DNA of 64,000 bases from an uncultured Gammaproteobacteria bacterium. Lineage in GTDB: Bacteria > Patescibacteriota > Patescibacteriia > XYB2-FULL-38-15. The translations under genes and the position numbers were made by a program. A model generated the notes under the pieces. It was not told where the DNA came from, searched no databases, and saw only the letters and a program-made list of their open reading frames with translations. The stretch spans positions 249,228 to 313,227 of the forward strand of contig OZ246416.1 in the NCBI GenBank assembly GCA_965231095.1. Reading direction: 5' to 3'. Positions 1-64,000 of the stretch are shown here, one piece after another. Within the stretch, counting starts at the first letter, position 1; each line of letters opens with the position of its first letter.

Positions 1-1
1 T

Positions 2-169
2 CTTGAAGCCGTAAAAGTGACGGTAACAACCGTACCTTCCACCTCAGAAGAACCCATGAGAGCAATAGTATTTGAGGGAAGTGGGAAAATATTTATTTTA
101 GACGATGGTGAGACGGCGGATACAGAATTCGAAGATTTTTATAAAAGTTTCAAACTTACGAACTAGATA
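2..169 (+). CDS. 3' end of an upstream gene (partial, enters from the window edge); hypothetical
   Basis: An open frame runs from the window start to TAG at 167-169 (…FEDFYKSFKLTN*). No recognisable domain. Confidence 0.3.
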
Positions 170-269
170 AAAGTAAATTTGTTTTAATCGGCATAAACCA
201 GGGATGGGAGTTTTGTAATTTGTTTTTGGCGGCTAACGATTTGATTAAAATTTTGATTATTTCAAATAG

Positions 270-1505
270 ATGAAAACCAAAAAAGCGCGGCGGCCGAAGA
301 AAAAAATCCGTAGCGCTAAAAAAATTAAAAAAGCGGGTGGAAAGAAAAAAACAACCAAGCGCGGCGGGAAAAAACTTAAAGCGAAAAAAATCGCCCGGAT
401 AGTTGCGCCAAAAATTCTTCCGCCATCCGATACGGCAATAAAAATCCTCTTGGACAAGGGTCGCATGAGAGGTTTTTTAACTGACTCGGAAATTCTTTTT
501 ACTTTTGCCGATTTGGAAAATTACATTAAAAAATACGAAGAATTTTTAGATAAGATAGATGAGGCTGGCATTTCCATGGTGGAAGTGAAAAGCGATATTT
601 TGGGACGAACCGAAGAAAGAAAAAAACTTTTGTCTGATATTGGCGTGAGTAAAGAAAAAAAACGGCTGGACTTGGGCGATATTTCCACGGATTCAATCCA
701 AATGTATCTTCGCGAAATCGGCAAGGTGCCGCTTTTGACGACTGAAGAGGAAATGGCTTTAGCCCGCCGCAAGGATCAGGGAGATCAGGAAGCGTCGCAA
801 AGATTGATGGTTGCTAATTTGCGTCTTGTTGTTTCTATTGCTAAAAAATTCGTGGGAAAAAATTTGTCTTTGGCTGACTTGATTCAGGAAGGGAATATCG
901 GTTTGATGCGCGCGGTGGAAAAATTTGACCCGAGTAAGGGATATAAATTTTCAACCTATGCTACTTGGTGGATTCGCCAAGCGGTGACACGCGCCCTTGC
1001 GGATCAATCGCGCACCATCAGAATTCCGGTGCATATGGTGGAGACAATTAATCGTTATCAGCAAGTCGCGCGGCAGTTGATTCAGGATTTGGGACGCGAA
1101 CCGTTGCCCGAGGAAATTGCTTCGGAAATGGGCGAGGACGTGGAAAAAATTAGAAATTTAATTCAGATTTCTCAAGATACGGTTTCGCTTGATACTTCTG
1201 TCGGCGACGAAGATGAGGACAGTGTGCTTGAAGATTTCATTGAAGACTTCAAAAATGTTTCTCCGGATCGCGCCGCGGCCTTGCAACTTTTGCGCGAATA
1301 TGTTAAAGAAGCAATTAAGGATCTCTTGCCCCGCGAACAGAAAATTTTGGAAATGCGCTTTGGTTTGTCTGATGGAGTTTCGCATACCTTAGAAGAGGTG
1401 GGCGAGGAATTTGGCGTGACCCGCGAACGCATTCGGCAAATTGAAGCAAAAGCCTTGGAAAAAGTGCAAGGGTTCAAAGGTATTGAAAAGCTGAGGGACT
1501 ACTAG
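270..1505 (+). CDS. rpoD: RNA polymerase sigma-70 factor RpoD/SigA with a Lys-rich N-terminal extension
   Basis: Region 2 signature [40 protein letters not shown], plus region 3/4 motifs ([33 protein letters not shown]). ATG at 270. Confidence 0.92.
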
Positions 1506-1562
1506 GCGGTCGGGCTTGACTTTTGTTTTTTGCGGTGGTAAGTTAGAAAAAATTTACAATAT

Positions 1563-1637
1563 TCGGGGGTAGCTCAGCGGTAGAGCAGCGCGCTGTTAAC
1601 GCGTTGGTCGTGGGTTCGAATCCCACCTCCCGAGCCA
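1563..1637 (+). tRNA. tRNA-Asn (anticodon GTT), CCA encoded
   Basis: Hand-folded cloverleaf: acceptor TCGGGGG/CTCCCGA, D-arm GCTC-AGCGGTA-GAGC, anticodon stem GCGCG/CGCGT with loop CTGTTAA, T-arm GTGGG-TTCGAAT-CCCAC, discriminator G, then CCA. Confidence 0.85.
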
Positions 1638-3236
1638 ATGTGCACGAACAGAGGTCAAAGCCTCTGTTTTTGCTTTGTTCATCGGCCTCTTCGCCGGTTC
1701 TAACCTCAAATATTCTTTTTCCAGGGCGGGATAGCCATTTTTGATAGGCACAAACCAATCGTTCGGTTCAATAATAAGTTTTTCGCCTCTAATTATTGGA
1801 GTTTTTCCAAGTGCTGCCAAAATTTCTTTCTTCAGTTCTAACCCTGCTTTACCCATTTTGTCGGCTCTCAAGAAGGCTACACGTGCGTAGGTCGCGAAAT
1901 TGAAAGTTTTTTCAGTAAGTTCCAACCACTTGTCGGCTCGTGTTTCGGTTTGCCGTAAATTTTCTTTCATTTGGTTAATCTTTCCCTGAAGAGTATTTTT
2001 TTCTCTAACAAAAGTTTCGTCGTCAATAAGTTGGCGGTATCTCATTTTTGTTAGTTCATCCAACTCTTTTTGGGTTTCGGTCAAATTTTTATGTTGCATC
2101 TCATAAACCTTTGTCCGATCTTCAATCTCGTTGTCATTCTTCTTATTTAGCCCTTCCAGCGCCCATTGCAGGAATTCTGGTAGGATAGTATATTTTTCAA
2201 TTTCTTTTTCAATCATAAGCTCCAAGTCGGCCAATGGGATATTTTTTTTCTGGTTACATTTTACTTTTGTCGTTTTCCTTGTGCAGTGATAATAGGTGTG
2301 TTCATGTATCTCGCCAGATTTGAGCAGTTTCTTTTTAGTCTCGGCGGTATAAAGACAGCCACACACACCGCATCGAATTAAACCAGTAAAAGCGAAGTCG
2401 TGAGTCTTCGGCCTCGGTTTGCCTTTTCTCCCAAGGAGCATTTGCACCCGGTCATATTCTTCAAGTGTAATCATCCGTTCGTGTTTGCCTTCGTATTGCG
2501 CGCCGTTGTAGTCTATTACGCCCGTATAGAAGAGATTTGTGAAAATCCGATAAATACCACTTCTCGATAATTCATCGCCGCCCTTCCGCTTAAATTTTCT
2601 TGTCCGAAAGCCCCATTCCTTATTTGCAATATCTAAAATTTTCGGGGGAGTATAATTGCCGGTGAGCATTAAATCCCACATTTTACGAATAATGCTAAAA
2701 CGTTCTGGATCCGTGATTATTATTTTATTTTCTTTGTCGTTAAGATAGCCGAGCGGGGCCACTCCCGTTTGCCAGCCTTTCTCTAATTTGGAAAGCATGC
2801 CGCGTTTCGTATTCTTGCTCAAATCTATGATGTATTGGTTGGCAACGCCGCTTTCAACGCTAAAAAGTAAGACGTTGTCCTCTGGGAGATATTGGCGATC
2901 CATTGTTTGAATTGATTTTAAAACGCCTCTTTGCAAGAGCCAACTTATTTTTCCGCTATCAATCGGATTACGGGAGAGGCGGTTTATTTGCCAGCATAAA
3001 ATTCCGCCTGCTTCGCCATTTTCAATTCGTTGCAGCATTTCGGAGAATAGGGGACGGTTGTCTGGTTTTTTGGCTGATTTAGCCTCGGTATAAACTTTTT
3101 TGATATTTAAATTAAGATCGGTAGCAAGTTTTTTAAGCCGATTGACCTGGTCATCAATAGACTGCACTTGCCGGTCTTCACTTTCCGACGATTTTCTGGC
3201 GTAGATAAAGTATTTAATTAGTTGGTTTGCGGCCAT
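1596..3236 (-). CDS. Large serine recombinase (integrase). The ORF track start at 3329 is TTG; ATG at 3236 (MAANQLIKYFIYARKSS…) is the more plausible start.
   Basis: N-terminal resolvase catalytic domain (YARKSSESEDRQVQSIDDQ; PLFSEMLQRIENGEAGGILCWQINRLSRN), a recombinase domain (GVAPLGYLND), a zinc ribbon (CGVCGCLY…YYHC) and a C-terminal coiled-coil. The 3' end overlaps the tRNA-Asn 3' end, as expected for an element-encoded integrase running through attL. Confidence 0.85.
   Translation of the reverse strand: MAANQLIKYFIYARKSSESEDRQVQSIDDQVNRLKKLATDLNLNIKKVYTEAKSAKKPDNRPLFSEMLQRIENGEAGGILCWQINRLSRNPIDSGKISWLLQRGVLKSIQTMDRQYLPEDNVLLFSVESGVANQYIIDLSKNTKRGMLSKLEKGWQTGVAPLGYLNDKENKIIITDPERFSIIRKMWDLMLTGNYTPPKILDIANKEWGFRTRKFKRKGGDELSRSGIYRIFTNLFYTGVIDYNGAQYEGKHERMITLEEYDRVQMLLGRKGKPRPKTHDFAFTGLIRCGVCGCLYTAETKKKLLKSGEIHEHTYYHCTRKTTKVKCNQKKNIPLADLELMIEKEIEKYTILPEFLQWALEGLNKKNDNEIEDRTKVYEMQHKNLTETQKELDELTKMRYRQLIDDETFVREKNTLQGKINQMKENLRQTETRADKWLELTEKTFNFATYARVAFLRADKMGKAGLELKKEILAALGKTPIIRGEKLIIEPNDWFVPIKNGYPALEKEYLRLEPAKRPMNKAKTEALTSVRAHWLGRWDSNPRPTR
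1615..1637 (+). repeat. attL core: 23-bp direct repeat equal to the tRNA-Asn 3' end (ttcgaatcccacctcccgagcca)
   Basis: Exact 23/23 match to 9908-9930. Confidence 0.65.
1649..1672 (+). terminator. Rho-independent terminator after tRNA-Asn (embedded in the recombinase 3' coding region on the opposite strand)
   Basis: cagagg-tcaaag-cctctg hairpin followed by tttttg. Confidence 0.5.
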
Positions 3237-3455
3237 ATTTTTGTTACAATTTAGCTGGGAGAAAGGAAAGGCAGAAGTTTCCCCCTCCGAAACTTTTGAC
3301 CTCAACCCTTTTCTCTTCTTTAAACTCAAAGGGACGGTCTGGTTGACCCAGTCGCTTCTCCGTGAGGATAGGCTTCTGGCAGACCGCCCCTTAAAGGGCA
3401 GAAACCTATAAAAAATCTCACGGATTTGTCTTATGCTGGGTCAACGTTTTTATTA

Positions 3456-3706
3456 TATCACGATTTTCCACCATTTTCCACCATTTTGATCATAACTGAC
3501 AACGATTTCCCACGATTTCCATACTTTTCCAATATTTTAATCGTAATTTTCCCTGATTTTCCACGATTTTTATTCTTCGACCACCAATCATTTTCAATCA
3601 TTTTCAATCATTTTTATTCTCCTCTTTCCCGGCATTTCCGCCATTTTCCGCCATTTTTCCAATATTTTACATTATTTTTCCGCAATTTTCCGCAATTTTT
3701 ATTCAT
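3456..3706 (+). repeat. Iteron-like array of tandem 10-11 bp direct repeats (ATTTTCCAC/ATTTTCCGC family) between the recombinase start and the SpoVG-like gene
   Basis: ttttccacca x2, cgatttcc x2, caatcatttt x3, ccattttccg x2-3, ccgcaatttt x2. There are about 14 TTTCC cores, all on one strand at helical-turn spacing. Confidence 0.55.
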
Positions 3707-3832
3707 TCATTTTGTAAATAGTTACTTCTACCTTATAGGAAATCTATTAAATAACTTTATAGAGTTAAATATAGAAAGTTATTATATATTGTTAACTATA
3801 TAGATACTTAAATAATTAACTATGAGAGATAG

Positions 3833-4174
3833 CTATTTAGAAAATATTTTTTCAATTTCTTCATCCTGGACTCCCATTCTTTTTTGATAATGGCTGTTAG
3901 TCTGCTTATAGTATTCATTCCAAATCTTTGCTTGCAGGGCTTCCCAGAGGCCTTTTTCGGGCATAAAGAATATCGGACGGTATTTTCCACCCGCCGAGGG
4001 ATAAGAAGGGGGAGTGAGCCATAATTTATCACCTTTTAAGTTTGGATATTGCGACTCCATCACTCTGAAACCCTTGACTATAAGATCTCCAAAATCTACG
4101 GAAATTATGGCTTTTAGTTTTTGCCCTTCAAGCACTTTTACTTTAATAGAGATTACGTCTAAATCTACGTTCAT
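3833..4174 (-). CDS. SpoVG family protein (113 aa)
   Basis: Collinear with SpoVG: LKAIISVDFGDLIVKGFRVMES resembles [24 protein letters not shown], and the C-terminal …IWNEYYK resembles …VLNEYHR. ATG at 4174. Confidence 0.55.
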   Translation of the reverse strand: MNVDLDVISIKVKVLEGQKLKAIISVDFGDLIVKGFRVMESQYPNLKGDKLWLTPPSYPSAGGKYRPIFFMPEKGLWEALQAKIWNEYYKQTNSHYQKRMGVQDEEIEKIFSK

Positions 4175-4198
4175 AAATTTGTTTAGTTAATTGTAATA

Positions 4199-4396
4199 TT
4201 ATGTTTTTAAGTCGCCGGTCTCTTTCCGGCGTTCTTGTAGTTTTTTGTATTCCGTCTCGGTCACTGGTTTATAAATCAACTCAACTAATCGGATGAGTTT
4301 TGCACCCTGCTCATACGCTTCCTCTCGGCTGATTTCTTTGCCGAAGTAGTTTTTATAAAGCGTTTGATAAGTTTTAATTTGCTCATCCGATAGCAT
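4199..4396 (-). CDS. Hypothetical small protein (65 aa)
   Basis: ATG ORF inside the island with coding-like composition; no motif recognised. Confidence 0.4.
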   Translation of the reverse strand: MLSDEQIKTYQTLYKNYFGKEISREEAYEQGAKLIRLVELIYKPVTETEYKKLQERRKETGDLKT

Positions 4397-4399
4397 AGT

Positions 4400-4696
4400 T
4401 TACTCCGAGTAAATTCGGTTTTTTAACATTTTGATATTATCAAAGAACGTCCTCGCCTTAACTTCTAGGCGGTCTGCCCAGTAATTATCAACGACCTTTT
4501 CAATGCCGATTTCTCGGCGAAAGATAAACTGGACTTTTTTGGGATTGGATTTGTCTAATGAGACAAGCTCAAAACCCGCCGTTGTCAATGAGGCGGCGGC
4601 TCCCAAATCAAAGGTATATAGGTGTTGTGAGTAGTCATCCGCGGGAGCGAATTTATTATCACTCCCCGGTTGACCACCTCTGAGTTTTTTGGTCAT
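4400..4696 (-). CDS. DUF5659-like protein (98 aa)
   Basis: TFDLGAAASLTTAGFELVSL…KKVQFIFRRE…VDNYW…KARTFFDNIKMLKNRIY resembles the DUF5659 pattern seen in CPR mobile elements. This is from memory and was not searched. Confidence 0.4.
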   Translation of the reverse strand: MTKKLRGGQPGSDNKFAPADDYSQHLYTFDLGAAASLTTAGFELVSLDKSNPKKVQFIFRREIGIEKVVDNYWADRLEVKARTFFDNIKMLKNRIYSE

Positions 4697-4801
4697 ATAA
4701 TTTTAGTTAGGGTTTTGGCAAATTAAAAAAGCCAAAGTTTTTTATGCTTTGACTTTACCAAAGTGTCAGGTGAGTCAATTACGGCTCAATTGCCTCAAAT
4801 A

Positions 4802-5482
4802 TCAATAATTCCGTTTTATGGTTTTTTCTTGCCAAGTAAATAAATCGTCATTGGTATTTGCTATTTCTTTTATTCGTTTATTAAGGGCGTCCACAGCGTC
4901 ATAAACTATTCGCCAATTCTCTCGGCTGTTTTGAGGTTTGCCATAGTATGCTTCATAATATCCAGTCATTTTTTGATAAATAGATGACCAATCGATTGGT
5001 TCACTTACTCCGTGCTCATACATAGCGCGGCAGAGGTAATGTTCGTTTTTGTATGGTGGGATTTGGCATTTTTGACTGCCAATTTCCAAAATTGCTTTTT
5101 CGTCGTTATATTTTACTCCCAAAGTTTTTAATTCAACCGGTTCGGGGGCTTGTTTGGTAATTTTATTTCTTCTTTCTTGAACGGTGTCTGTAAAAATATA
5201 ATGAAACTCATAAAGTTGATCAAACGCCGGCTGAATTATATCTATGTAAACGTCAGCTCTTAATAGGTCAATGCTATTGGGATCTGTTAGTTTGATAACC
5301 CCGTCTTTGGCTAATTTCCTCAATATACCAATTTCGTCATCGGAAGAGAGCGAATTGTCCCAAATATTGGAAGCGACAAAATAAGGGATATGATTTTCTA
5401 TATCAGCGTATAGTGATCTTTCTTTAATCTTTTTTAAGACGTGCCAAATACTCTCATTGAATTTTTCCTCCGGAAGTGTCAT
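4802..5482 (-). CDS. Hypothetical protein (226 aa), divergent from the RT gene
   Basis: ATG ORF with protein-like composition (W/Y-rich) and no recognisable motif. Confidence 0.5.
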   Translation of the reverse strand: MTLPEEKFNESIWHVLKKIKERSLYADIENHIPYFVASNIWDNSLSSDDEIGILRKLAKDGVIKLTDPNSIDLLRADVYIDIIQPAFDQLYEFHYIFTDTVQERRNKITKQAPEPVELKTLGVKYNDEKAILEIGSQKCQIPPYKNEHYLCRAMYEHGVSEPIDWSSIYQKMTGYYEAYYGKPQNSRENWRIVYDAVDALNKRIKEIANTNDDLFTWQEKTIKRNY

Positions 5483-5595
5483 AGTAATTTATATTATAAT
5501 ATTGCGAAATAACGCATTTCCGATGTAAGATAATATTATCAAACGTTAGGTGTTAAATCAATAACTAGGGGGTCCCTGGTTTGGAGAAAACATTT

Positions 5596-6921
5596 ATGGC
5601 ATTTTATGGAAAAATTATAAAACAAGTCGGGGGAAAATTCTGGCGGCATATTCATAAGGAGACACTTATTCCATATAAGGGCAATATGCCTAGCCGGGAG
5701 AAATTTTTGAAAGATCTTTCAGAGAAGATAGAAAAAATGCAGTATATCCCATCGCCACCTCGTGCTTATATCGTTTCGCATAAACAGAATCTGGTTGTTA
5801 GGTTTATACCTACAATGCAGAGGAGCGATTACTGCATTTATTTTTTTTGTGTTAAATCTCTTGAAAAAGAGATTGCAAAAAATCGTGTGCGGGGCACATA
5901 TGGCGGTTGGAAATTGGGAGGGAAAATTCGAAGAGCAGAGAATGGCGACGATGCACCGTCTACACCAGACGCCAGCTATAACAGATTCGAATGGATGCGC
6001 GCCTGGACAGATTATCAAAAGAGAGCATATGGATTTTATCTAAATGATAAGTTTAAGTATTTTATCGTCTTTGATATTGCAAATTTTTATGACTCGGTAA
6101 GACTTGGAAGGCTTGAAATATTGTTGCGCGAAGCAGCGCAAAAAAATAAAACTTCAGTCGTTAATCTTTTAATATATTTTTTATCGAATTGGGGTAAAAG
6201 GGATTTAAATTACGAAAGGCAAAGCACCGGGTTACCGCAAGACGAGGTCGGAGACTGTTCGAGGATCTTGGCGAATTTTTATTTGCAAGATTATGATAAA
6301 AAAATCTATAAGATTGTTTCGAGAAAAAAGGGTGGTTATCTGAGATATGCGGATGACCAAATTATAGCCGCGCCCAACGAAAAGACGGCAAAAAAAATTA
6401 TGTTTCTCGCTTCGCAAGAACTCGCCAAAATCGGTCTAAATCTAAACGCAAGTAAAGCTAAATTTTTTGAGAATCGAGATGAATTTAGTTATTTTTGGTC
6501 ATTCGATATTTTCAAATTACTCGGAAATAAAAATAACAAAAAAACGATTGAAAGCGCGTATAGTCTTTTTAAAGCAAGGAAGGCTAAGGATATACAATTT
6601 AAATCCGATGCAGTTCTCAAGAGACTTCTAAGTTGCAATCTTCGTTGCATCTCCCGAAATGTTCGCGAAGAGATCCTCGAGATGGTAAATAGAAAAGAAT
6701 TTTTGATTAATGTTAAAGACTATTATCTCAAAAGAATATACGAATTTATGCCCAGAAATAAAAAAAGTATTTTTTTGAAGTATCTAAATAATTTATCAGA
6801 CGAAATCCTTTTTAATGAGTTTCATCTAAGAGTAATGAAATTTTTCCGTGAAAAAAGAATCGACGGGATTTATTCGGATAAGCTACACTCAAATCTATTG
6901 AAACTGAATGATCTCGTGTAA
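5596..6921 (+). CDS. Reverse transcriptase of the retron/Abi/UG (defence-associated) type with an alpha-helical C-terminal extension. The ORF track start at 5581 is TTG; ATG at 5596 is preferred.
   Basis: RT motifs: motif 1/2 (IPSPPRAYIVSHKQNLVVRFIPTMQRSDYCIYF), motif A (FKYFIVFDIANFYDSV), motif B (GLPQDEVGDCSRILANFYL) and motif C (LRYADDQIIAAP), followed by about 200 aa of helical C-terminus. There is no maturase X or endonuclease domain. Confidence 0.85.
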   Translation: MAFYGKIIKQVGGKFWRHIHKETLIPYKGNMPSREKFLKDLSEKIEKMQYIPSPPRAYIVSHKQNLVVRFIPTMQRSDYCIYFFCVKSLEKEIAKNRVRGTYGGWKLGGKIRRAENGDDAPSTPDASYNRFEWMRAWTDYQKRAYGFYLNDKFKYFIVFDIANFYDSVRLGRLEILLREAAQKNKTSVVNLLIYFLSNWGKRDLNYERQSTGLPQDEVGDCSRILANFYLQDYDKKIYKIVSRKKGGYLRYADDQIIAAPNEKTAKKIMFLASQELAKIGLNLNASKAKFFENRDEFSYFWSFDIFKLLGNKNNKKTIESAYSLFKARKAKDIQFKSDAVLKRLLSCNLRCISRNVREEILEMVNRKEFLINVKDYYLKRIYEFMPRNKKSIFLKYLNNLSDEILFNEFHLRVMKFFREKRIDGIYSDKLHSNLLKLNDLV

Positions 6922-6981
6922 ACGTATCTCGCTGATTAAATAACTTTCCAAAATTAATTAAAAACGCTATTATATAAATAC

Positions 6982-7153
6982 ATCTGCCTAAACCTCGCTC
7001 CCTCCGCGAGGCATGGCAACTAAATCCTACGCGAATAAAGATGGTCTCCTGACCAGCACTTATTCGCGTAGGTCCACGTCCGAAAGGGCGTGGGGCGATT
7101 CCGAAAGGGGTCGTCGCTGTGTTGGGAGACCTTTTTTGTTTCCCTAGGCAGAT
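6982..7153 (+). ncRNA. Structured non-coding RNA immediately 3' of the RT (retron msr/msd-like or DRT-like ncRNA candidate)
   Basis: A 9-bp terminal inverted repeat (atctgccta at 6982-6990 and taggcagat at 7145-7153) closes the element. Inside are hairpin cctcgc/gcgagg, a perfect 13-bp stem cctacgcgaataa/ttattcgcgtagg (7026-7038/7060-7072) with a 21-nt loop, and two GAAA-tetraloop hairpins (7074-7093, 7095-7117). It ends with gggagacc + TTTTTT. The GNRA loops read GAAA only on the + strand. Confidence 0.5.
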
Positions 7154-7174
7154 AACAATTAAAACACACAAAAT

Positions 7175-7867
7175 ATGAAAAAAAATCTTCCAAATTGGCT
7201 TCTTTGGATCGCTGTATTCCCGGGAGCATTAATTTTTGGCTTGCTTATATTGTTTCCCCTGCATTGGATACTTTATATGGCTTTTTCTTACGACGGGACT
7301 TTTTTATTTTTTGAGTTACCCCCAGAAACAAATTTAATTGTCGAGAACGCAATTTATCCTGCTGTTTTTGCTATTGCCTTCATCTTTGCCGGTTATAAAA
7401 TTGCGCCAAAATATAAATTTAAAACAGCGATTGTCCTTTTTGGAATTTACTCTATCGCTTGGCTGACCATGATCGCTATAGTATTTTTTCAACCCGACAT
7501 TTACGGCGAGAATTTGTCTTTTCCATGGAGAGCGGCGCTGTCGTTGGTAGGCGCAATTATAGGCTTATATGTAACAAAACGTTACGGAATAAAGAAAATA
7601 GAAGAGAACCCAGCAGAGGACAAAGAATTGGACGAGATGGTGGAGGACTTCAACAGAGAAGCCGAAGCAGAGGGAAAATTAGCCCCACCGCAGGACGAGG
7701 AAACCACCCAAGTAATATTTCAACCAGGAAAATCGAAAGACCGTGGATTGGACGAAGTGATCGCGGACTTCAACAAGGATATGAAAAAATTGGGCGTAAA
7801 GGTAGTGCCGCCGAAAGACGACGGGGAGATACAAGTAGTATTTCGACAAAATTTCAAAAACAAATAA
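7175..7867 (+). CDS. Multi-pass membrane protein (about 4 TM) with an acidic C-terminal tandem repeat; candidate effector of the RT module
   Basis: Hydrophobic N-terminal half. The C-terminus contains two approximately 35-aa repeats (LDEMVEDFNREAEAEGKLAPPQDEETTQVIFQ / LDEVIADFNKDMKKLGVKVVPPKDDGEIQVVFRQ). It starts 22 nt after the ncRNA. Confidence 0.6.
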   Translation: MKKNLPNWLLWIAVFPGALIFGLLILFPLHWILYMAFSYDGTFLFFELPPETNLIVENAIYPAVFAIAFIFAGYKIAPKYKFKTAIVLFGIYSIAWLTMIAIVFFQPDIYGENLSFPWRAALSLVGAIIGLYVTKRYGIKKIEENPAEDKELDEMVEDFNREAEAEGKLAPPQDEETTQVIFQPGKSKDRGLDEVIADFNKDMKKLGVKVVPPKDDGEIQVVFRQNFKNK

Positions 7868-7923
7868 GCCAACCTCAAAATAATAAGTTAATAATATTTA
7901 TAATTTTAACTATAACCTAAACT

Positions 7924-8262
7924 ATGCCTAAAATCATCATCACGTTACTCCTCCCAATGTTACTTTTGGGTGCGGGTTGCGGAGCTGCGACATCTGGAGG
8001 CGGGGAAATTAAAATCACAAATACCGCCGAGAAGCCCGCTCCCGCGCAAAATCTTTATAACCTCGACACCGCCGATTCCGAGAATGTAGATGACTGCGTA
8101 ATCAAGGGTAACATCTCGTCGTCTGGAGAAAAAATATATCACTTGCCAGGATGCGGATCATATAGCCGAACCGTGATTGACGAAAGTGCCGGCGAGGAAT
8201 GGTTTTGTTCAGAAGATGATGCTGAGGCGGCAGGTTGGAGAAAGGCAAAAAATTGTCCTTAA
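7924..8262 (+). CDS. Lipoprotein with a C-terminal 4-Cys domain (112 aa)
   Basis: Lipobox LLLGAGC; C-terminus [43 protein letters not shown]. Confidence 0.5.
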
Positions 8263-8305
8263 TCTGGCGATCTAAGAAAATTTATTTTTAAAAACTAATT
8301 AATTT

Positions 8306-8599
8306 ATGAGTGAAATTACACAACAAAATCAAGGTCATCCAAACGCGAGTGGCTCTATATTTTTGTCAGTTGTAGCGGTAGTATTAATGTTTTTTGGTAT
8401 ACCAGCCATACTTTCGTTGATACTGGTAGCAATATCATCTCGACAAATTTTCAATGCGAAAAAAGCGGGGGAGAGTAAGAAATTTATTATCATCAGTTAT
8501 ATATTTTTGGCAGTCTCCTTGATTCTAGTTTTGATTTTGTCTTTTATAGAAGTTGTTCCTTTTGTAATCCACAGCCTGAAAGAAGCAGAAGCAATATAG
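8306..8599 (+). CDS. Small membrane protein (97 aa, 2-3 TM)
   Basis: Hydrophobic segments flanking a K-rich loop. Confidence 0.45.
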   Translation: MSEITQQNQGHPNASGSIFLSVVAVVLMFFGIPAILSLILVAISSRQIFNAKKAGESKKFIIISYIFLAVSLILVLILSFIEVVPFVIHSLKEAEAI

Positions 8600-8706
8600 G
8601 GGTAAATTTTATCCTCATTGACTATGAGCCCGGCGATAATACCGGGAAGTGTTTTGTTTTGGGAAATAGAGTATAATTAAAATGTTTTTAACTAACCCCA
8701 TAAAAT

Positions 8707-9687
8707 ATGCCTTCTGCGAAACTAGCTAAAGTAAATATAAAAATACCTGCATCATACGAACCATCTTTTGGCATAAGTAGGTGGAGTAAAAATGATTACG
8801 CGAAACCATTAATATTTAAAATCGATAATGCTGAAGCACGGATATTTTTAGAATATCCACCGACGGGGTTCTCGGTATTTCCTAAATTAAAAATATTCCC
8901 ATTTCCGAATCCATTTATAGTTTTACTGATTCGTAATCCAAGTGCTGAATTTATACAAGGATTGAAGGCGAAAAGTGGAGAAAATACTGTTAAAACGGCA
9001 GAACATATCTACAAAATATACGTAGAAGTAGTAAGTAAATTAGAAATTTTGCTTCGAACTGTAGGGGGAGTTAAAAATTTATATGAACTCAGAACTCCGC
9101 CAATAGAAGCGTTATTCAAAAAAAATATTTTAGATTATCCAGTTACCTTTCAAATAGATTCAGAAGATAAAAAACCCTTTAGTCCGAAATTTTCGACAAG
9201 GTCAAGGAGAAGGAACCCTCTTTTTAAAGCCGATCAGCTTGTAACGCCAGATAAGTGGGGGAAGATGCAAAGAGCCATTGATAATCGATATTACGCAAGC
9301 CAAGAAATTATTGAAATATTAAGAATACGAGCGAAGCTATTAGGAGAAAATAAAAAATTAGCAACTCTCGAATCTGCAATTCTTTTCGAAAGTCTGCTGA
9401 GAGACTATTCGCGTAAGACTCTTGAAGAGAGGGGAGTCAGCAATACAAAGGTGAAGGAAGTTAGTGATGAATTAAATTTCAATAATATCCTCAATCTGCT
9501 ACTTCCCCTCAGTTTAAAAAAGGCAGAGGTCCTTAAACTTCGCGAAAGTATAAATACGATTGATGCATTGAGAAAAATTAGAAACAAAGTCATTCATGGA
9601 GAATTGACAGAAGATAAGATTGATAAAAAAATAATTGAAAAGGGGATTGAGGGGGGACTGAAATTGATTAGATTTTTATTTAAATGA
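8707..9687 (+). CDS. Hypothetical protein with a C-terminal HEPN-like Rx4H motif (326 aa); possible Abi-type RNase
   Basis: The C-terminal helical region reads …IDALRKIRNKVIHGELTED… (R-N-x3-H-G, as in HEPN/Abi_2-type domains). The rest is unrecognised. Confidence 0.4.
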   Translation: MPSAKLAKVNIKIPASYEPSFGISRWSKNDYAKPLIFKIDNAEARIFLEYPPTGFSVFPKLKIFPFPNPFIVLLIRNPSAEFIQGLKAKSGENTVKTAEHIYKIYVEVVSKLEILLRTVGGVKNLYELRTPPIEALFKKNILDYPVTFQIDSEDKKPFSPKFSTRSRRRNPLFKADQLVTPDKWGKMQRAIDNRYYASQEIIEILRIRAKLLGENKKLATLESAILFESLLRDYSRKTLEERGVSNTKVKEVSDELNFNNILNLLLPLSLKKAEVLKLRESINTIDALRKIRNKVIHGELTEDKIDKKIIEKGIEGGLKLIRFLFK

Positions 9688-9907
9688 TAAGACTAGCCCC
9701 AGAATATAGGGGAACTTAAAATTAGTTAATACAAATGTTTAGATAGTTCCGGTATATAAACATACTCATTTTGTCGCTGAATTATAGTTCTAACGCTGTC
9801 CACAATTCGGAGCCAAAATAAAAATTCCGACTTTTTGTCGGGGTTTTTATTTTGTGTTTTGTGGTGACAGATTTGAACCCACCCACCGTTAAGCCATCGG
9901 GCGTAGC

Positions 9908-9930
9908 TTCGAATCCCACCTCCCGAGCCA
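9908..9930 (+). repeat. attR core: second copy of the 23-bp tRNA-Asn 3'-end repeat
   Basis: Exact copy of 1615-1637; followed by an AT-rich hairpin that is probably the original tRNA terminator. Confidence 0.65.
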
Positions 9931-9967
9931 AAATAAAATATCCAACGAAAGTTGGGTATTTTATTTT
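9931..9967 (+). terminator. AT-rich 17-bp hairpin with a GAAA loop right after attR (probably the ancestral tRNA-Asn terminator)
   Basis: aaaataaaatatccaac-gaaa-gttgggtattttatttt. Confidence 0.45.
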
Positions 9968-9998
9968 CATTTTAACGATTTTTTGCTAAGATAATACT

Positions 9999-10589
9999 AT
10001 GGATCTAAAAATATTTTTTACAATAATTGCCGCGGTAATTGGTGTCCTAGCTTTCATCCCATATTTAAGGGATATTTTTCTATTGAAAACAAAACCCCAC
10101 GCTTACACCTGGCTCATTTGGGTTATTACCCAAGGAACCGCGGTTTTGGGGATTTGGTATGGCGGTGGGAGATGGGGCGCGCTTAATTTAACGGTCGGAA
10201 TTGTCCTTGCTTTCGTTGTCTTTTTATTTTCTCTAAAATACGGAACAAAAAATATTACAAAGAGTGACACAGCTATTTTAATCGCCGCCCTTTTGGCGAT
10301 TTTAGTTTGGTGGCAATTGGATCAGCCGCTTATTTCCGTGATTATGGTTTCGGCGATTGACGTTATTGGATATTTCCCGAGTTTTAGAAAATCATATCAA
10401 GAACCGTGGAGCGAGACCCTTACTTCTTGGATTTTATTTTCCGTCTCAAATGTTTTTGCGATGCTGGCGTTATCCCAATATAATTTATTAACTTTAACTT
10501 ATTTAGTTTCAATTTCCTTCGCCAATCTTATGCTTTTCACGATTTGTTTAGCGCGAAGACCTCATGTTCCAAAACCAAAATTATTATAA
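9999..10589 (+). CDS. Integral membrane protein (about 6 TM), hypothetical
   Basis: Hydrophobic helices throughout; ATG at 9999. Confidence 0.55.
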   Translation: MDLKIFFTIIAAVIGVLAFIPYLRDIFLLKTKPHAYTWLIWVITQGTAVLGIWYGGGRWGALNLTVGIVLAFVVFLFSLKYGTKNITKSDTAILIAALLAILVWWQLDQPLISVIMVSAIDVIGYFPSFRKSYQEPWSETLTSWILFSVSNVFAMLALSQYNLLTLTYLVSISFANLMLFTICLARRPHVPKPKLL

Positions 10590-10599
10590 TTTCTAAAAT

Positions 10600-11079
10600 A
10601 TGACCTCAAAAAATTTCTTAAAACTAATTATCGCAATTCTGGTTTCCGAAGCCGCGGGGATTATTGGTTCGATTTTCACAACCCCATCAATCTCCGGCTG
10701 GTACGCGAATTTGGTTAAACCGGAATTTGCTCCACCAAATTGGATTTTCGCCCCGGTCTGGACAACACTTTTTGCCCTGATGGGTATTGCGGCATTTCTT
10801 GTGTGGAAGAGGGGATTGGACGACAAAAAAGTAAAAATCGCTCTCGGTATATTTATCGGTCAGTTGGCGCTGAACACTCTTTGGTCAATTATCTTTTTCG
10901 GTCTGCATTCTCCGGCCGGCGCGTTTTTAGAAATTATTTTTTTGTGGCTCGCCATCCTTGCCACAATCATTGCTTTCGCAAAAATTTCTCGCGCCGCAGC
11001 CTGGATTTTGGCGCCCTATATTCTTTGGGTGAGTTTCGCCGCTTATTTAAATTACGCAATTTGGACTCTTAATAAATAA
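10600..11079 (+). CDS. tspO: TspO/MBR family tryptophan-rich sensory protein
   Basis: SGWYANLVKPEFAPPNWIFAPVWTTLFALMGIAAFLVW and a W-rich 5-TM pattern typical of TspO. Confidence 0.8.
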   Translation: MTSKNFLKLIIAILVSEAAGIIGSIFTTPSISGWYANLVKPEFAPPNWIFAPVWTTLFALMGIAAFLVWKRGLDDKKVKIALGIFIGQLALNTLWSIIFFGLHSPAGAFLEIIFLWLAILATIIAFAKISRAAAWILAPYILWVSFAAYLNYAIWTLNK

Positions 11080-11114
11080 AGGTCGAATCTTAAATAAAAG
11101 AAGGAGAAAATTTT

Positions 11115-11324
11115 ATGAAAGTATTAAATTGGGTAGCCATAGTTTTGATCGTTGTTGGCGGTCTAAACTGGGGCCTGGTTGGATTTTTTAACTTTGACCT
11201 GGTCGCGACTATTTTCGGCGCAATGTCTCTTGTTTCAAGAGTGGTTTACGCCCTCGTCGGTTTGAGCGCGCTTTGGGTGCTTCTCTTTATGTTGCCGCAG
11301 ATGAACAAGAAGCCACAGATGTAA
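11115..11324 (+). CDS. DUF378 family small membrane protein
   Basis: VGGLNWGLVGFFNFDLV signature; SD aaggag upstream. Confidence 0.6.
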   Translation: MKVLNWVAIVLIVVGGLNWGLVGFFNFDLVATIFGAMSLVSRVVYALVGLSALWVLLFMLPQMNKKPQM

Positions 11325-11400
11325 TTTTGAAATTTCTCGGGCAGCCTGTCTGGAATGGGCTGCCTATAGAGATTTTCAATTTTATGCCCAAAAGAAAAAT

Positions 11401-11919
11401 ATGATAAATCTCCCAAACATTCTAAGTTTGACGCGGATTGTTTTGGCTTTTATTTTTGCTGCCCTCCTTTTTAATTATTATAAAATTCCCGCTGCGGGAG
11501 TTTTTTTGTTGGCGATTGTGACAGATGTTTTGGATGGGTATTTAGCCCGAAAATATAATCAAATTACTTTACTCGGTAAAATTTTAGATCCGGCGGCGGA
11601 CCGGCTTTTGGCGCTTCTGGCTTTTTTGATTTTATATTTAAACCACGGCCTGCCCGCCGGCCTCGCGATTTTTGCTATTTTTTATCATCTCTATATTATT
11701 TTGGGCTGGGTCCTGATTTTTCAAACAAAAAATATTACCCTTGAACATACCTTCTGGGGAAAGTTAAATTCTTTTATTCAAACAATAATGTTTTTCGCGG
11801 TGATTTTTGATTTTTATCCAAATATATTTTTTGCGGCAGTGACGATTTCGCTTACTGTGGCTTTCCTAAATTATACTTTTCGGGGACTGATTGCCCTAAA
11901 TATTTTTAAGACAAAATGA
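11401..11919 (+). CDS. CDP-alcohol phosphatidyltransferase family protein (PgsA-like)
   Basis: DVLDGYLARKYNQITLLGKILDPAADRLL, i.e. the D-G-x2-AR…G…D-x3-D motif. Confidence 0.7.
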   Translation: MINLPNILSLTRIVLAFIFAALLFNYYKIPAAGVFLLAIVTDVLDGYLARKYNQITLLGKILDPAADRLLALLAFLILYLNHGLPAGLAIFAIFYHLYIILGWVLIFQTKNITLEHTFWGKLNSFIQTIMFFAVIFDFYPNIFFAAVTISLTVAFLNYTFRGLIALNIFKTK

Positions 11920-12461
11920 TTATTCTTCAAAGTTTATATTTTATGTTGCCGGCCTACATCGCAAATATGGCGCCGGTTTTTGCACGAAAATTTGGCGTGT
12001 TTAAATTTTTAGCGCGGCCGGTTGACGGCGGACGGCAGTTTCGCGGCAAGAGAATTTTTGGCGATCATAAAACTTGGCGGGGATTTTTGGTTGGCATTGT
12101 GGCGGCAATCGCGATAGTGTGGCTTCAGTATTTTTTATATTCAATTCCGGTCTTTAAAAATTTAAGTTTATTAAATTATTCTGAAAAAAAATTGTGGATT
12201 TTAGGTTTTCTTTTCGGATTTGGCGCGCTCTTTGGCGATCTGGTAAAAAGTTTTTTCAAGCGGAGAAAAAATATTTTGCCCGGAGCGTCGTGGATTCCTT
12301 TTGATCAAATTGATTTTGTGATTGGAGCTTTGATTTTTATTATGCCGGTTTATTTTCCTTCGTGGCCAGCCGTGATTATAATTTTATTCTTTAGTCCAAT
12401 CCTCCATATTTTAACAAATCAAATTGGTTATCTTTTGAAAATAAAAAATACGCGTTGGTAG
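11916..12461 (+). CDS. CarS-like (DUF46, CDP-archaeol synthase family) membrane protein
   Basis: RGKRIFGDHKTWRGF signature and membrane topology; translationally coupled to the preceding phosphatidyltransferase (ATGA overlap). Confidence 0.45.
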   Translation: MIILQSLYFMLPAYIANMAPVFARKFGVFKFLARPVDGGRQFRGKRIFGDHKTWRGFLVGIVAAIAIVWLQYFLYSIPVFKNLSLLNYSEKKLWILGFLFGFGALFGDLVKSFFKRRKNILPGASWIPFDQIDFVIGALIFIMPVYFPSWPAVIIILFFSPILHILTNQIGYLLKIKNTRW

Positions 12462-12502
12462 AACCTCTTGAAATTTAAAGAAAAAATTGATAGACTGACC
12501 TC

Positions 12503-13177
12503 ATGGGAAAACTATATATTATTGCCACGCCAATCGGAAATTTGGAGGATATAACCTTGCGCGCTCTTAGAATTTTAAAAGAGGTTGATTTGGTTTTGTG
12601 CGAGGACACAAGGCAAACTAGAAAATTACTTGATAAATACGAAATAAAAACGCGAACCTTGAGTTATCACCAGCACAGTAAGTTGGCGCGGGTGGAAGAA
12701 ATTATTAATTTACTTCGCGAAGGAAAAAATCTGGCGTTGGTTTCCGACGCCGGCACGCCGGCCATTTCCGACCCGGGCGGAAAATTAGTTGAAGAAGTTT
12801 TGCGGGCGTTTGGTGATGAGACACAAATTATTCCTGTTCCGGGAGCATCGGCCGTTGCCGCCGCGGCGAGCATTTCCGGTTTTCCCACCGATAAATTTTT
12901 ATTTTTAGGTTTTCCGCCGCATAAACACGGCCGTGCCGCTTTTTTTAAAAAAATTTCCGACATGGAAGAAACCGTTATTTTTTACGAATCAACTCACAGA
13001 ATTTTAAAATCCTTGGAAGAACTGCGGGGAGTGGCGGGGGCGAGACAGATTGCCGTTTGCCGCGAATTAACAAAAATGTTTGAAACAATTTATCGGGGAA
13101 AAACATCCGAAGTTTTAGAAAAATTAAAAGCCGACACAACAAAAGGAGAATTTGTTGTTGTGGTAGAAAAAAAATAA
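12503..13177 (+). CDS. rsmI: 16S rRNA (cytidine1402-2'-O)-methyltransferase RsmI
   Basis: LYIIATPIGNLEDITLRALRILKEVDLVLCEDTR… tetrapyrrole-methylase fold. Confidence 0.85.
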   Translation: MGKLYIIATPIGNLEDITLRALRILKEVDLVLCEDTRQTRKLLDKYEIKTRTLSYHQHSKLARVEEIINLLREGKNLALVSDAGTPAISDPGGKLVEEVLRAFGDETQIIPVPGASAVAAAASISGFPTDKFLFLGFPPHKHGRAAFFKKISDMEETVIFYESTHRILKSLEELRGVAGARQIAVCRELTKMFETIYRGKTSEVLEKLKADTTKGEFVVVVEKK

Positions 13178-13178
13178 T

Positions 13179-14696
13179 ATGGCGAAAAATAAAAAATTTT
13201 ACATCACCACACCGATTTATTACGTGAATGCCAAGCCGCACATTGGCCATGCTTATACAACGATTACGGCCGATATTTTGGCACGATACCACCGAATGCG
13301 CGGCGATGAAGTTTTCTTTTTGACCGGGACCGACGAGCACGGCGCGAAAATCAAGCAAATTGCCGACAAGGCGGGAAAAAGTCCGAAAGAATTTGTTGAT
13401 GAAATCTCCGCTTCTTTTTCCGGGGCGTGGGATATTTTAAATATCTCAAATGATAATTTTATCAGAACAACCGACCCGGCGCATGTCGAGGCGGCGCAAG
13501 AAGTGACACAAAAACTTTTTGACAAAAAACTTATTTACAAAGGAAAATACGAAGCGCTCTATTGCGTCGGCTGCGAACAATATAAAACTAGGGCGGAGTT
13601 GGTTGATGGAAAATGTCCGGATCATAAAATTGAACCGGAAGTGCGCTCCGAAGAGGCCTACCTTTTTCGGATGTCGGAATTTCAGGAAGAATTATTGCGG
13701 CGCATAAAAAGTGATAAATTAAAAATCAGTCCGGAAACGCGCAAAAACGAGATGATTTCTTTTTATGAAAAAGAAGGCCTGAAAGACGTGGCGATTTCCC
13801 GGAAAAAAGAGAGCGTGCCCTGGGGGATTGAATTGCCGTTTGATCGCGACCATACGCTTTATGTTTGGATTGATGCGTTTTTAAATTATTTGACTGGCCT
13901 TGGTTGGCCAAAAGATAAAAAAAATTATAAAAAATTCTGGCCGGCTAGTTTACAATTAATGAGTAAAGATATTCTGCGCGTTCACGCCACGATTTGGCCG
14001 GCCGTACTTTTGGCCATGGGAGAAAAATTGCCAAAAGAACTTTTTATCCACGGATATTTTACGATTGACGGACAAAAGATGAGTAAGTCGCTTGGTAATG
14101 TTGTTGATCCCGTGGAGTTGGCGCAAAAATACGGCGTGGATGAAGTTCGCTATTTTCTTTCGCGGGAAATTTCTTTTGGCGAGGACGGGGATTTTAGTTT
14201 TAAACGTTTAGAGGAAAGGTACAACGCGGAATTAGCCAACGGTCTGGGAAATTTGGTGGCGCGGGTGCTCGCGATGGGTGAAAAATATTTTGATGGAAAA
14301 ATTCCGGAGAAAACTGGCGGCAGCGTGGAGAGGACTTGGCAGAGTTATAAAATAAATATGGAAAAATTGGCGCCGCACTTGGCTCTGAAAGACATTTGGG
14401 ATTTGATTTCTTTTTGTGACCAATTTATAAACACCGAAGCGCCCTGGCAACTCGCAAAAACCGATAAAAAAAGATTGTCGCGGGTGATTTATACCTTGCT
14501 TGAAACAATCCGCCACATTGCCTGGTTTATTTCGCCGTTTATGCCCATGACTTCGGATAAAATTTTTGAACAGCTTGGTTTGGAGCCGGAAAAAGAAAAG
14601 AAAAAAAGTTTAGAGAAAGCAAAAGTTTGGGGCGGACTTGCGCCGGGCGAAAAAATAAAAAAAGGCGCGGCCTTGTTCCCGAGATTAGAAAAATAA
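13179..14696 (+). CDS. metG: Methionyl-tRNA synthetase
   Basis: HIGH motif (PHIGHAYTT), KMSKS (KMSKSLGN) and the zinc knuckle CVGCEQY…CPDH. Confidence 0.92.
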   Translation: MAKNKKFYITTPIYYVNAKPHIGHAYTTITADILARYHRMRGDEVFFLTGTDEHGAKIKQIADKAGKSPKEFVDEISASFSGAWDILNISNDNFIRTTDPAHVEAAQEVTQKLFDKKLIYKGKYEALYCVGCEQYKTRAELVDGKCPDHKIEPEVRSEEAYLFRMSEFQEELLRRIKSDKLKISPETRKNEMISFYEKEGLKDVAISRKKESVPWGIELPFDRDHTLYVWIDAFLNYLTGLGWPKDKKNYKKFWPASLQLMSKDILRVHATIWPAVLLAMGEKLPKELFIHGYFTIDGQKMSKSLGNVVDPVELAQKYGVDEVRYFLSREISFGEDGDFSFKRLEERYNAELANGLGNLVARVLAMGEKYFDGKIPEKTGGSVERTWQSYKINMEKLAPHLALKDIWDLISFCDQFINTEAPWQLAKTDKKRLSRVIYTLLETIRHIAWFISPFMPMTSDKIFEQLGLEPEKEKKKSLEKAKVWGGLAPGEKIKKGAALFPRLEK

Positions 14697-14705
14697 TATA
14701 AATTT

Positions 14706-15218
14706 ATGATTCTCTTTGATCTAATTCTCATCTTAATTCTCGGCGGATTTGTACTTTATGGATTGTGGTTTGGTTTGATTAATACACTGGGCGTTTTGGT
14801 CGGGACGATTGCCGGCGCGTTTCTTGCCGCGCGGTGGTATGAACCGGTTGCCGACTGGGCGGGATTTCTTTTTAGCGGCCATGAAAATTTGGCAAAAGTT
14901 GTTTGTTTTCTGATTCTTTTTATTATCATCAACCGTCTCGTGGGTTTGGTCTTTTGGTTTATTGATAAAATTTTTTCATTTTTGAAAATCATTCCTTTTT
15001 TAGGAACAATCAATCGCTTGCTCGGCGCGGTGTTTGGATTTTTGGAGGGGAGCTTGGTTTTGGGGCTGACGCTTTTTGTCGCGGAAAAATATCCACTCGG
15101 AGATTGGTTTACAACATCTCTTGCCGATTCCAAAATCGCAGATTATTTTATAACGGTGGGAAAAATTTTAATGCCGCTTCTGCCGGAAGTTTTAAAACAA
15201 GTAAAAGAAATGATTTAA
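14706..15218 (+). CDS. CvpA family membrane protein
   Basis: N-terminus MILFDLILILILGGFVLYGLWFGLINTL, 4 TM. Confidence 0.6.
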   Translation: MILFDLILILILGGFVLYGLWFGLINTLGVLVGTIAGAFLAARWYEPVADWAGFLFSGHENLAKVVCFLILFIIINRLVGLVFWFIDKIFSFLKIIPFLGTINRLLGAVFGFLEGSLVLGLTLFVAEKYPLGDWFTTSLADSKIADYFITVGKILMPLLPEVLKQVKEMI

Positions 15219-15221
15219 TTT

Positions 15222-16058
15222 ATGTTGATTGACACGCATGCCCATTTGAATTTTGAAGCATTTCTAAACGATTGGCGGGAAACCGCGAAACGCGCACTTG
15301 ACGCGGGGATTAAAATTATAAATGTTGGTAGTAATTTAGAAACAAGTAAGCGCGCGGTAGAAATTGCCGAAGAATTTTCCGAGGGAGTTTATGCCACAGT
15401 TGGGCTCCACCCTATCCATGTTTTAGATGAAGAATTGGAAATTGAAGAATATAAAAAATTAACGGCGCATCCGAAAGTGGTAGCGCTTGGGGAAATTGGT
15501 TTGGATTATTTTAGAATGCCGACATCAATTCGGCCGGAAGAAGCCGGGGGAGTGGCGGAAGGGCGGCAGATAAAATCTCCCGAGGAAATAAAAAATTTAC
15601 AAAAAGAAGTTTTGTTGGAATTTTTAAAACTTGGCGCGGAAGAAAAATTGCCGGTGATTGTTCATTGCCGCGAGGCGCATTCCGATTTGATTCAGCTTTT
15701 GGAAAATTTTGATAAGCCGGCCGGACCGGACGCGCGCGGGGTGATGCATTGTTTTTCCGGAAGCTTCGAAGAGGCCCGGCGATATTTTAATTTGGGATTT
15801 TTAATTTCTTTTACTGGAATAATTACTTTTGCCCATTACGAGGGCGAGGTTTTGGCAAAAGCGCCGCTTGAAAAAATAATGGTGGAAACTGATTGCCCGT
15901 ATCTTACGCCCGAGCCGCACCGCGGAGGGCGAAACGAGCCGGCTTATGTGGAATTTGTGGCGCGCGAAGTTGCTCGGGTAAAAAATGAAACATATGAGGA
16001 GGTGGCGAAGAGTACAACGGAGAACGCCAAACGTCTTTTTTCAAAAATGGAGAAATGA
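15222..16058 (+). CDS. tatD: TatD family metal-dependent DNase/hydrolase
   Basis: MLIDTHAHLNF…; internal H and D motifs (VHCREAH, MVETDCPY). Confidence 0.85.
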   Translation: MLIDTHAHLNFEAFLNDWRETAKRALDAGIKIINVGSNLETSKRAVEIAEEFSEGVYATVGLHPIHVLDEELEIEEYKKLTAHPKVVALGEIGLDYFRMPTSIRPEEAGGVAEGRQIKSPEEIKNLQKEVLLEFLKLGAEEKLPVIVHCREAHSDLIQLLENFDKPAGPDARGVMHCFSGSFEEARRYFNLGFLISFTGIITFAHYEGEVLAKAPLEKIMVETDCPYLTPEPHRGGRNEPAYVEFVAREVARVKNETYEEVAKSTTENAKRLFSKMEK

Positions 16059-16068
16059 CACGATAAAA

Positions 16069-16095
16069 CCTCGGTTAGGCCGAGGTTTTTTAAAC
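16069..16095 (+). terminator. Rho-independent terminator after tatD
   Basis: aaaacctcgg-ttag-gccgaggtttttt. Confidence 0.5.
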
Positions 16096-16254
16096 TTGAC
16101 CCTGCGGTTGACTAATATAGAGGAAAGAGTAAGATTAAATAATTTCTTAATCTTTTCGTAATATATTTGTAATATAATATTTAAAGATATTTGGAATTTT
16201 CCTCTAAATTTAAATAAATTAAAGTGAATTTTATTTCACTAAAAGGAGAAAAAT

Positions 16255-16932
16255 ATGACAATTTTAGTAGTAGAAGATGAGCATAAAATAACTCGTTTTA
16301 TTCAGCGGGGACTGGAAATGGAGCATTACACGGTTGATGTGGCCTATGATGGCGAAGAGGCGTTAAATAAATTGGGAGTAAACGATTACGATTTAATTAT
16401 TCTTGATTTGATGTTGCCCAAAAAAGACGGGATTGAGGTTTGTAAAGAAATCAGGGATAGAAAAATTGAGGCGCCGATTATAATGCTCACGGCGCGCGAT
16501 ACAATTGAAGACCGCGTGAAAGGTTTGGATCAGGGCGCGGACGATTATGTCGTGAAGCCGTTTGCTTTTGGAGAATTGCTCGCAAGAATTCGGGCTCTTC
16601 TTCGCCGAGAAAAAACCGTTAAGCGATCTGTTTTACAAATTTCCGATTTAGTTTTAGATCCGGCGACTCATGAAGTGACGCGCGCCGGCTCGTCGGTTCC
16701 GCTTACCAGCAAAGAGTATCGCTTGCTTGATTATTTTATGCGCCGGCCGGGGCAGGTTTGCACGCGGACAATGATTGGCGAACATATTTGGGGATATAAT
16801 TTTATTGATAACAGCAACGTGATTGATGTGTCTGTCAGTAATTTGCGGAAAAAAGTTGATGGGGGAGCCGCGCTCCAATTGATTAAAACCGTTAGGAATG
16901 TCGGATATAAAATAATTCAGGATGTTAAATGA
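16255..16932 (+). CDS. OmpR/PhoB-family response regulator
   Basis: Receiver domain (LVVEDE…DLIILDLMLP…K) and a winged-helix C-terminus (…VRNVGYKI). Confidence 0.88.
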   Translation: MTILVVEDEHKITRFIQRGLEMEHYTVDVAYDGEEALNKLGVNDYDLIILDLMLPKKDGIEVCKEIRDRKIEAPIIMLTARDTIEDRVKGLDQGADDYVVKPFAFGELLARIRALLRREKTVKRSVLQISDLVLDPATHEVTRAGSSVPLTSKEYRLLDYFMRRPGQVCTRTMIGEHIWGYNFIDNSNVIDVSVSNLRKKVDGGAALQLIKTVRNVGYKIIQDVK

Positions 16933-16999
16933 AAAAATTTAATCATTTTTTCACATTCAACCTACTGGTCGGAAGCGGGCGGGTTCGTTGTATTTAGAT

Positions 17000-18985
17000 A
17001 TGGAAAAACCAAAATCAAAATTTGATTTAGTCGGACTGAAAGACGTTTACGAGAAAACAGGATTGCATTTTCGCGATTACTGGGTTTTTTATTTAATGAG
17101 CGGCATCGGCTGGGTGCTCGCCATTTTTTATTTTATTTATCAATATACCCAGCATCAGTTTACTTTTTGGGATGATATAAAATTATTTGGCGGGGCGATT
17201 TCTCTTTTTCAACTTATTAATTATTCTTGGGTGGCGATTGTCGTTTTGGCGCTGGTCATCGGATCGTTTTTATATTCAAACGGCCGCGTCGCTTTACGTA
17301 AAAAAAATATCTTGGAAAAAGAATTGCAAAGAAGAAAAGAGGAGTATAAAAAAATAGTGGAAAATGTTCCCGTGAGCATTTTAACTTTAGATAAAAATGG
17401 GGTAGTGGTGTCGGCTAATCCGTATTTTACGGAGCTCTCGGGAAAATTAGTGGCGGAAAAGATTGGAAAAAATATTTTTGATTTTGGTTTTGTTGAAGAA
17501 TCAGAGGATTTGCAGATGAGATATAAAAGTTTGCTTGGGAAGGGCGAGCCTTTCAATTTTTTCAATTATACGCGCGACTCTTGGTCTCCTAAAAAATTTC
17601 TTAATTTTTATGCCGTGCCGTTAAAAAATAAAAGAGGTGAAATAGAGGGGGCGATATCCGTGGCGCAAGACAATACTGAAACGTTTATTGCGCTCGAAGA
17701 GGCAAGAGCCAGAGCTAAACAATTATATTTAATAAGCCAAGTTTCACGGGCGATTAATTCAGTTCTTAATTTAAGAGAGGTGCTTTGGTTGATTCTTAGA
17801 AACGCCGTTAAGCTGTCTAATGCGGTTTCAGGAGCGATTTTATTACTTGAGAATGAGGATGATTTAGTTATTAGGGAGGCTTACAACATGCCGCCAACCG
17901 CCGCCAATCTTAAAATAAAAATCGGTCAGGGACTTTGCGGCCATGCCGCGTTTATCAAGCAGTCATATTTTAGTAATGATGTTGAGAAAGACCCTTATTA
18001 TATCAGCAGGGCGGAAGTGCCAAGCGTAAAATCGGAATTAGCTGTGCCGATTCTTTTAGAAAAAAAAGTTATTGGGGTAATTAAAATTGACAGTGATGAA
18101 GCGGGGAGATTTAAAGACGAGGATGTTGAGTTAATGACAACTCTTGCCAATAATGCGGCGATTGCTATTGCCAATAGCCAGATGTATGGAGAAATAAAAG
18201 ATTTAAATAAAAATTTGGAAGAAAAGGTATTGCAGAGAACGGAAGAATTAAAAATTGCCAATCAAAAATTGGAAAAATCAATTGAATTAAAATCTCAGTT
18301 TATCGCTGACGCGTCGCATGAACTCAGGACGCCCCTTACTATAATGAAGGGAAATTTAGATATTGCTCTTTTAGATGAAAAAGCTGCCGCGAAAGATTTG
18401 CGAGAGTCTTTAAAAATAATTGACGAAGAAGTTGGGCATATGTCCGGGATCCTGGCCGACCTGATGATTTTGACGCACGCCGGAGCGGGGAAATTGAGCC
18501 TCAAGAAGAATCTGGCGAGTATTGATAATCTTTTGAAAATTACCGCGCAGTCAATGGAAATATTGGCAAAAGAAAAAAATATCAAAATTGGAATTGACTC
18601 AGATGAAAAAGTTATGGCAATGGTTGATGAAGATAAATTTTTAAAATTACTTTTGAATTTGGTTTCCAACGCGATCAAGTATGGCAAGAAAAACGGTTGG
18701 GTTAAATTATCGGTAGCTGACACGGATAAGGGGGTGAAAGTTATTGTGGCTGATAGCGGGATAGGTATTCCGGGAAACGAACTGCCTTTTATTTTTGAAA
18801 GATTTTATCGCGTCGATAAAGTCCGCACCAGGGAAAAAATCGGCGGTAGCGGCCTGGGGCTTGCGATTTGTAAATCAATTGTTGAAGCGCACGGCGGCCA
18901 GATTGATGTTTCAAGTATTCTCGGAGAGGGGAGTAAATTTATAATTCATTTGCCGAAAAAAAGTTTAGACTTTGGAGAGGGTTGA
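17000..18985 (+). CDS. Sensor histidine kinase (2 TM, PAS, GAF, HisKA, HATPase_c). The track start at 16988 is TTG; ATG at 17000.
   Basis: H-box FIADASHELRTPLT; G-boxes DSGIGIP and GGSGLGLAICK; a GAF-like middle region; a PAS-like region VPVSILTLDKNGVVVSANPYF. Confidence 0.85.
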   Translation: MEKPKSKFDLVGLKDVYEKTGLHFRDYWVFYLMSGIGWVLAIFYFIYQYTQHQFTFWDDIKLFGGAISLFQLINYSWVAIVVLALVIGSFLYSNGRVALRKKNILEKELQRRKEEYKKIVENVPVSILTLDKNGVVVSANPYFTELSGKLVAEKIGKNIFDFGFVEESEDLQMRYKSLLGKGEPFNFFNYTRDSWSPKKFLNFYAVPLKNKRGEIEGAISVAQDNTETFIALEEARARAKQLYLISQVSRAINSVLNLREVLWLILRNAVKLSNAVSGAILLLENEDDLVIREAYNMPPTAANLKIKIGQGLCGHAAFIKQSYFSNDVEKDPYYISRAEVPSVKSELAVPILLEKKVIGVIKIDSDEAGRFKDEDVELMTTLANNAAIAIANSQMYGEIKDLNKNLEEKVLQRTEELKIANQKLEKSIELKSQFIADASHELRTPLTIMKGNLDIALLDEKAAAKDLRESLKIIDEEVGHMSGILADLMILTHAGAGKLSLKKNLASIDNLLKITAQSMEILAKEKNIKIGIDSDEKVMAMVDEDKFLKLLLNLVSNAIKYGKKNGWVKLSVADTDKGVKVIVADSGIGIPGNELPFIFERFYRVDKVRTREKIGGSGLGLAICKSIVEAHGGQIDVSSILGEGSKFIIHLPKKSLDFGEG

Positions 18986-19145
18986 CAGTAAATAATAATT
19001 AAGATAAAGTTGTTTTTCATAGTTCTTTTAGATAATTTGAGTGGCCTACCGAAGTTTACCCACGGGGGTGATTTTGGCGGGCCACTCAAGGTGTTAGTGG
19101 GAAATGGGGGGGCGGTGATAAACAGTGGCACCGTAAGGTGCAGTG

Positions 19146-20129
19146 ATGGATAAAGAGAAAGGGAAAGAAAGGTCAAGGATTCTTCTTGAGCTCGGGGGCC
19201 AAGAGATGAGGATCACAAAAAGGCGATCCTTAATCCAGGGCGTACGTCCGAGCGCGGAGGAACTGTGGGCAAATGTCGGGAATGGCGGTGCCGTGCCGAT
19301 CATCTATCGAGATCTTCCTTACAAGCGGGTTCAAGCTAACCTTCAGGTTCCCGTGTCTTGCGGATGTGAGTTGGCGGTTTGGGGCAGAGAAAGAGGCTGG
19401 AGGGGCGGCTGTTCGTTTTGCGATATTGGAAGGTTCGCTCGCCACCGCTACTTGAATGTTTCGGAGGTACTGAGCTTGGTCGGCCTGATCCTCGGAAAAT
19501 CATCCCTGGCGGATCGTTTCTGGGGGAGACAAGAGAAGTGTCTCGTGATCTCCTTTTCAGCCGCCGGGGAACCGCTTCTGAGATGGGGGATGGTAAAGGA
19601 GGCCATAATAGCTCTCTCTCGGATTTTCGGGGAAAACGGCGTTCGAGTGTTCTTCTCGATCTGCACCGTTGGGGTTGCGGACGGGATTCGCGAGCTCCTG
19701 CACGATATCAGGTTCTGCGACGAATATCGCCTTCAACTGCGTTTCTCTCTGCACTTCACGTCCGATGAAGACCGAGGGAAGTTCATTCCTGCCAATGATC
19801 CCATTCGACGAATCGTCGAACTCGGGACGACCTACGCCGAAACCGTCGGGGTAAGGTTGGTCCTCCACTACGCACTGATCCAGGGAGTCAATGACTCGCG
19901 CGAACATGCACGAGCTCTGATCAAACTGCTCTACGACCGGAGGGAACACATCCTCGTACGCGTCTCGCGGATCAATCCTGATTGCGGCGCGGGAAAAGTC
20001 GAGCTCGCTCCTTCATCCAAAAGCCGGCGGAGGAAGTTCGTTAGACTTTTGAAAGAAGGAGGACTGGAATGTTCGCCAGTCTGGGAGGGCTACGCAAGAT
20101 GGGCGTGTAACGCCGCCCATTTCCGCTAA
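19146..20129 (+). CDS. RlmN/Cfr-family radical SAM protein (rRNA adenine-C methyltransferase-like) in a GC-rich block, with an atypical Cys motif
   Basis: Collinear with RlmN: CSFCDIGRFARHRYLNVSEVLS resembles CSTGQQGFNRNLRVSEI, and LIQGVNDSREHARALIKLL…VRVSRINPDCGAG…SSKSRRRKFVRLLKEGGLECS…ARWACNAAHF matches the RlmN C-terminus including the second conserved Cys. The N-terminal cluster is SCGCELAVWGRERGWRGGCSFC rather than CX3CX2C. Confidence 0.55.
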   Translation: MDKEKGKERSRILLELGGQEMRITKRRSLIQGVRPSAEELWANVGNGGAVPIIYRDLPYKRVQANLQVPVSCGCELAVWGRERGWRGGCSFCDIGRFARHRYLNVSEVLSLVGLILGKSSLADRFWGRQEKCLVISFSAAGEPLLRWGMVKEAIIALSRIFGENGVRVFFSICTVGVADGIRELLHDIRFCDEYRLQLRFSLHFTSDEDRGKFIPANDPIRRIVELGTTYAETVGVRLVLHYALIQGVNDSREHARALIKLLYDRREHILVRVSRINPDCGAGKVELAPSSKSRRRKFVRLLKEGGLECSPVWEGYARWACNAAHFR

Positions 20130-20162
20130 CAGCTTTGGCTTGTGGGGGATAGAAAAGGAGGT

Positions 20163-20203
20163 AAGAGGCTTATCTAAGGAGGAGATAGGCCTCTCTTTTT
20201 TTG
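20163..20203 (+). terminator. Terminator after the RlmN/Cfr-like gene
   Basis: agaggcttatct…agataggcctct hairpin followed by a T7 run. Confidence 0.4.
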
Positions 20204-20220
20204 CTTATTTTTAAATGGTG

Positions 20221-20249
20221 TTGACCTTTTTAGAAGAATATCTTATAAT
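20221..20249 (+). promoter_or_regulatory. Consensus sigma70 promoter of the atp operon
   Basis: TTGACC-17 bp-TATAAT. Confidence 0.5.
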
Positions 20250-20290
20250 ACCTAAATTATCTAAATTAAGATTAGGGTAAAATTAAATCT

Positions 20291-20566
20291 GTGGATAACT
20301 CTCTAAAACCGCAAGAAATAAAAGAAAAAAACCAGACTTGGTCTGCCCTTTCTTTGGCCTGGCAACTTGGCTATTCCATTGCCATCCCGATTGTTGTTTT
20401 TGCGCTGGGCGGAAGATTGCTTGATAAAAAACTTGGCACGTCGCCGTGGCTTTTATTATCAGGAGTTATTTTATCGCTCTTTCTTTCAACTTTTTTAGTT
20501 TACGTTAAAACAATTAAAATCTTGTCTGAAACGGGACGCGAAAATAAGGAAAATAAAAAAGAATAG
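20291..20566 (+). CDS. AtpZ/AtpI-like small membrane protein (GTG start)
   Basis: Two TM helices; located upstream of atpB. Confidence 0.5.
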   Translation: MDNSLKPQEIKEKNQTWSALSLAWQLGYSIAIPIVVFALGGRLLDKKLGTSPWLLLSGVILSLFLSTFLVYVKTIKILSETGRENKENKKE

Positions 20567-20587
20567 TTTTGATTTCCTAATCGTTTT

Positions 20588-21397
20588 ATGAATATCTCAC
20601 TGGCCGCTGAACCAATCTTTCATCTCGGGAGTTTCCCGGTTACCAATACTTTGCTCGTCGCTTGGGTAATAATTTTATTTTTAGTTGTCGTGGCGCTTGT
20701 CGTAAGAAGAAAAATAAAAGAAATACCCGCCGGTTTGCAAAATTTTGTGGAAGCAATTTTTGAGGGCGCTCTGAATTTTATGGAATCAATCACCGGCGAC
20801 CGCAAGCAAGCCAGAAAATTTTTTCCAATAGTTTTCACGATTTTTATTTTTGTGATTTTATCCAATTGGATTGAGGTTATTCCCGGGCTTGGAACAATTG
20901 GAATTTGGGAAGAGCATGGTGGAAAAACAATTTTAGTTCCGTTTATCCGTTCGGCTTCAGCCGACCTAAATGTTACTCTGGCTATTGCTATCGTCTCCGT
21001 TATTTCCACACAAATTTTTGGCATTATGGCTATTGGTTTTGGAAAATACGGAAAGAAATTTTTACCGTTTGGGGGTTTGTTTAAAATCAAATACGGTTTT
21101 TTGCCCGTTCCGTCGTTTAACGGTTTTGTTATGTTTTTTGCCGGTTTTTTGGAATTAATCGCTGAGCTCGCTAAATTTATTTCATTTTCCTTCCGGCTTT
21201 TTGGCAATATTTTTGCTGGTGAAGTTTTATTGACCGTGGTTAGTTTTTTAGTTCCATACATCGTGCCCTTGCCGTTTTTATTTTTAGAATTTTTTGTTGG
21301 ATTTATCCAGGCTTTGGTTTTTTCGATGTTGACTTTGGTATTTTTAAAAATGGCGGTGACAGAACACGAGCACGAAGAACACAAGGAAGCGCATTAG
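20588..21397 (+). CDS. atpB: F0F1 ATP synthase subunit a
   Basis: RLFGNIFAGEVLL… and conserved Arg-containing helix 4. Confidence 0.88.
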   Translation: MNISLAAEPIFHLGSFPVTNTLLVAWVIILFLVVVALVVRRKIKEIPAGLQNFVEAIFEGALNFMESITGDRKQARKFFPIVFTIFIFVILSNWIEVIPGLGTIGIWEEHGGKTILVPFIRSASADLNVTLAIAIVSVISTQIFGIMAIGFGKYGKKFLPFGGLFKIKYGFLPVPSFNGFVMFFAGFLELIAELAKFISFSFRLFGNIFAGEVLLTVVSFLVPYIVPLPFLFLEFFVGFIQALVFSMLTLVFLKMAVTEHEHEEHKEAH

Positions 21398-21522
21398 ATT
21401 GGTTCACGGTTTACGGTCAGCAGTGGTCGGACTGTTAACCATGGACTGTTAACTAATAACTAAATAAGCGACAGTTTATCACGCGACGTTAAATAAAAAA
21501 AACATTTCCCGTCGAAAAGTGA

Positions 21523-21810
<288 letters not shown>

Positions 21811-21878
21811 TCCACGGTTATGAAGTCCACGGCGAGAAATTGCCGCGGACTTAAAACTTTGAATTAAACTTTATAAAT

Positions 21879-22379
21879 ATGGAATTATTGGATAAATTGG
21901 GAATTGATTGGCGGCTCTTAATTGCTCAGCTTGTTAATTTTTTGATTTTGATCTTGATTTTGTATAAATTTTTATACAAGCCGCTTTTGAAGATGCTTGA
22001 GGGCAGAAAAGAAAAAATTGAAAAAGGTTTGCGCGATGCCGAGCAGCTTGGAGTGGAATTGGAAAAAACTAAAGAGTTGCGGGCGGAAGAAATCAAGAAA
22101 GCAAAAATTGAAGCGCGAGAAATTATTGAAGAGGCGGGGAAAAGAGCTGAAGCGGCGGGGGCGGAAACGAAACAGAAAACAAAAGCGGAGGTGGAAAAAT
22201 TAATTACTGTGGCAAAAAATCAGATGATTGCAGAAAAAGAAAAAATGATGGCTGAAGTCAGAAAAGAGGCGGTGGAATTGGTTCTCGCCGTGGCGGAAAA
22301 AGTTATCGGTAAAACTATTGACGTGAAAGCGCAGAAAAATTTAATCGAAGATACGCTTAGGGAAAATGGCGGAAAATAA
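21879..22379 (+). CDS. atpF: ATP synthase subunit b
   Basis: Single N-terminal TM followed by a long charged coiled-coil. Confidence 0.8.
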   Translation: MELLDKLGIDWRLLIAQLVNFLILILILYKFLYKPLLKMLEGRKEKIEKGLRDAEQLGVELEKTKELRAEEIKKAKIEAREIIEEAGKRAEAAGAETKQKTKAEVEKLITVAKNQMIAEKEKMMAEVRKEAVELVLAVAEKVIGKTIDVKAQKNLIEDTLRENGGK

Positions 22380-22393
22380 ATTTTTAAGATGTT

Positions 22394-22807
22394 ATGAAAA
22401 TAAAGCCGAAACAATTTGCTGTTGCTTTGTATGAAGCAGTGAAAGACGTCCCCAAGGAAAAAGTGCGGGGGATTTTGGATAATTTTATAAAAACGCTCGC
22501 GAAAAATAACGCGTTCCGTTTTGCGCCACAGATTATTGATTATTTTGTGAAATATGCCAACCGGGCGGAGGGGATTGCTGACTTGAAGATAAAAAGCGCT
22601 TCGTCAATTAAAGACGATTTATTAGAAAAAATAAAAAAATCCGCGCCGGAAATTTTAGGAAGAGATTTTAAAAAAATAAATATCGAGCAGGAAGTTAAGG
22701 AAGATCTGATTGGCGGTTTTATTATTGAATGTGATGATATGATTTTTGATGCAAGCATTAAAAATAAACTTCAAATATTAACTAAAAATTTAAATATAAA
22801 ATCTTAA
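22394..22807 (+). CDS. atpH: ATP synthase subunit delta (short OSCP)
   Basis: Position between atpF and atpA; OSCP-like helical N-terminus. Confidence 0.65.
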
Positions 22808-22814
22808 ATCTAAT

Positions 22815-24335
22815 ATGTCAGACGTTAATTTCATTATTGAAAATCTTAAAAAACAAATTGCCGAAGCAAGGGTTTCGTCCGGGACGGAAAAAGTCGGCCA
22901 TGTCGCGGAAATCGGCGACGGCATCGCGAGAATTACCGGACTCTCGGATTGCATGGCCGGAGAAATGCTTGAATTTATAAGTAGCGAAAAATCCGGTGAA
23001 TCGGTTTTTGGCGTGGCCTTAAATCTTGAAGAAGATATTATCGGCGCCATGATTTTGGGCGAACATGTGCACATCAAAGAAGGGGATACGGTTAAAAGTA
23101 CCGGCAGAATTTTGTCCGTGCCGGTTGGGGAAAATCTTATTGGCCGAGTCGTAAATCCCCTGGGCCAGCCAAAGGACGGCAAGGGCGCCATCAAGGAAAA
23201 TAAATTTTATCCAATTGAAAAAATTGCCCCGGGCGTTATTACAAGACAAAGCGTGAAGACTCCGCTCCAAACCGGGATTAAAGCCATTGATTCAATGATT
23301 CCAATCGGCCGTGGACAGCGAGAATTAATTATTGGCGATCGCCAAACCGGAAAAACGGCACTCGCGATTGATACGATTATCAACCAAAAAGGAAAAAATT
23401 GCGTTTGTATTTATGTGGCAGTCGGGCAGAAAGAATCAAAGATCGCGAAAATGGTGGCACAATTGGAAGAGTTCGGAGCAATGGACCATACAATTGTCGT
23501 GGCCGCCGGCGCCTCGGATCCGGCTTCACTTTCTTTTATCGCGCCTTACGCCGGTTGCGCCATGGGTGAATTTTTTATGGATCAAGGAAAAGACGCGCTT
23601 GTAATTTATGACGATCTTTCAAAACATGCCGCCTCTTACCGCCAAATTTCTTTGCTCCTTCGCCGACCGCCGGGACGCGAAGCTTATCCGGGCGACATTT
23701 TCTATTTGCATTCTCGTTTGCTTGAACGCGCCGCAAAGATGAATCCTGATTTTGGCGGCGGATCTTTAACCGCGCTTCCGATTATTGAAACTCAAGCTGG
23801 CGATGTTTCCGCCTACATTCCGACCAATGTTATTTCCATTACCGACGGCCAGATTTATTTGGAATCAGATTTATTTTATAAAGGCGTTCGCCCGGCGTTG
23901 AACGTCGGCCTTTCTGTCTCCCGCGTCGGTTCAGCCGCGCAAACAAAAGCGATGAAAAAAGTTGCCGGCCGTCTGCGACTGGATTTGGCGCAATATCGCG
24001 AACTTGAGGCTTTCGCCCAGTTTGCTTCTGATCTTGATGAAACAACAAGAAAACAACTTGAGCGCGGAAAAAGATTAGCGGAAATTTTAAAACAAGGACA
24101 ATATGTGCCAATGACCATGGAAAATCAAGTAGCAATACTTTACGCGGGCACAAACGGTTATCTTGATGAAGTACCGGTGGAGAAATTAAAAGAGTGGGAA
24201 GATAAATTCCACGCGTATTTGAAATCAGATTCAACTGACGTTTTGGCGGATATTGCGAAGAAAAAAGAACTGACTCCGGAAATTGAGGAAAAGTTAAAAA
24301 CAGCGATTGGGGATTTTAAGTCGACGCTCGTGTAA
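22815..24335 (+). CDS. atpA: ATP synthase subunit alpha
   Basis: Walker A GDRQTGKT and the typical alpha C-terminus. Confidence 0.95.
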
Positions 24336-24353
24336 TAAACATAAATAACGTTC

Positions 24354-24374
24354 TTTTAACAAATACTTTTAAGA
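24354..24374 (+). repeat. Left arm of a 21-bp perfect inverted repeat flanking the GC-rich insert in the atp operon
   Basis: ttttaacaaatacttttaaga; its reverse complement occurs at 24725-24745. Confidence 0.6.
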
Positions 24375-24407
24375 GGTTCGTACATTTGAGATAGGGAGGA
24401 GAAGCAC

Positions 24408-24671
24408 ATGCTCGATTTCTCAAAACCGACGATTACCAGAGTTGACGAAGCGTTCGTCCATGACGGGAAAGGAGGCAGTAGATTGGTTCGTCCCGGTGAT
24501 CCGGTTGAACTCTTGGACCCCGGAAACGAGTTCATGCTGAAATGGCTCGGTCCCGGACCCTACATCATTTCGTGGATTGGCGAATGGCGGTGTGGTCGAA
24601 GATCTCTTTACTTGAAAACCGAGAAGGGCGGCGAACCGGGAGATCACGAAGGCAGATTCAAGTGTGTGTAA
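24408..24671 (+). CDS. Hypothetical protein (87 aa) in a GC-rich insert between atpA and atpG
   Basis: SD agggaggag 6 nt upstream of the ATG; about 52% GC against about 40% for flanking genes. Confidence 0.4.
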   Translation: MLDFSKPTITRVDEAFVHDGKGGSRLVRPGDPVELLDPGNEFMLKWLGPGPYIISWIGEWRCGRRSLYLKTEKGGEPGDHEGRFKCV

Positions 24672-24724
24672 CGAACGATGTTCTGTGCACCAGAACATGG
24701 GGAGGCGACCTACGTTTCCCCACT

Positions 24725-24745
24725 TCTTAAAAGTATTTGTTAAAA
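24725..24745 (+). repeat. Right arm of the 21-bp inverted repeat
   Basis: tcttaaaagtatttgttaaaa is the reverse complement of 24354-24374. Confidence 0.6.
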
Positions 24746-24774
24746 ACTAAATTCTTAATTCCTAAATTCCAGCA

Positions 24775-25680
24775 ATGGCAGTTTCTACTAAAATTTTACG
24801 CCGACGCATTAAATCCATCACTAACACCAAAAAAATTACCAAGGCGATGGAAATGGTGGCGGCTTCAAAAATGAGAAAAGCCCAACTGGCGACGCTCGCG
24901 ACTCGCGCTTACGCCAATCGGGCCTGGTCTTTGATTTCCGATTTGGCGGGAAAAACCGATTCCAAACTTCACTCATTTCTTACCAGGAAAGATAAAGTTA
25001 AAAAAGTTTGTGTGGTTTTGATTTCTTCCGACCGCGGACTTTGCGGCGGATTTAATGCGCAGATTATTAAAAAAATCGCGGAATTTTCTAAAAATTTGAT
25101 GGAGAAAAATATTGAAATGGAATTTATAACCGTGGGAAAAAAGAGCAAGGATTTTGCCGCCCGACATAAAATGAAAATAATTGCCGACTTTACGAATTTA
25201 GGCAGCGTGGTCCGGCTTGCGGAAATCAGGGCGGTCGGGAAAATAGTGATTGATGATTTTGCCGCGGGAAAATATGATGAAGTTTATCTTGCCTACACCG
25301 ATTTTATTTCCACCATATCTCAGCGCCCGAGAATTTTAAAACTTTTGCCCTTTTCTCGGGAGCGCGATTTGGATTTAGGGAAAGTTGGGAAAGAAAAAAT
25401 CGAAGAAGCGGAAGAAAAAGATCACGAATTTATTTTTGAACCGTCTCCCGATCAAGTTTTGGAATATATGCTGCCGAAAATGGCCGAGATGCAAATTTTT
25501 CAGGCAGTTTTGGAATCAAACGCTTCGGAACACTCCGCGAGAATGGTGGCGATGAAAAACGCGTCGGATTCCGCGGGGGATATGATCTTTGATTTAACTT
25601 TAATGTATAATCAAGTTCGCCAGTCGGCCATTACAAAAGAAATTATGGAAATTGTGAGCGGCAAGGCAGCGCTGGAATAA
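24775..25680 (+). CDS. atpG: ATP synthase subunit gamma
   Basis: IKSITNTKKITKAMEMVAASKMRKAQ… gamma N-terminus. Confidence 0.9.
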   Translation: MAVSTKILRRRIKSITNTKKITKAMEMVAASKMRKAQLATLATRAYANRAWSLISDLAGKTDSKLHSFLTRKDKVKKVCVVLISSDRGLCGGFNAQIIKKIAEFSKNLMEKNIEMEFITVGKKSKDFAARHKMKIIADFTNLGSVVRLAEIRAVGKIVIDDFAAGKYDEVYLAYTDFISTISQRPRILKLLPFSRERDLDLGKVGKEKIEEAEEKDHEFIFEPSPDQVLEYMLPKMAEMQIFQAVLESNASEHSARMVAMKNASDSAGDMIFDLTLMYNQVRQSAITKEIMEIVSGKAALE

Positions 25681-25688
25681 ATAATTAA

Positions 25689-27071
<1,383 letters not shown>

Positions 27072-27106
27072 AGATAACAATTAACAATTGACAGTTAACA
27101 ATCAAC

Positions 27107-27553
27107 ATGGCCGCAAAATTAAAATTTGAAATCATCACTCCCGAACGAGTTGTCCTGAAAGATGAAGTTGACCAAATAACCATTCCCACCGCGGAAGGGG
27201 AGATTACGGTTTTACCAAACCACATTCCCTTAATCGCCGTGCTTCGCCCCGGAGAAATTGTCGCTAAAAAGGGCGGCGAAGAAATTGCTATGTCCTGCTC
27301 CGGCGGATTTATTGAAGTGACAGGCGATAAAGTTTTGATTTTGGCCGACACCGCGGAAAAAGCGGAAGAACTCGTGGAAGCGGAAATTGAAAAAGCCAAA
27401 GAGCGAGCGCAAAAAATTATTGAAGAAAAACAAGTTGATACGGAAAAATATGCCGATGCCGCCGCTGGTCTTGAGCGCGAATTGGCAAGATTGAAAGTCG
27501 CGCGCAAACGCGGTCGAGCTCGCAGTGCGCCGAGCATTAGAGTTGAAGAATAA
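27107..27553 (+). CDS. atpC: ATP synthase subunit epsilon
   Basis: Beta-sandwich N-terminus (KFEIITPERVVL…) with a helical C-terminus. Confidence 0.85.
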   Translation: MAAKLKFEIITPERVVLKDEVDQITIPTAEGEITVLPNHIPLIAVLRPGEIVAKKGGEEIAMSCSGGFIEVTGDKVLILADTAEKAEELVEAEIEKAKERAQKIIEEKQVDTEKYADAAAGLERELARLKVARKRGRARSAPSIRVEE

Positions 27554-27651
27554 AATTATTTAAATATTAGAAACACCCTCTGACGCCTTCCCTGTTATTT
27601 TTTGGAAATTTCCAATAAATAATTGGGGAGGGGTTAGGAGGAGACGAAAAT

Positions 27652-28086
27652 ATGCAGCAGTACCCATTCAGAAATTTCCATCATGTTCCCGCCGTGGCCA
27701 TCTACTGTTTGGATCCGAGATTCCGAGAACAGCACGAACGGTTCATCGCTGGAGAGTTGGGCTTCGGGGAATTCGACCAGTATGTCTTTCCGGGCGGACC
27801 GAAAGTACTCGTGGACGAAGCCACACGAGCATTTTTTCTTGGCGCCATTGAGAAAGTCTCGATCGGACTTCACGGGGCCAAGGAAATAATCCTCATCGCT
27901 CATCGCGACTGCGGCGCCTATGGCGGATCCAAGAAATTCGGGAATCCGGCTGAAGAAAAAGCGACGCAGGTTGAAGACCTGAAGATCGCTCGTGGCGTTC
28001 TTGCCGAACGGTTTCCCGGGATCACCGTGACCATGTTCTACGCCGAGATCACTGGCGAATTCGTGGAGTTTTTCCCGGTAAACTAA
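27652..28086 (+). CDS. Beta-carbonic-anhydrase-like small protein (144 aa) in a GC-rich block
   Basis: Zinc-ligand motifs CLDPR (CxDxR) and HRDCGAYGG (HxxCG), spaced about 65 aa apart as in beta-CAs; SD gaggaggag. Confidence 0.4.
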   Translation: MQQYPFRNFHHVPAVAIYCLDPRFREQHERFIAGELGFGEFDQYVFPGGPKVLVDEATRAFFLGAIEKVSIGLHGAKEIILIAHRDCGAYGGSKKFGNPAEEKATQVEDLKIARGVLAERFPGITVTMFYAEITGEFVEFFPVN

Positions 28087-28187
28087 CCGCGAACGGTACA
28101 ACTGAATATTTTCCTACTCGATCCACTAAGGCCGTGCCTCGGTGGATTTTTTTGTAAAAAAAGACCGCACTCGTGGAGCGCAGTCAG

Positions 28188-28364
28188 CTAGTCCTCCTCA
28201 CCTTCGTGCATCGCGTGTTTACGCGATTGTGGCGTTCCGCCTCGTTCATCGGAGAGCGGGTCGTCTGGTTCGCCGAGATCGCCGCTGTGGCCTTCGTCCA
28301 AGACACAGGGTGGCTCATCCGGATTGTCGCTCGGAATTTCCTCCGGATCGGTTTTGCGGATCAT
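28188..28364 (-). CDS. Small acidic ORF (58 aa; MIRKTDPEEIPSDNPDEPP…)
   Basis: ATG preceded by agaggag; GC-rich block; overlaps the next small ORF. Coding status uncertain. Confidence 0.25.
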   Translation of the reverse strand: MIRKTDPEEIPSDNPDEPPCVLDEGHSGDLGEPDDPLSDERGGTPQSRKHAMHEGEED

Positions 28365-28467
28365 GCTTTTGACTCCTCTTATCTAGAGATAGGGAAATGA
28401 GAGCCGCAACCAAAGGAAGTGCCCATGCTATTGCCAGTGCCGCAGCCCACCAGATATTTTTTGACAT
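28315..28467 (-). CDS. Small membrane peptide (50 aa; MSKNIWWAAALAIAWALPLVAALISL…)
   Basis: ATG preceded by aaggag; one TM helix. Confidence 0.3.
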   Translation of the reverse strand: MSKNIWWAAALAIAWALPLVAALISLSLDKRSQKHDPQNRSGGNSERQSG

Positions 28468-28548
28468 CTTGTTCTCCTTGTGTTTAAAGTTAATCATTTT
28501 GCGATTTTCTTGTCAACTTGTTTTTTGGGAAGAAAATCGCTATAATAA

Positions 28549-29262
28549 ATGAAAATAATTATGCCAAGAATCAGTATAATAATTCCAACTTACCAGCATG
28601 GAGACATGATTGAAACGTGTCTTTTGTCGTTGTTCAACCAAACATTTAAAGATTTTGAGATTATAGTGGTAAACGACGGATCAACCGACAACACAGCCGA
28701 AATTTTAGAAAAATACAAAGACCGCGTGAAAATTATAAATCAAGAAAATCTTGGCGCGCCCTCGGCAAGAAACAGGGGATTTAGAGAATCAACCGGCGAG
28801 TTTTTAATATTCTCTGATGCTGACGTGGACGCGAAACCGGAAATGCTCGCCAAAATGTTAGAAACATTAGAAAATCATCCCGAAGCGTCATACGCATATT
28901 CATCTTTTATATGGGGAAGAAAAAAATTTAGTTTGCACGAATTTGATGGTGGGGCGTTGAAAAAAATGAATTATATTACTTCAACAACTTTAATTCGCCG
29001 CGAACATTTTCCCGGCTGGGATGAAAGTTTAAAAAAATTTCAGGATTGGGATTTATGGCTTCAGATGTTGGAGCAAGGTCACATCGGCGTTTGGGTGCCG
29101 GAATTTTTATTTACGGTTAAACCACGTCGGACGGGAATTTCCAGTTGGCTGCCGTCATTTATGTATAAAATTCCTTGGGAAAAAATCGGTTGGGCGTCGC
29201 CTAGTGCAATAAAAAAATATAATGAGGCATTAAAAATCATAAAAGCCAAACATCATTTATAA
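28549..29262 (+). CDS. Family 2 glycosyltransferase
   Basis: ISIIIPTYQ…VVNDGSTD…SDADV (DxD) motifs. Confidence 0.8.
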   Translation: MKIIMPRISIIIPTYQHGDMIETCLLSLFNQTFKDFEIIVVNDGSTDNTAEILEKYKDRVKIINQENLGAPSARNRGFRESTGEFLIFSDADVDAKPEMLAKMLETLENHPEASYAYSSFIWGRKKFSLHEFDGGALKKMNYITSTTLIRREHFPGWDESLKKFQDWDLWLQMLEQGHIGVWVPEFLFTVKPRRTGISSWLPSFMYKIPWEKIGWASPSAIKKYNEALKIIKAKHHL

Positions 29263-29266
29263 TAGT

Positions 29267-30115
29267 ATGGACCTCTCAATTATTATCGTAAATTGGAAAG
29301 TTAAAGATCTGCTGGAAAAATGCCTACGGTCTATTTTTGAACAAACTAAAAATATAAGTTTTGAGGTTTTTGTGGTTGATAATAATTCGGGCGACGGAAG
29401 CGCGGAGATGGTGCGGGAAAAATTTCCCCAAGTTGATCTGACGGCCAGCGCGGAAAACTTGGGTTTTGCAAAAGGAAATAATCTGGCGATAAAAAAATTT
29501 CGCGGCAGATATGTTTTACTTTTAAATCCCGACACGGAAATTTTAGATAATGCCTTGGGTAAAATGGTTAAATTTATGGACGCCCAAGAGGAGTGCGGCA
29601 TTGCCGGTTGCAAACTTTTAAACGCCGACTTGTCTCTTCAACCATCAGTTCGCGCTTTTCCGGATTTTGCCTCGCAGATTTTTATTTTGTTAAAAATTCA
29701 CCATTTGTTTCCGCACTCAAAAACCATGTACAAATATCTAGTTCAAGATTTTGATTATGGAAAAACACAAGAAACGGATCAGGTCATGGGTGCGTTTATG
29801 ATGATCCGACGAGAGGTGATAAATAGAATTGGAGTGCTTGATGAAAATTTTTGGATTTGGTTTGAAGAAGTTGATTTTTGCAAACGGGCAAAAGAGGCTG
29901 GTTTCAAAATTTTCTACACGCCGGAAGCAAAAATCATCCATCACTTTGGCCAAAGTTTTAAACAAGCCATGGGCGTAAAAAAACAAAAAGATTTTAACCG
30001 GAGTTTGTCGTATTATTTCAAAAAACATGGAACAAAAGGGGAGTGGATCGCAATACAGATTTTACGGCCATTAAGTTTGGCCTTGGCTTGGCTCGCGCAA
30101 AATTTTAAAAAATAA
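29267..30115 (+). CDS. Family 2 glycosyltransferase
   Basis: LSIIIVNW…VVDNNSGDGS…LLNPD motifs. Confidence 0.8.
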   Translation: MDLSIIIVNWKVKDLLEKCLRSIFEQTKNISFEVFVVDNNSGDGSAEMVREKFPQVDLTASAENLGFAKGNNLAIKKFRGRYVLLLNPDTEILDNALGKMVKFMDAQEECGIAGCKLLNADLSLQPSVRAFPDFASQIFILLKIHHLFPHSKTMYKYLVQDFDYGKTQETDQVMGAFMMIRREVINRIGVLDENFWIWFEEVDFCKRAKEAGFKIFYTPEAKIIHHFGQSFKQAMGVKKQKDFNRSLSYYFKKHGTKGEWIAIQILRPLSLALAWLAQNFKK

Positions 30116-30181
30116 AAAAAACCGACTTAATCAGCTTGCGCTTTTCAGTCGGCGTAGATTCGTTCCTCCGTCGATCGCGAT

Positions 30182-30661
30182 CTAGACCGCGATGGGCTGG
30201 TTCACGTAGAAGGCGGCGAGCGTGGCGATGATCTTCATCGCCTCAGCCTCGCCGATCTGGCGGAAGTCGCCGGCCGAAACCCGGCAGTCGGCCGCCAGAC
30301 TGCGGATGGTCTCGGTTCCGTCTCCCCCGATGCGGGTGGAGCCCTCCACTCCCCAGATATTGGCATCAGGGAAGTAGCTGACCAGGATCAGGCGTTCGCT
30401 TTCCTCTCCTCCGGTCAGAGCGACTTCGATCGAGGTGGGCTCCCACCTCTCTTGCTCTTCCTTGGGGGCGCTGGGGCTCACGCGCCCGAAGACGAGATCC
30501 CAGCCGAGGAGGAAGCCGCTGCGCGCCGACGTGTCGAAACCGGCGATGATGTCGTCGTAGTGGACGGCCTCATGCCCGTGGACGCGAAGCCTGGCAAAGA
30601 TCTCCTCGACTTTCTGGCACAACACGATCGTCTTCTTCAATCTTTCGAGCCGGGAATTCAT
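30182..30661 (-). CDS. Hypothetical protein, paralog A of a tandem 3-member family (GC-rich)
   Basis: Shares MxSRLxxLxxxIxLCxxVxxIF…GFxxxxxSGxLLGW…SIEVxL…AxxIIxTLxxFY with the neighbouring ORFs. It has its own TTGACA-17-TAGATT promoter and SD gaaggaggg. Confidence 0.5.
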   Translation of the reverse strand: MNSRLERLKKTIVLCQKVEEIFARLRVHGHEAVHYDDIIAGFDTSARSGFLLGWDLVFGRVSPSAPKEEQERWEPTSIEVALTGGEESERLILVSYFPDANIWGVEGSTRIGGDGTETIRSLAADCRVSAGDFRQIGEAEAMKIIATLAAFYVNQPIAV

Positions 30662-30805
30662 CCCTTACACCCTCCTTCTCGCCCAAACCCAATTGTTTAG
30701 GCTACACTATAATCTAACAACAAAATTATAAATTGTCAAGACTTCCTTATTCTTTTAAAATAAAAAAGCCGACCGAAGAGCAAGTGTTCCTGGTCGGCAG
30801 ACGGA

Positions 30806-31285
30806 CTATCCTCCCGCTGTGATCGCGGTCTTGACCGCGGAAAGGTTGGTATAAAAGTCGACGAGTGTTCGGATAATCGCAAAGGCTTGACCTCTACTGA
30901 TCACCCGAAAATCTCTGTTGGGCGCGAGATCCCAGGTGTCGGCCAGTTTTTGCAACGAAGCGTCTTTCGTCGCGAAACAATATTTGGCCTTCCAGATCAA
31001 GCCACCTTCACTGGGTAAAAGAATCTGGTCGCAGCGTACCTGGATGATTGGGTTGTGTCTGTCTCCCCAACTGATGAACACCTCGATGGAAATGTGTGTC
31101 TCTCTGATGTCGAGACACCAACCAAGAAGGTAGTCGCATCTTGAAGGGGCGGTGAATCCGGCGCAAAAAGGGTTGTACGGAGCAGGGATTGCTTCGCTTC
31201 CTGTGACGCTGCTTGATTCGAAGATCCCTTCAACTTCATTGCACAGTTTGATCACCCGCGTCAGTACCTGAAGTCTTGAATGCAC
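30806..31285 (-). CDS. Hypothetical protein, paralog B
   Basis: Homologous to A and C; SD aaagggagg; terminator hairpin gccgacc…ggtcggc+T6 downstream. Confidence 0.5.
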   Translation of the reverse strand: MHSRLQVLTRVIKLCNEVEGIFESSSVTGSEAIPAPYNPFCAGFTAPSRCDYLLGWCLDIRETHISIEVFISWGDRHNPIIQVRCDQILLPSEGGLIWKAKYCFATKDASLQKLADTWDLAPNRDFRVISRGQAFAIIRTLVDFYTNLSAVKTAITAGG

Positions 31286-31308
31286 TTTTGTCCTCCCTTT
31301 AGGTGCAA

Positions 31309-31764
31309 CTAGCCCACGGATAGCTTAGCGTAGAATTCGGCGAGCGACTCGATGAGTTCGAGCGCCTTGTGTTCGTCCACCAAGGTCGCACCGCGTATAA
31401 GCGACCACCTGAAGACGAGATCATGGACTGCTTGGAATCTGTCGATCTCGAAAGTTAGCACCACGCCCCACCCACAGCCGACAGTGTAAAGGAATTTGAT
31501 CAATTCTTCTGAATTGTCACCCCCGTCGTTCCAGAGACTCACCTCGAGCTGGCAAGGAAGAAGCTCGCCTACGCGACTCGCGTGGTTGTCGAGGTAATTT
31601 AACCGCCAGATGAGAACCAACCCACTCTTGGGTTCGGCGACGAAATCCACAATGGTGGCCGGGTGGTAGATCTGCCGGCCGACAACCCTTGCCTCTCGGA
31701 AGATGTTCATGATGCGATCGCAGAGCGCTAACATACCATGCAAGTCACCAAGCCTATTATCCAT
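31309..31764 (-). CDS. Hypothetical protein, paralog C
   Basis: Homologous to A and B; promoter TTGACA-16-TAAATT; SD aaaggaggg. Confidence 0.5.
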   Translation of the reverse strand: MDNRLGDLHGMLALCDRIMNIFREARVVGRQIYHPATIVDFVAEPKSGLVLIWRLNYLDNHASRVGELLPCQLEVSLWNDGGDNSEELIKFLYTVGCGWGVVLTFEIDRFQAVHDLVFRWSLIRGATLVDEHKALELIESLAEFYAKLSVG

Positions 31765-31842
31765 TTTGTCCCTCCTTTTTTTCGCCGAGTTTTACTCGGA
31801 CTTCATATCAATTTATCACCTGAATATTAATTGTCAACCGCC

Positions 31843-33273
31843 ATGGACCTTTTCGGAAAATATTTTAAAACCTCGCTGCTTTTTATTTCTCTCACGCTGA
31901 TTTTGTCGTTCTGCGCTTACTTTTTTCCGCTTTTTAATAAAGCAGCGTTTTTTGTAATTTTGGCGCTGACGCTTGTTTTAACTTTAGAAAAATTAGAGTA
32001 TGGACTTTATATCTTACTGGCAGAATTATTTATTGGTTCAAAAGGATATCTTTTTTTTCTAGACACTGGGGGAGTTTCGGTTTCCTTGCGCATAGGTTTA
32101 TTTTTAATTGTGATGGCAGTTTGGATTTATAACAGATTAAAGATTAAAGATTTAAGATTTAAATTGGATAAATGGTATTGGATTTTATTTGCCTTTATCG
32201 CCTGGGGTTTTGTTTGGGGATTAATTCGCGGAAACTCTTTCCAAAATTTATTTTTTGATTTTAACGGCTGGATTTATTTTGCCCTGGTTTTTCCGCTCGC
32301 TGACGTTATCAAATCGCGCGAGCAAATTGAAAATGTTTTACAAATTTTTACCGCCTCAATTACAATCATTATCGTAAAAACTTTTATTTTTCTTTATATT
32401 TTCTCCCACGGATTTGAAGTTGTCGTCTTGCCGATTTATCGCTGGCTCCGGCAATTTCTAATCGGAGAGGTTACGCTAATGCCGAGCGGTTTTTACCGGA
32501 TATTTTTTCAATCGCAGATTTATTTATTGATTGGATTTTTTATTTTTTCCGCATTTTTAATTTGGGAAAATAAAAAAGATAAAAGATGTTGGTTCTTGGC
32601 TGTTGGGTCGCTGACCTCGGTTTTGATTAGTTTTTCTCGAAGTTTTTGGGTGGGACTCGCGGCTGGAATTATCGCGTTTTTGGTAATTTTAATTATTCAA
32701 AAATTTTCTTTCGGAAAAATCGTGAGAATCGGCTTAGCCGGCCTCGCCATTTTAATAATTTCTTTGTCCGCGACTTTTGTCACGGCGCAATTTCCGTTCC
32801 CCGAACCGAGAAAAATTTCTTTTGCCTCAATGTTTAGTGACCGTCTGACTGATTTAGATGAAGCAGCGGTCCGAAGTCGCTGGGATTTACTCCCGCCGCT
32901 CGGCCGGGAAATTGTAAAACATCCGATTGTCGGTTCTGGTTTTGGGACAACTGTCACTTATAAAAGCAGTGACCCGCGAGCTGTGCAATTTAATCCCGGC
33001 GGGATATTCACAACCTATGCCTTTGAATGGGGATTTTTGGATATTATGTTGAAAATCGGTCTGGCTGGGTTGGTTGTTTATATACTTCTAATCGTTAAAA
33101 TTTGGCGTTTTGGGTGGTTTTTAGGGCGATCTAGGGACTTTATCTTCCCCGGACTTTTGCTTGGGTTAGCCGCTCTTTTGGCCACAAATTTTTTCAGCCC
33201 ATACTTAAACCATCCGTTGGGGATTGGTTATATAATGCTTTGCGATATAATCTTTCAAAAATTAAAAAGTTGA
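31843..33273 (+). CDS. O-antigen ligase/polymerase (Wzy_C) family membrane protein
   Basis: About 10-12 TM protein with a periplasmic loop (SRSFWVGLAAGIIAFL…). The track start at 31831 is TTG; ATG at 31843. Confidence 0.65.
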   Translation: MDLFGKYFKTSLLFISLTLILSFCAYFFPLFNKAAFFVILALTLVLTLEKLEYGLYILLAELFIGSKGYLFFLDTGGVSVSLRIGLFLIVMAVWIYNRLKIKDLRFKLDKWYWILFAFIAWGFVWGLIRGNSFQNLFFDFNGWIYFALVFPLADVIKSREQIENVLQIFTASITIIIVKTFIFLYIFSHGFEVVVLPIYRWLRQFLIGEVTLMPSGFYRIFFQSQIYLLIGFFIFSAFLIWENKKDKRCWFLAVGSLTSVLISFSRSFWVGLAAGIIAFLVILIIQKFSFGKIVRIGLAGLAILIISLSATFVTAQFPFPEPRKISFASMFSDRLTDLDEAAVRSRWDLLPPLGREIVKHPIVGSGFGTTVTYKSSDPRAVQFNPGGIFTTYAFEWGFLDIMLKIGLAGLVVYILLIVKIWRFGWFLGRSRDFIFPGLLLGLAALLATNFFSPYLNHPLGIGYIMLCDIIFQKLKS

Positions 33274-33378
33274 TTTTAAAAAGCTAAATTTTAAAATCCC
33301 CGCACTGGGCGGGGTTGACAAAAACATTATTTTATAGTATATTTTATAGTTGTCTTTGGATGGAAGGGAGGGTTGGGA

Positions 33379-33585
33379 ATGGTGAGAGATGACGACGTTT
33401 TTCTCTTCGAGGTCAAGTGTGAAACATGCGGGGAAAATTTCTACTACGACGCCCTGACCTTGACCTTGGCGCGGATTCGTGTTCGCTTCGGCGTACACGA
33501 GTTCTGCTGCCACTGGCGTAACGCTACCGCGGTTGGAGAAAAAAATCCCGCCGCGAGAAAAAAGGAGGAAAGAAGATGCCGTTGA
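33379..33585 (+). CDS. Small Cys-containing protein (68 aa) in a GC-rich cassette
   Basis: Promoter TTGACA-17-TATATT upstream, SD ggagggttg, and C…CxxC…CC content. Confidence 0.35.
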   Translation: MVRDDDVFLFEVKCETCGENFYYDALTLTLARIRVRFGVHEFCCHWRNATAVGEKNPAARKKEERRCR

Positions 33586-33641
33586 TCGAAGTTGCGGTCA
33601 AGCGGTTTGACCCGGCGAAGGACGCGTTCTCTTCGAGCTAG
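33576..33641 (+). CDS. Candidate 21-aa peptide (MPLIEVAVKRFDPAKDAFSSS) overlapping the previous ORF's stop
   Basis: Near-perfect SD aaaaggagga 5 nt upstream of the ATG. Coding status speculative. Confidence 0.2.
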   Translation: MPLIEVAVKRFDPAKDAFSSS

Positions 33642-33789
33642 TTCGGAGGTCTGCGGCTGTTAGCCGTTCGCGGTGTCACTTAACTCGTGGCGCCGCTTTT
33701 TTTATTTGACTTTTATCCCAATTTATATAAAATAGACTTATCAAGGTCGCTTTTCTAAACAGCGCGAGGCAAGGGAAAGGGAGGCGGAA

Positions 33790-34107
33790 ATGGTAACGAT
33801 TGAGGTTGGGAATACGGGAGTAGAAGAACGGAAGCGGCGATTCAAGGATATGCTGACAAAAGAGATCGTGAAGATCGGGGGCATCGGAGACAACGTGGAT
33901 GTGACGATCCGGTTCTGTGGCGCGACAGACCGGAGGCGAGGGCCGCTCAATCTCCACATTTTGGACGGCAGCGGTCTTCCGGGCCATCTTCACGGCAAGA
34001 TCGCCGAGGGTCTTTGCTCGGTAGCCAGGAGGTTCTACGAGGAAAACGGCCACGGTGTCCGACCGGTGGAAACTACGATCGGTTCCGTTTTGCGCAAAAT
34101 CGACTAG
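33790..34107 (+). CDS. Hypothetical protein (105 aa), GC-rich
   Basis: Own promoter TTGACT-16-TAAAAT, SD gggaggcgg, and terminator gcggcag…ctgccgc+T-run. Confidence 0.45.
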   Translation: MVTIEVGNTGVEERKRRFKDMLTKEIVKIGGIGDNVDVTIRFCGATDRRRGPLNLHILDGSGLPGHLHGKIAEGLCSVARRFYEENGHGVRPVETTIGSVLRKID

Positions 34108-34330
34108 GAGGCTTACTAATAAGCGAAAGCGGCAGGGGTAAAAATCTCTGCCGCTTCTTTTTTTCTCTGCGGGGGTTGACAAATTTTATAAATAGTGTAT
34201 AATAAAGGCATAATTCAATAAGCTCCGTTTTAAGCGGAGCAAGTAGAAGAGTAGGACAATTTTAACGATAGATCCTTAAGATAATATCAAAAGGTCATAA
34301 GTTAAAATGACCGAGACTTCCAAGTAACTT

Positions 34331-34516
34331 ATGGCCTTCAACAATCAAGGCTTTGGCCAGAGACCTCCGCGCCAGATGTTCAATGTCGCTGACATGAACC
34401 TCAAGTGCGCTGACTGTGGCACTCCGATCACCGAGCTTCCTTTTAAGCCAGCCGCTGATCGACCAGTTTATTGCTTTGAATGCAACAAAAAGCGTAGAGC
34501 TGATTTTGCAAGATAA
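34331..34516 (+). CDS. Zinc-ribbon protein with a CxxC-x17-CxxC domain (61 aa)
   Basis: CADCGTPITELPFKPAADRPVYCFEC. It is preceded by TTGACA-16-TATAAT and an approximately 120-nt structured leader, and followed by terminator ccacccccgat/atcgggggtgg. Confidence 0.55.
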   Translation: MAFNNQGFGQRPPRQMFNVADMNLKCADCGTPITELPFKPAADRPVYCFECNKKRRADFAR

Positions 34517-34577
34517 GAGATAAATAAAACCACCCCCGATGTATCGGGGGTGGTTTTGTGTTATATAAAATTTATTT

Positions 34578-35528
34578 TTAAAGTAGCGTAGCGCCTAAAA
34601 TTTTTTGATAACCTCGTAAAAATTCGCGGCCGGTTGTTTTATTTTTTCCTTCAAGTTGAAGCTCGCTTATTTTTAAATTTTCCCCGGCGGCGGAAAAGAG
34701 CATTTCGCCACTTTCCGTGACACCGACTTTTCCCGGCGTTCCCGCTTCTCCGGTTTCCAAAATCTCCGCTTTTATTATTTTTAATCTTACGGTTTTTTTG
34801 CCGTCCTTCCATTCAGACCAAGTCCCGGGCCATTCTTCAAAGGCCCTAATTTGTCGGTCAATTTCTTTCGCGGATTTTTGCCAATCAATTTTTCCGTCTT
34901 CACGAGTTAAAATTTTTGTATAAGTCGCTTTTGATTCGTCTTGCGGTATGGGCCCAATTTCACCGCTTAGCCATTTTGGCAGTGTTTCCAACAATAAATC
35001 TCCACCCATTTCTGCTAGTTTTTTTAGCAACTCGCCGTAACCAATTTTTAAATTTTCAATTTCAAATTTATGGCTCGCGATTATCGCCCCATGATCAACT
35101 TGCTCATCCATTAAAATTATTGTCACGCCGGTTTCTTTATCACCTTCTAAAATTGTGGATTGGATTGGCGTGGCTCCGCGATGGCGGGGGAGAAGGGAGG
35201 GATGAATATTTATCGCGCCAAATCTTGGAATATCTAAAATATTTTTAGGAATTATTTTTCCGTAATCAGCGACAACAAGCAAATCCGGCTCAAAAGATTT
35301 TATCATTTTTTCCGCTTCGTCGTTTTTTAAATTTTTCGGTTCAAGTATTTTAAAATCAAACTCCAGAGCAATTTTTTTAGCTCTGGACGGAGAGGGGATT
35401 TGTTTTCGGCCAACGGGTTTATTCGGTTGGGTAACCAGGGCTACCGGCTTAAATTCCGACTCAGTTAATTTTTCTAAAATCGCCGCGCCAAATTCTCCGC
35501 TGCCAGCGAATAGTATTTTATAATTCAT
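34578..35528 (-). CDS. fmt: Methionyl-tRNA formyltransferase
   Basis: N-terminal formyltransferase fold with HPSLLPRHRGATPIQ; C-terminal Fmt domain. Confidence 0.9.
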   Translation of the reverse strand: MNYKILFAGSGEFGAAILEKLTESEFKPVALVTQPNKPVGRKQIPSPSRAKKIALEFDFKILEPKNLKNDEAEKMIKSFEPDLLVVADYGKIIPKNILDIPRFGAINIHPSLLPRHRGATPIQSTILEGDKETGVTIILMDEQVDHGAIIASHKFEIENLKIGYGELLKKLAEMGGDLLLETLPKWLSGEIGPIPQDESKATYTKILTREDGKIDWQKSAKEIDRQIRAFEEWPGTWSEWKDGKKTVRLKIIKAEILETGEAGTPGKVGVTESGEMLFSAAGENLKISELQLEGKNKTTGREFLRGYQKILGATLL

Positions 35529-35537
35529 GGTTTTAGA

Positions 35538-36011
35538 TTAAATTTTTGGAACTTCTTCAAAAACTTTTTTGGCTCGATCAATAAAAAGCACGCCGTTTAA
35601 GTGGTCAACTTCGTGCTGGATAACGCGGGCGAAAAGATCCTTTGCCTTAAATTTTACAATCTCCCCGCTTTCATCAAGGGCTTTAACTTTAATAATTTTG
35701 GATCTTTTTACCACCCCCCATTTTTCGGGTACGGAAAGACAGCCCTCTTCAGTGGCTTCTTTTCTCCAGGAAAAATTAATAATCTCCGGATTAATCAAAG
35801 CCATTTTTTTATTTTGGACGGCGATAATAACTATTCTTACGGAAAATCCAACCTGCGGCGCGGCCAGGCCAATGCCGCCGGCAGGAAGAACGGTTTCTTT
35901 CATATCAGAAATTAGCTTTTGAATAACCGGAGTTTTTATATCTTCCAAGCTCAATTCTTTCGCGCGTTGCCGAAGAATGGGGTTTGGGATTGTGGTAATG
36001 GGTAAAATCAT
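35538..36011 (-). CDS. def: Peptide deformylase
   Basis: GIGLAAPQVG, EGCLSVP and HEVDHLNG motifs. Confidence 0.92.
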   Translation of the reverse strand: MILPITTIPNPILRQRAKELSLEDIKTPVIQKLISDMKETVLPAGGIGLAAPQVGFSVRIVIIAVQNKKMALINPEIINFSWRKEATEEGCLSVPEKWGVVKRSKIIKVKALDESGEIVKFKAKDLFARVIQHEVDHLNGVLFIDRAKKVFEEVPKI

Positions 36012-36036
36012 GGTGTGTTAAATTAGAGATGTTATA

Positions 36037-37983
36037 TTATATAATGTTTTCCGGGTCAATGTCAATAGTCCAGGAGTCGGACACGTTTTTTTTAAAAAAT
36101 TCTTTTATGGATGAAGTATCGGCTTCCAAAAATTTTATGATAATTTTTGAGAAGAATTTTTTTTGCTCTCTTCTTGGCTCTGGGTCAAAGAGAATGTCGG
36201 CTTTTTCTCGCAAATTATTTTCCAATAATTTTATAAGTTTTGACGCTTCCCCCGAGCATTCTTTTTGGAGAGGGCTGCTAAAGCCTAGTTTTATTAATTT
36301 GCCAAACGGGGGATAGTTTAAAATTTGGCGGTTATCAAGTTCTTCCAGATAAAAGTTTTCCGGTTTTTCCTCCGCGGCGGCGGAAATGATAAAATTGTTT
36401 GGGAAAAAAGTCTGGATTAAAATCGAACTTTTTATGCCGTGAGAAAAATTTATAATATTGGTAAGCCAGGAAAATATTTTTTCTCCGGAGCGGAAATCCG
36501 GACGGTAAATCAGGGTGTCTGCGGAAATTATCCCGACCAGTCCGATATTTTTTATTTTTATTAAATAATTTTTAATGAAAAATTGTGTACCAACAAAAAT
36601 ATCCGCGTCAGATATTTGCTTATGGATTTTTTCCGATGAGGCATCTTTGTCAATTCTTAAAACGCGCGCCCCAGGAAAGAGTTTTTTAATTTCTTTTTCT
36701 ACGGTTTGCGTGCCCACTCCAAGGTATTTAATATCTGCACCATGGCACTCTGGGCAAGAAATTTTTATTGATTCTTCTTTGCCGCAATTATGACAAATAA
36801 ATTTGGCGGGCAGGGCGCACTCTTCGTCATGGCAGGTGAGGGGAGTTTCGCAGTCGCGGCATCTGAAAACATGATCACAGTCACGGCATAAAATAACCGT
36901 TCCTGACCCGCGGCGATTTAGGAGTAAAATTATTTTTTGTTTTTTAGAAAGTGTTTCAAAAATTTTTTCCTTCATTTTTCCGCTTACGGCAGAAATGTTT
37001 TTATTTTTTATTTCGTTGTTCATGTCAACAAGTGCACCGGGTTGTGACGAAAAAATCGGAGGAGGAAGATAGTTAAAGTCAGGATTATTTTGCGCTTCAA
37101 AATAAATTTCTGGACGCGGCGCCTGGCTCGCGAAAAGCACCTTTGCCCCGGTTATCTTTCCAAGTTTTAGCGCGGCATCCCGCGCGTCATAGCGGGGATT
37201 TTGGTCTGATTGCTTAAAGTCAGACGCTTCTTCATTATCCACAATAATCAATCCAAGATTATTAAGGGGAGCAAAAAGCGCGGATCTTGTGCCGATCGCG
37301 ATTTTAGCCTCTCCCTTTTTTATCTTTGCCCACTCCTGCCAATATTCTGTTTTTGACAACTCTCCGTGGAGTAAGGCGACTTTTCCCGGAAATAATTTTA
37401 AAAAATATGAAGAAATTTCCAAAACATCGTCCACTTGCGGGAGAAGGACGAGCGCGCCCTTGCCCTCTGAAATTATTTTTTCCGCGCATTTTAGAAAAAC
37501 GGCTATCTTACTTTTACTATTTTTATAATGAAAAAGAAAGTTACGTTTTTTTGAAGAAATAATTTTTTTAATCGTATTTTGTATTTCTTCCAAATCGGTT
37601 TTTAGGACCCCAAGGGAAATTGGCCTTGGCTTTGGAAAAGTTTTAAAATTACTCACTTTTTGCGGAGGAGAGGGAAGAAAAGTTTTTAAAATTAATGTGG
37701 GGGAAGTAAGGTAATAATCCGCGAACCATCGTAAAAATTCCAAATGATTTTTATCTAAATTTTCCTCGAAATCAATTATTTTCAAAAACGGTTTAATTTT
37801 AACTTTAATTTCCGCCGGCTCTTTTTTTATGGCAACAATAATCCCGTCAATTTTCTTGCCGCGAAAAGGAATTTTTACAATTTGCCCAACCTTAACTTGT
37901 CCCAAAAAATTTTCCGGGACTTCATAATCAAAAGCTGATAGATTTTTAGGCAAGCGTGCCAGGGGAATAATTTCAACAAACAT
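36037..37983 (-). CDS. priA: Primosomal protein N' (PriA helicase)
   Basis: Helicase motifs (LLHGELS), the Cys-rich zinc domain CRDCDHVFRCRDCETPLTCH…CHNCG, and Walker-like GTRSALF. Confidence 0.85.
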   Translation of the reverse strand: MFVEIIPLARLPKNLSAFDYEVPENFLGQVKVGQIVKIPFRGKKIDGIIVAIKKEPAEIKVKIKPFLKIIDFEENLDKNHLEFLRWFADYYLTSPTLILKTFLPSPPQKVSNFKTFPKPRPISLGVLKTDLEEIQNTIKKIISSKKRNFLFHYKNSKSKIAVFLKCAEKIISEGKGALVLLPQVDDVLEISSYFLKLFPGKVALLHGELSKTEYWQEWAKIKKGEAKIAIGTRSALFAPLNNLGLIIVDNEEASDFKQSDQNPRYDARDAALKLGKITGAKVLFASQAPRPEIYFEAQNNPDFNYLPPPIFSSQPGALVDMNNEIKNKNISAVSGKMKEKIFETLSKKQKIILLLNRRGSGTVILCRDCDHVFRCRDCETPLTCHDEECALPAKFICHNCGKEESIKISCPECHGADIKYLGVGTQTVEKEIKKLFPGARVLRIDKDASSEKIHKQISDADIFVGTQFFIKNYLIKIKNIGLVGIISADTLIYRPDFRSGEKIFSWLTNIINFSHGIKSSILIQTFFPNNFIISAAAEEKPENFYLEELDNRQILNYPPFGKLIKLGFSSPLQKECSGEASKLIKLLENNLREKADILFDPEPRREQKKFFSKIIIKFLEADTSSIKEFFKKNVSDSWTIDIDPENII

Positions 37984-37985
37984 GT

Positions 37986-38501
37986 TTAGTTGTACTTTAT
38001 AGCGCCAAATTTTAAAATAGTAATTTTTTCTTTAGATAAATTTATACCGGCTTTATGGCAAACTGCCTTTATTTGTTCACCTCGCGTATTTATTCCCTTG
38101 AGGTCTGGTAGAAGCAACCCGGATTTTCCCGTTTCCGATCTCACTAAAATTCCATATTTTTTTGGATCAAGTTCGTCTATATTTTTTATTTCCCGCGGTT
38201 CATCCAAAACATAGACTGAGTAGGAAAGTTTTGGCAGTTCTTCTTTAGTGATTGGGTTGAAGCGATAATCTTCCGTTGCCGCAGAAATGGAATTTTGCAT
38301 AATTTCTTCCGCAAGAGTTGGTGCGGTCGGAAGGTAGGTACCAATACATCCGCGCAGATTTTTCCCATTATAAATACTTACAAAAACCCCCGCCCGAGAA
38401 GCCGTAAATTTTTTTGGCAAATCTTTGGGTGGGGGAGGAATTTTTCCTGTTTTAAAATAACCTTCGATTGCATCTTTAACCAGTTTTACGTGGGCGTTCA
38501 T
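37986..38501 (-). CDS. AMMECR1 domain protein (AmrA-like). ATG at 38501 is preferred over the longer track ORF, which would overlap Memo by 52 nt.
   Basis: LRGCIGTY motif. Confidence 0.7.
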   Translation of the reverse strand: MNAHVKLVKDAIEGYFKTGKIPPPPKDLPKKFTASRAGVFVSIYNGKNLRGCIGTYLPTAPTLAEEIMQNSISAATEDYRFNPITKEELPKLSYSVYVLDEPREIKNIDELDPKKYGILVRSETGKSGLLLPDLKGINTRGEQIKAVCHKAGINLSKEKITILKFGAIKYN

Positions 38502-38502
38502 T

Positions 38503-39294
38503 TTATTCGAGTTTAAAATTAGCAACAAGATATCCAACGCCGAACGGCCCCTCATACGACAAAATTTCCGGTACGTAGTTTATTCTTTCGAGCAGCCCGA
38601 GAAGAATTAAAATTGAGCGCAGGCCGCATTCACCGGCTTTCTCCACCAAATCAACATCCAATTTTAAAATTCCCGCGGTGTTTTTATTGGTAATTAATTC
38701 TGTTAATTTATCATCAAATTCTTTTCCTCGCGGCGAATATCCGGCCGGCGCGTCTTTTGTCAGGTGATGGGAAAGATCTCCGGAAGCGATTACCGCGATT
38801 CTTTTATCTTCGTTTAAAATTATTTCTTTTAAAATATCCCCGAAATTAAAATGGGTTTTAAAATCAAGTAAAGAATATCCGAGAGGCAGAATGGAAACAT
38901 GGGGAAGATTTTTCGTCAAAAAATAAAGAGGGACAACCGCGCCGTGATCCAAAAATTCATCACTCGTCAGAGTAAGAGGAATATTTTTATCTTCCATTAA
39001 TTCTTTAATGCGGAAAGCCAGGGCGGTATTCGTTTTAAATTTAATTTTTGTGGAAAAATCTCCAAACTCTTCCAAATTACTCGCGTACTCGGGATTTAAA
39101 TTAATAGAGAAAGCGTCGGGCAAAAGCGAGCCGTGCGGGGAAATTATAATTACGGTATCGGGCTTGGCCGCGACAATTTTTTTTTCCAATTCCAAAAGCG
39201 CCTCGGCGGTTTTTTTAATTCTCTTTGTATTTTCCCGGCCGATAGCCGGGATTAAAATCGGGGGATGAGGAGTAATTGCCGCAAAAGTTAGCAT
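38503..39294 (-). CDS. Memo-like / AmmeMemoRadiSam system protein B
   Basis: MLTFAAITPHPPILIPAIG…ISPHGS…ASGDLSHHL (extradiol dioxygenase class III-like Memo fold). Confidence 0.75.
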   Translation of the reverse strand: MLTFAAITPHPPILIPAIGRENTKRIKKTAEALLELEKKIVAAKPDTVIIISPHGSLLPDAFSINLNPEYASNLEEFGDFSTKIKFKTNTALAFRIKELMEDKNIPLTLTSDEFLDHGAVVPLYFLTKNLPHVSILPLGYSLLDFKTHFNFGDILKEIILNEDKRIAVIASGDLSHHLTKDAPAGYSPRGKEFDDKLTELITNKNTAGILKLDVDLVEKAGECGLRSILILLGLLERINYVPEILSYEGPFGVGYLVANFKLE

Positions 39295-39315
39295 ATTTTC
39301 GTTAATTGTTAGCTC

Positions 39316-40716
39316 TTAATTGTTAACCGTTGTCTCAACCGCGCCGCCAAGATAAATTGTTGAACCGACCGGATGCAAAGACAAAATTTTATCCGTGGTT
39401 TTTATAATGTTTGTCCATTTGAAACCAAGCCCGTTAAAAACCTGTTCAGTGGGAATGGGGCGGCGTTCGCCGTTGGAAATAAAATAAACCGTCGGCGAAG
39501 TTTCTCCCACTACCAATTCGCCATCTTTAAATTTTATTGGTTCGCCGGTGGAATATTTTTTTAATTCATCGGGAGAAACAACCGTGATTTTTTTATTCGC
39601 AAAATATAGAGTTAAAAATTGTTTCGCCCAAATTGGTTTTTTAATTCCATTTTCCACGTAATAAACTCCTCCGGAAGTTTTATCTTGCAAGAGCGCGCCG
39701 GTTGGATAAATGCTCTGCATAGTAATCGGATCGTTTTCAATGTAGAGATTTAAATCTTCCCAGGTCGCGTCCATAACTTCTTCCGGATTAAATCCGATCG
39801 TGCGAAAAACTTCGTTTGAAGAAAATCCTCGCCGCGTGTCGCCGACCAAAAGATAAACCGTGCCGGCGGGCGAGCGGAGGAGGGAATAATCGGCAAATTT
39901 TATGGGCGTGCCGGTTTCGTAATTTTCCAACTCGCTTTTTGAAACAGTAATTAATTTATCCGGAGAATACCGCGAGACAAAAGCGGAATAACTTGAAAAT
40001 TGGCGTTTAAGGCCGCGCTGAAGTAACCAAATATTTGATCCATCAGCTTCTTTTAAAACCGTTCCATCGGGAAAAAATTTTCCAAACCAATCCTGCCAGA
40101 GTTTCCAAAAATTATAATTGCCGTGGTAGTGCGGGGTGTAAGTATAAAAAGCCGCGGTAGCCAAATTGTTTGGAGTGATTTTGTAAGTATCAATCAAATA
40201 AGTGACGCCGGGTAATTTCACCCAAGAAAGAGTAAGGGCGTTATCCAAAAACCATCGTTTCCAGCCGGCGGCGTAATCAACTTGCGTGGCAAACCCTTTG
40301 TATTTTTGCAAAGTGGGATCAGACATTGAGCAAGAATCACAAATTCCATAACCGGTCGCCCAATCAAGTTGCTTTTGTGTCGGAAGAGCGGTCGTCACCA
40401 AACTTTGTTCCTTTTGTAAAGTTACAAGCAAAACTTTTGGGCTGATTTTATAACTTTGAGCCACACGCCAAATAATTTCCGACGCGGTTCGGCCAAGTCC
40501 ATCCGTATCAATCGTCGCGTAATAGGCGAGCGAGCTGCCTTTATCTTCCAAAAATTTTTGAATTTGCGCTAAAGACATTGAAGAATGATCTGTTAACTCT
40601 TGGTCGGAAATAATATAGTTAGGATTGAATTCAGCCAGGGCAAAATTAATAAACAAAAGCTGGCTTAATACAAATATAGCCAAAATACGCATAAGCTTTG
40701 GTAGTTTTAATTTCAT
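39316..40716 (-). CDS. Secreted hypothetical protein (about 466 aa) with a signal peptide
   Basis: MKLKLPKLMRILAIFVLSQLLFINFALA signal. The track start at 40758 is TTG; ATG at 40716. Confidence 0.5.
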   Translation of the reverse strand: MKLKLPKLMRILAIFVLSQLLFINFALAEFNPNYIISDQELTDHSSMSLAQIQKFLEDKGSSLAYYATIDTDGLGRTASEIIWRVAQSYKISPKVLLVTLQKEQSLVTTALPTQKQLDWATGYGICDSCSMSDPTLQKYKGFATQVDYAAGWKRWFLDNALTLSWVKLPGVTYLIDTYKITPNNLATAAFYTYTPHYHGNYNFWKLWQDWFGKFFPDGTVLKEADGSNIWLLQRGLKRQFSSYSAFVSRYSPDKLITVSKSELENYETGTPIKFADYSLLRSPAGTVYLLVGDTRRGFSSNEVFRTIGFNPEEVMDATWEDLNLYIENDPITMQSIYPTGALLQDKTSGGVYYVENGIKKPIWAKQFLTLYFANKKITVVSPDELKKYSTGEPIKFKDGELVVGETSPTVYFISNGERRPIPTEQVFNGLGFKWTNIIKTTDKILSLHPVGSTIYLGGAVETTVNN

Positions 40717-40849
40717 ATTTTCTATAAATAGTATAGCATATTTTCCCCTTGACAACAAATAAGTTATCTGTTATTATATAGCCATCTTGAAGTGGGGAAG
40801 TCCTTCACGGCGAAGGGCGACTTCTCCCTACGGAAGAAGGAGGAACAAG

Positions 40850-40933
40850 ATGACGAGAACCAGGTACGGGCCGTTCGCGCTGTCGTACAGCGCGGAAACA
40901 TTGGTCGCTTCCTCGTCGACTTCGGCGGCCTGA
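40850..40933 (+). CDS. Candidate 27-aa peptide (MTRTRYGPFALSYSAETLVASSSTSAA) at the start of a GC-rich island
   Basis: Promoter TTGACA-17-TATTAT at 40750-40778, a structured leader, and SD aaggagg 7 nt upstream of the ATG. Speculative. Confidence 0.25.
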   Translation: MTRTRYGPFALSYSAETLVASSSTSAA

Positions 40934-40947
40934 CCGGCGCCCCACCG

Positions 40948-41077
40948 GCGTCCTCCGTTCTCGGTGATCCATTCACACTAGGCATCGTCGTCCTGACAAT
41001 GCTACACCGAGGACAAAGTTCCTAACCCGTCTGCCGACCCAAGGTTCATCCAAGAATCTTTCTGGGTCGGCTTTTTT
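40948..41077 (+). repeat. Direct repeat copy 1 (about 130 bp, includes a terminator hairpin)
   Basis: About 98% identical to 41800-41929 apart from one divergent 14-bp patch; ends gccgaccca…tgggtcggc+T7. Confidence 0.75.
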
Positions 41078-41184
41078 TATTTCAAATAAAATTTGACAAA
41101 AAATATAGTAAATGTAAAATGCGGAACATATAGTTTGAAAGCGGAACATGGGGTTCTGCTACGTGAAAGGGAAGGGAAAAGAAG

Positions 41185-41775
41185 ATGACGAAGATTCTGT
41201 TTGCGTTCTTGTTCGGGTTGCTGATCGTCGGCGCGGCAAATGCGTCGACCACCACCATCTATGGAACCGCCTGGGATGACGACATCACCGTGATGCGGTA
41301 CCACTACAGCGGCTTCCTGGTTGAGGGGGCATGCGTCAACAATACGTGGCACTTGGGCGGAGACGCCACGTCGAGCGATCTCATCTACGTGTACGGAGGG
41401 ACCGGTGATGACCGCATCGACGTGATCACCACGGATGGTGATTTTTTCGTCTGTGGGGGTGAGGCGAAGCGCGTCTACAGCCTCGACTACAGCTACGCGT
41501 GCCCAGGAGTTTTGCTCTCCGGAGATGATGACGACGATGTTCTCGTCGGCGGAGAATGTGCCGAGGTGCTCTCGGGTGGCGACGACAACGACACCTTATT
41601 CGGAGGGGCAGGTTGCGACTACCTCTATGGGGGTTGTGGCTCGGACTGCCTGTCGGACAGCAACGTCTGCACAGTCGACTGCGGCGAGTGCGGAACCGAC
41701 AACGACTCAGAGGCAACGCCCCTGTCTCCCTCGAGCTGCGAGAACTCCGCGATGTTCTGCTTCATCTCGGGGTGA
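41185..41775 (+). CDS. Secreted RTX-like calcium-binding repeat protein (196 aa)
   Basis: Signal peptide MTKILFAFLFGLLIVGAANAS; GGxGxD-type repeats (YGGTGDDRIDV, LSGGDDNDTLFGGAGCDYLYGGCGSD); Asp/Cys-rich. Promoter TTGACA-16-TAAAAT upstream. Confidence 0.55.
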   Translation: MTKILFAFLFGLLIVGAANASTTTIYGTAWDDDITVMRYHYSGFLVEGACVNNTWHLGGDATSSDLIYVYGGTGDDRIDVITTDGDFFVCGGEAKRVYSLDYSYACPGVLLSGDDDDDVLVGGECAEVLSGGDDNDTLFGGAGCDYLYGGCGSDCLSDSNVCTVDCGECGTDNDSEATPLSPSSCENSAMFCFISG

Positions 41776-41799
41776 CGAGGTCTGGGCTAGCAGCCTTTC

Positions 41800-41929
41800 C
41801 GTCCTCCACTCTCGGTGATCTATCTATATATAGCATCGTCGTCCTGACAATGCCACACCGAGGACAAAGTTCCTAACCCGTCTGCCGACCCAAGGTTCAT
41901 CCAAGAATCTTTCTGGGTCGGCTTTTTTT
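41800..41929 (+). repeat. Direct repeat copy 2
   Basis: See copy 1; together they bracket the RTX-like gene. Confidence 0.75.
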
Positions 41930-42027
41930 ATCTCTTGACGGAAAATTAAATATAATTTAACCTAAGCAAAAGGTTAGAAACCTTGACGCGAGGCAGTTCG
42001 CCCGCGTGGAAAAGGGAGGGAAGTAAC

Positions 42028-42279
42028 GTGGAAACTACGCTGTTCGCGATCTGGATCGTCGGGGTCGTCTTGGTTCTGGCGGCTGGGGTATGTTGGGAGT
42101 GGTGGCTCGAAGTTGAGGAGAGGAATCACGGGGAGCCGTGGTTCGGCACCGTCGTCTTCGTGGCTCTCATCTGGCCCGCACTTCTGTGCTTCTTTGTCTT
42201 GCCCATGGGGATCATGCGGGTTTGGGGCAAGGTAGAGGAGGTGATGGCGAGAAGGAGATTCGCGAGAGGAGAGTGGTAA
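42028..42279 (+). CDS. Small 2-TM membrane protein (83 aa, GTG start)
   Basis: SD aagggaggg 8 nt upstream of the GTG; W-rich TM helices. Confidence 0.4.
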   Translation: METTLFAIWIVGVVLVLAAGVCWEWWLEVEERNHGEPWFGTVVFVALIWPALLCFFVLPMGIMRVWGKVEEVMARRRFARGEW

Positions 42280-42476
42280 TGATAGACATCCTTGGTCCGT
42301 TGATCGGCGTTGCGTTCGCCGCGGCGTTTGCTCTGGATCTTTGGTGCGAGCCGCTCCTGTTCGACACCTTCGGCACCTCTGGTGCGACCGGGTTCTGGGA
42401 GAACGGTGCCCAGACCCGTTGCACATTCGTCGAGACCGCTCCTGTTCGGATCGCTGGAGAGTGCTCGCTCGCTTGA
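42279..42476 (+). CDS. Small protein (65 aa) coupled to the previous ORF (TAATG overlap)
   Basis: MIDILGPLIGVAFAAAFALDLW… hydrophobic N-terminus. Confidence 0.35.
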   Translation: MIDILGPLIGVAFAAAFALDLWCEPLLFDTFGTSGATGFWENGAQTRCTFVETAPVRIAGECSLA

Positions 42477-42581
42477 TCGGCCCGGACAACGTAACCGTCG
42501 CGTTGGACACCCGGGCAAAATGAGGAATGGCGGCTTACCTGCGGCACGACGCCCCATCCGAGGGAAGGAAGGAACCCCGGC

Positions 42582-42857
42582 ATGATAAGTGCTGGAATCG
42601 TGCCTGCCCTCGTGCAGATCTGCGTCGGTGGTAACTGGGACGTCTGCTCTTACACTTCGCCGTTGTTTACGTCCGTCCATCACGACGGTCGTACGAACGA
42701 CCTCGACGGACGAGACGGTGTCTTCGAATGCTCGGAGGACGCTCCGCGCGTTCGCGACGAGGTGACGAGCGCCCGGCCAAGCGGAAGCCCGCTCCTGGCC
42801 GTTCGTACCAGTACACCGTGCAGTTCATGCGCGAGACAGGCACGCGCGCCGCCCTGA
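42582..42857 (+). CDS. Hypothetical Cys-containing protein (91 aa)
   Basis: SD ggaagga; followed by terminator cccggct…agccggg+T6 (about 42864-42912). Confidence 0.35.
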   Translation: MISAGIVPALVQICVGGNWDVCSYTSPLFTSVHHDGRTNDLDGRDGVFECSEDAPRVRDEVTSARPSGSPLLAVRTSTPCSSCARQARAPP

Positions 42858-43018
42858 CGTAACCCCGGCTTGTGAAGAGACCGAAATATCTTCCGAGCCG
42901 GGTCTTTTTTATGTCGCAAAAATTCAAAAATCCTAACCAATATGCTGGATAGGATTTTATGTTGGAGTCCCGATTTTAGTCGGGCAAAATTGCCCACTCT
43001 AAAGAGTGGATTCCGTTT

Positions 43019-45652
43019 TTATTTCACCGCGAAGGTGATTTTTTTATCTTTATCCAATCCGATGGCAACCTTATCTCCATCTTTTATTTTTCCTTCAATA
43101 ATCTGCATGGCTAATTCATCCAGAATCATATTTTGAATTACGCGTTTCAGCGGCCGGGCGCCAAAGAGCGGATCAAAACCCTTTTCCGCAAGCATTTTTT
43201 CTACCGCGTCAGAAATATCCAGTTTTATTTTTTTGGCATCAAGCCGTTTTTGCACTTCAGCCAATTGCAATTCAATAATTTTCCCAATTTCCGATTTCCC
43301 CAAACTTTTGAAAATCACAATCTCGTCAATGCGATTTAAAAATTCCAATTTAAACGTCTCGCGCAAAATTTCCATAATCTTGTCGCGCATTTCATTGTCG
43401 CGGCTTGCTTCCTGATTTTCTCCGTCACGAAATCCGATAGAGTAATCTCGTATAACTTGATTTCCTAAATTTGAGGTCATGATAATGATCGTGTTTTTGA
43501 AGTTCACGGTACGGCCGCGGCCATCGGTCAGGCGTCCGTCGTCTAAAATCTGGAGTAAAATATTAAAAACTTCCGGATGGGCTTTTTCAATTTCATCAAA
43601 AAGTACGACAGAATACGGCCGGCGGCGAATTGCTTCGGTTAATTGTCCGCCCTCGTCATAGCCAACATATCCGGGGGGAGAGCCGACAAGCCGCGCCACA
43701 GAATGCTTTTCCATATACTCTGACATATCAACTCGAACAAGCGCGTTTTCATCGTTAAACATAAATTCGGCCAGAGCTTTTGAAAGTTCGGTTTTTCCAA
43801 CTCCAGTCGGCCCGACAAAAATGAAGGAGCCGATTGGTTTCTTTTCTTCGGAAATTCCGGCGCGAGAACGGCGGAGGGCATTGGCAATGGTTTTGATTGC
43901 GTCTTTTTGGCCAATAACCCGACGCCGAAGTTCGTCTTCGGCGTGCGCCAATTTTTCCACTTCACCTTGGAGCATTTTCGAAACCGGAACGCCGGTCCAG
44001 CGGGAAACAACCTTGGCAATATCTTCATCAGTGACTTCTTCGCGCAAAATTCTTTTTTCCCGCGGCGTCTTTTTAAGTTTCTTTTCAAGTGCGATAATTT
44101 CTTTTTCCAATTCGGGAATTTTTCCATAGCGAATCTCGGCGACTTTTTCCAATTCACTTTTCCGCTCGGCAATATCGGCCTGCTGTTTGGCCGCGTCAAT
44201 TTGTTTTTGAGCTTTTCTGATTTGACTGATTAAGTCCTTTTCATAACGCCAGCCGATTTCCAATTCTTTTGATTTTTCCTGCAATTCAGCCAATTCTTTA
44301 TTTAATTTTTTTAACTCATCTTTAACGTCTTCATTCTTTTCTTTCAAAAGAGCCTGGCGTTCAATCTCCGACTTCATCATTTTTCGTTTCAGTTGATCAA
44401 GCTCGGTGGGCATAGAATCAATTTCCATCCGGAGAGCGGAAGTCGCTTCGTCAATTAAATCAACCGCTTTGTCCGGCAAAAAACGGTCGGAAATATAGCG
44501 ATGCGAAAGAGTCGCCGCCGCGATAATCGCCGCGTCGGTAATTTTTACGCCATGATGAACTTCATATTTTTCTTTAATGCCGCGCAAAATCGCAATCGTA
44601 TCTTCGACTGACGGCTCTCCAACGTAAACCGGTTGAAAACGTCGTTCTAGAGCCGCATCTTTTTCAACGTACTTGTGATATTCTTTTAAAGTTGTCGCCC
44701 CGATTGTATGGAGTTCGCCGCGAGCGAGGGCCGGTTTTAACATATTTGAAGCATCCATCGCCCCCTCAATCGCTCCGGCGCCAACAATCGTGTGCAGCTC
44801 GTCAATAAATAAAACAATTTTTCCGGCGGCTTGTTTTACTTCTTTAATTACAGCTTTCAGGCGGTCTTCAAACTCGCCGCGAAATTTTGTTCCGGCCAGC
44901 AATGATCCCAAATCCAGGGAAATTAATTCTTTATCTTTCAAACTTTCTGGCACGTCACCGGCGACAATTCTTTGCGCCAAACCTTCAACAATCGCGGTTT
45001 TCCCCGTGCCCGCCTCACCAATCAAAACCGGATTATTTTTTGTCCGGCGGGAAAGAACTTGCATCACACGGCGGATTTCTTCGTCACGGCCAATGACCGG
45101 ATCCAATTTTTTCCCTCGAGCCAGTTCGGTAAGATTAATTGTATATTTTTCCAAAACTTGATATTTCGCTTCCGGTTCCGGAGAGTCAACTTTTTGCGTG
45201 CCACGAACTTCAACTAAAACTTTAAGCGCACCATCATAAGTAACGCCTGCGTTAAATAAAATTTCCCCAGCCCGACTTTTTACGCCAACTAATCCTAAAA
45301 GTAGATGCTCAGTACTGATATATTCATCTTTCATTTTTTTGGTTTCTTTTTCCACGGCGTAAAAAACCTGAACCATTTCCTGGCCAACATTCATCTGCGC
45401 CATACCACCCTGGCGCCGGCCGGAATGTTTTGGCAATTTTTGAAATTCTTCGGAAATTTTTTGTTTCAAATCTCCGACGTTAATTCCTAATTTTTGAAGT
45501 AGAGAGCCGACAATTCCGCCCTCCTGATCCAAAAGCGCGGAAAGGACATGGAGCGGATCTAAATACTGATGATTATATTCAAAAACCAACCCCTGGGCCG
45601 CCTGAAGAGCTTCTTGGGATTTGGTGGTAAAATTTTGCGGAAGCATTGGCAT
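43019..45652 (-). CDS. clpB: ATP-dependent chaperone ClpB
   Basis: Two AAA+ modules ([15 protein letters not shown]; [15 protein letters not shown]) separated by a long coiled-coil middle domain; N-terminal Clp_N repeats. Confidence 0.95.
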
Positions 45653-45661
45653 ATTTATAAA

Positions 45662-45720
45662 TTAGCAGTCATTGATTTAGAGTGCTAACTATATTTTACA
45701 ACTTCTAAAAATACTGTCAA
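45662..45720 (-). promoter_or_regulatory. clpB promoter (TTGACA-16-TAAAAT on the minus strand) with a CIRCE/HrcA operator
   Basis: ttagcagtc-N9-gagtgctaa (45662-45688) matches the CIRCE consensus TTAGCACTC-N9-GAGTGCTAA at 8/9 + 9/9, directly downstream of the -10. Confidence 0.7.
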
Positions 45721-45782
45721 GACCAAAAAGAAAGAGCCCAATTCTGTCATTTTACGATAATGTTATTATAAATATATTAAAC

Positions 45783-45815
45783 AAAAACCCGCGCCACCTG
45801 ACGCGGGCAGGGGAG
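45783..45815. terminator. Bidirectional terminator hairpin
   Basis: cccgcg-ccacctga-cgcggg with A-tracts on one side and T-tracts on the other. Confidence 0.5.
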
Positions 45816-45824
45816 AAATTATTT

Positions 45825-46166
45825 TTATTTATCTGTTTTTCCGGAATTTTTTTGTCTCTCTTCTAGTTTTTTAAGAACTTCCAAGGCGATTCGCGTTACG
45901 TCCTTCAAAACCATGTCTAAGCTCTGGATTGAAGTCCAAAGAATCCTTCTCGCACCCACGTAACTTTCAACGTCCGCTCGGCTTCCTAAATCCGGATACT
46001 CGCCATTGTTATTTTTCGCATATTCTTCAAAGCTCATCCCAAAAGCCGCTTCTAAACCCGCAAGTTGTCTTTCTCTTTTTGCTTTCAATTCCCCAGAAAC
46101 CGTCGGCCTTTCCTCAACTTTCGGCCCGTCTTGTCTCATCGCCGACCTTCCTTTTTCCATGGTCAT
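45825..46166 (-). CDS. Hypothetical protein (113 aa)
   Basis: ATG ORF with charged, helical-looking sequence. Confidence 0.45.
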   Translation of the reverse strand: MTMEKGRSAMRQDGPKVEERPTVSGELKAKRERQLAGLEAAFGMSFEEYAKNNNGEYPDLGSRADVESYVGARRILWTSIQSLDMVLKDVTRIALEVLKKLEERQKNSGKTDK

Positions 46167-46185
46167 ATTTTTTAAAAATTAATAT

Positions 46186-47208
46186 TTATTTTAAAATTAA
46201 ATTTAAATCTTCTCCGCATTTGGCGCATTTACCATTTTTATCATGACGCACAATTTCATATCCATGACGTTCAACCATTTTTACTCCGCACTTTGGGCAA
46301 AATGTTGTTTCGTATTCTGGCAGCGCCACATTGTCTAAGTAAACGTATTTTAGTCCGGATCTCTTTCCGACTTCCCGAGCTTCAATGAGTGACGACGGGG
46401 GAGTGGGCGGCAAATCTCGCAGTCTGTAGGTTGGAAAAAATTTGGAAATATGCCAGGGAGTTTCCCTTCCCAATTCTTTGGCGATAAAATTGGCAATGCC
46501 TTCAAAATGTTCTGCCGTATCATTTCCTCCGGGTACAACAAGAGTTGTAACTTCCACCCAAACTCCGCCTTGTTTTATGATTTTTAAAGTTTGCAAAACC
46601 GGCTTTAATTTCGCTCCGCAGACCGTGTAATAAAATTTTTCAGTAAAACCTTTAAGATCAATATTTACCGCGTCAAGATAGGGGATTGCTTCGGTTAAAA
46701 CTTCGCGGCTCGTGTAGCCATTTGACACCCAAACATTTTTTAAATTATTTTTTCGCGCGAGTTTCATTGTCTCCAGGGCAAACTCAATAAAAATTGTCGG
46801 CTCGGAATAAGTGTAAGAAATTGACGGCGCTCCGGAAAGCAAGGCCTCGCTCACAACTTCTTCCGGCGTCATATCTTGGCCCGGGACATTTTCTTCCCTT
46901 AAGTCGCTCTCTTTGGGCATTTGGGCAATGTCCGCGTTTTGGCAATAAAGGCATCTAAAATTACATCCAACCGTGGCGATGGATAAACTTTTCGTCCCGG
47001 GCAAAAAATGGAAAAGAGGTTTTTTCTCAATCGGGTCAATATTTTTGGCAATTACTTTTCCATAAACTAATGAATAAAGCGTGCCGTCAATATTTCGCCG
47101 CACAGAACAAATTCCGCGCCGCCCGGGAGAAATTTGGCAATAATGATTACAGGCCTGGCATTGAACCTTTTGTTCCTCTAATTTTTTATAAAATTGTGCC
47201 TCTTTCAT
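46186..47208 (-). CDS. Radical SAM enzyme, AmmeMemoRadiSam (AmrS)/PFL-activase-like. The track start at 47226 is TTG; ATG at 47208.
   Basis: CNFRCLYCQN (CX3CX2C) with an N-terminal CxxC…C zinc knuckle and a C-terminal CPKCG…CAKCG. Confidence 0.75.
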   Translation of the reverse strand: MKEAQFYKKLEEQKVQCQACNHYCQISPGRRGICSVRRNIDGTLYSLVYGKVIAKNIDPIEKKPLFHFLPGTKSLSIATVGCNFRCLYCQNADIAQMPKESDLREENVPGQDMTPEEVVSEALLSGAPSISYTYSEPTIFIEFALETMKLARKNNLKNVWVSNGYTSREVLTEAIPYLDAVNIDLKGFTEKFYYTVCGAKLKPVLQTLKIIKQGGVWVEVTTLVVPGGNDTAEHFEGIANFIAKELGRETPWHISKFFPTYRLRDLPPTPPSSLIEAREVGKRSGLKYVYLDNVALPEYETTFCPKCGVKMVERHGYEIVRHDKNGKCAKCGEDLNLILK

Positions 47209-47286
47209 ACTATACGATTGTACCAAAAATTTGTAAAAAAATAAACCGACGCTTCCTCCCTTGCGTCGGTAATGTTCTTTCGCAGA

Positions 47287-47475
47287 TCACTTCTTCTCTT
47301 CCCATCCGCGCGCGATCAGTTCGGCATCATGCATGGTGAGTTTCCGCGAGTTGAAGCGCAACCCCCGAAAAACGTCGGGCGGCAACTTCTCGCGCAGGTA
47401 GCGCAAAGCGGCTTCCGTCTCACCGTGCCGATCGCCTTGCGTCACACCCTTCTGTCCACCTTGTTGCTTTGTCAT
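47287..47475 (-). CDS. Hypothetical small protein (62 aa), last gene of the GC-rich minus-strand operon
   Basis: Follows the Zn-ribbon gene; terminator hairpin ccgacgc…gcgtcgg+T-run at 47236-47262 (minus sense). Confidence 0.35.
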   Translation of the reverse strand: MTKQQGGQKGVTQGDRHGETEAALRYLREKLPPDVFRGLRFNSRKLTMHDAELIARGWEEKK

Positions 47476-47489
47476 TTTTTCCTCCGATT

Positions 47490-47957
47490 CTACGCCGCCT
47501 CACCCCGTGGAACTACGCCGCAGTCCGGACACTGGATGATCCGCTCGAACGACTTTGTGTACGTCCCGAAGGCGTGCTTGTTTCCGCAGCGGGGACAGGC
47601 GAGATCGTACTTGATCCAGTGAACGTGCTTCTCCCAGTCGCAAATCAAACATCGCAGAACAAAATACGGCGGCTTCATCTCCCTGGTCTGCATGCCGTTG
47701 TGTCCGCACCTTTGGCAAAAAAAGCCCGTGTCGCAGTGAACGCAGTGACCCTTGCCATCTGCCGGAATGGCGCAAACATGAGGATGGTGTTGCGGCGAAA
47801 TTTGCAGCCGCGCCCTTGTCAGGCGACTTTCGGCAGCCGCGCCTATCCCGACACGAACCACGCAAGCGTGACACTGCGAGCAAAGCCCTCCTTGCTTCCG
47901 CGGATGCCCGCAATTCGGGCAAGGATCTCCGTCGTATTTACCCCAAGAGTCTTCCAT
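47490..47957 (-). CDS. Multi-zinc-ribbon protein (155 aa from ATG 47957; the track's GTG start is at 48023)
   Basis: Seven CxxC pairs (CPNCG, CSQCH, CVHCD, CQRCG, CLICD, CPRCG, CPDCG); SD ggagag. Confidence 0.45.
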   Translation of the reverse strand: MEDSWGKYDGDPCPNCGHPRKQGGLCSQCHACVVRVGIGAAAESRLTRARLQISPQHHPHVCAIPADGKGHCVHCDTGFFCQRCGHNGMQTREMKPPYFVLRCLICDWEKHVHWIKYDLACPRCGNKHAFGTYTKSFERIIQCPDCGVVPRGEAA

Positions 47958-47967
47958 TTTTTCTCTC

Positions 47968-48147
47968 CTATCCGGAAACGTTCGGTCCGTAGATGGTCCG
48001 ATACGCCTCTTCAAAACGCGCACCTTCGCGTACTTTTACGGCGCGGAGTGCCGCAGTCCAAAACACAACAGACGCGCGCTCCTCAAACGACAAATTTCTC
48101 CACCACCTGAGAACTTCGCGTTGTTTTTGAGTTTCCTTCCTAGCCAT
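47968..48147 (-). CDS. Small protein (59 aa; MARKETQKQREVLRWWRNLSFEERASVVFW…), first gene of the GC-rich operon
   Basis: Not in the ORF track (below 60 aa). Strong SD aaaaggagga before the ATG; promoter TTGACT-17-TAGATT upstream (about 48185-48215, minus sense). Confidence 0.3.
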   Translation of the reverse strand: MARKETQKQREVLRWWRNLSFEERASVVFWTAALRAVKVREGARFEEAYRTIYGPNVSG

Positions 48148-48265
48148 TTTTCCTCCTTTTCTACCATAAATCTATCAAAAAACCTAAATTTAGTCAATCC
48201 CCAAAAGTTTGCCTAAAATTATAAAAAATGCTACAATTTTATACTAAATACTTTATGACATATTA

Positions 48266-48814
48266 ATGATAAAACGCGTTTTTCTTGCTATAAATATTCC
48301 TGACGAGGTCAAGCAAAAGCTTGGTCCCATTATTGAAGAATTAAAAAAATCAAATCCGGATTACGGAATAAAATGGGTTGCGGCGGAAAATTTGCATTTG
48401 ACTCTGCACTTTTTTGGCGACTTGAATGAAAAGCAAATTGCGGCGGTGGAAGAGGGGATTTGGAAGATCACAGAGCGCACGGAATCTTTTGAAATGAAAA
48501 CAGGAAATTTCGGATGTTTTCCAAACGAACAATCGCCGCATGTATTTTTTGCTTCAGTCGGAAATTCTGACGCCATTCATACTTTTATCGGAGAACTTGA
48601 AGTGTTGCTCCAAAACTTAGGGTTTGAAGTTGATCCGCGGCCATGGCGGGGTCATCTTACTTTGGGAAGAATTAAAAATTGGTCAAATTGTAAAATTACC
48701 GGCGCGCAAATTCCTGAACTCTCTTTCGCTATTAAAAGTATTGAGTTGATGGAAAGTGAATTAACACCCGATGGATCAGTGTATTCAATAATTAAGTCAT
48801 TCCCACTGAAATGA
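48266..48814 (+). CDS. thpR: RNA 2',3'-cyclic phosphodiesterase (2H family, ThpR/LigT)
   Basis: Two HxT/S motifs (HLTLHFFG; HLTLGR). Confidence 0.8.
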   Translation: MIKRVFLAINIPDEVKQKLGPIIEELKKSNPDYGIKWVAAENLHLTLHFFGDLNEKQIAAVEEGIWKITERTESFEMKTGNFGCFPNEQSPHVFFASVGNSDAIHTFIGELEVLLQNLGFEVDPRPWRGHLTLGRIKNWSNCKITGAQIPELSFAIKSIELMESELTPDGSVYSIIKSFPLK

Positions 48815-49551
48815 AAGTTAACATCCTCGGAGTATTGATTGATAATTTAAAAAAATCCGAAGTCCTTGAGGCGGTGGAGCAATTTTTATCCGACGGACGA
48901 CAGCATTATATTGTTACGCCAAATCCGGAAATAGCGGTGGCGATGCAAAAAGATAAAGAGTTTTTAGAAATTTTAAACAAAGCCGGTCTTTCCGTACCCG
49001 ACGGCTTTGGATTAATTTTAGCTTCAAAATATTTAAGCCGTCCGCTAAAAGAGAAAATTCATGGCGTTGATTTGATGGTAGACATCTGCCGCCTCGCTGA
49101 ACAAAAAAATTATTCAGTATATCTTTTGGGCGGAGAAGAGGGGATAGCAAAGAAAGCCACGGAAAATATTTTGAAAAAATTCCCCGGGCTTAGGGTGGTC
49201 GGCGCGGAGAGCGGAGGCAAAATTACCAATTTTCAATTTTCAATTTTCAATTTTCAAAAAATTAATAATGCCAAACCCAACATTTTATTTGTGGCGCTCG
49301 GGGCGGGAAAGCAAGAAAAGTTTATCTCCCAAAATTTGGCTAAAATGCCATCGGTAAAAATTGCCATGGGGGTAGGAGGGGCGTTTGATTTTATCGCCGA
49401 AAAAGTAAAACGCGCTCCGGCTTGGATGAGAAAAATCGGATTGGAATGGCTCTGGCGGCTTTTTATACAGCCGTGGCGCTGGAGAAGAATTCTAACCGCC
49501 ACAATAAAATTTAGTTGGTTAGTCATAACAAAAGGTAAAAAATATGTTTAA
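48811..49551 (+). CDS. WecB/TagA/CpsF family glycosyltransferase
   Basis: …YLLGGEEG…LFVALGAGKQE…WLWRL signature; contains an in-frame caattttcaa x3 microsatellite. Confidence 0.8.
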   Translation: MKVNILGVLIDNLKKSEVLEAVEQFLSDGRQHYIVTPNPEIAVAMQKDKEFLEILNKAGLSVPDGFGLILASKYLSRPLKEKIHGVDLMVDICRLAEQKNYSVYLLGGEEGIAKKATENILKKFPGLRVVGAESGGKITNFQFSIFNFQKINNAKPNILFVALGAGKQEKFISQNLAKMPSVKIAMGVGGAFDFIAEKVKRAPAWMRKIGLEWLWRLFIQPWRWRRILTATIKFSWLVITKGKKYV

Positions 49552-51049
49552 AAAAGAAAAAATCAGAGTCCGTATCGCGCCGTCACCAACCGGATATTTA
49601 CATATTGGAACGGCAAGAACCGCGCTTTTTAATTTTTTATTTGCCAAAAACCAGGGCGGAAAATTTATTTTACGCATTGAGGATACCGACATTGAACGAT
49701 CTGACGAAAAATTTACTAAAGAAATTATTGAAAGTTTAAAATGGCTGGGGATTGATTATGACGAGGGGCCGGACGTCGGTGGAGATTTTGGACCCTATCG
49801 ACAAAGAGAAAGATTGGAAACTTACAAAAAATATTTGCAACAATTACTGAAAGAAAATAAGGCTTATTATTGTTTTTGTTCTGAAGAAGAATTAGAGGCC
49901 GAACGCCAGGCGCAAATGAAAAGGGGAGAGGCGCCGGTTTATTCAGGACGTTGCGCAAATTTAAGCGAGGCGGAAATAAAAAAATTTATTGACGAAGGCA
50001 GGAAACCGATTATCAGATTTCGCATGTCAGATATAAAAATAATTTTTGAAGATATGATCAAGGGCGTTTTGGAATTTGAAACAAAGTTGATCGGAGATAT
50101 TGCTATCGCAAAAAATCTTGACGCCCCGCTTTATAATTTTGCCGTGGTGGTTGACGACGAAACGATGGAGATCAGCCATGTTATTCGCGGCGAAGATCAT
50201 ATTTCCAATACTCCAAAGCAAATCGCCATGATTGAAGCGCTAGGGTTTAAAAAACCAAAATATGCGCACATTCCTCTCACTCTTGCGCCGGACCGAACAA
50301 AATTATCAAAACGCCATGGAGCTACGGCAATTGCCGATTATCGCGCCATGGGCTATCTTCCCGAAGCAATGATAAATTTTATGGCCTTTATGGGCTGGAA
50401 TCCCAAAACTGACCAAGAATTTTTTACCAAGGAAGAACTGATCAAGAATTTTTCCATAGATAATATGAATAAGGCCGCGGCGATTTTCAATATTGAAAAA
50501 TTAAATTGGTTAAATGGCCATTATCTCCGCCAAATGGATTTATCCGCGCTTACCGAAAAATGCATTCCATATTTGGAAAACACAAATCTGATTGGCGGAA
50601 TAGGAAACGGTGAATGGAAAATTACAGACGGTGGGGAAACTATTATTTTTGACCAACTCAAAAAAATTATTTTCTTGGGGCAAGAAAGATTGGTAAAATT
50701 AAGCGATCTCCCGGAGCTTGTTTCTTTTTTCTTTAAAAAGGAATTGTCCTACGATAAGCAATTATTGGTTTGGAAGAAAATGACGGCGGAGGAAACCATT
50801 GGACACTTATCGGAAGTGGAAAAACTACTAACCGACATAGACGAAAAAGAATTTACAAAAGAAAATTTAGAAAAAGAAATAAAAAATTTAATAGAAAAAA
50901 ATGAACTCGGAGTGGGGGAGACACTCTGGCCGTTTAGGGTGGCCCTGACCGGGCTTAAAGCTTCGCCCCCGCCCTTTCTCGTGGCCGAGATTTTGGGAAA
51001 AGACAAAACCTTGCGAAGAATCGCTGCGGCTAAAAATTTACTGGCGTAA
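49544..51049 (+). CDS. gltX: Glutamyl-tRNA synthetase
   Basis: RIAPSPTGYLHIGTARTALFN (HIGH) and KLSKR. Confidence 0.9.
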   Translation: MFKKEKIRVRIAPSPTGYLHIGTARTALFNFLFAKNQGGKFILRIEDTDIERSDEKFTKEIIESLKWLGIDYDEGPDVGGDFGPYRQRERLETYKKYLQQLLKENKAYYCFCSEEELEAERQAQMKRGEAPVYSGRCANLSEAEIKKFIDEGRKPIIRFRMSDIKIIFEDMIKGVLEFETKLIGDIAIAKNLDAPLYNFAVVVDDETMEISHVIRGEDHISNTPKQIAMIEALGFKKPKYAHIPLTLAPDRTKLSKRHGATAIADYRAMGYLPEAMINFMAFMGWNPKTDQEFFTKEELIKNFSIDNMNKAAAIFNIEKLNWLNGHYLRQMDLSALTEKCIPYLENTNLIGGIGNGEWKITDGGETIIFDQLKKIIFLGQERLVKLSDLPELVSFFFKKELSYDKQLLVWKKMTAEETIGHLSEVEKLLTDIDEKEFTKENLEKEIKNLIEKNELGVGETLWPFRVALTGLKASPPPFLVAEILGKDKTLRRIAAAKNLLA

Positions 51050-51071
51050 AAAAATGTGCTATAATTAAATT

Positions 51072-52328
51072 ATGGTACAGAGGGTTAGGAAAATAGTGGT
51101 TATTTTAATGGCAATCTCGCTGATTGTTCCTTTTAATTTTTCTTTAATAAATACCGCCCGAGCGGAAGATGTCCCCGCCAATGAGCTTGTGCAGGAAATT
51201 TCTAATTTGGACAAAGAGCTTGACGCAAAAAGGAAAGAAATTGAAGCTCTGCAGAAAAAATCTGAAAGTTATAAGAAACAAATTGAATCAGCCCAGCGAA
51301 AATCGGCCAGCCTCGCGACGGAGTTGGCCATCTTGTCAAATAAAATCGCTAAAATAAAAATTGATATTGAGACTACGGAAAAAAAGATAGAAGCCATAAC
51401 CCTGGAAATACAAAATTTGGAGACGCAGATCCAAGGGAAAGAAACGGAAATAAATACAAATAAAAACAGAATTTCCGAATTTCTCCGCTTAATTTACAAA
51501 AATGACCAGAAAGGATATCTGGAAGTTATCGCGACCAACCAATCTTTTTCCGAAGTTTTTGGCCAGATGAAATATGTTGAAAATTTAGAAGCTGATTTAC
51601 AATCTTCATTAAACGAAATCCAGAAATTAAAGATGGCGCTTGAAGAACAAAAAAAACAGAGAGAAGGTAAAAGGGCGGAAGCAGAAGATTCAAAATTGGA
51701 GATGGCCAAAATGCAAAACTCTCTAGAGGAACAGATCGCGGGAAAAGAAATATTGCTTGATAAGACTGCTGCTTCGGAAAAACAATTTCAAAACTGGCTG
51801 CTGCAATCAAAATACGAAGAAGATCAAATAAATTCAGAAATTACTTCACTCGAGCGCACTATCAGGCAGCGGCTGGAAGAAAGTGATGAAGCTTTTTCTG
51901 ACGGGCAATCCGGGCCGGTCGCGCTTTCCTGGCCAGTTGACCCAAGTAGGGGAATCACGGCCACTTTTCACGATCCAGACTATCCTTACCGCTATATTTT
52001 TGAACATCCGGCAATTGATATTCGCGCTTATCAAGGAACGCAAATCAGAGCCCCGGCTCCCGGCTATGTTGCTAAAATTAAAAATGGGGGACAAAAAGGA
52101 TACAGTTATATAATGTTAATCCATGCCAATGGTATTTCCACTGTTTACGGTCATGTTTCAAAAATTAATGTTCAGGAAGACACTTATGTCATCAGGGGGC
52201 AGGTGATTGGCCTTTCCGGAGGCATGCCGGGCACTCCAGGAGCTGGCGGACTTACAACCGGGCCGCATTTACACTTTGAAGTTCGGCTTGACGGCATTCC
52301 GGTTAATCCGCTAGATTATTTGCCATAA
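51072..52328 (+). CDS. M23 family metallopeptidase with an N-terminal coiled-coil (EnvC-like)
   Basis: Signal/TM segment, a long coiled-coil, and a C-terminal M23 domain (HxxxD…HLHFEV). Confidence 0.8.
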   Translation: MVQRVRKIVVILMAISLIVPFNFSLINTARAEDVPANELVQEISNLDKELDAKRKEIEALQKKSESYKKQIESAQRKSASLATELAILSNKIAKIKIDIETTEKKIEAITLEIQNLETQIQGKETEINTNKNRISEFLRLIYKNDQKGYLEVIATNQSFSEVFGQMKYVENLEADLQSSLNEIQKLKMALEEQKKQREGKRAEAEDSKLEMAKMQNSLEEQIAGKEILLDKTAASEKQFQNWLLQSKYEEDQINSEITSLERTIRQRLEESDEAFSDGQSGPVALSWPVDPSRGITATFHDPDYPYRYIFEHPAIDIRAYQGTQIRAPAPGYVAKIKNGGQKGYSYIMLIHANGISTVYGHVSKINVQEDTYVIRGQVIGLSGGMPGTPGAGGLTTGPHLHFEVRLDGIPVNPLDYLP

Positions 52329-52345
52329 AAAATATCTAATTTTAA

Positions 52346-52373
52346 AACCACGTTTAATCGACGTGGTTTTTTG
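52346..52373 (+). terminator. Terminator after the M23 peptidase gene
   Basis: aaaaccacg-tttaatcga-cgtggtttttt. Confidence 0.45.
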
Positions 52374-52477
52374 ATATTAAAAATAAGTGGGGAAGTAGCG
52401 AGTTTTCTATACGCCTTGCGTCGCACAATGTATCTTATACGACGCTCTATTATATTTATTCTTGATCCTCCTTCTAA

Positions 52478-53347
52478 TTACTTATAATAAACCCTGTCCT
52501 CAAACCTCAAATCAACATATTCCAACCCCTTCCTTGCTTCCAAATTATTTTCTCCCATGAAAGCGTTCAATTTCACAATCTGCGCATTTAAATCGTTTAT
52601 AAGCGAAAAGTACGCTGCCCAACCCTCGCCAGTCACGCATTTTATAGCCGAATCGTCCTTATCGGTCATCATAAAATTAGAAATACTAAGCCCGGTGGCG
52701 CGCGGGAAATTGTTTTGCAGGTCATTTATATCGTAAATTTCTTCCGCGGCTAAAATATTTTCCTTAATTTCCACAGTTGAATTGCTCTCATCAAAAACCG
52801 TGGCCATTTTCGCCCCAGGATTATTTACAGGGTACTCCAATACCTCTGTTTTCGGAATTTCGCGAATTATTGCGCCGTCCCAATCAACCAGATAAAGTTT
52901 CTCCGCCGATTTCCAAATTATCGCGGGCTTCTTCTCCTCCAGGGAAATTTTAATATTCCCGGGCAAACTTTTATCAATTTGTAGAAATTCCAATGAATAT
53001 TTTTCATTTAATTTTTCCGCGATACCTTTTTCATCAAAAATAAAAATATTACTCTGGCTAAAAACAAAAAATCTCCTGCTCTTCGTCTGTGCGTCAACTG
53101 CGGCGCGCATTTCGTCGTAATTTATTTTTTCCAATCCGGAAATTTCAATATTTTTTATGCCAAAATAGGGCGAGAAAAAAATAAAATAAAGCAAGCCGAG
53201 TGTAAAGATAAAAAATAATAGCGCAAGCAATTTCCCGCGCCAACTTCTTTTTTTGCCAAAATATTTGCGCAAACCCACTCCCCTTTTGCCGCCGCCAAAA
53301 AACGGGTTTGTATAGCTTTTTCTATGATAATCTTTTATCCTCCCCAT
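52478..53347 (-). CDS. Cell division protein FtsQ/DivIB-like (POTRA)
   Basis: A single TM after a basic N-terminus, then a POTRA-like IKNIEISGLEKINYDEMRAAVD. Confidence 0.65.
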   Translation of the reverse strand: MGRIKDYHRKSYTNPFFGGGKRGVGLRKYFGKKRSWRGKLLALLFFIFTLGLLYFIFFSPYFGIKNIEISGLEKINYDEMRAAVDAQTKSRRFFVFSQSNIFIFDEKGIAEKLNEKYSLEFLQIDKSLPGNIKISLEEKKPAIIWKSAEKLYLVDWDGAIIREIPKTEVLEYPVNNPGAKMATVFDESNSTVEIKENILAAEEIYDINDLQNNFPRATGLSISNFMMTDKDDSAIKCVTGEGWAAYFSLINDLNAQIVKLNAFMGENNLEARKGLEYVDLRFEDRVYYK

Positions 53348-53451
53348 GCGCGCTTCATTATGTGTCGTAAAATACTAATACTCTTTTGTCTTTATATTTT
53401 TATTTTACAGACTAAAGTCTGCCTGCTGATCTCCACTTTGGAGTCCACCCT

Positions 53452-54582
53452 TTAGGGTGTAATCCTCTGAATCAACGGGTTAATTCTTGTCACCACTTCG
53501 TAATTTATCGTTCCGATTTTTCCCGCTAAATCTTCCGCGGTTATTTCTTCTTTTCCTTGCCGGCCGAGGAGTACGACTTCGTCCTCAAGTTCTATTTTTT
53601 CCACGTCAGTGACGTCAATAATAATCATATTCATGCAAACGCGGCCTAAAACTTTACATCTTTTTCCGCGAATTAAAACGTTTCCAACATTTGAAAGTTT
53701 ACGGTCATAGCCGTCGTAATAGCCAATCGGTAAAATGGCGATTTTTGAATCGCGACTCGTGCGTTCACTTAAACCATAACCAATCGGTGTACCGGACGGA
53801 ATATTTTTAATCTGCGCAACGATCGTTTTCCATGTCAACGCTGGCTTTAATTCTAATTCCAGATTTTTATTTTTTGCCACAGCTTTTGTTTCTTTCGAAG
53901 ACCAAAGTCCATACATACTAATCCCAAGCCGCACCATTTCAAAACGCGTTTCAGGAAATAAAATTGTGGCCGCGGAACAGGCCGTGTGCCGAAGCGGAAT
54001 TTCCGCACCAACTTTATTTAAAATTTCCGCGGCGCGGGAAAACGCCGAAAGTTGCTCCATGGCAAAACTTGAATCGGTTGTGTCTTCAATGTTGGCGTAG
54101 TGAGTAGAAATCCCCTGAATCTCAATTGAGGGAAATTGTTTTATAAATTTTACAAAATCGGCCAGATCTTTTTCCAAAACTCCTTGCCGCGCCGTGCCGG
54201 TCTCAATTTTAATATGAACTTTTGGATTTAAATTTGGATTGTGAATGGGAATTTTTCCAAGTTTTTCGATCGTTTCCTTGTTATAAACTGTCAAACTGAT
54301 ATTATTTTTTACCGCCTCTTTTAAATCTTTTAATTCCGTGTAACCCAAAATTAAAATCGGTTTTTTGATAGCGACTTGCCGCAATTTCATGGCTTCAGCA
54401 AACGAGTCCACGCCAAGCCAATCAACTTTATCAGAAATAACGCCGGCCACTTCAATTAAGCCATGACCATAAGCGTTGGCTTTCACCACGCCCATTATTT
54501 TAATTTGTTCACCAATTAATTTTTTAAACTGCTCCAGATTATGGAGCAAGTTATTTTTATTTATTTCAATCCAAGTTTTCAT
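53452..54582 (-). CDS. alr: Alanine racemase (the track ORF starts at TTG 54624; ATG at 54582)
   Basis: PLP site VVKANAYGHG; C-terminal beta domain. Confidence 0.85.
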   Translation of the reverse strand: MKTWIEINKNNLLHNLEQFKKLIGEQIKIMGVVKANAYGHGLIEVAGVISDKVDWLGVDSFAEAMKLRQVAIKKPILILGYTELKDLKEAVKNNISLTVYNKETIEKLGKIPIHNPNLNPKVHIKIETGTARQGVLEKDLADFVKFIKQFPSIEIQGISTHYANIEDTTDSSFAMEQLSAFSRAAEILNKVGAEIPLRHTACSAATILFPETRFEMVRLGISMYGLWSSKETKAVAKNKNLELELKPALTWKTIVAQIKNIPSGTPIGYGLSERTSRDSKIAILPIGYYDGYDRKLSNVGNVLIRGKRCKVLGRVCMNMIIIDVTDVEKIELEDEVVLLGRQGKEEITAEDLAGKIGTINYEVVTRINPLIQRITP

Positions 54583-54590
54583 TATCAAAT

Positions 54591-55883
54591 TTATTTTTTC
54601 GCCCTTATCACTTTCACCCCGCAATATTTTTGTAAAACTTTTGGAATTTTTACGCTGCCATCTTTTTGCTGATAATTTTCCAAAATGGCAATCAGGATTC
54701 TCGGCGTTGCAATGACCGTATTATTCAACGTATAAACCAATTCCGTTTTTCCATCTTTATTTTTATATTTAATATTCAGTCGGCGCGCCTGCCAGTCGGT
54801 CAAATTGGAATCGGAATGCGTTTCGCCATAAAAATTCCGCGCTGCCATGGACGGCATATATGTCTCTATATCATACATTTTATATTTTCCCGTTCCCATG
54901 TCGCCGGTTGATAATTGCACCACGCGGTATGGAAGCCCAAGGTCAGAGAGCATTTCCTCGGCAATTCCGCGCATTTTTTCCAGCCACTCCAATGATTCTT
55001 CCAAATTATTTTTGCAAAGCACAACTTGCTCAACTTTCATAAACTCATGAATCCGATAGAGTCCCTTTGTATCTTTTCCATAGCTTCCGATTTCCGAGCG
55101 ATAACACGGAGAAAAGCCGCAAACTTTTATTGGCAAATCTTTTTCTTCCAAAGTTTTGTCGGAAAAATAGGCGAGGAGCGACGGCTCAGAAGTACCGGCC
55201 AAAAAAGTTTCTTCTTTTGTACTTCCGTCGGAGAGTCGTCCGGGATTTCCGATCTGGTAAATTTCATCTTTTCCTTCAGGGAAATGCCCGCTGCCCAAAA
55301 GCGCAAATTCACGAAGCAAGGTCGGCGTCGTCATTAAGTCAAATCCGTGTTTTTTCATTTTGTTAATCGCGAGCCAAAGCAGGGCAAAATGCAAAAGAAC
55401 AGCTTCATTTTTTAAATAATAGCCGCGATAGCCGGAAGTTTTTGCCCCGGCCTCGAGATCTAGTAAATCTAATTCTTTCCCGAGGGTAATATGGTCTTTT
55501 GGTTCAAAATTAAATTTTGGCAACTTCCCGTGGCGAGAAATTTCTTTGTTCGCACTATCGTCGGGTCCGACTGGCGTGTCGGCCGAATAAATATTTGGAA
55601 CTAAAAGCATTAGATCATAATATTCTTTTTCTACTTCAGCGAGCCTCGCGTCCATCTCTTTAATTTTTCCGCTCAACTCTTTCAAGGCCGCTATCTCTTC
55701 CGGTCCGGGTTTTGTTTTTGACCGCTTATTCAAATCAGCTTTAAATTTTTCTACTTCAGAAATTAAATTCCGCCGCGCCTCATCGGCTGCGAGCAATTTA
55801 TCAATATCAACCTTGCTGTTTTTATTTTTTGCCACCTCTTTTATCAACTCCGAATTTTCTCTGATAAATTTTATGTCCATCAT
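54591..55883 (-). CDS. serS: Seryl-tRNA synthetase
   Basis: N-terminal coiled-coil arm; class II motifs (…FRSE…; GSGLA-like). Confidence 0.9.
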   Translation of the reverse strand: MMDIKFIRENSELIKEVAKNKNSKVDIDKLLAADEARRNLISEVEKFKADLNKRSKTKPGPEEIAALKELSGKIKEMDARLAEVEKEYYDLMLLVPNIYSADTPVGPDDSANKEISRHGKLPKFNFEPKDHITLGKELDLLDLEAGAKTSGYRGYYLKNEAVLLHFALLWLAINKMKKHGFDLMTTPTLLREFALLGSGHFPEGKDEIYQIGNPGRLSDGSTKEETFLAGTSEPSLLAYFSDKTLEEKDLPIKVCGFSPCYRSEIGSYGKDTKGLYRIHEFMKVEQVVLCKNNLEESLEWLEKMRGIAEEMLSDLGLPYRVVQLSTGDMGTGKYKMYDIETYMPSMAARNFYGETHSDSNLTDWQARRLNIKYKNKDGKTELVYTLNNTVIATPRILIAILENYQQKDGSVKIPKVLQKYCGVKVIRAKK

Positions 55884-55887
55884 AAAT

Positions 55888-56301
55888 TTATTTATTCAAA
55901 ATTTTAGACGATTTATATTTTTTTGGCTTGTAAGATTTTAATCTGAAAATTTTTGCTTCCACTCCCCTTCTCTGCAATTCTGCCGAAAAATTTTTCGGCG
56001 CGCCTTGATCATAACCCAAGCAAATCACTCCTGGTTTATATTTTAAAATAATTTTATACCAATCAAATTTATCGCCCAAAACCGCTTCATCCACAAGTTT
56101 TATCGCGCCAACCATTTCCCGCCGCGCCCGTTCATCAAGTTTTGGAAAAAATCCTTTTATTTTTTTAACCGTCTCGTCGCGTGCAATTACCACAACCAAA
56201 TAGCGCCCTAGTTTTTTTGCCTGCCGAAAAAAAGAAAGGTGGCCGGGATGCAAAATCGCAAAAGTGCCGAAAACCATTACTTTCTTTCCGGTCTTGGACA
56301 T
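55888..56301 (-). CDS. Cytidylyltransferase/adenylyltransferase-like nucleotidyltransferase (137 aa)
   Basis: (H/T)xGH motif: GTFAILHPGHLSF. Confidence 0.6.
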   Translation of the reverse strand: MSKTGKKVMVFGTFAILHPGHLSFFRQAKKLGRYLVVVIARDETVKKIKGFFPKLDERARREMVGAIKLVDEAVLGDKFDWYKIILKYKPGVICLGYDQGAPKNFSAELQRRGVEAKIFRLKSYKPKKYKSSKILNK

Positions 56302-56302
56302 A

Positions 56303-57778
56303 TTATTTATTTTCCGGTTTTAGGGTTGGAAATAAAATTACTTCTTTAATATTGTGCGAATTTGTAAGAAGCGCGGTCAACCGGTCAATTCCCATTCCGA
56401 GTCCGGCGGTCGGCGGCATGCCGTGTTCCAGGGCGGCAATGAAATCTTCATCTATTCTCATTGCTTCCTCGTCTCCGGCGGTGCGCATTTTCTGTTGAGA
56501 CTCAAATCTTTCCCGCTGATCAATTGGATCGTTTAATTCGGAAAAGGCATTCATTAATTCCGTGCCGGCCACGAGTAACTGAAATCTTTCCACATACCGC
56601 GGATCGCCTGAAACTTTTTTGGCAAGCGGTGAAAGTTCAATCGGATGGTTAATGACAAAAATCGGATTAACAATTTTTGGCCGGACAACTTTTTTAAAAA
56701 TCTCATCCATTATTTTTCCTCGGTCGTCGGAGGGCAAAATTTCCAAACCTAACTCCCGAGCTTTTTTAGCCATGTTTTCGCGATCGGGATATTGCTCAAT
56801 GTCGCAGCCGCCAAACTTTATTAAAATATCCCGGAAAGTAATTCGCTCATAAGGCGGCGTAAAATCAATCGTGTCTTTTTCATAAACTGTTTTCATTTCT
56901 CCGCCATTTGTTTTTTTCATTAAATAAACAAAAAACTTTTCCATCATTTTCATCAAATCCTGGTAATCGGCGTAGGCGCGATAAAGTTCAACTTGGGTAA
57001 ATTCCGGATTATGCGACCAATCAATTCCTTCATTTCTAAAACATCTGGCAATCTCAAAAACTTTTTCAAATCCTCCGACCACGAGTTTTTTTAAATAAAG
57101 TTCCGGGGCAACGCGAAGATAAAAATCGGTATCAAGAGCGTTGTGGTGCGTGATAAATGGTCTGGCCGTCGCTCCTCCGGGAATAGGCTGGAGAATCGGA
57201 GTTTCCACTTCCATAAATCCATCGCGCTCCAAAAAATCTTTAATGGTTTTTATAATTAAACTCCTTTTCTTAAAAATTTCCCGAACGCTCGGGTTCGCGA
57301 TCAAATCCAAATATCTCTGGCGATAACGAATTTCCACGTCAGAGAGCCCATGCCACTTTTCCGGTAGCGGCGCTAAAGTTTTAGTTAAAAGTTTCAACGC
57401 TTCCACTTCCAAGGTTTTCTCGCCGGTTTTTGTCGTGAAAAGCGTTCCTTTTACCCGGACGAAATCACCGATGTCAACTAATTCTTTAAAAAATTTATAT
57501 GGTTTCGCGCCAAAATGATCTTCGCGAAAAAACAATTGGATTATTCCGGTTTCGTCTTCCAAATTGGCAAAAGCCGAGCCGCCGTGAAGCCGGACACTTT
57601 TCAGCCGCCCAACCAAAGAAATCATCTTTTTCCCGGCGCTGAATTTATCAAAATTATCCAAAACTTGGCTTACCAAATGGCTTCGTTTGGCAGTCGAAGG
57701 ATATGGATTAACTTTTTGTTGCCTAATTTCCTTTAATTTTTCCAATCTGGCTAGCCGTTCGTCGGTTGATTTTTCCAT
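56303..57778 (-). CDS. lysS: Lysyl-tRNA synthetase (class II)
   Basis: OB-fold N-terminus and class II core (…FRNEG…; GLGMGIDRL). Confidence 0.9.
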   Translation of the reverse strand: MEKSTDERLARLEKLKEIRQQKVNPYPSTAKRSHLVSQVLDNFDKFSAGKKMISLVGRLKSVRLHGGSAFANLEDETGIIQLFFREDHFGAKPYKFFKELVDIGDFVRVKGTLFTTKTGEKTLEVEALKLLTKTLAPLPEKWHGLSDVEIRYRQRYLDLIANPSVREIFKKRSLIIKTIKDFLERDGFMEVETPILQPIPGGATARPFITHHNALDTDFYLRVAPELYLKKLVVGGFEKVFEIARCFRNEGIDWSHNPEFTQVELYRAYADYQDLMKMMEKFFVYLMKKTNGGEMKTVYEKDTIDFTPPYERITFRDILIKFGGCDIEQYPDRENMAKKARELGLEILPSDDRGKIMDEIFKKVVRPKIVNPIFVINHPIELSPLAKKVSGDPRYVERFQLLVAGTELMNAFSELNDPIDQRERFESQQKMRTAGDEEAMRIDEDFIAALEHGMPPTAGLGMGIDRLTALLTNSHNIKEVILFPTLKPENK

Positions 57779-57902
57779 ATTTTTAAGGTTGTTTTAAACA
57801 ATTTATTGCTTTAATTTTATCTTAATTTAAGAATAATGTCAAAATTTTAATTTGCGAAAAATATCCTATTTGGTAAGATAAAAATTAAGGAGGGAGTAAA
57901 CA

Positions 57903-58070
57903 ATGACAAAAGGCAAAAAATCGCCAAGGATAGCACGGCGATGGGCAAAGGCCTTGAAGACATACGGCGCGAGAAGCTGGAGGGAGCTCACCCCAGAGGA
58001 ACGGTTCGCGGCCTACGAGAGAGGGCTTCACTACTGGCAAAATCAGGAGGGCACACTTCCTCTGAGCTGA
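57903..58070 (+). CDS. Small basic protein (55 aa; MTKGKKSPRIARRWAKALKTYGARSW…) in a GC-rich block
   Basis: Not in the track. SD aaggaggg 8 nt upstream; promoter TTGCGA-16-TAAGAT; terminator ccggcg…cgccgg+T-run downstream. Confidence 0.25.
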   Translation: MTKGKKSPRIARRWAKALKTYGARSWRELTPEERFAAYERGLHYWQNQEGTLPLS

Positions 58071-58181
58071 CGGAGACAAAAACCGGCGAATCCAAAAATG
58101 GAAACGCCGGAATTTTTTATATAAAAAAGAGCACCGATTTGTAGTCGATGCTCGGATTCGGGAAAGCGGCGCGCGGGCCGC

Positions 58182-58529
58182 CTACTTCGCCAGGTGCAAA
58201 TCGATCCGGCAGAAGCCCATCTCCTCGCGCTCCTCGGGCGTATTGGGCGTCGTCGCCACCTCGATCTTCTCGCCCTCGAGCTGCATGGCCGCGATGATCT
58301 CGCAGATCTTGACCAAAAGCGGCTCATCGCCACTCTCAGAATTGTCATCGAATTTCCGATGGGTCCACCCACCCCCCTGTCCCCCACCCACGATGAGGAT
58401 CTGGCTGCGGCCGAAGAGACGGACGGCGTTCAGAGCGTTCGTCACTACTTCCGGCTCGATCGTGCCGCGAATGCCGAACGCCGCCGGTTTCTGGCGCAAG
58501 GCCAACTGAAGTACGAGTTTCTGACCCAT
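58182..58529 (-). CDS. Hypothetical protein (115 aa), GC-rich
   Basis: SD aaggagg before the ATG; Gly-rich ILIVGGGQGGGW segment; terminator hairpin downstream. Confidence 0.4.
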   Translation of the reverse strand: MGQKLVLQLALRQKPAAFGIRGTIEPEVVTNALNAVRLFGRSQILIVGGGQGGGWTHRKFDDNSESGDEPLLVKICEIIAAMQLEGEKIEVATTPNTPEEREEMGFCRIDLHLAK

Positions 58530-58655
58530 TCCCCTTCCTCCTTCTTTTCCTCAAAGTTGAGGATTTTATAGCTTAAAATATTTACACCCTTTTGTCAAGA
58601 GATAACAAAAGCCAGGTCAAATGACCTGGCCAATCTTTTAATTACCCACTACTCA

Positions 58656-59120
58656 TTACTTTATTTCAAGAATCGTGTAGTCAACCATTCCCTTTGGCAC
58701 CTGGATTTGAACCTTATCTCCTCTTTTCTTTCCCAAAAACGCCCGGCCGAGTGGAGATTCATTGGAAATTTTCCCAGCGAGCGGTTCTGCTTCGGCCACG
58801 CCGACGATCTCATATTCCGCCTCTGCCCCATCACTTTTTACTTTTACTTTTGACCCAACGCGGACAATATCAATTCTTCCATCGCCGTTTATAATTTCCG
58901 CGCGGGCAATCATATCTTGCAATTCAATAATTCTGCCTTCTGTGAATGCCTGTTCGTCTTTGGCCGCGGCGTACTCGGCATTTTCGGATAAGTCGCCGAG
59001 TTCTTTGGCGCGTTCAATGCGCTCAATAATTTCTTTTCTTTTTACATTTACCAAATCTTCCAGCTCTTGCTTAAATTTTTCCAAACCTTCGCGCGACACG
59101 TACATTTTTTGATCCGACAT
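58656..59120 (-). CDS. greA: Transcription elongation factor GreA
   Basis: N-terminal coiled-coil (…LEKFKQELEDL…) and an FKBP-like C-terminus. Confidence 0.9.
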   Translation of the reverse strand: MSDQKMYVSREGLEKFKQELEDLVNVKRKEIIERIERAKELGDLSENAEYAAAKDEQAFTEGRIIELQDMIARAEIINGDGRIDIVRVGSKVKVKSDGAEAEYEIVGVAEAEPLAGKISNESPLGRAFLGKKRGDKVQIQVPKGMVDYTILEIK

Positions 59121-59199
59121 AGATAATTTTTAAAAGTTATACACAATATGTTGTTAAGTATAATGGAGATTAATAATGTTGGCAATAGGCTACGGCAAA

Positions 59200-61182
59200 T
59201 TATCTGGAAAAATACCACATCATAAATTCCCGCGCGATATCAAGGGCGATTCTACTCCCCTCTTCCCCTTCCTCAACAAGAATGGTCACCGTAATTTCCG
59301 GATTTTCGTATGGGGCAAAAGCCGTAAACCAAGCGTGCGGAGATTTCGTCGTACTCCATTGAGCCGTACCGGTTTTCGCGGCTGAAGTTACAGGTAAATC
59401 AAGCATCCGCTCGGCGCTGCCGGAAGTGACGGTTTGTCTCATTCCCGCCCTAACAATATCAATATTTTCTTTGCTGATAAAATTTTCTCTAACTAAATAA
59501 TTTTCCGCGGTAAATTTTTCCGTTTCAATCGCTTCCAAAAAATGCGGGCGGTAGAGCGCGCCGCCATTCGCGAAAACCGTTGTGGAAACGGCAATCTGGA
59601 GCGGCGTCACTAAAAGATCTCCCTGGCCGATGGCTAAATGATACGTGTCGCCAATATACCACTGCTCACCCTTGGTTTCTTCTTTCCATTCCTCGCTTGG
59701 CAAAAATCCCTCCGCTTCGTTTGGCAAATCAACTCCCAATTTTTCTCCAAAACCAAAAAGTTTTGCATATTTCACAATTCGTTCCACGCCCAACCCCTCA
59801 AATTCTTCATATCCTCCGCCGATGATGTAGAAAAAAGTGTTAACCGAATCGGCAATCGCTTTGGTGACGTTTGTCAGGCCATGTCCGCCCGCGAGCCAAT
59901 CAGGGAAAAACCAACTGCTTATCCGCAAACCGCCAACGCTTAAAAATGACGTATTTCTATTTATAATTTTCTCTTCTAACGCCGCCGACGCGATCACCGG
60001 CTTGATCGTTGAACCGGAAGGATATTCACCCATAACCGCGCGATTGAAAAGCGGATTGTTCGGATTATTGATAAGCAGCTCGTAATCTTTTTGGGAAATT
60101 CCCTTGGCAAAAAGATTATTATCAAACGCGGGCCAACTTACCATAGTTAATATTTCTCCGTTTTTTGAATCAAGTACAATCGCCGCGGCTCGGGATTTTT
60201 TCGCGGCGGCAAGATGTTTTTTTACGATTTCCTCCATCTTTTTTTGGGCCAGAATATCAAGCGACAAAGTAATATTTTTCCCGCGGATTGGATCTTCTTT
60301 GGCAATCACACTTTTTTCTTTTCCCAGCGCGTCAACTTCAACTTGTCTTTTGCCGTTTTGCCCGCGAAGCAATTCTTCATAAAATAATTCCAAACCGGTT
60401 TTACCAAGATAATCAGTTGAATTATAATTTTTATTTTCCGCCAAATCTTTTTCATTAACTTTCCCAACATAACCCAAAATATGCGATAAACTTTCCGCCA
60501 CCTCCCCGTTCTCATCCAAATATTCACGCCGGCTTTCCAGCTTCAAATCAATGCCGGAAAAATATGTGCTCTCTATTTTAAGGCGCATGGCTTCCTCGTA
60601 GGAAACATTCTCCCGAAGCATAATCGGCGCAAAGGAGTAAGGCGAAGTGGCGCCTAACTTTTCTTCAATTTCTTTCGGGGGAATTTTTATCACTTCCGCC
60701 AAATTTTCTATCGCGCCAATTTTCTCCTTATCATCTTTTGGAAAATCGGTCGGAATTAAATAGAGAGAAAAAGTCGGCACATTTTTCACAAGCACTTTCA
60801 AATTTCTATCATAGATAATACCTCTCTCGGCGGCGGCGTAAATTGTTCTGATACGATTACCCTCCGCCATTTCCCTAAAATGCGCTCCTCGAATAATTTG
60901 CAAATAAGCGGTTTTCCCAAATAAAATCGCAAGAACTCCAAAAATAAAAATTAAAAAAATAGTCAGCCTTTTTTGATTCAAGGCCAACCCCAAAAACTCT
61001 TTTCTTTTTCCCCAATCGTTCTCGCCCCCATTCCCCCCGGCGTCGACCGAATTTCCGACTTCAAAACTTTCCTCAACCCAGTCCAAGTTTCTGTCCGAAT
61101 TCAAGCGAAAATTTCTTTCTCTAATTTCCCGAACGGCGAAGGGATCGCGCGATCTAATTTTATTTTTTCCAAAAATATTCAT
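59200..61182 (-). CDS. mrdA: Penicillin-binding protein 2 (peptidoglycan D,D-transpeptidase) with an N-terminal cytoplasmic extension
   Basis: SxxK (STIK), SxN and KTG (KTGTA) motifs; located upstream of mreD/mreC/mreB. Confidence 0.85.
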   Translation of the reverse strand: MNIFGKNKIRSRDPFAVREIRERNFRLNSDRNLDWVEESFEVGNSVDAGGNGGENDWGKRKEFLGLALNQKRLTIFLIFIFGVLAILFGKTAYLQIIRGAHFREMAEGNRIRTIYAAAERGIIYDRNLKVLVKNVPTFSLYLIPTDFPKDDKEKIGAIENLAEVIKIPPKEIEEKLGATSPYSFAPIMLRENVSYEEAMRLKIESTYFSGIDLKLESRREYLDENGEVAESLSHILGYVGKVNEKDLAENKNYNSTDYLGKTGLELFYEELLRGQNGKRQVEVDALGKEKSVIAKEDPIRGKNITLSLDILAQKKMEEIVKKHLAAAKKSRAAAIVLDSKNGEILTMVSWPAFDNNLFAKGISQKDYELLINNPNNPLFNRAVMGEYPSGSTIKPVIASAALEEKIINRNTSFLSVGGLRISSWFFPDWLAGGHGLTNVTKAIADSVNTFFYIIGGGYEEFEGLGVERIVKYAKLFGFGEKLGVDLPNEAEGFLPSEEWKEETKGEQWYIGDTYHLAIGQGDLLVTPLQIAVSTTVFANGGALYRPHFLEAIETEKFTAENYLVRENFISKENIDIVRAGMRQTVTSGSAERMLDLPVTSAAKTGTAQWSTTKSPHAWFTAFAPYENPEITVTILVEEGEEGSRIALDIAREFMMWYFSR

Positions 61183-61187
61183 TATTT

Positions 61188-61745
61188 TTACTTTATATCA
61201 AGAAAAACCGATTTTAATTTTTTACTTACAAAATTAAACACTAAAAACATTACCGCCAAAAATGAAACACTAAAAATTATTTGCCAGAGGAGGCCGAAAA
61301 TATTGGCGCGGCTTAAAAATTTATCAAGATTATCCGGCGCGCCAAAAATAAAAAATAAAAAATTAAAAATCAGCAAAAATAAAATATACGCCGCGTTACC
61401 CAGAAAACCAAGAATAACTAAGGAGTACAAAGAGCGATTGGTAAAAAAATTTTTAAAAAGAAAATTTAAAATTACCGCAACGAGGAGGAGCACGACCGCC
61501 ATTGTTCCAAAGCCAGAAAAAGAAAACATATCAAGAATTAAGCCGGAAAAAAGCGCGAACCATAACGCTTGGCGGAAATTCAAAAGAACAGTTATAAAAA
61601 TTAAAATGGACAAAACTAAATTAAAATAATTAAACGGCCGGGGCAACGTGGCAATAAATCCGGTCTGAAATAAAACCAACAAAATCATTGCCGCCGCCTT
61701 GCCTAGAATTTTAAAAAAATATCCGACGCGTTCAAATTTTTTCAT
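61188..61745 (-). CDS. mreD: Rod shape-determining protein MreD
   Basis: Polytopic small membrane protein between mreC and PBP2. Confidence 0.6.
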   Translation of the reverse strand: MKKFERVGYFFKILGKAAAMILLVLFQTGFIATLPRPFNYFNLVLSILIFITVLLNFRQALWFALFSGLILDMFSFSGFGTMAVVLLLVAVILNFLFKNFFTNRSLYSLVILGFLGNAAYILFLLIFNFLFFIFGAPDNLDKFLSRANIFGLLWQIIFSVSFLAVMFLVFNFVSKKLKSVFLDIK

Positions 61746-61748
61746 AAT

Positions 61749-62546
61749 TTACTCGTTGGAGGGAAGGAGAATCATTACCGTGTTTAGATTTTCATAAACC
61801 GCGAGCGGGCTGATTATCGCTTCACTAAAAATGTCCCTTGACTCTTTTTTAACTTCCGCCACTTTTCCTATCACCAACCCTTTTGGCATATTAAGCTCCA
61901 GCCCGGAGGTCACAACAACATCATCGCGAGAAATTTCTTTTTCTTGAGGAATAAATTCCATTTTAATTCCCAACCCCTTTTCTCCTCGAACCAAACCGCT
62001 TGTCCTGCCCTCCTCTTCACCCAAAATCGCGGCGGCGGTCTGAAAATTGGAATCAGTCGGAATAATCATTACTGAAAGATTGTCCTCCGCTTTTAAAATT
62101 TTCCCAACCAATATCCCTTCGGGGGAAACTACGGGTAAATTATTTTGAATGCCGCCTTTTTTCCCCTTATTCAAAATAAAATAATTGGAAAAATTTGGAT
62201 CACGGCCGACCACGCTCGCCATCAAAAAATCGTACGCTTTTTCTTTTTGAAAATTCAAGGCCTTCCTTAATTCCGCATTTTCTCGTTCGAAAGATTGCAA
62301 CCTGGCATTCTCCGCGATCAACCAATTTTTTTCCGACTCCAACTTTTCGTAGTCAGAGCGGGTTATGTCTTCCCGCCAAATTGATTGTATTTTCTGGCTG
62401 AAATTATAAAATCCGGAACCAACCGGACTTAAAATTCCAATCACCGAATTTTCTATCGGAGAAATAACTCCGCTGTAATGTAGGGCCACCAACACCAAAA
62501 AAATCACAATTATTGTCAGGATTGATTTTGACGGGATAAAACGCAT
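61749..62546 (-). CDS. mreC: Rod shape-determining protein MreC
   Basis: N-terminal TM, a coiled-coil, and C-terminal beta domains. Confidence 0.8.
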   Translation of the reverse strand: MRFIPSKSILTIIVIFLVLVALHYSGVISPIENSVIGILSPVGSGFYNFSQKIQSIWREDITRSDYEKLESEKNWLIAENARLQSFERENAELRKALNFQKEKAYDFLMASVVGRDPNFSNYFILNKGKKGGIQNNLPVVSPEGILVGKILKAEDNLSVMIIPTDSNFQTAAAILGEEEGRTSGLVRGEKGLGIKMEFIPQEKEISRDDVVVTSGLELNMPKGLVIGKVAEVKKESRDIFSEAIISPLAVYENLNTVMILLPSNE

Positions 62547-62667
62547 AATTAAAATTTCTAATTACTAATTCCTAATTTCTAATAAAAATCCAATCGCCAA
62601 TGACCAATTTAAAGATTAAATTTGGGAATTCATTGGAAATTGGAAATTAGAAATTGGAAATTATATT

Positions 62668-63723
62668 TTATCTTCTCTTCTCTTCTTCTTGAGTTGAGGG
62701 AATAGCAATTTCTTTGAGCAACGGAATATTTTCCAAAAGTAATCCGGTTCCTCGAACCGTTGAAGTCAGAGGATCATCGGCAACCCGGACGGGAATGTCC
62801 GTAGCTCGAGTTATTGCCTGATCAAGGCCGCGAAGCAGGGCTCCGCCGCCGGTCAAAATCATTCCGCGCTCAAAAATATCAGCCAAAAGTTCCGGTGGAG
62901 TTACCTCAAGTGTCGCCTTGACTCCTTCAATGATTTGTTTGACGGAACGGCTTAGCGCTTCGCGAATCTGCGTGTCGTTAACCGTAACCGACTTTGGCAA
63001 TCCGGTCAGAAGATCCCTGCCGCGCATTTCCATGGAAAGCGATTCTTTAAGTTCAGCCGCTGAACCGATTTTTATTTTTATATCTTCCGCAATTTTTTCT
63101 CCCAAAAGCAGATTAAAAACATCGCGGGCGTATTGAATAATATTTTTACTCATCTCTTCTCCGGCAACGCGTAAAGTTTTCCAAGTAACAACTCCCGAAA
63201 GAGCAATGACGGCGATCTCCGTCGTCCCCTCTCCCACGTCAATAATAATATTTCCCACCGCGTCGGAGATCGGCAATCTCGCGCCGAGCGCCGCGGCCAT
63301 AGTTTTTTCAATTAAAAAAACTTCTCTAGCCCCGGCTCCGAGCGCCGCGTCTTCCACGGCTTTTCTTTCAACTTCGGTGATATCAAGCGGAATGCCAATC
63401 ACCACCCGAGGTCTTGGCAAAATTGTAAAACCTTCCTGGTGAACTTTATCAATAAAATATTTCAACATTTTTTCCGTCACTTCAAAATCTGAAATAATCC
63501 CATCAACAATCGGGCGCGAAGCGACAATATGCGGCGGAGTTTTTCCGAGCATTTTTTTAGCGTCTTCTCCAATCGCCAAAATCTGTCCGGTTCTCGTGTT
63601 TATAGCCACAACCGAAGGCTCGTTCGTCACAATCCCTTTATCTTTTACAAATACTTTTGTATTGGCCGTACCAAGATCAATCCCAATATCTCTTGAAAAC
63701 CGGCCAAGTAAATTATTAAACAT
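62668..63723 (-). CDS. mreB: Rod shape-determining protein MreB
   Basis: Actin-fold motifs (DLGTANT; GGGALL). Confidence 0.95.
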   Translation of the reverse strand: MFNNLLGRFSRDIGIDLGTANTKVFVKDKGIVTNEPSVVAINTRTGQILAIGEDAKKMLGKTPPHIVASRPIVDGIISDFEVTEKMLKYFIDKVHQEGFTILPRPRVVIGIPLDITEVERKAVEDAALGAGAREVFLIEKTMAAALGARLPISDAVGNIIIDVGEGTTEIAVIALSGVVTWKTLRVAGEEMSKNIIQYARDVFNLLLGEKIAEDIKIKIGSAAELKESLSMEMRGRDLLTGLPKSVTVNDTQIREALSRSVKQIIEGVKATLEVTPPELLADIFERGMILTGGGALLRGLDQAITRATDIPVRVADDPLTSTVRGTGLLLENIPLLKEIAIPSTQEEEKRR

Positions 63724-63766
63724 AATAAAATAAACTCAAAGTTCAAACGCCGAAAACCAAAACTAA

Positions 63767-64000
63767 TTATTTGAGATGTTTTGTTAATTGATTTATTTTT
63801 ACCAATTCAACTTCCGCCGCGCTCCTCTTTTTAACCTCCCCACTATTTTTTTCCAAAGTTTTTTCACTGATTACAAGTCGCAAAGGAATCCCAAACAAAT
63901 CACTCTCCGCCAATTTTACGCCGGAACTGGCCTCTTCTCGGTCATCATATAATACTTCAAATCCAGCTTTTTGTAAAGAGTCCAAAAGCCCTTCCGCCTC
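63767..64000 (-). CDS. C-terminal anticodon-binding domain of a class II aminoacyl-tRNA synthetase (probably ProS); partial, continues beyond the window
   Basis: …VLYDDREEASSGVKLAESDLFGIPLRLVISEKTLEKNSGEVKKR… is typical of a ProRS/ThrRS/GlyRS C-terminus. Confidence 0.4.
   Translation of the reverse strand, partial: EAEGLLDSLQKAGFEVLYDDREEASSGVKLAESDLFGIPLRLVISEKTLEKNSGEVKKRSAAEVELVKINQLTKHLK

Follow-up and report, generated by a model that had tools for sequence, protein, structure and literature searches.

A LOOT RNA downstream of a UG13b reverse transcriptase gene, at the edge of what looks like a slot for defense cargo

In the 64,000-nucleotide stretch of DNA analyzed here (the window), a densely paired element lies 62 nt downstream of the gene of a standalone reverse transcriptase (RT) and on the same strand. 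This arrangement raises the question whether the element is a new RNA that works together with the RT, as retron-type noncoding RNAs (ncRNAs) do, or an RNA of another kind that has the RT as a neighbor. The first-pass annotation had described a compact structured RNA of the plus strand with GNRA hairpins and a T-run at its end, and this description is supported: a sequence check found all the listed pairings in place. It had also considered the pairing too dense for chance. Indeed, positions 6975 to 7160 of the plus strand had a minimum free energy (MFE) of -94.8 kcal/mol, whereas shuffles averaged -52.8 (z -10.6; 0 of 200 shuffles were as good). On the minus strand, the same region had an MFE of -77.7 (z -6.5 against shuffles), and for the terminated RNA (6980 to 7137) the MFE was -77 (z -7.5). 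Furthermore, the loops are GNRA on the plus strand only, where they read GAAA, and the Rfam match described below is on the plus strand as well.

The Rfam search with cmscan identified 6985 to 7115 (plus strand) as the core of a LOOT RNA (RF03000), comprising the helices P1/P1b, P2, P3, and P4. The match scored 77 bits, above the gathering score of 46.4 (E 9.7e-13), and covered the full model (positions 1 to 121 of 121), and a permissive-filter search of the structured region returned LOOT as the sole real match. The LOOT motif was described by Weinberg et al. in 2017 (PMC5737381), and the family was derived from ZWD/metagenome data (PMC7779021). Our own covariance model R1, built from 73 LOOTs, also matched the window (61.4 bits; E 2.3e-13). 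Typical members score 100 to 138 bits with R1 versus 61 for the window copy, which places the latter among the more divergent LOOTs. Like the Rfam family, and in addition to the above-threshold full-length match, it has a P1 with a CCUAAAC/GCAUGG loop, a long hairpin, and a GAAA loop in each of its two terminal hairpins. The structured RNA in the window is a copy of the LOOT family, and since this family is already catalogued in Rfam, the element is not a new RNA. A tRNA, a tmRNA, or another known family was ruled out, as ARAGORN and Rfam gave LOOT alone at this position; their only tRNA or tmRNA result, a tRNA-Asn, lies elsewhere in the window. Rfam gave no intron match at 6985 to 7115, and a search of GenBank phage records found no similar DNA.

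The LOOT architecture was evaluated using 90 distinct sequences. P1 (6985 to 7018, plus strand; UGCC 6985 to 6988 with GGCA 7015 to 7018) encloses P1b (cctcgc 6993 to 6998 with gcgagg 7006 to 7011), both placed according to the Rfam alignment. P1 was 100% paired and P1b 91%, with 4 pairs altered on both sides. P2, at 7026 to 7072, is a long plus-strand hairpin with a perfect 13-bp stem (7026 to 7038 with 7060 to 7072) and an apical region at 7039 to 7059; its family values, 85% paired with both-side changes in 9 of 10 pairs, come from a helix that lies outside model R1. The two plus-strand hairpins that follow are seen in the sequence and in the Rfam model. P3 (7074 to 7093, ccacgtcc-GAAA-gggcgtgg, loop 7082 to 7085) was 98.7% paired in the family, all 8 pairs covaried, and nearly all members have a GAAA loop. 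P4 (7095 to 7117, gcgattcc-GAAA-ggggtcgtcgc, loop 7103 to 7106) was 98.3% paired with covariation of 6 of 6 pairs, and its loop varies (UUCG, GCAA, or GAAA). Over all helices, 94.8% of the cells were paired; the corresponding values were 74% for shuffles and about 40% for slid controls. Both-side changes were present in 41 of 47 pairs. These counts come from an alignment fitted to a model that includes the pseudoknot described below.

The 11-nt GAAA tetraloop receptor occurs in group I and group II introns and in RNase P. The internal loop of P1, CCUAAAC (6987 to 6993) and GCAUGG (7011 to 7016), resembles it and is found in the same RNA as an invariant GAAA hairpin. The letters of this loop are invariant among the 90 sequences, and those of the window are identical to the invariant alignment columns. 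In contrast to the canonical receptor (consensus CCUAAG/UAUGG; 10.1101/2024.03.11.584472), which has a closing G-U, LOOT has A/C. Judging from these motifs, the GAAA loop of P3 is the likely partner that would dock into the receptor-like loop of P1. The intron core of group I and II introns, however, is missing from LOOT, with no counterpart of intron P3, P7, or P8. The search pattern on the receptor loop also retrieved contigs carrying group I introns. These and the remaining non-LOOT matches, which lie in group I intron contexts and at a tRNA-like 3' end, share with LOOT the receptor motif only and were rejected as relatives.

The Rfam model ends at P4, and the 3' strand, the U-run, and a pseudoknot are all missing from it. 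According to the first-pass annotation, a mini-hairpin ggtc-tcct-gacc (7043 to 7054; GGUC 7043 to 7046 with GACC 7051 to 7054) is enclosed in the long stem, and the element finishes with gggagacc (7124 to 7131) and T6 (7132 to 7137). Both are present in the sequence, but they are better described as opposite strands of a single long-range helix. Its 5' strand is the A-rich tract with the apical loop of P2 (7039 to 7052, plus strand; AGAUGGUCUCCUGA), and its 3' strand is UUGGGAGACC (7122 to 7131), which together with the U-run at 7132 to 7137 forms the presumed 3' end and terminator (7122 to 7137, plus strand). Pairing of 7039 to 7052 with 7122 to 7135 involves 13 of 14 positions in the window, and duplex folding including the flanks gave -19.5 kcal/mol with 15 pairs. 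In the family (alignment columns 86 to 101 with 204 to 218), this pseudoknot helix reached 98.5% pairing, with both-side changes in 14 of 14 pairs. The median duplex energy was -15.2 kcal/mol for a member's own strands and -8.7 for strands of mismatched sequences. The same helix was predicted by RNAalifold on a plain MAFFT alignment that was not fitted to it.

We also considered a local apical hairpin plus a local terminator hairpin in place of the pseudoknot. These were 65 to 88% paired and leave the loop-loop covariation unexplained: the covarying columns 99 to 101 and 204 to 206 are hairpin-loop positions in the local-hairpin model. We therefore rejected this alternative as the family structure; both local hairpins may form transiently in the main LOOT subtype. 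Unlike the family, the window copy has the pseudoknot helix without a local terminator hairpin as an alternative. Since the terminator scan of the plus strand called no local hairpin terminator, with U6 present at 7132 to 7137, the helix preceding the U-run is the long-range one. In the same scan, the apical hairpin with the A-tract reads as a terminator of the minus strand. Past the U-run, GUUUCCC (7138 to 7144, plus strand) is the complement of GGGAGAC (7124 to 7130) and pairs with it in the MFE structure, with the U-run in the loop; this predicted pairing could form in read-through RNA only. By eye, similar post-terminator complements are seen in other LOOTs, for example at loci L134, L123, and L154.

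The terminal inverted repeat that had been reported for the element, atctgccta (6982 to 6990) with taggcagat (7145 to 7153, plus strand), is indeed present with 9 of 9 bp. Its duplex energy of -14.5 kcal/mol is significant for the window copy (z -5.7 relative to shuffles), yet the repeat is not a feature of the LOOT family. Its 3' half lies past the U-run, an addition that distinguishes the window copy from other LOOTs, and the repeat competes with the conserved P1 (6985 to 6988 with 7015 to 7018). Across the family, the median z was 0.08, with 3 of 79 members below -2, and as a closing helix the repeat was rejected, being confined in the shuffle test to the window, L156, and L211. The partner-permutation test (-5.85 versus -5.7) is uninformative because the flanks share A/U-rich boxes.

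The RT gene (5581 to 6921, plus strand; Pfam RVT_1, 5e-13) belongs to the UG13b class. PADLOC assigned it to RT_UG13b with 5.1e-143; the runners-up were other UG groups at 1e-32 or weaker, and the retron-type models RT_III-A and RT_II-A reached only about 1e-14 to 1e-12. The retron ncRNA is normally located upstream of the RT. As in retrons and DRT systems, a structured ncRNA adjoins a standalone prokaryotic RT and is co-oriented with it in the window, and the flanking inverted repeats recall the retron a1/a2 repeats. LOOT could be the ncRNA partner of the RT, providing a template or primer in the way of retrons (msr-msd) or DRT2/DRT9-type systems, with its folded-back 3' end or the long hairpin being reverse-transcribed. 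Several UG-class RTs require a neighboring ncRNA (UG2/DRT2, UG28/DRT9, and UG3+UG8/DRT3), and for UG13 no ncRNA was reported in the same study (PMC9226505). In favor of such a partnership, the 3' U-run and an internal A-rich strand pair in a primer-template-like geometry, and two more loci combine LOOT with a UG13b RT (L008 and L246), while DGR-type RTs are found near LOOT in L082, L129, and L185.

Nevertheless, we regard a partnership with the RT as quite unlikely. LOOT was present in 1 of 80 genome RT loci, and 79 had no LOOT within about 4 kb; the closest RT relative (79% identity) had no LOOT within 4 kb when searched with filters off. In L001, L002, L004, L005, and L006, the sequence that follows the RT folded no better than shuffles (z at least -1.8). 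A conserved structure downstream of homologous RTs, which the first-pass annotation had made a test of its proposal, was thus looked for and is missing, and the proposed functional tie of the RNA to the RT, msd-like or other, is not supported on the same counts. With the window included, LOOT lies near related RTs in 3 of about 84 distinct loci, and the order and spacing differ among them: 62 nt downstream of the RT in the window, 1.27 kb downstream with another ORF in between in L246, and 1.6 kb upstream in L008. Moreover, the LOOT of L246 is of a different subtype than that of the window, though the two RTs are 71% identical. From the LOOT side, any RT was found in only 5 of the 67 loci that have 4 kb or more of flank, these RTs belonging to two classes, and 62 had none. 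In contrast to retron and DRT-type ncRNAs, LOOT is not conserved with an RT family and mostly occurs without any RT. Compared to retrons in particular, the RT falls into a different clade, the RNA lies downstream, and 3 of 79 LOOT members have any repeats of the a1/a2 kind. Compared to the DRT systems of UG2, UG28, and UG3+UG8, a group-specific ncRNA at a fixed position in most homologs is not seen. We rejected a retron or DRT-type ncRNA because of the RT class and the missing co-conservation. The co-occurrence of LOOT and RTs (3 of about 84 RT loci; 5 of 67 LOOT loci) nonetheless exceeds random placement, and therefore there may be some link between them. A very improbable form of it is that the folded-back 3' end of LOOT is a self-primed template usable by unrelated RTs, UG13b here and DGR-type elsewhere. 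The U-run is paired to the internal A-rich strand beside a variable loop. If that reading were true, the RT-LOOT pair would be a working two-part retroelement or defense module.

The position of LOOT in its mobile element offers another view of the RT. The window contains an island of about 8.5 kb. Its limits are rpoD and a tRNA-Asn at one end; at the other, from about 10.6 kb onward, come TspO, lipid-synthesis genes, and MetRS. The tRNA-Asn (1563 to 1637; ARAGORN and Rfam) adjoins the gene of a large serine recombinase (1596 to 3329, minus strand; Pfam Resolvase, Recombinase, and Zn_ribbon_recom), which is divergent from LOOT and whose product shares 59% identity with the L214 recombinase. 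Some 5.4 kb separate LOOT from the tRNA end of the island, and this internal position rules it out as attP or island junction in the window. For comparison with other loci, LOOTs were gathered with the pattern GGCATGGYGAA, which biases the sample and excludes the window's own variant; the 114 loci include many short contigs, and their ORFs were called naively. Of the 44 loci whose upstream flank is 3 kb or longer, 18 have a serine recombinase of the window's protein cluster upstream of LOOT, and full-length copies are always on the strand opposite to LOOT. The interval between the two is empty in 7 to 8 loci, where the recombinase starts about 160 nt from LOOT. In L149 it is filled by Gabija (GajA, 1e-285; GajB, 1e-222), which ends 101 nt before LOOT, and in L124 by a type II MTase and REase, with 55 nt between them and LOOT; the window has the UG13b RT in this place. 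This interval looks like a slot for swappable anti-phage defense cargo. Since LOOT marks the edge of the slot, and the same slot holds Gabija or a restriction-modification system elsewhere, the RT looks like cargo, a neighbor of LOOT by way of the hotspot and not its enzyme.

In temperate phages and their satellites, anti-phage hotspots of the P2/P4 type are intervals next to the integrase that are bounded by conserved elements. Like the LOOT slot, they are empty in some relatives and hold unrelated defense systems in others. The LOOT slot differs from them in that one boundary is a structured RNA gene instead of a protein gene, the hosts are apparently bacteria of the candidate phyla radiation (CPR), and the integrase is a large serine recombinase. 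The LOOT-bearing mobile elements appear to belong to such CPR (Patescibacteria-like) bacteria, and, going by the relatives of the RT, the island of the window seems to come from a small-genome bacterium of this kind. Downstream of LOOT, a DNA methylase, a small HTH protein, and a terminase-like protein are recurrent. In the window, tblastn with these clusters gave no match to such a packaging module, and the recombinase alone was matched.

Upstream of LOOT, a consensus scan found a promoter-like site at 6945 to 6973 (plus strand; TTTCCA, 17-nt spacer, TATTAT). This putative promoter would start an RNA at about 6980 to 6983; the scan is not significant alone (1 site found versus 1.1 expected). 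Across the family, TANNNT boxes cluster 26 to 31 nt upstream of the first LOOT position. LOOT would need a promoter of its own, because the upstream gene is on the opposite strand about as often as on the same strand. On the other side, the gene that LOOT precedes in the window is a same-strand ORF of 230 aa with 3 TM-like segments (7175 to 7867, plus strand), which starts 38 nt after the U-run. In naively called ORFs of the family sample, the nearest downstream ORF is on the same strand as LOOT in 53 of 61 loci, with a median gap of 44 nt, and 39 of 54 downstream ORFs (72%) have a TM-like segment versus 24% of other ORFs. The downstream genes are not mutually homologous and share no common protein family. 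Between the U-run and the ORF, a TTATTA-like box is present in 44 of 79 loci compared to 17 when shuffled; it could be the ORF's own promoter.

We favor, with a probability of roughly 55%, the reading that LOOT is a self-contained RNA of about 150 nt beside a defense-cargo slot, acting as a leader/attenuator-type regulator or a linked sRNA, with the RT as cargo. The unit would extend from the promoter-like site through to the U-run. It would be transcribed from its own promoter, and the pseudoknot helix, forming ahead of the U-run, would end the transcript and seal its 3' end. The RNA would then act on the downstream membrane-protein gene as a leader/attenuator-type regulator or as a closely linked sRNA. 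Like a cis-regulatory leader, LOOT is located upstream of and co-oriented with a gene. Counting against a leader is the lack of homology among the downstream genes, which is unusual for cis-regulatory leaders, and against an attenuator that the elaborate tertiary fold exceeds what attenuation needs.

Phages use short antisense RNAs for immunity, such as c4 of P1 and CI of P4. Similar to these and to cis-acting leaders, LOOT is a short RNA with its own putative promoter and a U-run end, and a gene on the same strand follows it directly. A further likeness to c4 and CI is seen in one fifth of the family (15 of 78 LOOTs), in which the P2 3' arm is the complement of the 9 to 16 nt that immediately precede the downstream start codon. 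It is possible, if doubtful, that LOOT serves the mobile element in trans or by binding proteins and that its membrane-protein neighbor is incidental. Such an RNA would have a role in immunity or lysogeny in the manner of P4 CI and P1 c4, or it would be structural, assembling with proteins or with copies of itself, like other ornate phage-associated RNAs. The type given to LOOT in Rfam is sRNA, and this explanation would account for the promoter-like box with a strong U-run, the compact fold with receptor and GAAA loop, the c4-like antisense geometry, and the proximity to the recombinase gene and, in IMG/VR contigs, to packaging-type genes. In addition, the apical loop and the 3' strand could pair between molecules, and ROOL and GOLLD RNAs are reported to form homo-oligomers (PMC12286853). 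However, a free-standing sRNA gene would not be expected to share its strand with the downstream ORF in 87% of the loci, with a median gap of 44 nt. Moreover, the antisense-type repeat is missing in 80% of the members, including the window copy, and where present it lies in a stable stem and not in a loop. In these respects, and in its far more elaborate tertiary architecture and non-homologous downstream genes, LOOT is unlike c4/CI and attenuators. A repeat of the P2 5' arm before the start codon was rejected as a general mechanism, since it is absent in the window (longest shared word, 5 nt).

Finally, the pairing could be due to chance or belong to the DNA, as an inverted-repeat recombination site, an att site, or a bidirectional terminator. 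The 9-bp terminal repeat specific to the window copy, the presence of a recombinase in the island, and the terminator-like reading of the apical hairpin and A-tract on the minus strand would fit this idea. It is contradicted by RNA-type covariation with G-U pairs in six helices of 90 distinct sequences, by the strand specificity of the GNRA loops and the receptor motif, and by the island-internal position of LOOT, which is not at a junction. We consider it barely credible.

The framing as a new RT-linked RNA fails, and there is no ground to pursue the locus as a retron-like system. Instead, LOOT gains an address in the genome, the border of an integrase-proximal slot for defense cargo, in mobile elements apparently of CPR bacteria. 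It also gains a consistent class of downstream partners, small membrane proteins, and a strongly covarying pseudoknot that ties the 3' end and the U-run into the fold. Together, the address, the partner class, and the pseudoknot lead to testable predictions on termination and on regulation of the downstream gene. Furthermore, LOOT could serve as a landmark for defense islands in genomes that are hard to annotate.

The first-pass annotation had described a compact structured RNA at 6982-7153 and suggested a link to the preceding reverse transcriptase (RT) gene, possibly as an msd-like element. All the pairings listed for it are present at the coordinates given, and pairing exceeds chance: as a plus-strand RNA, 6975-7160 folds at -94.8 kcal/mol, compared to -52.8 ± 4.0 kcal/mol for its dinucleotide shuffles (z = -10.6), while the minus strand reaches -77.7 kcal/mol (z = -6.5 against dinucleotide shuffles). 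The region is part of a 253-nt intergenic gap between the RT gene (5581-6921, +) and an ORF of 230 aa (7175-7867, +). The curated Rfam search of the 64-kb window returned two matches, tRNA-Asn (1563-1634) and LOOT RNA (RF03000), the latter at 6985-7115 (+) with 77 bits (gathering score, 46.4; E = 9.7e-13) and spanning the entire 121-position model. Nothing real besides LOOT was detected by a permissive Rfam search of 6850-7300. LOOT is one of the candidate structured RNAs in the Weinberg/Breaker collection (PMC5737381) and entered Rfam as a metagenome-based family (PMC7779021); no paper assigning a function to it was found in the literature searched. We conclude that the RNA of the window is real and well observed, but belongs to a known family.

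A DNA search pattern based on the invariant loop of helix P1 was applied to IMG/VR viral contigs, where 5 of 42 matches were LOOTs. A slightly altered pattern yielded 120 metagenome loci, about 100 of them clear LOOTs, in a sample biased by the pattern itself. In P1, the loop CCUAAAC...GCAUGG closely resembles CCUAAG/UAUGG, the 11-nt GAAA tetraloop receptor (10.1101/2024.03.11.584472), and this likeness explains why the looser pattern also matched group I intron contexts. Using R1, a covariance model that we built from 73 LOOTs, we identified 91 LOOTs in 100 sources; these form alignment A4, and pairing was calculated for its 90 distinct rows. P1 was 100% paired, P1b 91%, P3 98.7%, and P4 98.3%. 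The long hairpin P2 was 85% paired though it is outside the R1 model, and 9 of its 10 pairs had changed on both sides. Over all helices, 94.8% of the cells were paired, compared to 74% in shuffles and about 40% with slid partners.

In L136 (2805-2876), a LOOT ends after the P2 5' arm, and a TTTATTAAG box with the start of an ORF follows at once; this is possibly a deletion derivative. In five loci (L150, L177, L202, L168, and L169), the receptor loop of LOOT precedes a GAUAGUCC-like box and a 3' end resembling that of a tRNA (GGTTCAAGTCCGG...CCA). ARAGORN and Rfam at the gathering threshold gave no call on these elements; they may be tRNA genes with small group I introns inserted. Furthermore, many IMG/VR contigs (L086, L087, L089, L093-L095, L098, L101, L103, L110, L115, L119, and L121) share a near-identical CAAACCCAAGCAGCCTAAACC-hairpin-GGCATGGCAAATACCCGTGACC element, whose receptor-type loop shortly precedes a small Cys-rich ORF (MCPQCGEMW...); an Rfam scan of L086, the one contig scanned for it, gave no match.

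RNAalifold, applied to a plain MAFFT alignment, paired the conserved UAAAGA-A-CCCAUCAU in upper P2 with GUGGUGGG-C-UUUUUG at the 3' end. This pseudoknot helix was 98.5% paired in A4, and all its 14 pairs had changed on both sides; A4 was fitted to a model already containing the pseudoknot, while the RNAalifold result and the energy test below are independent of the fitting. Covariation extends to columns 99-101 with 204-206, positions that purely local hairpins would leave in their loops. Local apical and terminator hairpins in place of the pseudoknot were just 65 to 88% paired. Complementarity of the two strands is kept in at least seven sequence types (for example, CUCCUAGUCAG/CUGGCUAGGAG and CCUGUAAUC/GGUUGCAGG; GGUCUCCUGA/UUGGGAGACC in the window), and the median duplex energy was -15.2 kcal/mol for a LOOT's own apical and 3' strands versus -8.7 kcal/mol for partners with a different core. 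The pseudoknot of the window (7039-7052/7122-7135) has 13 of 14 positions paired and, with flanks, -19.5 kcal/mol. Since a terminator scan of the window detected no local terminator hairpin on the plus strand at LOOT, the helix abutting the T6 run is this long-range pseudoknot, which is missing from the Rfam model. On the minus strand, the apical mini-hairpin of P2 and an A-tract (7042-7055) read as an intrinsic terminator, TGGTCAGGAGACCA then TCTTTATT, and by this sequence the LOOT gene might also halt convergent transcription.

The terminal inverted repeat noticed in the first pass is located past the U-run, and its pairing competes with that of the conserved P1. Its 9 bp are significant in the window (z = -5.7 against shuffles), but the repeat is not a family feature: the median z across LOOTs was 0.08, with values below -2 only in the window, one L156 copy, and L211. 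It is thus a peculiarity of the window copy, possibly relevant only to read-through RNA. L156 carries, on its minus strand, a tandem pair of divergent LOOTs (592-732 and 1383-1519) about 790 nt apart. A long outer helix (about -32 kcal/mol) surrounds the first copy, which lacks a U-run, and this arrangement is the sole strong analogue of the window's repeat.

In 114 loci, the ORFs up to 6 kb from LOOT were called and clustered, with short contigs and naive ORF calling limiting the counts that follow. LOOT and the ORF immediately downstream shared a strand in 53 of 61 loci (median gap, 44 nt), and 39 of 54 such ORFs had a TM-like segment, compared to 24% of other ORFs. The strand of the upstream neighbor was about even, and therefore LOOT needs its own promoter. 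TANNNT boxes peak 26 to 31 nt upstream of LOOT in the family, and the window has a promoter-like site, TTTCCA-17-TATTAT, at 6945-6973. A transcript would run from about 6980 to 7137, the P3 GAAA loop would dock into the P1 receptor, and the pseudoknot helix would form ahead of the U-run, ending the transcript and burying its 3' end.

Given how consistently LOOT is co-oriented with the downstream membrane-protein gene and how short the gap is, we favor a role for it as a leader or attenuator of that gene, or as a tightly linked sRNA; that it acts freely in trans or binds a protein is nearly as likely. In 15 of 78 LOOTs (L123, L124, L134, L137, L140, L144, L149, L159, L161, L192, L195, L204, L205, L207, and L082), a 9- to 16-nt exact direct repeat of the P2 5' arm is located 10 to 31 nt past the U-run and ends 0 to 7 nt ahead of the downstream ORF's start codon (null rate, about 1%). 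This makes the P2 3' arm antisense to the region of translation start, and in L134 the downstream copy complements it better than the hairpin's own 5' arm does. These sequences hint at antisense control in a LOOT subfamily; in the window, the downstream start codon is not preceded by one of these repeats.

The RT has an RVT_1 domain and matches the PADLOC RT_UG13b model over its full length (5.1e-143). Mestre et al. 2022 predicted a defence role for UG13b and described ncRNAs for UG2, UG28, UG3+UG8, and UG27, with none for UG13 (PMC9226505). A homology search gave 836 proteins at E ≤ 1e-10; named relatives among the 120 matches listed were from Patescibacteria, Berkelbacteria, WOR-1, and Bacteroidota. 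In 80 genomic loci encoding relatives, Rfam detected LOOT among the first 20 solely in L008 (Nomurabacteria), where two ORFs separate it from the RT 1.6 kb downstream, and an R1 search of the window and all 80 loci detected no LOOT other than those of the window and L008. P0002, at 79% identity the closest relative (three contigs), had no LOOT within 4 kb even with filters off, and a 71% relative in L246 had a LOOT of another subtype than the window's 1.27 kb downstream, past a 346-aa ORF. Counting the window, about 84 distinct RT loci were examined; 3 of them had a LOOT, each arranged differently. Conversely, any RT was present in just 5 of 67 LOOT loci having at least 4 kb of flank (two UG13b; three DGR-like with IGNLTSQ and RVT_1). 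Regions downstream of the RT in L001, L002, L004, L005, and L006, where several RTs are in operons with large flanking ORFs, folded no better than shuffles (z ≥ -1.8). A conserved structure is therefore missing downstream of the homologous RTs, one of the outcomes that the first-pass annotation had said would refute it. On these data LOOT is independent of the RT, and the proposed link is not supported.

The IGNLTSQ motif is typical of diversity-generating retroelement RTs, a type unrelated to UG13b. Such RTs are located within 3 kb of LOOT in L082 (5791-7071), L129 (1472-2518), and L185 (7111-7947); that of L082 is on LOOT's strand and ends 135 nt upstream of it. In L243-L245 (2704-5326), the 79% RT homolog has a Schlafen/AlbA_2-domain protein before it and, across an AT-rich gap of 275 nt with no LOOT match, an Exo_endo_phos protein after it. 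Other close RT homologs directly follow ORFs of 680 to 1,065 aa, and UG13b RTs may usually work with protein partners.

The commonest LOOT neighbor was a large serine recombinase (Resolvase, Recombinase, and Zn_ribbon_recom domains), found on the upstream side in 18 of the 44 loci whose upstream flank spans at least 3 kb, its full-length copies always on the opposite strand. Downstream, also on the opposite strand, were an N6/N4 DNA methylase (9/42 loci), a small HTH protein (8/42), and a terminase-like protein (7/42); together with the IMG/VR origin of five loci, these genes suggest temperate phages or related integrative elements. The window ORF at 1596-3329 (-) belongs to the recombinase cluster, and its 3' end overlaps the tRNA-Asn gene. 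It is part of an island of about 8.5 kb (1563-10600) between tRNA-Asn and housekeeping genes, delimited by its flanking genes, with no att sites identified. On the left are rpoD (270-1505) and tRNA-Asn; TspO, CDP-alcohol phosphatidyltransferase, CarS-like, methylase, and MetRS genes follow from about 10.6 kb. The island also encodes several small membrane proteins and a weakly matching HEPN (RiboL-PSP)-like ORF (8707-9687).

In 7 to 8 loci the recombinase starts about 160 nt from LOOT, leaving the interval empty; elsewhere, it is filled by unrelated genes. L149 (4147-8081; LOOT, 8182-8319) holds a complete Gabija system (GajA, 1.4e-285; GajB, 1.5e-222) ending 101 nt before LOOT, and L124 (4386-6527; LOOT, 6582-6719) a type II methyltransferase (3e-160) and a restriction enzyme (2.6e-37) ending 55 nt before it. 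In the window, it contains SpoVG-like (3833-4174) and DUF5659 (4400-4696) proteins, small ORFs, and the UG13b RT, which ends 62 nt before LOOT. An empty-or-filled interval beside an integrase is the look of temperate-phage defence hotspots of the P2/P4 type, and such a cargo slot explains an RT beside LOOT without functional coupling. Two by-products are of interest for the family: the pseudoknot, which would act as a terminator, and the position of LOOT at the edge of a defence-cargo slot.

Follow-up and report, generated by a model that had tools for sequence, protein, structure and literature searches.

GC-rich transcription units in conserved slots between the AT-rich core genes of a Falkowbacteria-like bacterium

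About eight discrete GC-rich blocks (50–56% GC), set between core genes of 33–47% GC, interrupt the window analysed here, a stretch of 64,000 nucleotides with an overall GC content of 42.0%. The blocks are real, coding units. The slots that they occupy, each defined by a promoter, a terminator and flanking genes, are conserved across congeneric genomes, and the cargo within the slots is variably present, highly divergent or replaced. We think it probable, though far from certain, that the blocks make up the flexible part of the gene repertoire in a Falkowbacteria-like genus: long-lived accessory cassettes of compositionally foreign origin, recombined through their flanks and slowly decaying toward AT. 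The host, a small bacterium from groundwater with an AT-rich genome, resembles Falkowbacteria and belongs to the Candidate Phyla Radiation (Patescibacteria/CPR).

Composition and translation signals

A 200-nt sliding-window GC calculation across the window recovered the same eight blocks as the original prediction, at 19041–20200 (GC 0.547), 24361–24740 (0.497), 27181–28480 (0.508), 30061–31820 (0.533), 33341–34180 (0.525), 40741–42980 (0.559), 47221–48160 (0.549) and 57861–58600 (0.539). Block ORFs have a GC content of 0.51–0.63 and a GC3 of 0.56–0.84, against 0.33–0.47 and 0.33–0.45 in the flanking core genes (n = 20), and the non-coding DNA within units is likewise GC-rich (0.43–0.66). Because GC3 shows no gradient in the core genes adjoining units (0.395 near units, 0.395 in the rest; p 0.9), the unit boundaries are sharp, to a precision of tens of bases, and composition is a property of the whole unit. 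With 10–20% of their DNA in such blocks, the window and its four closest relatives head a ranking of 127 loci from other CPR and bacterial genomes, 86 of which lack any such block.

Each block contains one to three units, with a host-type promoter, a GC-rich leader, a strong SD, one or more small ORFs and an intrinsic terminator; the sigma-70 promoters are strong, matching 9–12 of the 12 consensus positions. This complement had been predicted for every block and is present in most units, the exceptions being B2 and B3a, neither of which has an evident promoter of its own. The blocks do carry small ORFs, as predicted, but these number about 20 in total and not eight genes. An SD of at least 5 nt precedes 1 of 56 core genes and about 17 of 19 block ORFs, and the same dichotomy is found in relatives. 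Core genes have essentially no SD, with A/U-rich or leaderless starts. The SD sites of the units are conserved across lineages and are therefore in use. This contrast, between core genes without an SD and block genes nearly all with a strong one, is the most unusual feature observed and had been missed by the original prediction.

In the mechanism that we propose, the units would be transcribed autonomously in their slots between AT-rich core genes, a host-type sigma-70 promoter yielding a GC-rich mRNA whose small ORFs would be translated from the strong SD, while the intrinsic terminator would insulate neighbouring genes. Homologous recombination within the conserved flanks would bring about the exchange of cassettes, with no dedicated cassette machinery. 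Their GC-rich composition would mark them as coming from a GC-richer, SD-using source and would drift slowly toward that of the host; the strong SD would be kept because initiation without an SD, as in the core genes, would not work on leaders that are GC-rich and structured.

The units and their slots

Unit B1 (18982–20203, forward strand) has the promoter TTGACA-17-TAAAGT (18982–19010), a GC-rich leader with a hairpin (19040–19142), an ORF of 328 aa (19143–20129; GC3 0.61) for a divergent RlmN/Cfr-like radical SAM protein, and a terminator (20164–20203). Orthologues with 61–74% identity lie in the same slot in L001, L165 and other related loci, the alleles of L163 and L167 are only 32–43% identical, and all are GC-rich. 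The blocks are intergenic and some lie inside operons, as had been noted: B2 (24354–24745, forward strand) sits in the atp operon between atpA and atpG. Its 87-aa ORF (24408–24671; GC3 0.56; SD GGGAGG), for which no promoter or terminator of its own was identified, lies inside a 24-bp inverted repeat (arms 24354–24377 and 24722–24745). B2 is missing from all relatives, whose atpA–atpG spacer is 9–39 bp, and an AT-rich SemiSWEET-like ORF takes its place at the junction in L001.

B3a (27620–28160, forward strand) consists of a leader of about 100 nt, the SD AGGAGG, an ORF of 144 aa (27652–28086; Pro_CA_2, PF20393; GC3 0.61) and a terminator at about 28124–28155. Alleles are GC-rich and SD-led in the window, L163, L172 and L174, AT-rich, SD-less and abutting atpC in L165 and L167, and AT-rich yet with an SD in L170, so that neither GC-richness nor an SD is required for the Pro_CA_2 protein. 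Between the window and L172, pS (0.45) and pN (0.077) equal those of the flanks, and in close relatives B3a appears to be inherited vertically at a normal rate. The adjacent B3b/c (28163–28515, reverse strand; terminator 28185–28163) has two small overlapping ORFs, each with an SD, at 28315–28467 (50 aa, membrane-like) and 28188–28364 (58 aa); it recurs in L174 and L163 (different small ORFs), but L172 lacks it.

B4a (30118–30739, reverse strand) has the promoter TTGACA-17-TAGATT (30739–30711), the SD AAGGAGG, an ORF of 159 aa (30182–30661; GC3 0.84) and a terminator at 30118–30150. Beside it, B4c–B4b (30756–31837, reverse strand; promoter 31837–31810, terminator about 30756–30800) carries two ORFs with an SD each (31309–31764, 151 aa; 30806–31285, 159 aa), both diverged paralogues of B4a with 26–37% identity; the B4 slot of relatives holds one copy only. 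The B5 units span 33315–34160 on the forward strand. B5a has a promoter at 33315–33343, a Cys-rich ORF of 68 aa (33379–33585) and a terminator at 33670–33696, and B5b a promoter at 33706–33733, an ORF of 105 aa (33790–34107; GC3 0.68) and a terminator at 34127–34156. In L001 the promoter and terminator of this slot are conserved and the intervening cargo has no significant similarity; L001 and L084 have in common a different family of 129/130 aa. The predicted block had extended over 33360–34560, but its 3′ part is a conserved core gene (34176–34557, forward strand; ORF 34331–34516, 61 aa, zf_Tbcl_2, GC 0.49) and not a cassette. Its promoter matches the consensus at 12/12 positions, its leader of about 125 nt (34205–34330) hardly varies, and its protein is 93–97% identical among relatives.

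B6 is composed of three units on the forward strand. B6a (40749–41084; promoter 40749–40777) yields a GC-rich RNA of about 290 nt (40786–41078) that is strongly structured (z −4.2 to −4.9), includes an SD-led ORF of 27 aa (40850–40933) and ends in a 135-bp hairpin-plus-terminator module (40950–41084); in L084 it has 76% nucleotide identity and the RYGPFA peptide is kept. B6b (41093–41935; promoter 41093–41120) encodes a Cys-rich protein of 196 aa with a signal peptide and an RTX-type repeat (41185–41775; GC3 0.77), and ends in a second copy of the module (41801–41935), 91% identical to the first. Because the entire B6b unit is missing from L084, it represents an insertion flanked by a 135-bp direct repeat. 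B6c–e (41925–42912; promoter about 41925–41955, terminator 42866–42912) comprises B6c (42028–42279; 83 aa, 2-TM), B6d (42279–42476; 65 aa, C-terminal GECSLA) and B6e, a candidate ORF of 91 aa that is putatively coding (42582–42857). B6c and B6d are 46–54% identical in L084 and L083, L083 being without B6c, and an AT-rich 877-bp region replaces B6 in L085.

B7 (47243–48197, reverse strand; promoter TTGACT-17-TAGATT at 48197–48169, terminator 47243–47272) has three SD-led ORFs, at 47968–48147 (59 aa), 47490–47957 (155 aa, many CxxC) and 47287–47475 (62 aa). Its site is empty in L083 (16 bp), and L084 has the same promoter and terminator around a different 1.2-kb cargo that includes a 47%-identical Cys-rich protein. 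B8a (57850–58118, forward strand) has the SD AAGGAGGG, an ORF of 55 aa (57903–58070; GC3 0.64) and a terminator at about 58078–58118. B8b (58129–58597, reverse strand) has a TTGACA promoter (58597–58569), the SD AAGGAGG, an ORF of 115 aa (58182–58529; GC3 0.80) with no relatives in Pfam, PHROGs, PADLOC, NCBIfam, PDB, viral contigs or plasmids, and a terminator at 58153–58129.

Turnover, exchange and origin

All congeneric genomes examined carry B1, B3a and B4 in the same slots, and the allele trees of these three conflict with one another and with those of core genes. Empty or alternative sites are known for B2, B6b, B7 and B3b/c, and L083 has an additional unit at a position where the window has none. 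A B4a-type allele is common to L163, L165 and L167 (57–66% identity); between L163 and L165 its pS is 0.27, against 0.65 in the flanks and 0.51–0.82 in all 14 core genes compared. At least one cassette, B4a in the L163/L165 lineages, has thus been exchanged between species without its flanking genes. Comparison with relatives thus points to several independent events of gain, loss or replacement and not to a single transfer, as had been proposed. Repeated acquisition, as originally proposed, accords with the events at B2, B6b, B7 and B3b/c, the extra unit of L083 and the B4a transfer; it sits less well with B1, B3a and B4, which are old and for which no donor was found.

The block gene families are confined to this clade. 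Searches for the B1 and B4 families gave 8 matches among 5.8 billion proteins and 12 clusters among 1.84 billion representatives, all within the clade, always in the same slot beside the same core genes, the most distant member included. A search for donors had been suggested, and none emerged; nor was any integrase, attC site, repeated end or phage or plasmid relative of the blocks found. The promoters of the units look like those of the host and are AT-rich, so no donor promoter came in with them. When synonymous changes were polarised with two outgroups, the GC-rich genes gave 13 S>W to 2 W>S in the two comparisons with the least saturation, only 15 changes in all; the ratio in the core gene GT2a was 10:8. 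This excess favours decay toward AT, yet a recent GC-to-AT excess is also expected where selection holds GC.

The most serious alternative, which we regard as possible but decidedly less probable, is that the units are a native second class of genes, long-term residents whose GC-richness and SD dependence are held by selection. The same families are GC-rich in the same slots in every lineage seen, including the very distant B4 member, their SD motifs are conserved, no outside donor was found, the polarised changes of B1 are about balanced (16–23 S>W, 22–24 W>S), and the enrichment of Cys in the units (3.4% vs 0.6%) is unexplained by GC pressure. GC3 stays at 0.57–0.84 in all lineages despite saturated synonymous divergence (pS 0.5–0.8), so that pure import and decay would need either a constant renewal of the supply or, around the time when the genus arose, imports with a GC3 of at least 0.85. 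Against a native class stand the 13:2 excess, the AT-rich Pro_CA_2 alleles, the wide range of GC3 among units, coding regions that are no more structured than shuffled controls, and the dispensability of units in close relatives. Such a class, if real, would give a bacterium with SD-independent initiation of its core genes a second expression regime under separate control. It could tie translation to the availability of the anti-SD, or provide messages of unusual stability or with resistance to AU-specific RNases.

We consider it improbable that the blocks are autonomous mobile cassettes, whether integron-like, MITE-like or reverse-transcribed transcripts, with dedicated insertion at or near transcription start sites. 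Cargo boundaries do fall at the transcription start region and at the terminator, the direct repeat around B6b is of the kind left by single-crossover integration of a circle, an inverted repeat flanks B2, and a UG13b reverse transcriptase and a large serine recombinase are encoded in the window. However, the blocks have no sequence, ends, terminal repeats, attC-like or other recombination sites in common, which also tells against the family of small mobile cassettes originally envisaged, and the repeat of B2 occurs only once in the window and in none of 171 loci. Promoters and terminators are conserved in slots with different cargo and hence belong to the slot, not to the cassette. The recombinase and the reverse transcriptase lie in a separate AT-rich island beside tRNA-Asn, with nothing to tie them to the blocks; UG13b is a predicted defence reverse transcriptase (PMC9226505).

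GC-biased gene conversion at recombination hot spots, raising GC in place, is very unlikely: there is indeed recombination of cassettes between lineages, and their proteins are enriched in GARP residues and change rapidly, but the adjoining core genes show no gradient, the boundaries are sharp, and the GC-rich and AT-rich alleles of B3a differ by an entire leader-plus-SD module and not gradually. Scarcely credible is the notion that the blocks are assembly chimeras, contamination or structured RNA genes: GC-rich DNA amid an AT-rich genome is a textbook sign of any of these, long spurious ORFs arise in every frame of such DNA and B6a is highly structured, but an independent assembly is 100% identical to the window over 14,211 bp, the JGI, ENA and Logan assemblies of relatives are mutually identical, and the same architecture is carried by at least six related genomes, being seen in L001, L083, L084, L163, L165, L167, L171, L172, L174 and L175, with the blocks syntenic in many genomes from different samples. 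The blocks are mainly protein-coding: B1, B3a and B6b match Pfam, NCBIfam and PDB entries, the AlphaFold model of B4b has a pLDDT of 83, peptides are conserved among relatives, SDs are correctly spaced, GC3 > GC1 > GC2, fold z-scores of coding regions are near 0, and there are no Rfam matches within the blocks even at E up to 1.

Comparison with known systems

The accessory cassettes that we favour resemble horizontally acquired genomic islets and the phage ‘morons’, which Hendrix and colleagues reportedly described as autonomous promoter–gene–terminator units of atypical composition inserted between conserved genes. The cassettes too form discrete units, each equipped with a promoter and a terminator and of unusual base composition; they leave the conserved genes on either side undisturbed, come and go among close relatives and show signs of drift to host composition, the process that the amelioration model of Lawrence and Ochman is said to describe. 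Acquired genes are usually AT-richer than their host, whereas these units are GC-richer; they also differ in that they reside in a cellular chromosome and not a phage, that promoter and terminator belong to a conserved slot, and that the same families recur in the same slot genus-wide with no detectable donor or phage relatives. Like integron gene cassettes they are small, mostly single-gene, without assigned function and subject to high turnover, but they are dispersed, each with its own promoter and terminator, and lack an integrase, attC or array.

O-antigen and capsule loci and other integration hot spots are hypervariable and are exchanged by homologous recombination in conserved flanks. 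The slots described here similarly combine conserved flanks with highly divergent, incongruent alleles and cassette-level interspecies transfer, but they are numerous and tiny (0.3–2 kb), hold one small transcription unit each and are dispersed among housekeeping genes, even within the atp operon, with a shared signature of composition and translation signals.

Bacteroidota, at least as Jha et al. (2021; PMC7797042) are cited in PMC9723584, translate independently of the SD, with a sequestered anti-SD and few SD-led genes, and part of the Parcubacteria has lost the anti-SD motif (PMC9297842). The organism studied here is similar in that nearly all core genes lack an SD, being A/T-rich upstream or leaderless, beside a small SD-led minority. 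It differs in that this minority coincides almost exactly with the GC-rich accessory units.

Composition of the GC-rich blocks

The GC content of the window is 42.0%, and a 200-nt sliding window resolved eight discrete runs at 50–56% GC, at about 19040–20200 (block B1), 24375–24724 (B2), 27625–28480 (B3), 30130–31800 (B4), 33360–34560 (B5), 40760–42912 (B6), 47236–48150 (B7) and 57900–58560 (B8); the central observation of the original prediction, discrete GC-rich blocks in an AT-rich genome, was thus reproduced at the same positions. GC at third codon positions (GC3) was 0.56–0.84 in block ORFs, compared with 0.33–0.45 in 20 surrounding core genes, a set that includes ATP synthase subunits, ClpB, glycosyltransferases, Fmt and PriA. 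Block ORFs favour ATC, AAG, GAG and CTC/CTG codons, while the host favours ATT, AAA, GAA and TTA. The composition boundaries are sharp and flanking core genes show no GC3 gradient, so that the units display the atypical composition and codon usage, with sharp edges, of genomic islets. Their non-coding parts are GC-rich too. Taken with the lack of a gradient in adjacent core genes, this indicates that GC-richness is a property of the whole unit, rather than the outcome of codon selection or of spill-over from gene conversion; biased gene conversion was rejected because of the same ungraded flanks. Nor does the GC heterogeneity track highly expressed genes, the alternative that accompanied the original prediction, since ATP synthase and ClpB resemble the host in GC3. 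A signature of A-to-G editing or of reverse transcription was dismissed because C3 and G3 are both raised, with no A-specific pattern.

Chimeric assembly is ruled out for practical purposes. An independent Logan assembly (L081, from SRR8863431) is 100% identical to window 26823–41033 over 14,211 bp, a span that covers blocks 3, 4 and 5 and stops in a repeat inside block 6. In addition, assemblies of relatives from JGI, ENA, NCBI submitters and Logan are mutually identical and have the same architecture. In a ranking of 127 loci of at least 8 kb each, drawn from further CPR and bacterial genomes, the highest fractions of DNA in such blocks (10–20%) belonged to the window and the four loci most closely related to it, and 86 of the 127 had none. 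Judged by the atp genes, the nearest species representative is a Candidatus Falkowbacteria MAG (L001; AtpG 88% identical). One of the block proteins has a 100% identical counterpart encoded on an 886-kb NCBI contig.

Units, translation signals and cargo

Read directly, the blocks follow a common plan of one to three units each, in which an AT-rich promoter close to TTGACA-17-TATAAT precedes a GC-rich leader, a strong Shine–Dalgarno (SD) site, one to three small ORFs and an intrinsic terminator. The top promoter matches in consensus scans belong largely to units. These scans, together with direct reading, assigned an own promoter and terminator to B1, B3b/c, B4a, B4c-b, B5a, B5b, B6a, B6b, B6c-e, B7, B8a and B8b, where letters denote units or ORFs within a block. 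By the same means no own promoter was evident for B2 or B3a, which in this respect depart from islets; the full set of promoter, SD and terminator predicted for every block was found in most units, but not in these two. B2 sits between atpA and atpG, within the atp operon, in keeping with the prediction that blocks occur within operons, and has a unique 24-bp inverted repeat around it. Block 4 consists of three diverged paralogues and block 6 has a 135-bp hairpin-plus-terminator module in two copies; apart from these, repeat comparison within the window found no sequence shared between blocks.

An SD of at least 5 nt precedes only one of 56 core genes, compared with a GGAGG-type SD at normal spacing in 16 of 19 block ORFs (17 after one start correction). 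In an otherwise SD-less genome, the SD-led genes are almost exactly those of the GC-rich accessory units. Core genes are A/T-rich upstream, many of their starts lie a few bases past a −10 box, and many operon-first genes begin 2–10 nt downstream of a TATAAT or TGnTATAAT box. As far as sequence can tell, this suggests widespread leaderless or SD-independent initiation in core genes of this CPR lineage. SD-poor core genes were also found in four related loci (L163, L166, L167 and L169), and the contrast between SD-led GC-rich genes and SD-less core genes recurs in relatives. At the B4 slot, the SD motifs are kept in all lineages despite saturated synonymous sites. It follows that selection maintains them and that these cells use them, and this in turn implies a usable anti-SD. 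No rRNA gene is present in the window or in this clade's loci, and an anti-SD motif is shown by only 48% of Parcubacteria 16S genes (PMC9297842).

Outside the range of the original prediction, window 11115–11324 (+) contains a membrane ORF of 69 aa that is preceded by an SD (AAGGAG), has a GC of 0.46 and a GC3 of 0.57, and may also belong to the SD-led class. It has a GGLNWGLVG motif, which we take to recall DUF378.

Three of the cargo proteins could be placed. B1 is a divergent RlmN/Cfr-like radical SAM protein, B3a a Pro_CA_2 protein and B6b a predicted secreted Cys-rich protein with RTX-type repeats; the remaining block ORFs received no family assignment in protein-family searches that included PHROGs and PADLOC. 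The predicted model of B4b was confident (pLDDT 83, pTM 0.82) and matched no solved fold. In the Falkowbacteria MAG, the B1 orthologue (4719–5492; 68% identical to window 19143–20129) lacks the N-terminal region with the radical SAM cysteine cluster and may be a truncated or inactivated copy.

We rejected the view that the blocks are structured non-coding RNA genes. Rfam returned no match in the blocks at the gathering threshold or at E up to 1, the blocks contain no tRNAs, and coding regions are no more structured than shuffled controls (fold z −1.8 to +0.9), values near zero that also argue against selection for RNA structure in coding regions. The exception is the B6a unit (40786–41078, ∼290 nt), which does fold strongly (z −4.2 to −4.9) but also contains an SD-led 27-aa ORF, whose peptide (RYGPFA motif) is conserved in a relative, L084. 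The 135-bp tail of the B6a region (40786–41084) is the module that is repeated at 41801–41935, after the inserted B6b gene. Elsewhere, window 34176–34330 (+) holds a 12/12 consensus promoter and a ∼125-nt leader before a 61-aa zinc-ribbon gene (34331–34516). Promoter and leader hardly vary across five genomes that are otherwise saturated at synonymous sites, and the leader, a candidate cis-regulatory RNA, has a hairpin with two compensatory pairs and no Rfam match.

Slots and exchange among relatives

A comparative map of relatives (L001, L083, L084/L165, L085, L163, L167, L171, L172, L174 and L175) showed that the slots, fixed positions between core genes, are conserved and that their content is not. 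B1 was present in every congeneric genome examined, as three allele groups that are 32–43% identical between groups and all GC-rich. B4, with three copies in the window, has one in all relatives, and its most distant family member is also GC-rich and adjoins Wzy_C. B2 was found only in the window. At the same atpA–atpG junction the Falkowbacteria MAG (9662–9955) has an AT-rich SemiSWEET/PQ-loop-like small membrane ORF, and in the other relatives the spacer is 9–39 bp. At B5 the promoter and terminator are conserved and the cargo between them has no significant similarity; in L001 and L084 this slot holds another family, which the two share. B6b, flanked by the 135-bp direct repeat, is missing from L084, and the B6 site in L085 carries no GC-rich block. 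The B7 site is empty (16 bp) in L083, and in L084 it contains other cargo with the same promoter and terminator. The closest relative, L172, lacks B3b/c. The variable presence among close relatives that is typical of islets was thus observed, with B2, B6b, B7, B3b/c and B4b/c each absent from at least one relative, and B1, B3a and one B4 copy present in all.

Even distant CPR lineages carry a Pro_CA_2 gene downstream of atpC. In the present genus two forms of it exist. The GC-rich form of B3a has a ∼100-nt leader with an SD (window, L163, L172, L174), while the AT-rich form is SD-less and abuts atpC (L165, L167); alleles are 66–69% identical between forms, compared with ∼90% for core proteins. 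In L165/L166 the AT-rich SD-less copy is immediately followed by a second Pro_CA_2 paralogue (10528–10989), which is GC-rich and SD-led and has a leader similar to that of B3a in the window; the single Pro_CA_2 copy of L001 belongs to the same type as this paralogue (62% identical). L083 has an extra GC-rich unit (reverse complement 11142–11666) between the genes for alanine racemase and seryl-tRNA synthetase, which overlap in the window (junction 54582/54590); it comprises a promoter, a hairpin leader, an SD, a 111-aa ORF (GC3 0.67) and a terminator.

Between L163 and L165, synonymous divergence (pS) of the B4a cassette is 0.27, compared with 0.65 in the flanking GT2b and Wzy genes and 0.51–0.82 in all core genes; B4a has therefore moved between lineages without its flanks. 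The allele relationships of B1, B3a and B4 are mutually discordant. Between the window and L172, B3a has the same divergence as its flanks (pS 0.45; nonsynonymous, pN, 0.077), which fits vertical inheritance at an ordinary rate in this pair and leads us to reject hypermutation of the cassettes. The pairs L165/L166, L163/L164 and L167/L168 are 100% identical and uninformative on microevolution.

Origin, movement and known systems

We lean towards the reading that the units are cassettes of foreign origin, recombined and slowly ameliorating. When polarised with two outgroups, synonymous changes in the GC-rich genes ran 13 from GC to AT and 2 in reverse, compared with 10:8 in one core gene, which fits decay towards host composition. 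By a simple two-state calculation, a gene imported at GC3 ∼0.85 near the genus root would now sit at ∼0.55–0.62, which matches the values of B1, B3a and B4b. However, the excess is drawn from only 15 changes, it is also expected among recent changes if selection holds GC, and the polarised changes in B1 are balanced. The donor search proposed with the original prediction also tells against simple import: the B1, B3a and B4 families turned up in no lineage outside this CPR clade and invariably had AT-rich flanks, those of B1 and B4 being confined to these slots, and no donor of matching composition emerged. Searches of viral contigs, plasmids (tblastn) and PHROGs returned no match to these families. 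A phage or defence origin was rejected on these results and because PHROGs and PADLOC gave only a weak Fe–S match for B1 and a marginal HEC-08 match for B7b.

The same points would suit a native gene class maintained by selection, although we think this improbable. It is also rather doubtful that the genome runs two translation regimes, an SD-less core and a set of small, fast-evolving accessory genes that selection holds GC-rich and strictly SD-dependent, forming a separately switchable regulon swapped between species as promoter-to-terminator cassettes. If so, the switch might be, for example, anti-SD availability or mRNA resistance to AU-specific RNases; and if the composition is actively maintained, this would be an example, rare among bacteria, of base composition that differs by gene class. 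Overall, the observation behind the original prediction stands, and its interpretation as repeated acquisition or a mobile cassette family is only partly supported. A mobile family in particular found no backing, because the blocks share no sequence or ends and are accompanied by no attC-like sites or integrase.

For the ameliorating cassettes that we favour, homologous replacement through conserved promoters, terminators and core flanks would suffice as a means of movement, and the 135-bp direct repeat around B6b could be the product of a single crossover in a shared 3′ module. A large serine recombinase (1596–3329, −; Resolvase, Recombinase and Zn_ribbon_recom domains) is the sole recombinase that the window encodes. 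It is 17 kb from the blocks and next to tRNA-Asn (1563–1637, +), which overlaps the 3′ end of its gene; window 1563–3329 has the look of an integrated-element boundary. For ∼8 kb past the recombinase the DNA is AT-rich, with several ORFs without a family match. A UG13b-class reverse transcriptase gene lies at 5581–6921 (+; PADLOC RT_UG13b, E 5e-143), directly followed by a LOOT RNA (Rfam RF03000, 6985–7115; 77 bits, gathering score 46.4), an orphan motif that may be its template or partner RNA; UG13b is a predicted defence reverse transcriptase (PMC9226505). Both enzymes belong to a separate AT-rich island at ∼1.5–10 kb of the window, and nothing ties them to the GC-rich blocks. Targets of diversity-generating retroelements were rejected: no repeat pairs join the blocks to the rest of the window, the reverse transcriptase is of the UG13b and not the retroelement class, divergence spans whole genes, and close relatives diverge at a normal rate.

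Patescibacteria (CPR), whose genomes are tiny, are thought to live on other cells; to our knowledge, little has been established about how they gain and exchange genes. The window presents a compact, repeatable flexible-genome architecture of single-unit slots among housekeeping genes, even within the atp operon, whose cargo is clade-restricted small proteins, many of them Cys-rich or predicted to be secreted or membrane-bound. The double signature of GC-richness and a strong SD, neither of which occurs in core genes, offers a simple sequence rule for spotting accessory genes and raises the testable question of whether core and accessory genes initiate translation differently.

We found no description of GC-rich SD-led units in slots in the literature searched. 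Integron cassettes have attC sites, an adjacent integrase and promoterless arrays, whereas in the window no integrase, attC-like sites or shared ends occur with the units, and most units have their own promoter. MITE and IS elements have multi-copy terminal inverted repeats and target-site duplications. Here, terminal inverted repeats occur on B2 alone, and a MITE family was rejected because the B2 repeat occurs once in the window and in none of 171 loci. No clear target duplication was seen. The core genes resemble the SD-independent regime of Bacteroidota, in that most have no SD and are A-rich upstream. The architecture as a whole is that of accessory islets at recombination hot spots, with two unusual traits: the islets are GC-richer than the genome, and they are SD-led in a genome that is SD-less.

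Follow-up and report, generated by a model that had tools for sequence, protein, structure and literature searches.

The gene studied here, referred to as X, encodes a 327-residue protein derived from RlmN of the radical SAM superfamily, and it lies in the window, which is the whole 64-kb stretch of DNA that was analysed. Its open reading frame (19143/19146-20129, + strand) is continuous. The start at ATG 19146 matches the N-terminus of all 14 family members aligned (14/14); the public annotation of X (P0001) begins 20 codons downstream of this ATG. A preliminary description of this DNA quoted several peptides, and every one of them is found in the frame (CGCELAVWGRERGWRGGCSFC, FCDIGRFARHRYLNVSEVLS, INPDCGAG, SSKSRRRKFVRLLKEGGLECS and WACNAAHF). 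That description was also right in placing X in a compositionally anomalous block, with a GC content of 0.55 and a GC3 of 0.61 compared with a GC content of 0.38 in the flanking histidine kinase and atpB genes. A spurious frame arising from GC richness was ruled out by homology, the fold model and dN/dS. X is a genuine gene kept by selection and a very divergent relative of RlmN and Cfr. The features of the locus are summarized in Table 1.

Table 1. Features of the X locus and its borders, with positions counted from the first nucleotide of the window.
Feature	Position	Strand	Basis or remark
Sigma-70-like promoter, TTGACA-17-TAAAGT, overlapping the histidine kinase stop	18982..19010	+	Consensus scan, 10/12 matches
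5' leader hairpin, 17-bp basal stem and variable apical stem-loop	19038..19088	+	Covariation, folding
Small hairpin GCACC-GUAA-GGUGC with GNRA-type loop, holding the Shine-Dalgarno AAGGUG	19128..19141	+	4 nt upstream of the ATG
Coding sequence of X, 327 aa, RlmN-derived radical SAM protein	19146..20129	+	Open reading frame, family scores, PDB matches, model
Codon CAG, Gln67, at the resolving Cys position (RlmN C118 / Cfr C105)	19344..19346	+	Alignments
Cluster motif C74-x14-C89-x2-C92 (GCELAVWGRERGWRGGCSFC)	19365..19421	+	Conserved in alignments
11-residue insertion AVWGRERGWRG (residues 77-87) relative to CX3CX2C	19374..19406	+	hhalign gap, MAFFT gap
Codon TGT, Cys321, equivalent to the methyl-carrier Cys (RlmN C355 / Cfr C338)	20106..20108	+	Alignments
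Intrinsic terminator, 12-bp stem and T-run, closing the X transcription unit	20164..20204	+	Consensus scan
Promoter of the atp operon	20221-20249		Consensus scan; after the X terminator

Judging from its sequence, the promoter-like site upstream probably drives X from a predicted transcription start, and TTGACA followed by a TAAGATAAT-like box occurs at the same place in loci L002, L007, L011 and L014. At the other end of the gene, an equivalent hairpin and T-run is found 3' of X in L001, L003, L008 and L010. The 5' leader hairpin was investigated by comparison of 11 loci, in which 95% of the cells are paired and five pairs have compensatory changes. Its covariation score lies above all 500 shuffles (500/500), and slid controls are 34-51% paired. 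RNAalifold identified double changes in 14 of 28 leader pairs, and the folding z-score is -5.5. Conservation of G.U pairs in the leader implies that it is the sense RNA that folds. A repeated or mobile hairpin was considered and rejected, since the hairpin is a single copy in the 64-kb window, no integrase or integron-like context was found near X, and no relative was found in viral contigs. Rfam searched with the GC-rich leader and the frame gave nothing at gathering thresholds and just noise at E<=10. The small hairpin next to the start codon has a GUAA, GAAA or GCAA loop in most loci of types A and C, two of the three allelic types considered below, and may take part in translational control of X. 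Conservation of the covarying leader RNA exceeds that of the X protein.

The assignment of X to the RlmN/Cfr type, as originally proposed, holds across family models, PDB sequences and predicted fold. The NCBIfam RlmN model (TIGR00048) matches X with E=1e-18 and 67.5 bits but does not reach the family cut-off of 290, and the best of the Cfr models (TIGR04432, NF000424 and NF011024) matches with E=2e-17, again with no model at its cut-off (63.4 vs 550, 60.6 vs 468 and 59.4 vs 530 bits). In the PDB sequence search, Cfr is the best match (E=5e-15) and RlmN follows with values down to E=9e-13. The AlphaFold2 model (pLDDT 84, pTM 0.87) contains an RlmN-type radical SAM core fold with the beta extension. 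Foldseek against the PDB returned only RlmN-type methyltransferases in its top 10 (TM 0.66-0.69), comprising E. coli RlmN and 6fz6, with 5hr6/5hr7 among the best matches; the Cfr structure scores lower than RlmN (TM 0.56), and the next family after the RlmN/Cfr type is PFL-AE (TM 0.51). Pfam Radical_SAM (PF04055) gives X of the window 19 bits, under the gathering threshold of 29.5, and the type B and type C relatives have precomputed PF04055 matches. The Pfam scan gave no match of X to RlmN_N (PF21016), the N-terminal helical RNA-binding domain. Of this domain, the alignment recovers the first helix (ILxELGG) alone, and about 45 residues are absent. X has no NCBIfam match to the QueE family.

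The spacing between the first and second cysteines of the cluster motif is 14 in X and 3 in canonical RlmN. Both hhalign of X with its closest canonical relative and MAFFT with canonical RlmNs align C74 with RlmN C125 and open an uninterrupted gap of 11 residues after it; the 13-residue insertion first described therefore shrinks to 11 residues (77-87). In the AlphaFold2 model, the start of the insertion is helical (residues 75-82), beta-1 (64-69) stops just ahead of G73-C74 as in RlmN, and alpha-1 follows at 105-118. The pattern GC-x14-CxxC is present in 16 of 16 motif-bearing family sequences at identities down to 36%. Residues G73, C74, G80, G84, G88, C89, F91 and C92 are invariant in 14 aligned sequences, and three of these (G80, G84 and G88) are glycines inside the inserted region. 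Outside the family, the nearest relatives showing a motif (n=135) have canonical CX3CX2C spacing, with a single x7 exception. A frameshift masking a canonical motif was rejected, as no break interrupts the frame and 16 independent sequences share the x14 spacing. The description of a disrupted CX3CX2C motif is thus accurate for the non-canonical spacing but not for any breakage, and a longer but conserved motif fits these alignments better than a disrupted or degraded one. In the HMMER local alignment, the invariant W85, which follows G84, lines up exactly with the canonical first Cys. In one relative (L007/P0008), an in-frame deletion of about 80 residues takes out the motif and leaves the rest of the frame intact.

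RlmN and Cfr, as class A radical SAM methylases, work through a methyl group carried on a C-terminal Cys. In X the candidate carrier, C321, does not vary within the family and falls on the Cys of the canonical A-C-G-Q motif in the alignments. The C-terminal tail that contains it has pLDDT values below 50 at residues 314-318 and 321-324, which is consistent with a mobile loop in the model. His325, four residues downstream of C321, is also invariant. Seven residues ahead of the first cluster Cys (position -7), all type A proteins have Gln, type C has Leu and only type B has Cys; among the nearest relatives with a canonical motif, 133 of 135 have Cys at this position. Type C proteins possess four cysteines in total, the three of the motif and the C-terminal one. 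The preliminary description credited X with both methyl-relay cysteines, which is correct for C321, but only one of the two is present because the equivalent of RlmN C118 is Gln67. The resolving Cys is essential for RNA release and turnover in RlmN and Cfr, and RlmN C118A, which is without it, forms stable protein-RNA crosslinks (PMC9692996). As this Cys is absent from X of the window and from type C, methyl transfer in the canonical manner, with turnover, cannot be taken for granted. The SAM-contact residues F91, G141-E142-P143, T174 and H203 are invariant and aligned with canonical positions, and the counterparts of Cfr F118, S189 and H214, which matter for activity (PMC2836569), are conserved in X.

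As far as found, the X family is confined to a small clade of ultrasmall Patescibacteria and to one chromosomal locus, and it occurs in 3 of 185,579 species-representative genomes. Wherever flanking genes were recovered with X, the histidine kinase lies on one side of it and the ATP synthase operon on the other. Three types (A, B and C) share this slot with a between-type identity of about 35-43%, compared to 70-93% for the flanks, and X differs by 60% between genomes with AtpB about 88% identical. Bootstrapping recovers the types as monophyletic in 100% of replicates for the X tree, compared with 8-12% for the flank tree. Selection on X within type A is purifying (dN/dS about 0.11, pN/pS 0.29), and pN/pS values of 0.07-0.20 in neighbour genes indicate that X is less constrained than they are. 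GC3 of X is 0.15-0.3 above that of host genes although synonymous sites are saturated. No outside donor was found among 5.8 billion clusters. The proposal that X was horizontally acquired is partly supported, by the conflict between the X and flank trees and by the anomalous GC; however, X is not a simple recent import, because all loci recovered with flanks are syntenic, no outside donor was found and the GC excess has outlasted synonymous saturation. A defence-system gene was also considered and rejected, as PADLOC gave no match and PHROGs only a generic Fe-S family. Three ancient X alleles at one fixed slot stand out as a separate curiosity of Patescibacteria genomes.

On the best reading, X is not a resistance gene of the Cfr type, nor is it a pseudogene in decay. 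X is somewhat more probably than not (roughly 0.55) a catalytically competent, lineage-specific and fast-evolving RlmN descendant with altered chemistry. In such an enzyme, C74, C89 and C92 would bind a [4Fe-4S] cluster, with the 11 inserted residues forming a short extra helix or loop by analogy with Burkholderia QueE, and SAM would be held at the F91, G141-E142-P143, T174 and S201/H203 positions. C321 on the flexible C-terminal tail would carry the methyl group or another one-carbon radical handle. Since the family proteins are very basic (pI 9.2-10.1, Arg 10-12%), an RNA adenosine is the most likely substrate. Given the missing resolving Cys and the loss of most of the RNA-binding N-terminal domain, product release and substrate recognition would have to differ from RlmN, and His325 can be put forward as a speculative general base. 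The gene would form an autonomous transcription unit with its own promoter, a structured 5' leader partly occluding the ribosome-binding site, and its own terminator. X would then be an accessory gene, and recombination would have shuffled its three ancient allelic types (~40% identical) into one slot, with a two-component system on one side and the atp operon on the other.

Other explanations have been weighed against this reading. X could be a pseudo-enzyme or relic, i.e. an RlmN fold without radical chemistry in which the first ligand has become Trp85, acting as an RNA-binding or regulatory protein or slowly decaying. The position of W85 in the canonical first-Cys register (HMMER), Gln67 in place of the resolving Cys, the mostly missing N-terminal domain, the Pfam Radical_SAM score under threshold, the relaxed constraint relative to neighbours and the tolerance of L007 for an in-frame motif deletion in an otherwise intact frame all fit. 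However, C74, C89, C92, C321 and the SAM contacts are invariant across three types that are ~40% identical, type C keeps just these four cysteines, the insertion has invariant G80, G84 and G88, and dN/dS is about 0.11. Retention of the exact catalytic set is not expected of a decaying gene, and this explanation is unlikely; the suggestion that this copy is a degenerating pseudo-enzyme is not supported, given the same invariant residues and dN/dS. The preferred reading of an active RlmN descendant can also be extended. In this extension the loss of the resolving Cys would have changed the chemistry of X, which might form a covalent enzyme-RNA adduct or might act on a different RNA target in a new reaction that relies on His325 or another base. 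The three GC-rich alleles would be kept and shuffled because the enzyme acts in host-symbiont or phage conflict, and the 5' hairpin would be regulatory and possibly autoregulatory. So detailed a scenario is distinctly unlikely. A related rival is still slightly less likely and holds that X is a single-turnover, RNA-crosslinking or re-purposed enzyme driven by host-symbiont or phage conflict, with diversifying selection and allele swapping. The stable protein-RNA crosslinks of RlmN C118A (PMC9692996), the 5hr6/5hr7 structures among the top fold matches, the three deep allelic types at one locus, the X tree in conflict with the flanks and the persistent GC anomaly agree with it, but PADLOC and the viral contigs gave no match, the neighbours are housekeeping genes, selection in type A is purifying rather than diversifying, and type B still has a Cys at -7.

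Two further alternatives assign X a known function. The housekeeping RlmN of the lineage (m2A2503 in 23S rRNA, m2A37 in tRNA) would have merely diverged, and highly so because Patescibacteria evolve fast. No known family or fold is closer to X than RlmN, the conservation of rlmN across CPR genomes is patchy (PMC12641178), and the 64-kb window contains no canonical rlmN. Canonical RlmNs are nevertheless common in Patescibacteria and 46-60% identical to each other (among the best 120 of 4,706 matches), one of them in a Falkowbacteria genome, and the lineage is thus not intrinsically as divergent as X. The Falkowbacteria protein belongs to another assembly, and its neighbour genes were not found in the window. 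With 67 bits against a cut-off of 290, no C118 equivalent, little of the N-terminal domain, 60% difference where AtpB is ~88% identical, and the motif region deleted in one relative (L007), a housekeeping role is about as improbable as the conflict-driven enzyme. Least credible is a horizontally acquired Cfr-type rRNA C8-methyltransferase giving multidrug (PhLOPSA) ribosome resistance, the role raised in the preliminary description. Distant matches to the models and structure of Cfr and the foreign-looking GC speak for this role, but the Cfr score of X (63 bits, cut-off 550) is as poor as its RlmN score, and its fold is closer to RlmN than to Cfr (TM 0.56). X also lacks the C105 equivalent, i.e. 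the resolving Cys, along with the N-terminal domain. The gene sits in a fixed chromosomal slot in every flanked locus and not on a mobile element, in one small Patescibacteria clade (3/185,579 species-representative genomes), with no viral or defence-system match.

No report of an RlmN/Cfr-type enzyme with CX14CX2C and without the resolving Cys was found in the literature searched. If active, X would be, to our knowledge, the first class A (RlmN/Cfr-type) radical SAM enzyme with both properties. It would provide a natural experiment on how a protein-RNA crosslink can be resolved and on how far the cluster loop tolerates remodelling. A false alarm is also removed, as nothing supports X as a new Cfr-like multidrug-resistance determinant.

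Among known systems, the dual-specificity RNA m2A methyltransferase RlmN of E. coli (PDB 3RFA/5HR7) is the best fold match of X (TM 0.66-0.69, 21-24% identity). X keeps the order of beta-1, cluster loop and alpha-1 and conserves the CxFC, GEP, T-x-G, S-x-H and N-D motifs as well as the C-terminal Cys aligned with C355, and both proteins are basic. X departs from RlmN in its CX14CX2C spacing where RlmN has CX3CX2C, in the replacement of the resolving C118 by Gln in type A and by Leu in type C, in an N-terminal domain of ~60 residues reduced to its first helix, and in a C-terminal W-A-C-N-A-A-H-F where RlmN has A-A-C-G-Q-L. X also changes much more rapidly than the genes beside it. Cfr (23S rRNA A2503 C8-methyltransferase, PDB 9P0P) belongs to the same superfamily branch, is the top PDB sequence match and shares the residues equivalent to F118, S189 and H214. 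X differs from Cfr in having no Cfr-specific signal (63 bits vs 550) and no C105 equivalent, and in being chromosomal and clade-restricted rather than on plasmids or transposons.

The CX14CX2C spacing of X, with its 11-residue expansion, is identical to that of QueE from Burkholderia multivorans (7-carboxy-7-deazaguanine synthase), which binds a normal cluster at a canonical site “with one extended loop” (PMC4389238). QueE is from a radical SAM branch unrelated to that of X and has other chemistry and another substrate, and its resemblance to X is an analogy of motif geometry between non-homologous insertions. The closest sequence outside the X family is P0012, an uncharacterised RlmN-like protein of 434 aa from a metagenome. 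P0012 differs from X in its canonical CX3CX2C motif, a Cys at -7, a C-terminal S-G-C-G-Q and an extended N-terminus that matches a receiver domain weakly and below threshold, but it is 32% identical to X over 252 aligned columns (hhalign probability 99.9) and has, like X, a truncated architecture upstream of the core.

The RlmN-like gene at 19146-20129 has a 327-residue product that matches only Radical_SAM in Pfam, and this below threshold (19 bits against 29.5). In NCBIfam it scores best with the RlmN model, at 67.5 bits against a cut-off of 290, and the Cfr model, at 63.4 bits against 550; these scores favour neither enzyme. The family profile matches solved structures of Cfr at E=5e-15 and of RlmN down to E=9e-13. 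An AlphaFold2 model based on an alignment of 14 sequences (pLDDT 84, pTM 0.87) was compared with the PDB using Foldseek; the ten best matches are all RlmN-type methyltransferases (TM 0.66-0.69, 21-24% identity), Cfr comes next (TM 0.56), and unrelated radical SAM enzymes, e.g. PFL-activating enzyme, reach a TM of approximately 0.5. From family scores, PDB matches and fold matches, the protein is therefore RlmN-derived, yet far beyond the curated RlmN and Cfr families. Its family members are strongly basic (pI 9.2-10.1; Arg 10-12%). The closest sequence outside the family, a 434-residue metagenomic RlmN-like protein (P0012), has the canonical motif and is extended at the N-terminus, where it weakly matches a response-regulator receiver, below threshold (E=0.0035); this is curious, given that the gene studied here is invariably located immediately after a two-component system. 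Another radical SAM protein in the window (346 aa, see table) does not match the canonical RlmN profile and is unrelated to RlmN.

The cluster motif was placed using two independent alignments, one profile-profile against P0012 and one in MAFFT with canonical RlmNs, where an E. coli RlmN sequence served for numbering only. In both, G73-C74 falls on the canonical G-C that contains the first cluster cysteine (RlmN C125), residues 77-87 form a clean 11-residue gap, and G88-C89-x-F91-C92 pairs with the second and third cluster cysteines. Together these give a CX14CX2C spacing with an 11-residue insertion, not the 13 residues of the preliminary description, and make C74 the candidate first ligand. 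In the model, beta-1 (64-69) ends just short of G73-C74, the insertion is helical in its early part (75-82), and alpha-1 follows at 105-118; the cluster region is thus predicted to keep the canonical order of elements plus one added. GC-x14-CxxC occurs in all family sequences that span the region (16/16, at identities as low as 36%), and the insertion glycines G80, G84 and G88 are invariant in the 14-sequence alignment. The motif, which had been called disrupted, does have noncanonical spacing but is conserved rather than decayed. An ungapped local HMMER alignment puts the nearly invariant G84-W85 in the canonical G-Cys position, four residues ahead of C89. As one base change turns Cys into Trp, the insertion may have started as a loop duplication.

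The remaining catalytic positions show a mixed pattern. C321, which pairs with the methyl-carrier cysteine RlmN C355, is invariant and sits in the low-confidence C-terminal tail of the model, as expected of a mobile loop. The resolving cysteine (RlmN C118 / Cfr C105) precedes the first cluster cysteine by seven residues. Of the 135 nearest canonical relatives, 133 have it, and RlmN and Cfr cannot resolve their crosslink to RNA without it (PMC9692996). Across the three sequence types of the family, this position holds Gln in all type A proteins (Gln67 in the window protein), Leu in type C and Cys in type B only. Both methyl-relay cysteines had been reported for the window protein; given Gln67, this was wrong, and only C321, the C355 equivalent, is kept. 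Type C proteins contain four cysteines in all, the three of the motif and the C-terminal one, which is strong evidence for these four as the putative functional set. The SAM-contact positions F91, G141-E142-P143, T174, S201 and H203 are invariant, and mutation of their Cfr counterparts impairs activity (PMC2836569). Type A has five further invariant cysteines (C132, C173, C191, C280 and C309 in the 327-residue numbering) that are absent from types B and C and might make up another metal site or disulfides. All peptides quoted in the preliminary description are found in the ORF; its substance was largely correct apart from the insertion length and second relay cysteine, and its interpretation is partly supported.

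The start at ATG 19146 lines up with residue 1 of every relative in the family alignment and is immediately preceded by AAGGTG. In the public annotation (P0001) the start is placed 20 codons downstream, which would remove a conserved, confidently modelled N-terminal helix. The leader of approximately 125 nt carries two hairpins (see table), and hairpins also precede the homologue in related loci L001, L002, L003, L005, L006, L007, L008, L010, L013 and L014. The basal stem of the long hairpin is 95% paired with five compensatory pairs across 11 loci; its covariation score exceeds all 500 shuffles, and sliding the partners collapses the pairing. Judging from its conserved G.U pairs, the strand that folds is probably the sense RNA. 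Being common to all three protein types, this hairpin is better conserved than the protein. The leader hairpins match no Rfam family; as to the role of the leader, the obvious candidates are translational control and autoregulation.

Positions of the RlmN-like transcription unit and of other features in the window
Feature	Position	Strand	Remark
Sigma-70-like promoter	18982-19010	+	Overlaps kinase stop codon
Long leader hairpin, 17-bp basal stem	19038-19088	+	Covariation, 11 loci
Small hairpin, GNRA-type loop	19128-19141	+	Bears Shine-Dalgarno
RlmN-like ORF	19146 (ATG) or 19143 (GTG) to 20129	+
Strong intrinsic terminator	20164-20204	+	Ahead of atp promoter 20221-20249
LOOT RNA (Rfam RF03000)	6985-7115	+	77 bits; gathering score 46.4
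Pro_CA_2 gene (putative carbonic anhydrase)	27652-28086		After atpC; GC-rich, GC3 0.61
Three tandem paralogous ORFs (159, 159, 151 aa)	30182-31764	-	N- and C-terminal motifs in common; in most GC-rich island, peak GC 0.64
Other GC-rich islands, sharply bounded	33451-34200; 40801-43050; 47251-48150; 57901-58650		GC 0.56-0.63; orphan or implausible ORFs, except 41185-41775
Secreted-looking protein, RTX calcium-binding repeat	41185-41775
Second radical SAM protein (346 aa)	46186-47226	-	Canonical CX3CX2C; ordinary GC

The genomic setting is a small Patescibacteria genome, and relatives of the protein are annotated as 'Candidatus Falkowbacteria' or 'Patescibacteria group'. The family comprises approximately 16 clusters among 5.8 billion; four representatives were found at E<1e-30 among 1.84 billion, followed by a gap and then generic RlmN-like proteins at about 1e-19, and 3 of 185,579 species-representative genomes carry the family. 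No relative was found on viral contigs, and a defence-system search gave no match. Wherever a locus was recovered with its flanks, the order is response regulator, PAS/GAF histidine kinase, RlmN-like gene, atpI, atpB. In the Falkowbacteria assembly GCA_016214745.1 (L007 8001-8750, the same as L012; protein P0008), a clean in-frame deletion of approximately 80 residues takes out the N-terminal strands and the entire cysteine motif, and the other 249 codons are open and conserved; either the gene is dispensable or recently inactivated there, or this is an assembly artefact.

Type A has a dN/dS of about 0.11. Its pN/pS is 0.29, against 0.20 for the kinase, 0.13 for atpB and 0.07 for the regulator, so the gene is clearly under constraint, weaker than that on its neighbours. 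Identity between types is only 35-43%, whereas the flanks of genomes carrying different types are 90-93% (regulators), 79-89% (AtpB) and 70-81% (kinases) identical. Bootstrap support for monophyly of the types is 100% in the protein's own tree and only 8-12% in the kinase+AtpB tree, where the two type B genomes stand apart. Because the flank tree is star-like, this is incongruence with no resolved alternative topology. The allelic types are most simply read as older than the radiation of these genomes, with homologous recombination having redistributed them at one fixed slot.

The gene has 55% GC (GC3 0.61) against a window mean of 42%, its neighbours (the histidine kinase gene upstream and atpB downstream) have 38%, and its leucine codons are CTG/CTC, against TTA/TTG in host genes. 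All types have a GC3 of 0.59-0.68 (flanks 0.28-0.53) despite saturated synonymous sites (pS about 0.7), and the excess is therefore maintained and no fading trace of recent import. The description as horizontally acquired holds in part: the GC anomaly and tree incongruence agree with it, but the gene is not a simple recent import. The excess might, for example, come from GC-biased gene conversion if the slot is prone to recombination. Pro_CA_2 is 43-68% identical between genomes whose AtpC is 84-93% identical (also L001 15929-16363 and 16456-16917, two copies of different GC; L007 16187-16636), and GC-rich, fast-diverging accessory genes therefore seem recurrent in this lineage. Two relatives, L003 (2377-3459) and L007 (2258-3361), carry an additional GC-rich ORF (360-367 aa) flanked by the genes for methionyl-tRNA synthetase and CvpA; it is missing from the window, where these genes abut at about 14696. 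Neither this ORF nor the tandem ORFs match Pfam, and the other sharply bounded islands contain no Rfam family at gathering score.

A pseudo-enzyme in which Trp85 has replaced the first cluster ligand is unlikely, as exactly the catalytic set is invariant; the earlier suggestion of degeneration is also at odds with the low dN/dS of type A. Odds are longer still for a conflict-driven or crosslinking enzyme, which would agree with the missing C118 equivalent and the allele pattern but is without direct support. Equally doubtful is an ordinary RlmN of the lineage: rlmN is patchy across the Patescibacteria phylum (PMC12641178), but this protein is hypervariable and lacks expected features, and ordinary RlmNs occur in other Patescibacteria. 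A Cfr-like resistance gene, raised in the preliminary description, is very improbable, with no specific support and no Cfr preference in NCBIfam; the gene is no resistance alarm, and is of moderate interest for radical SAM enzymologists and for Patescibacteria genome evolution.

The preferred reading, with a probability of roughly 0.55, is that of an active RlmN-derived radical SAM enzyme specific to this lineage, which would act on RNA with an expanded cluster loop and a class A methyl-carrier cysteine. Most of the N-terminal domain of RlmN is absent (Pfam, MAFFT alignment); because this domain and the resolving cysteine are gone, release chemistry and substrate recognition would have to depart from those of RlmN. 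For the cluster loop there is a known analogy in QueE, where identical CX14CX2C spacing lengthens the loop and still gives a normal cluster site (PMC4389238).
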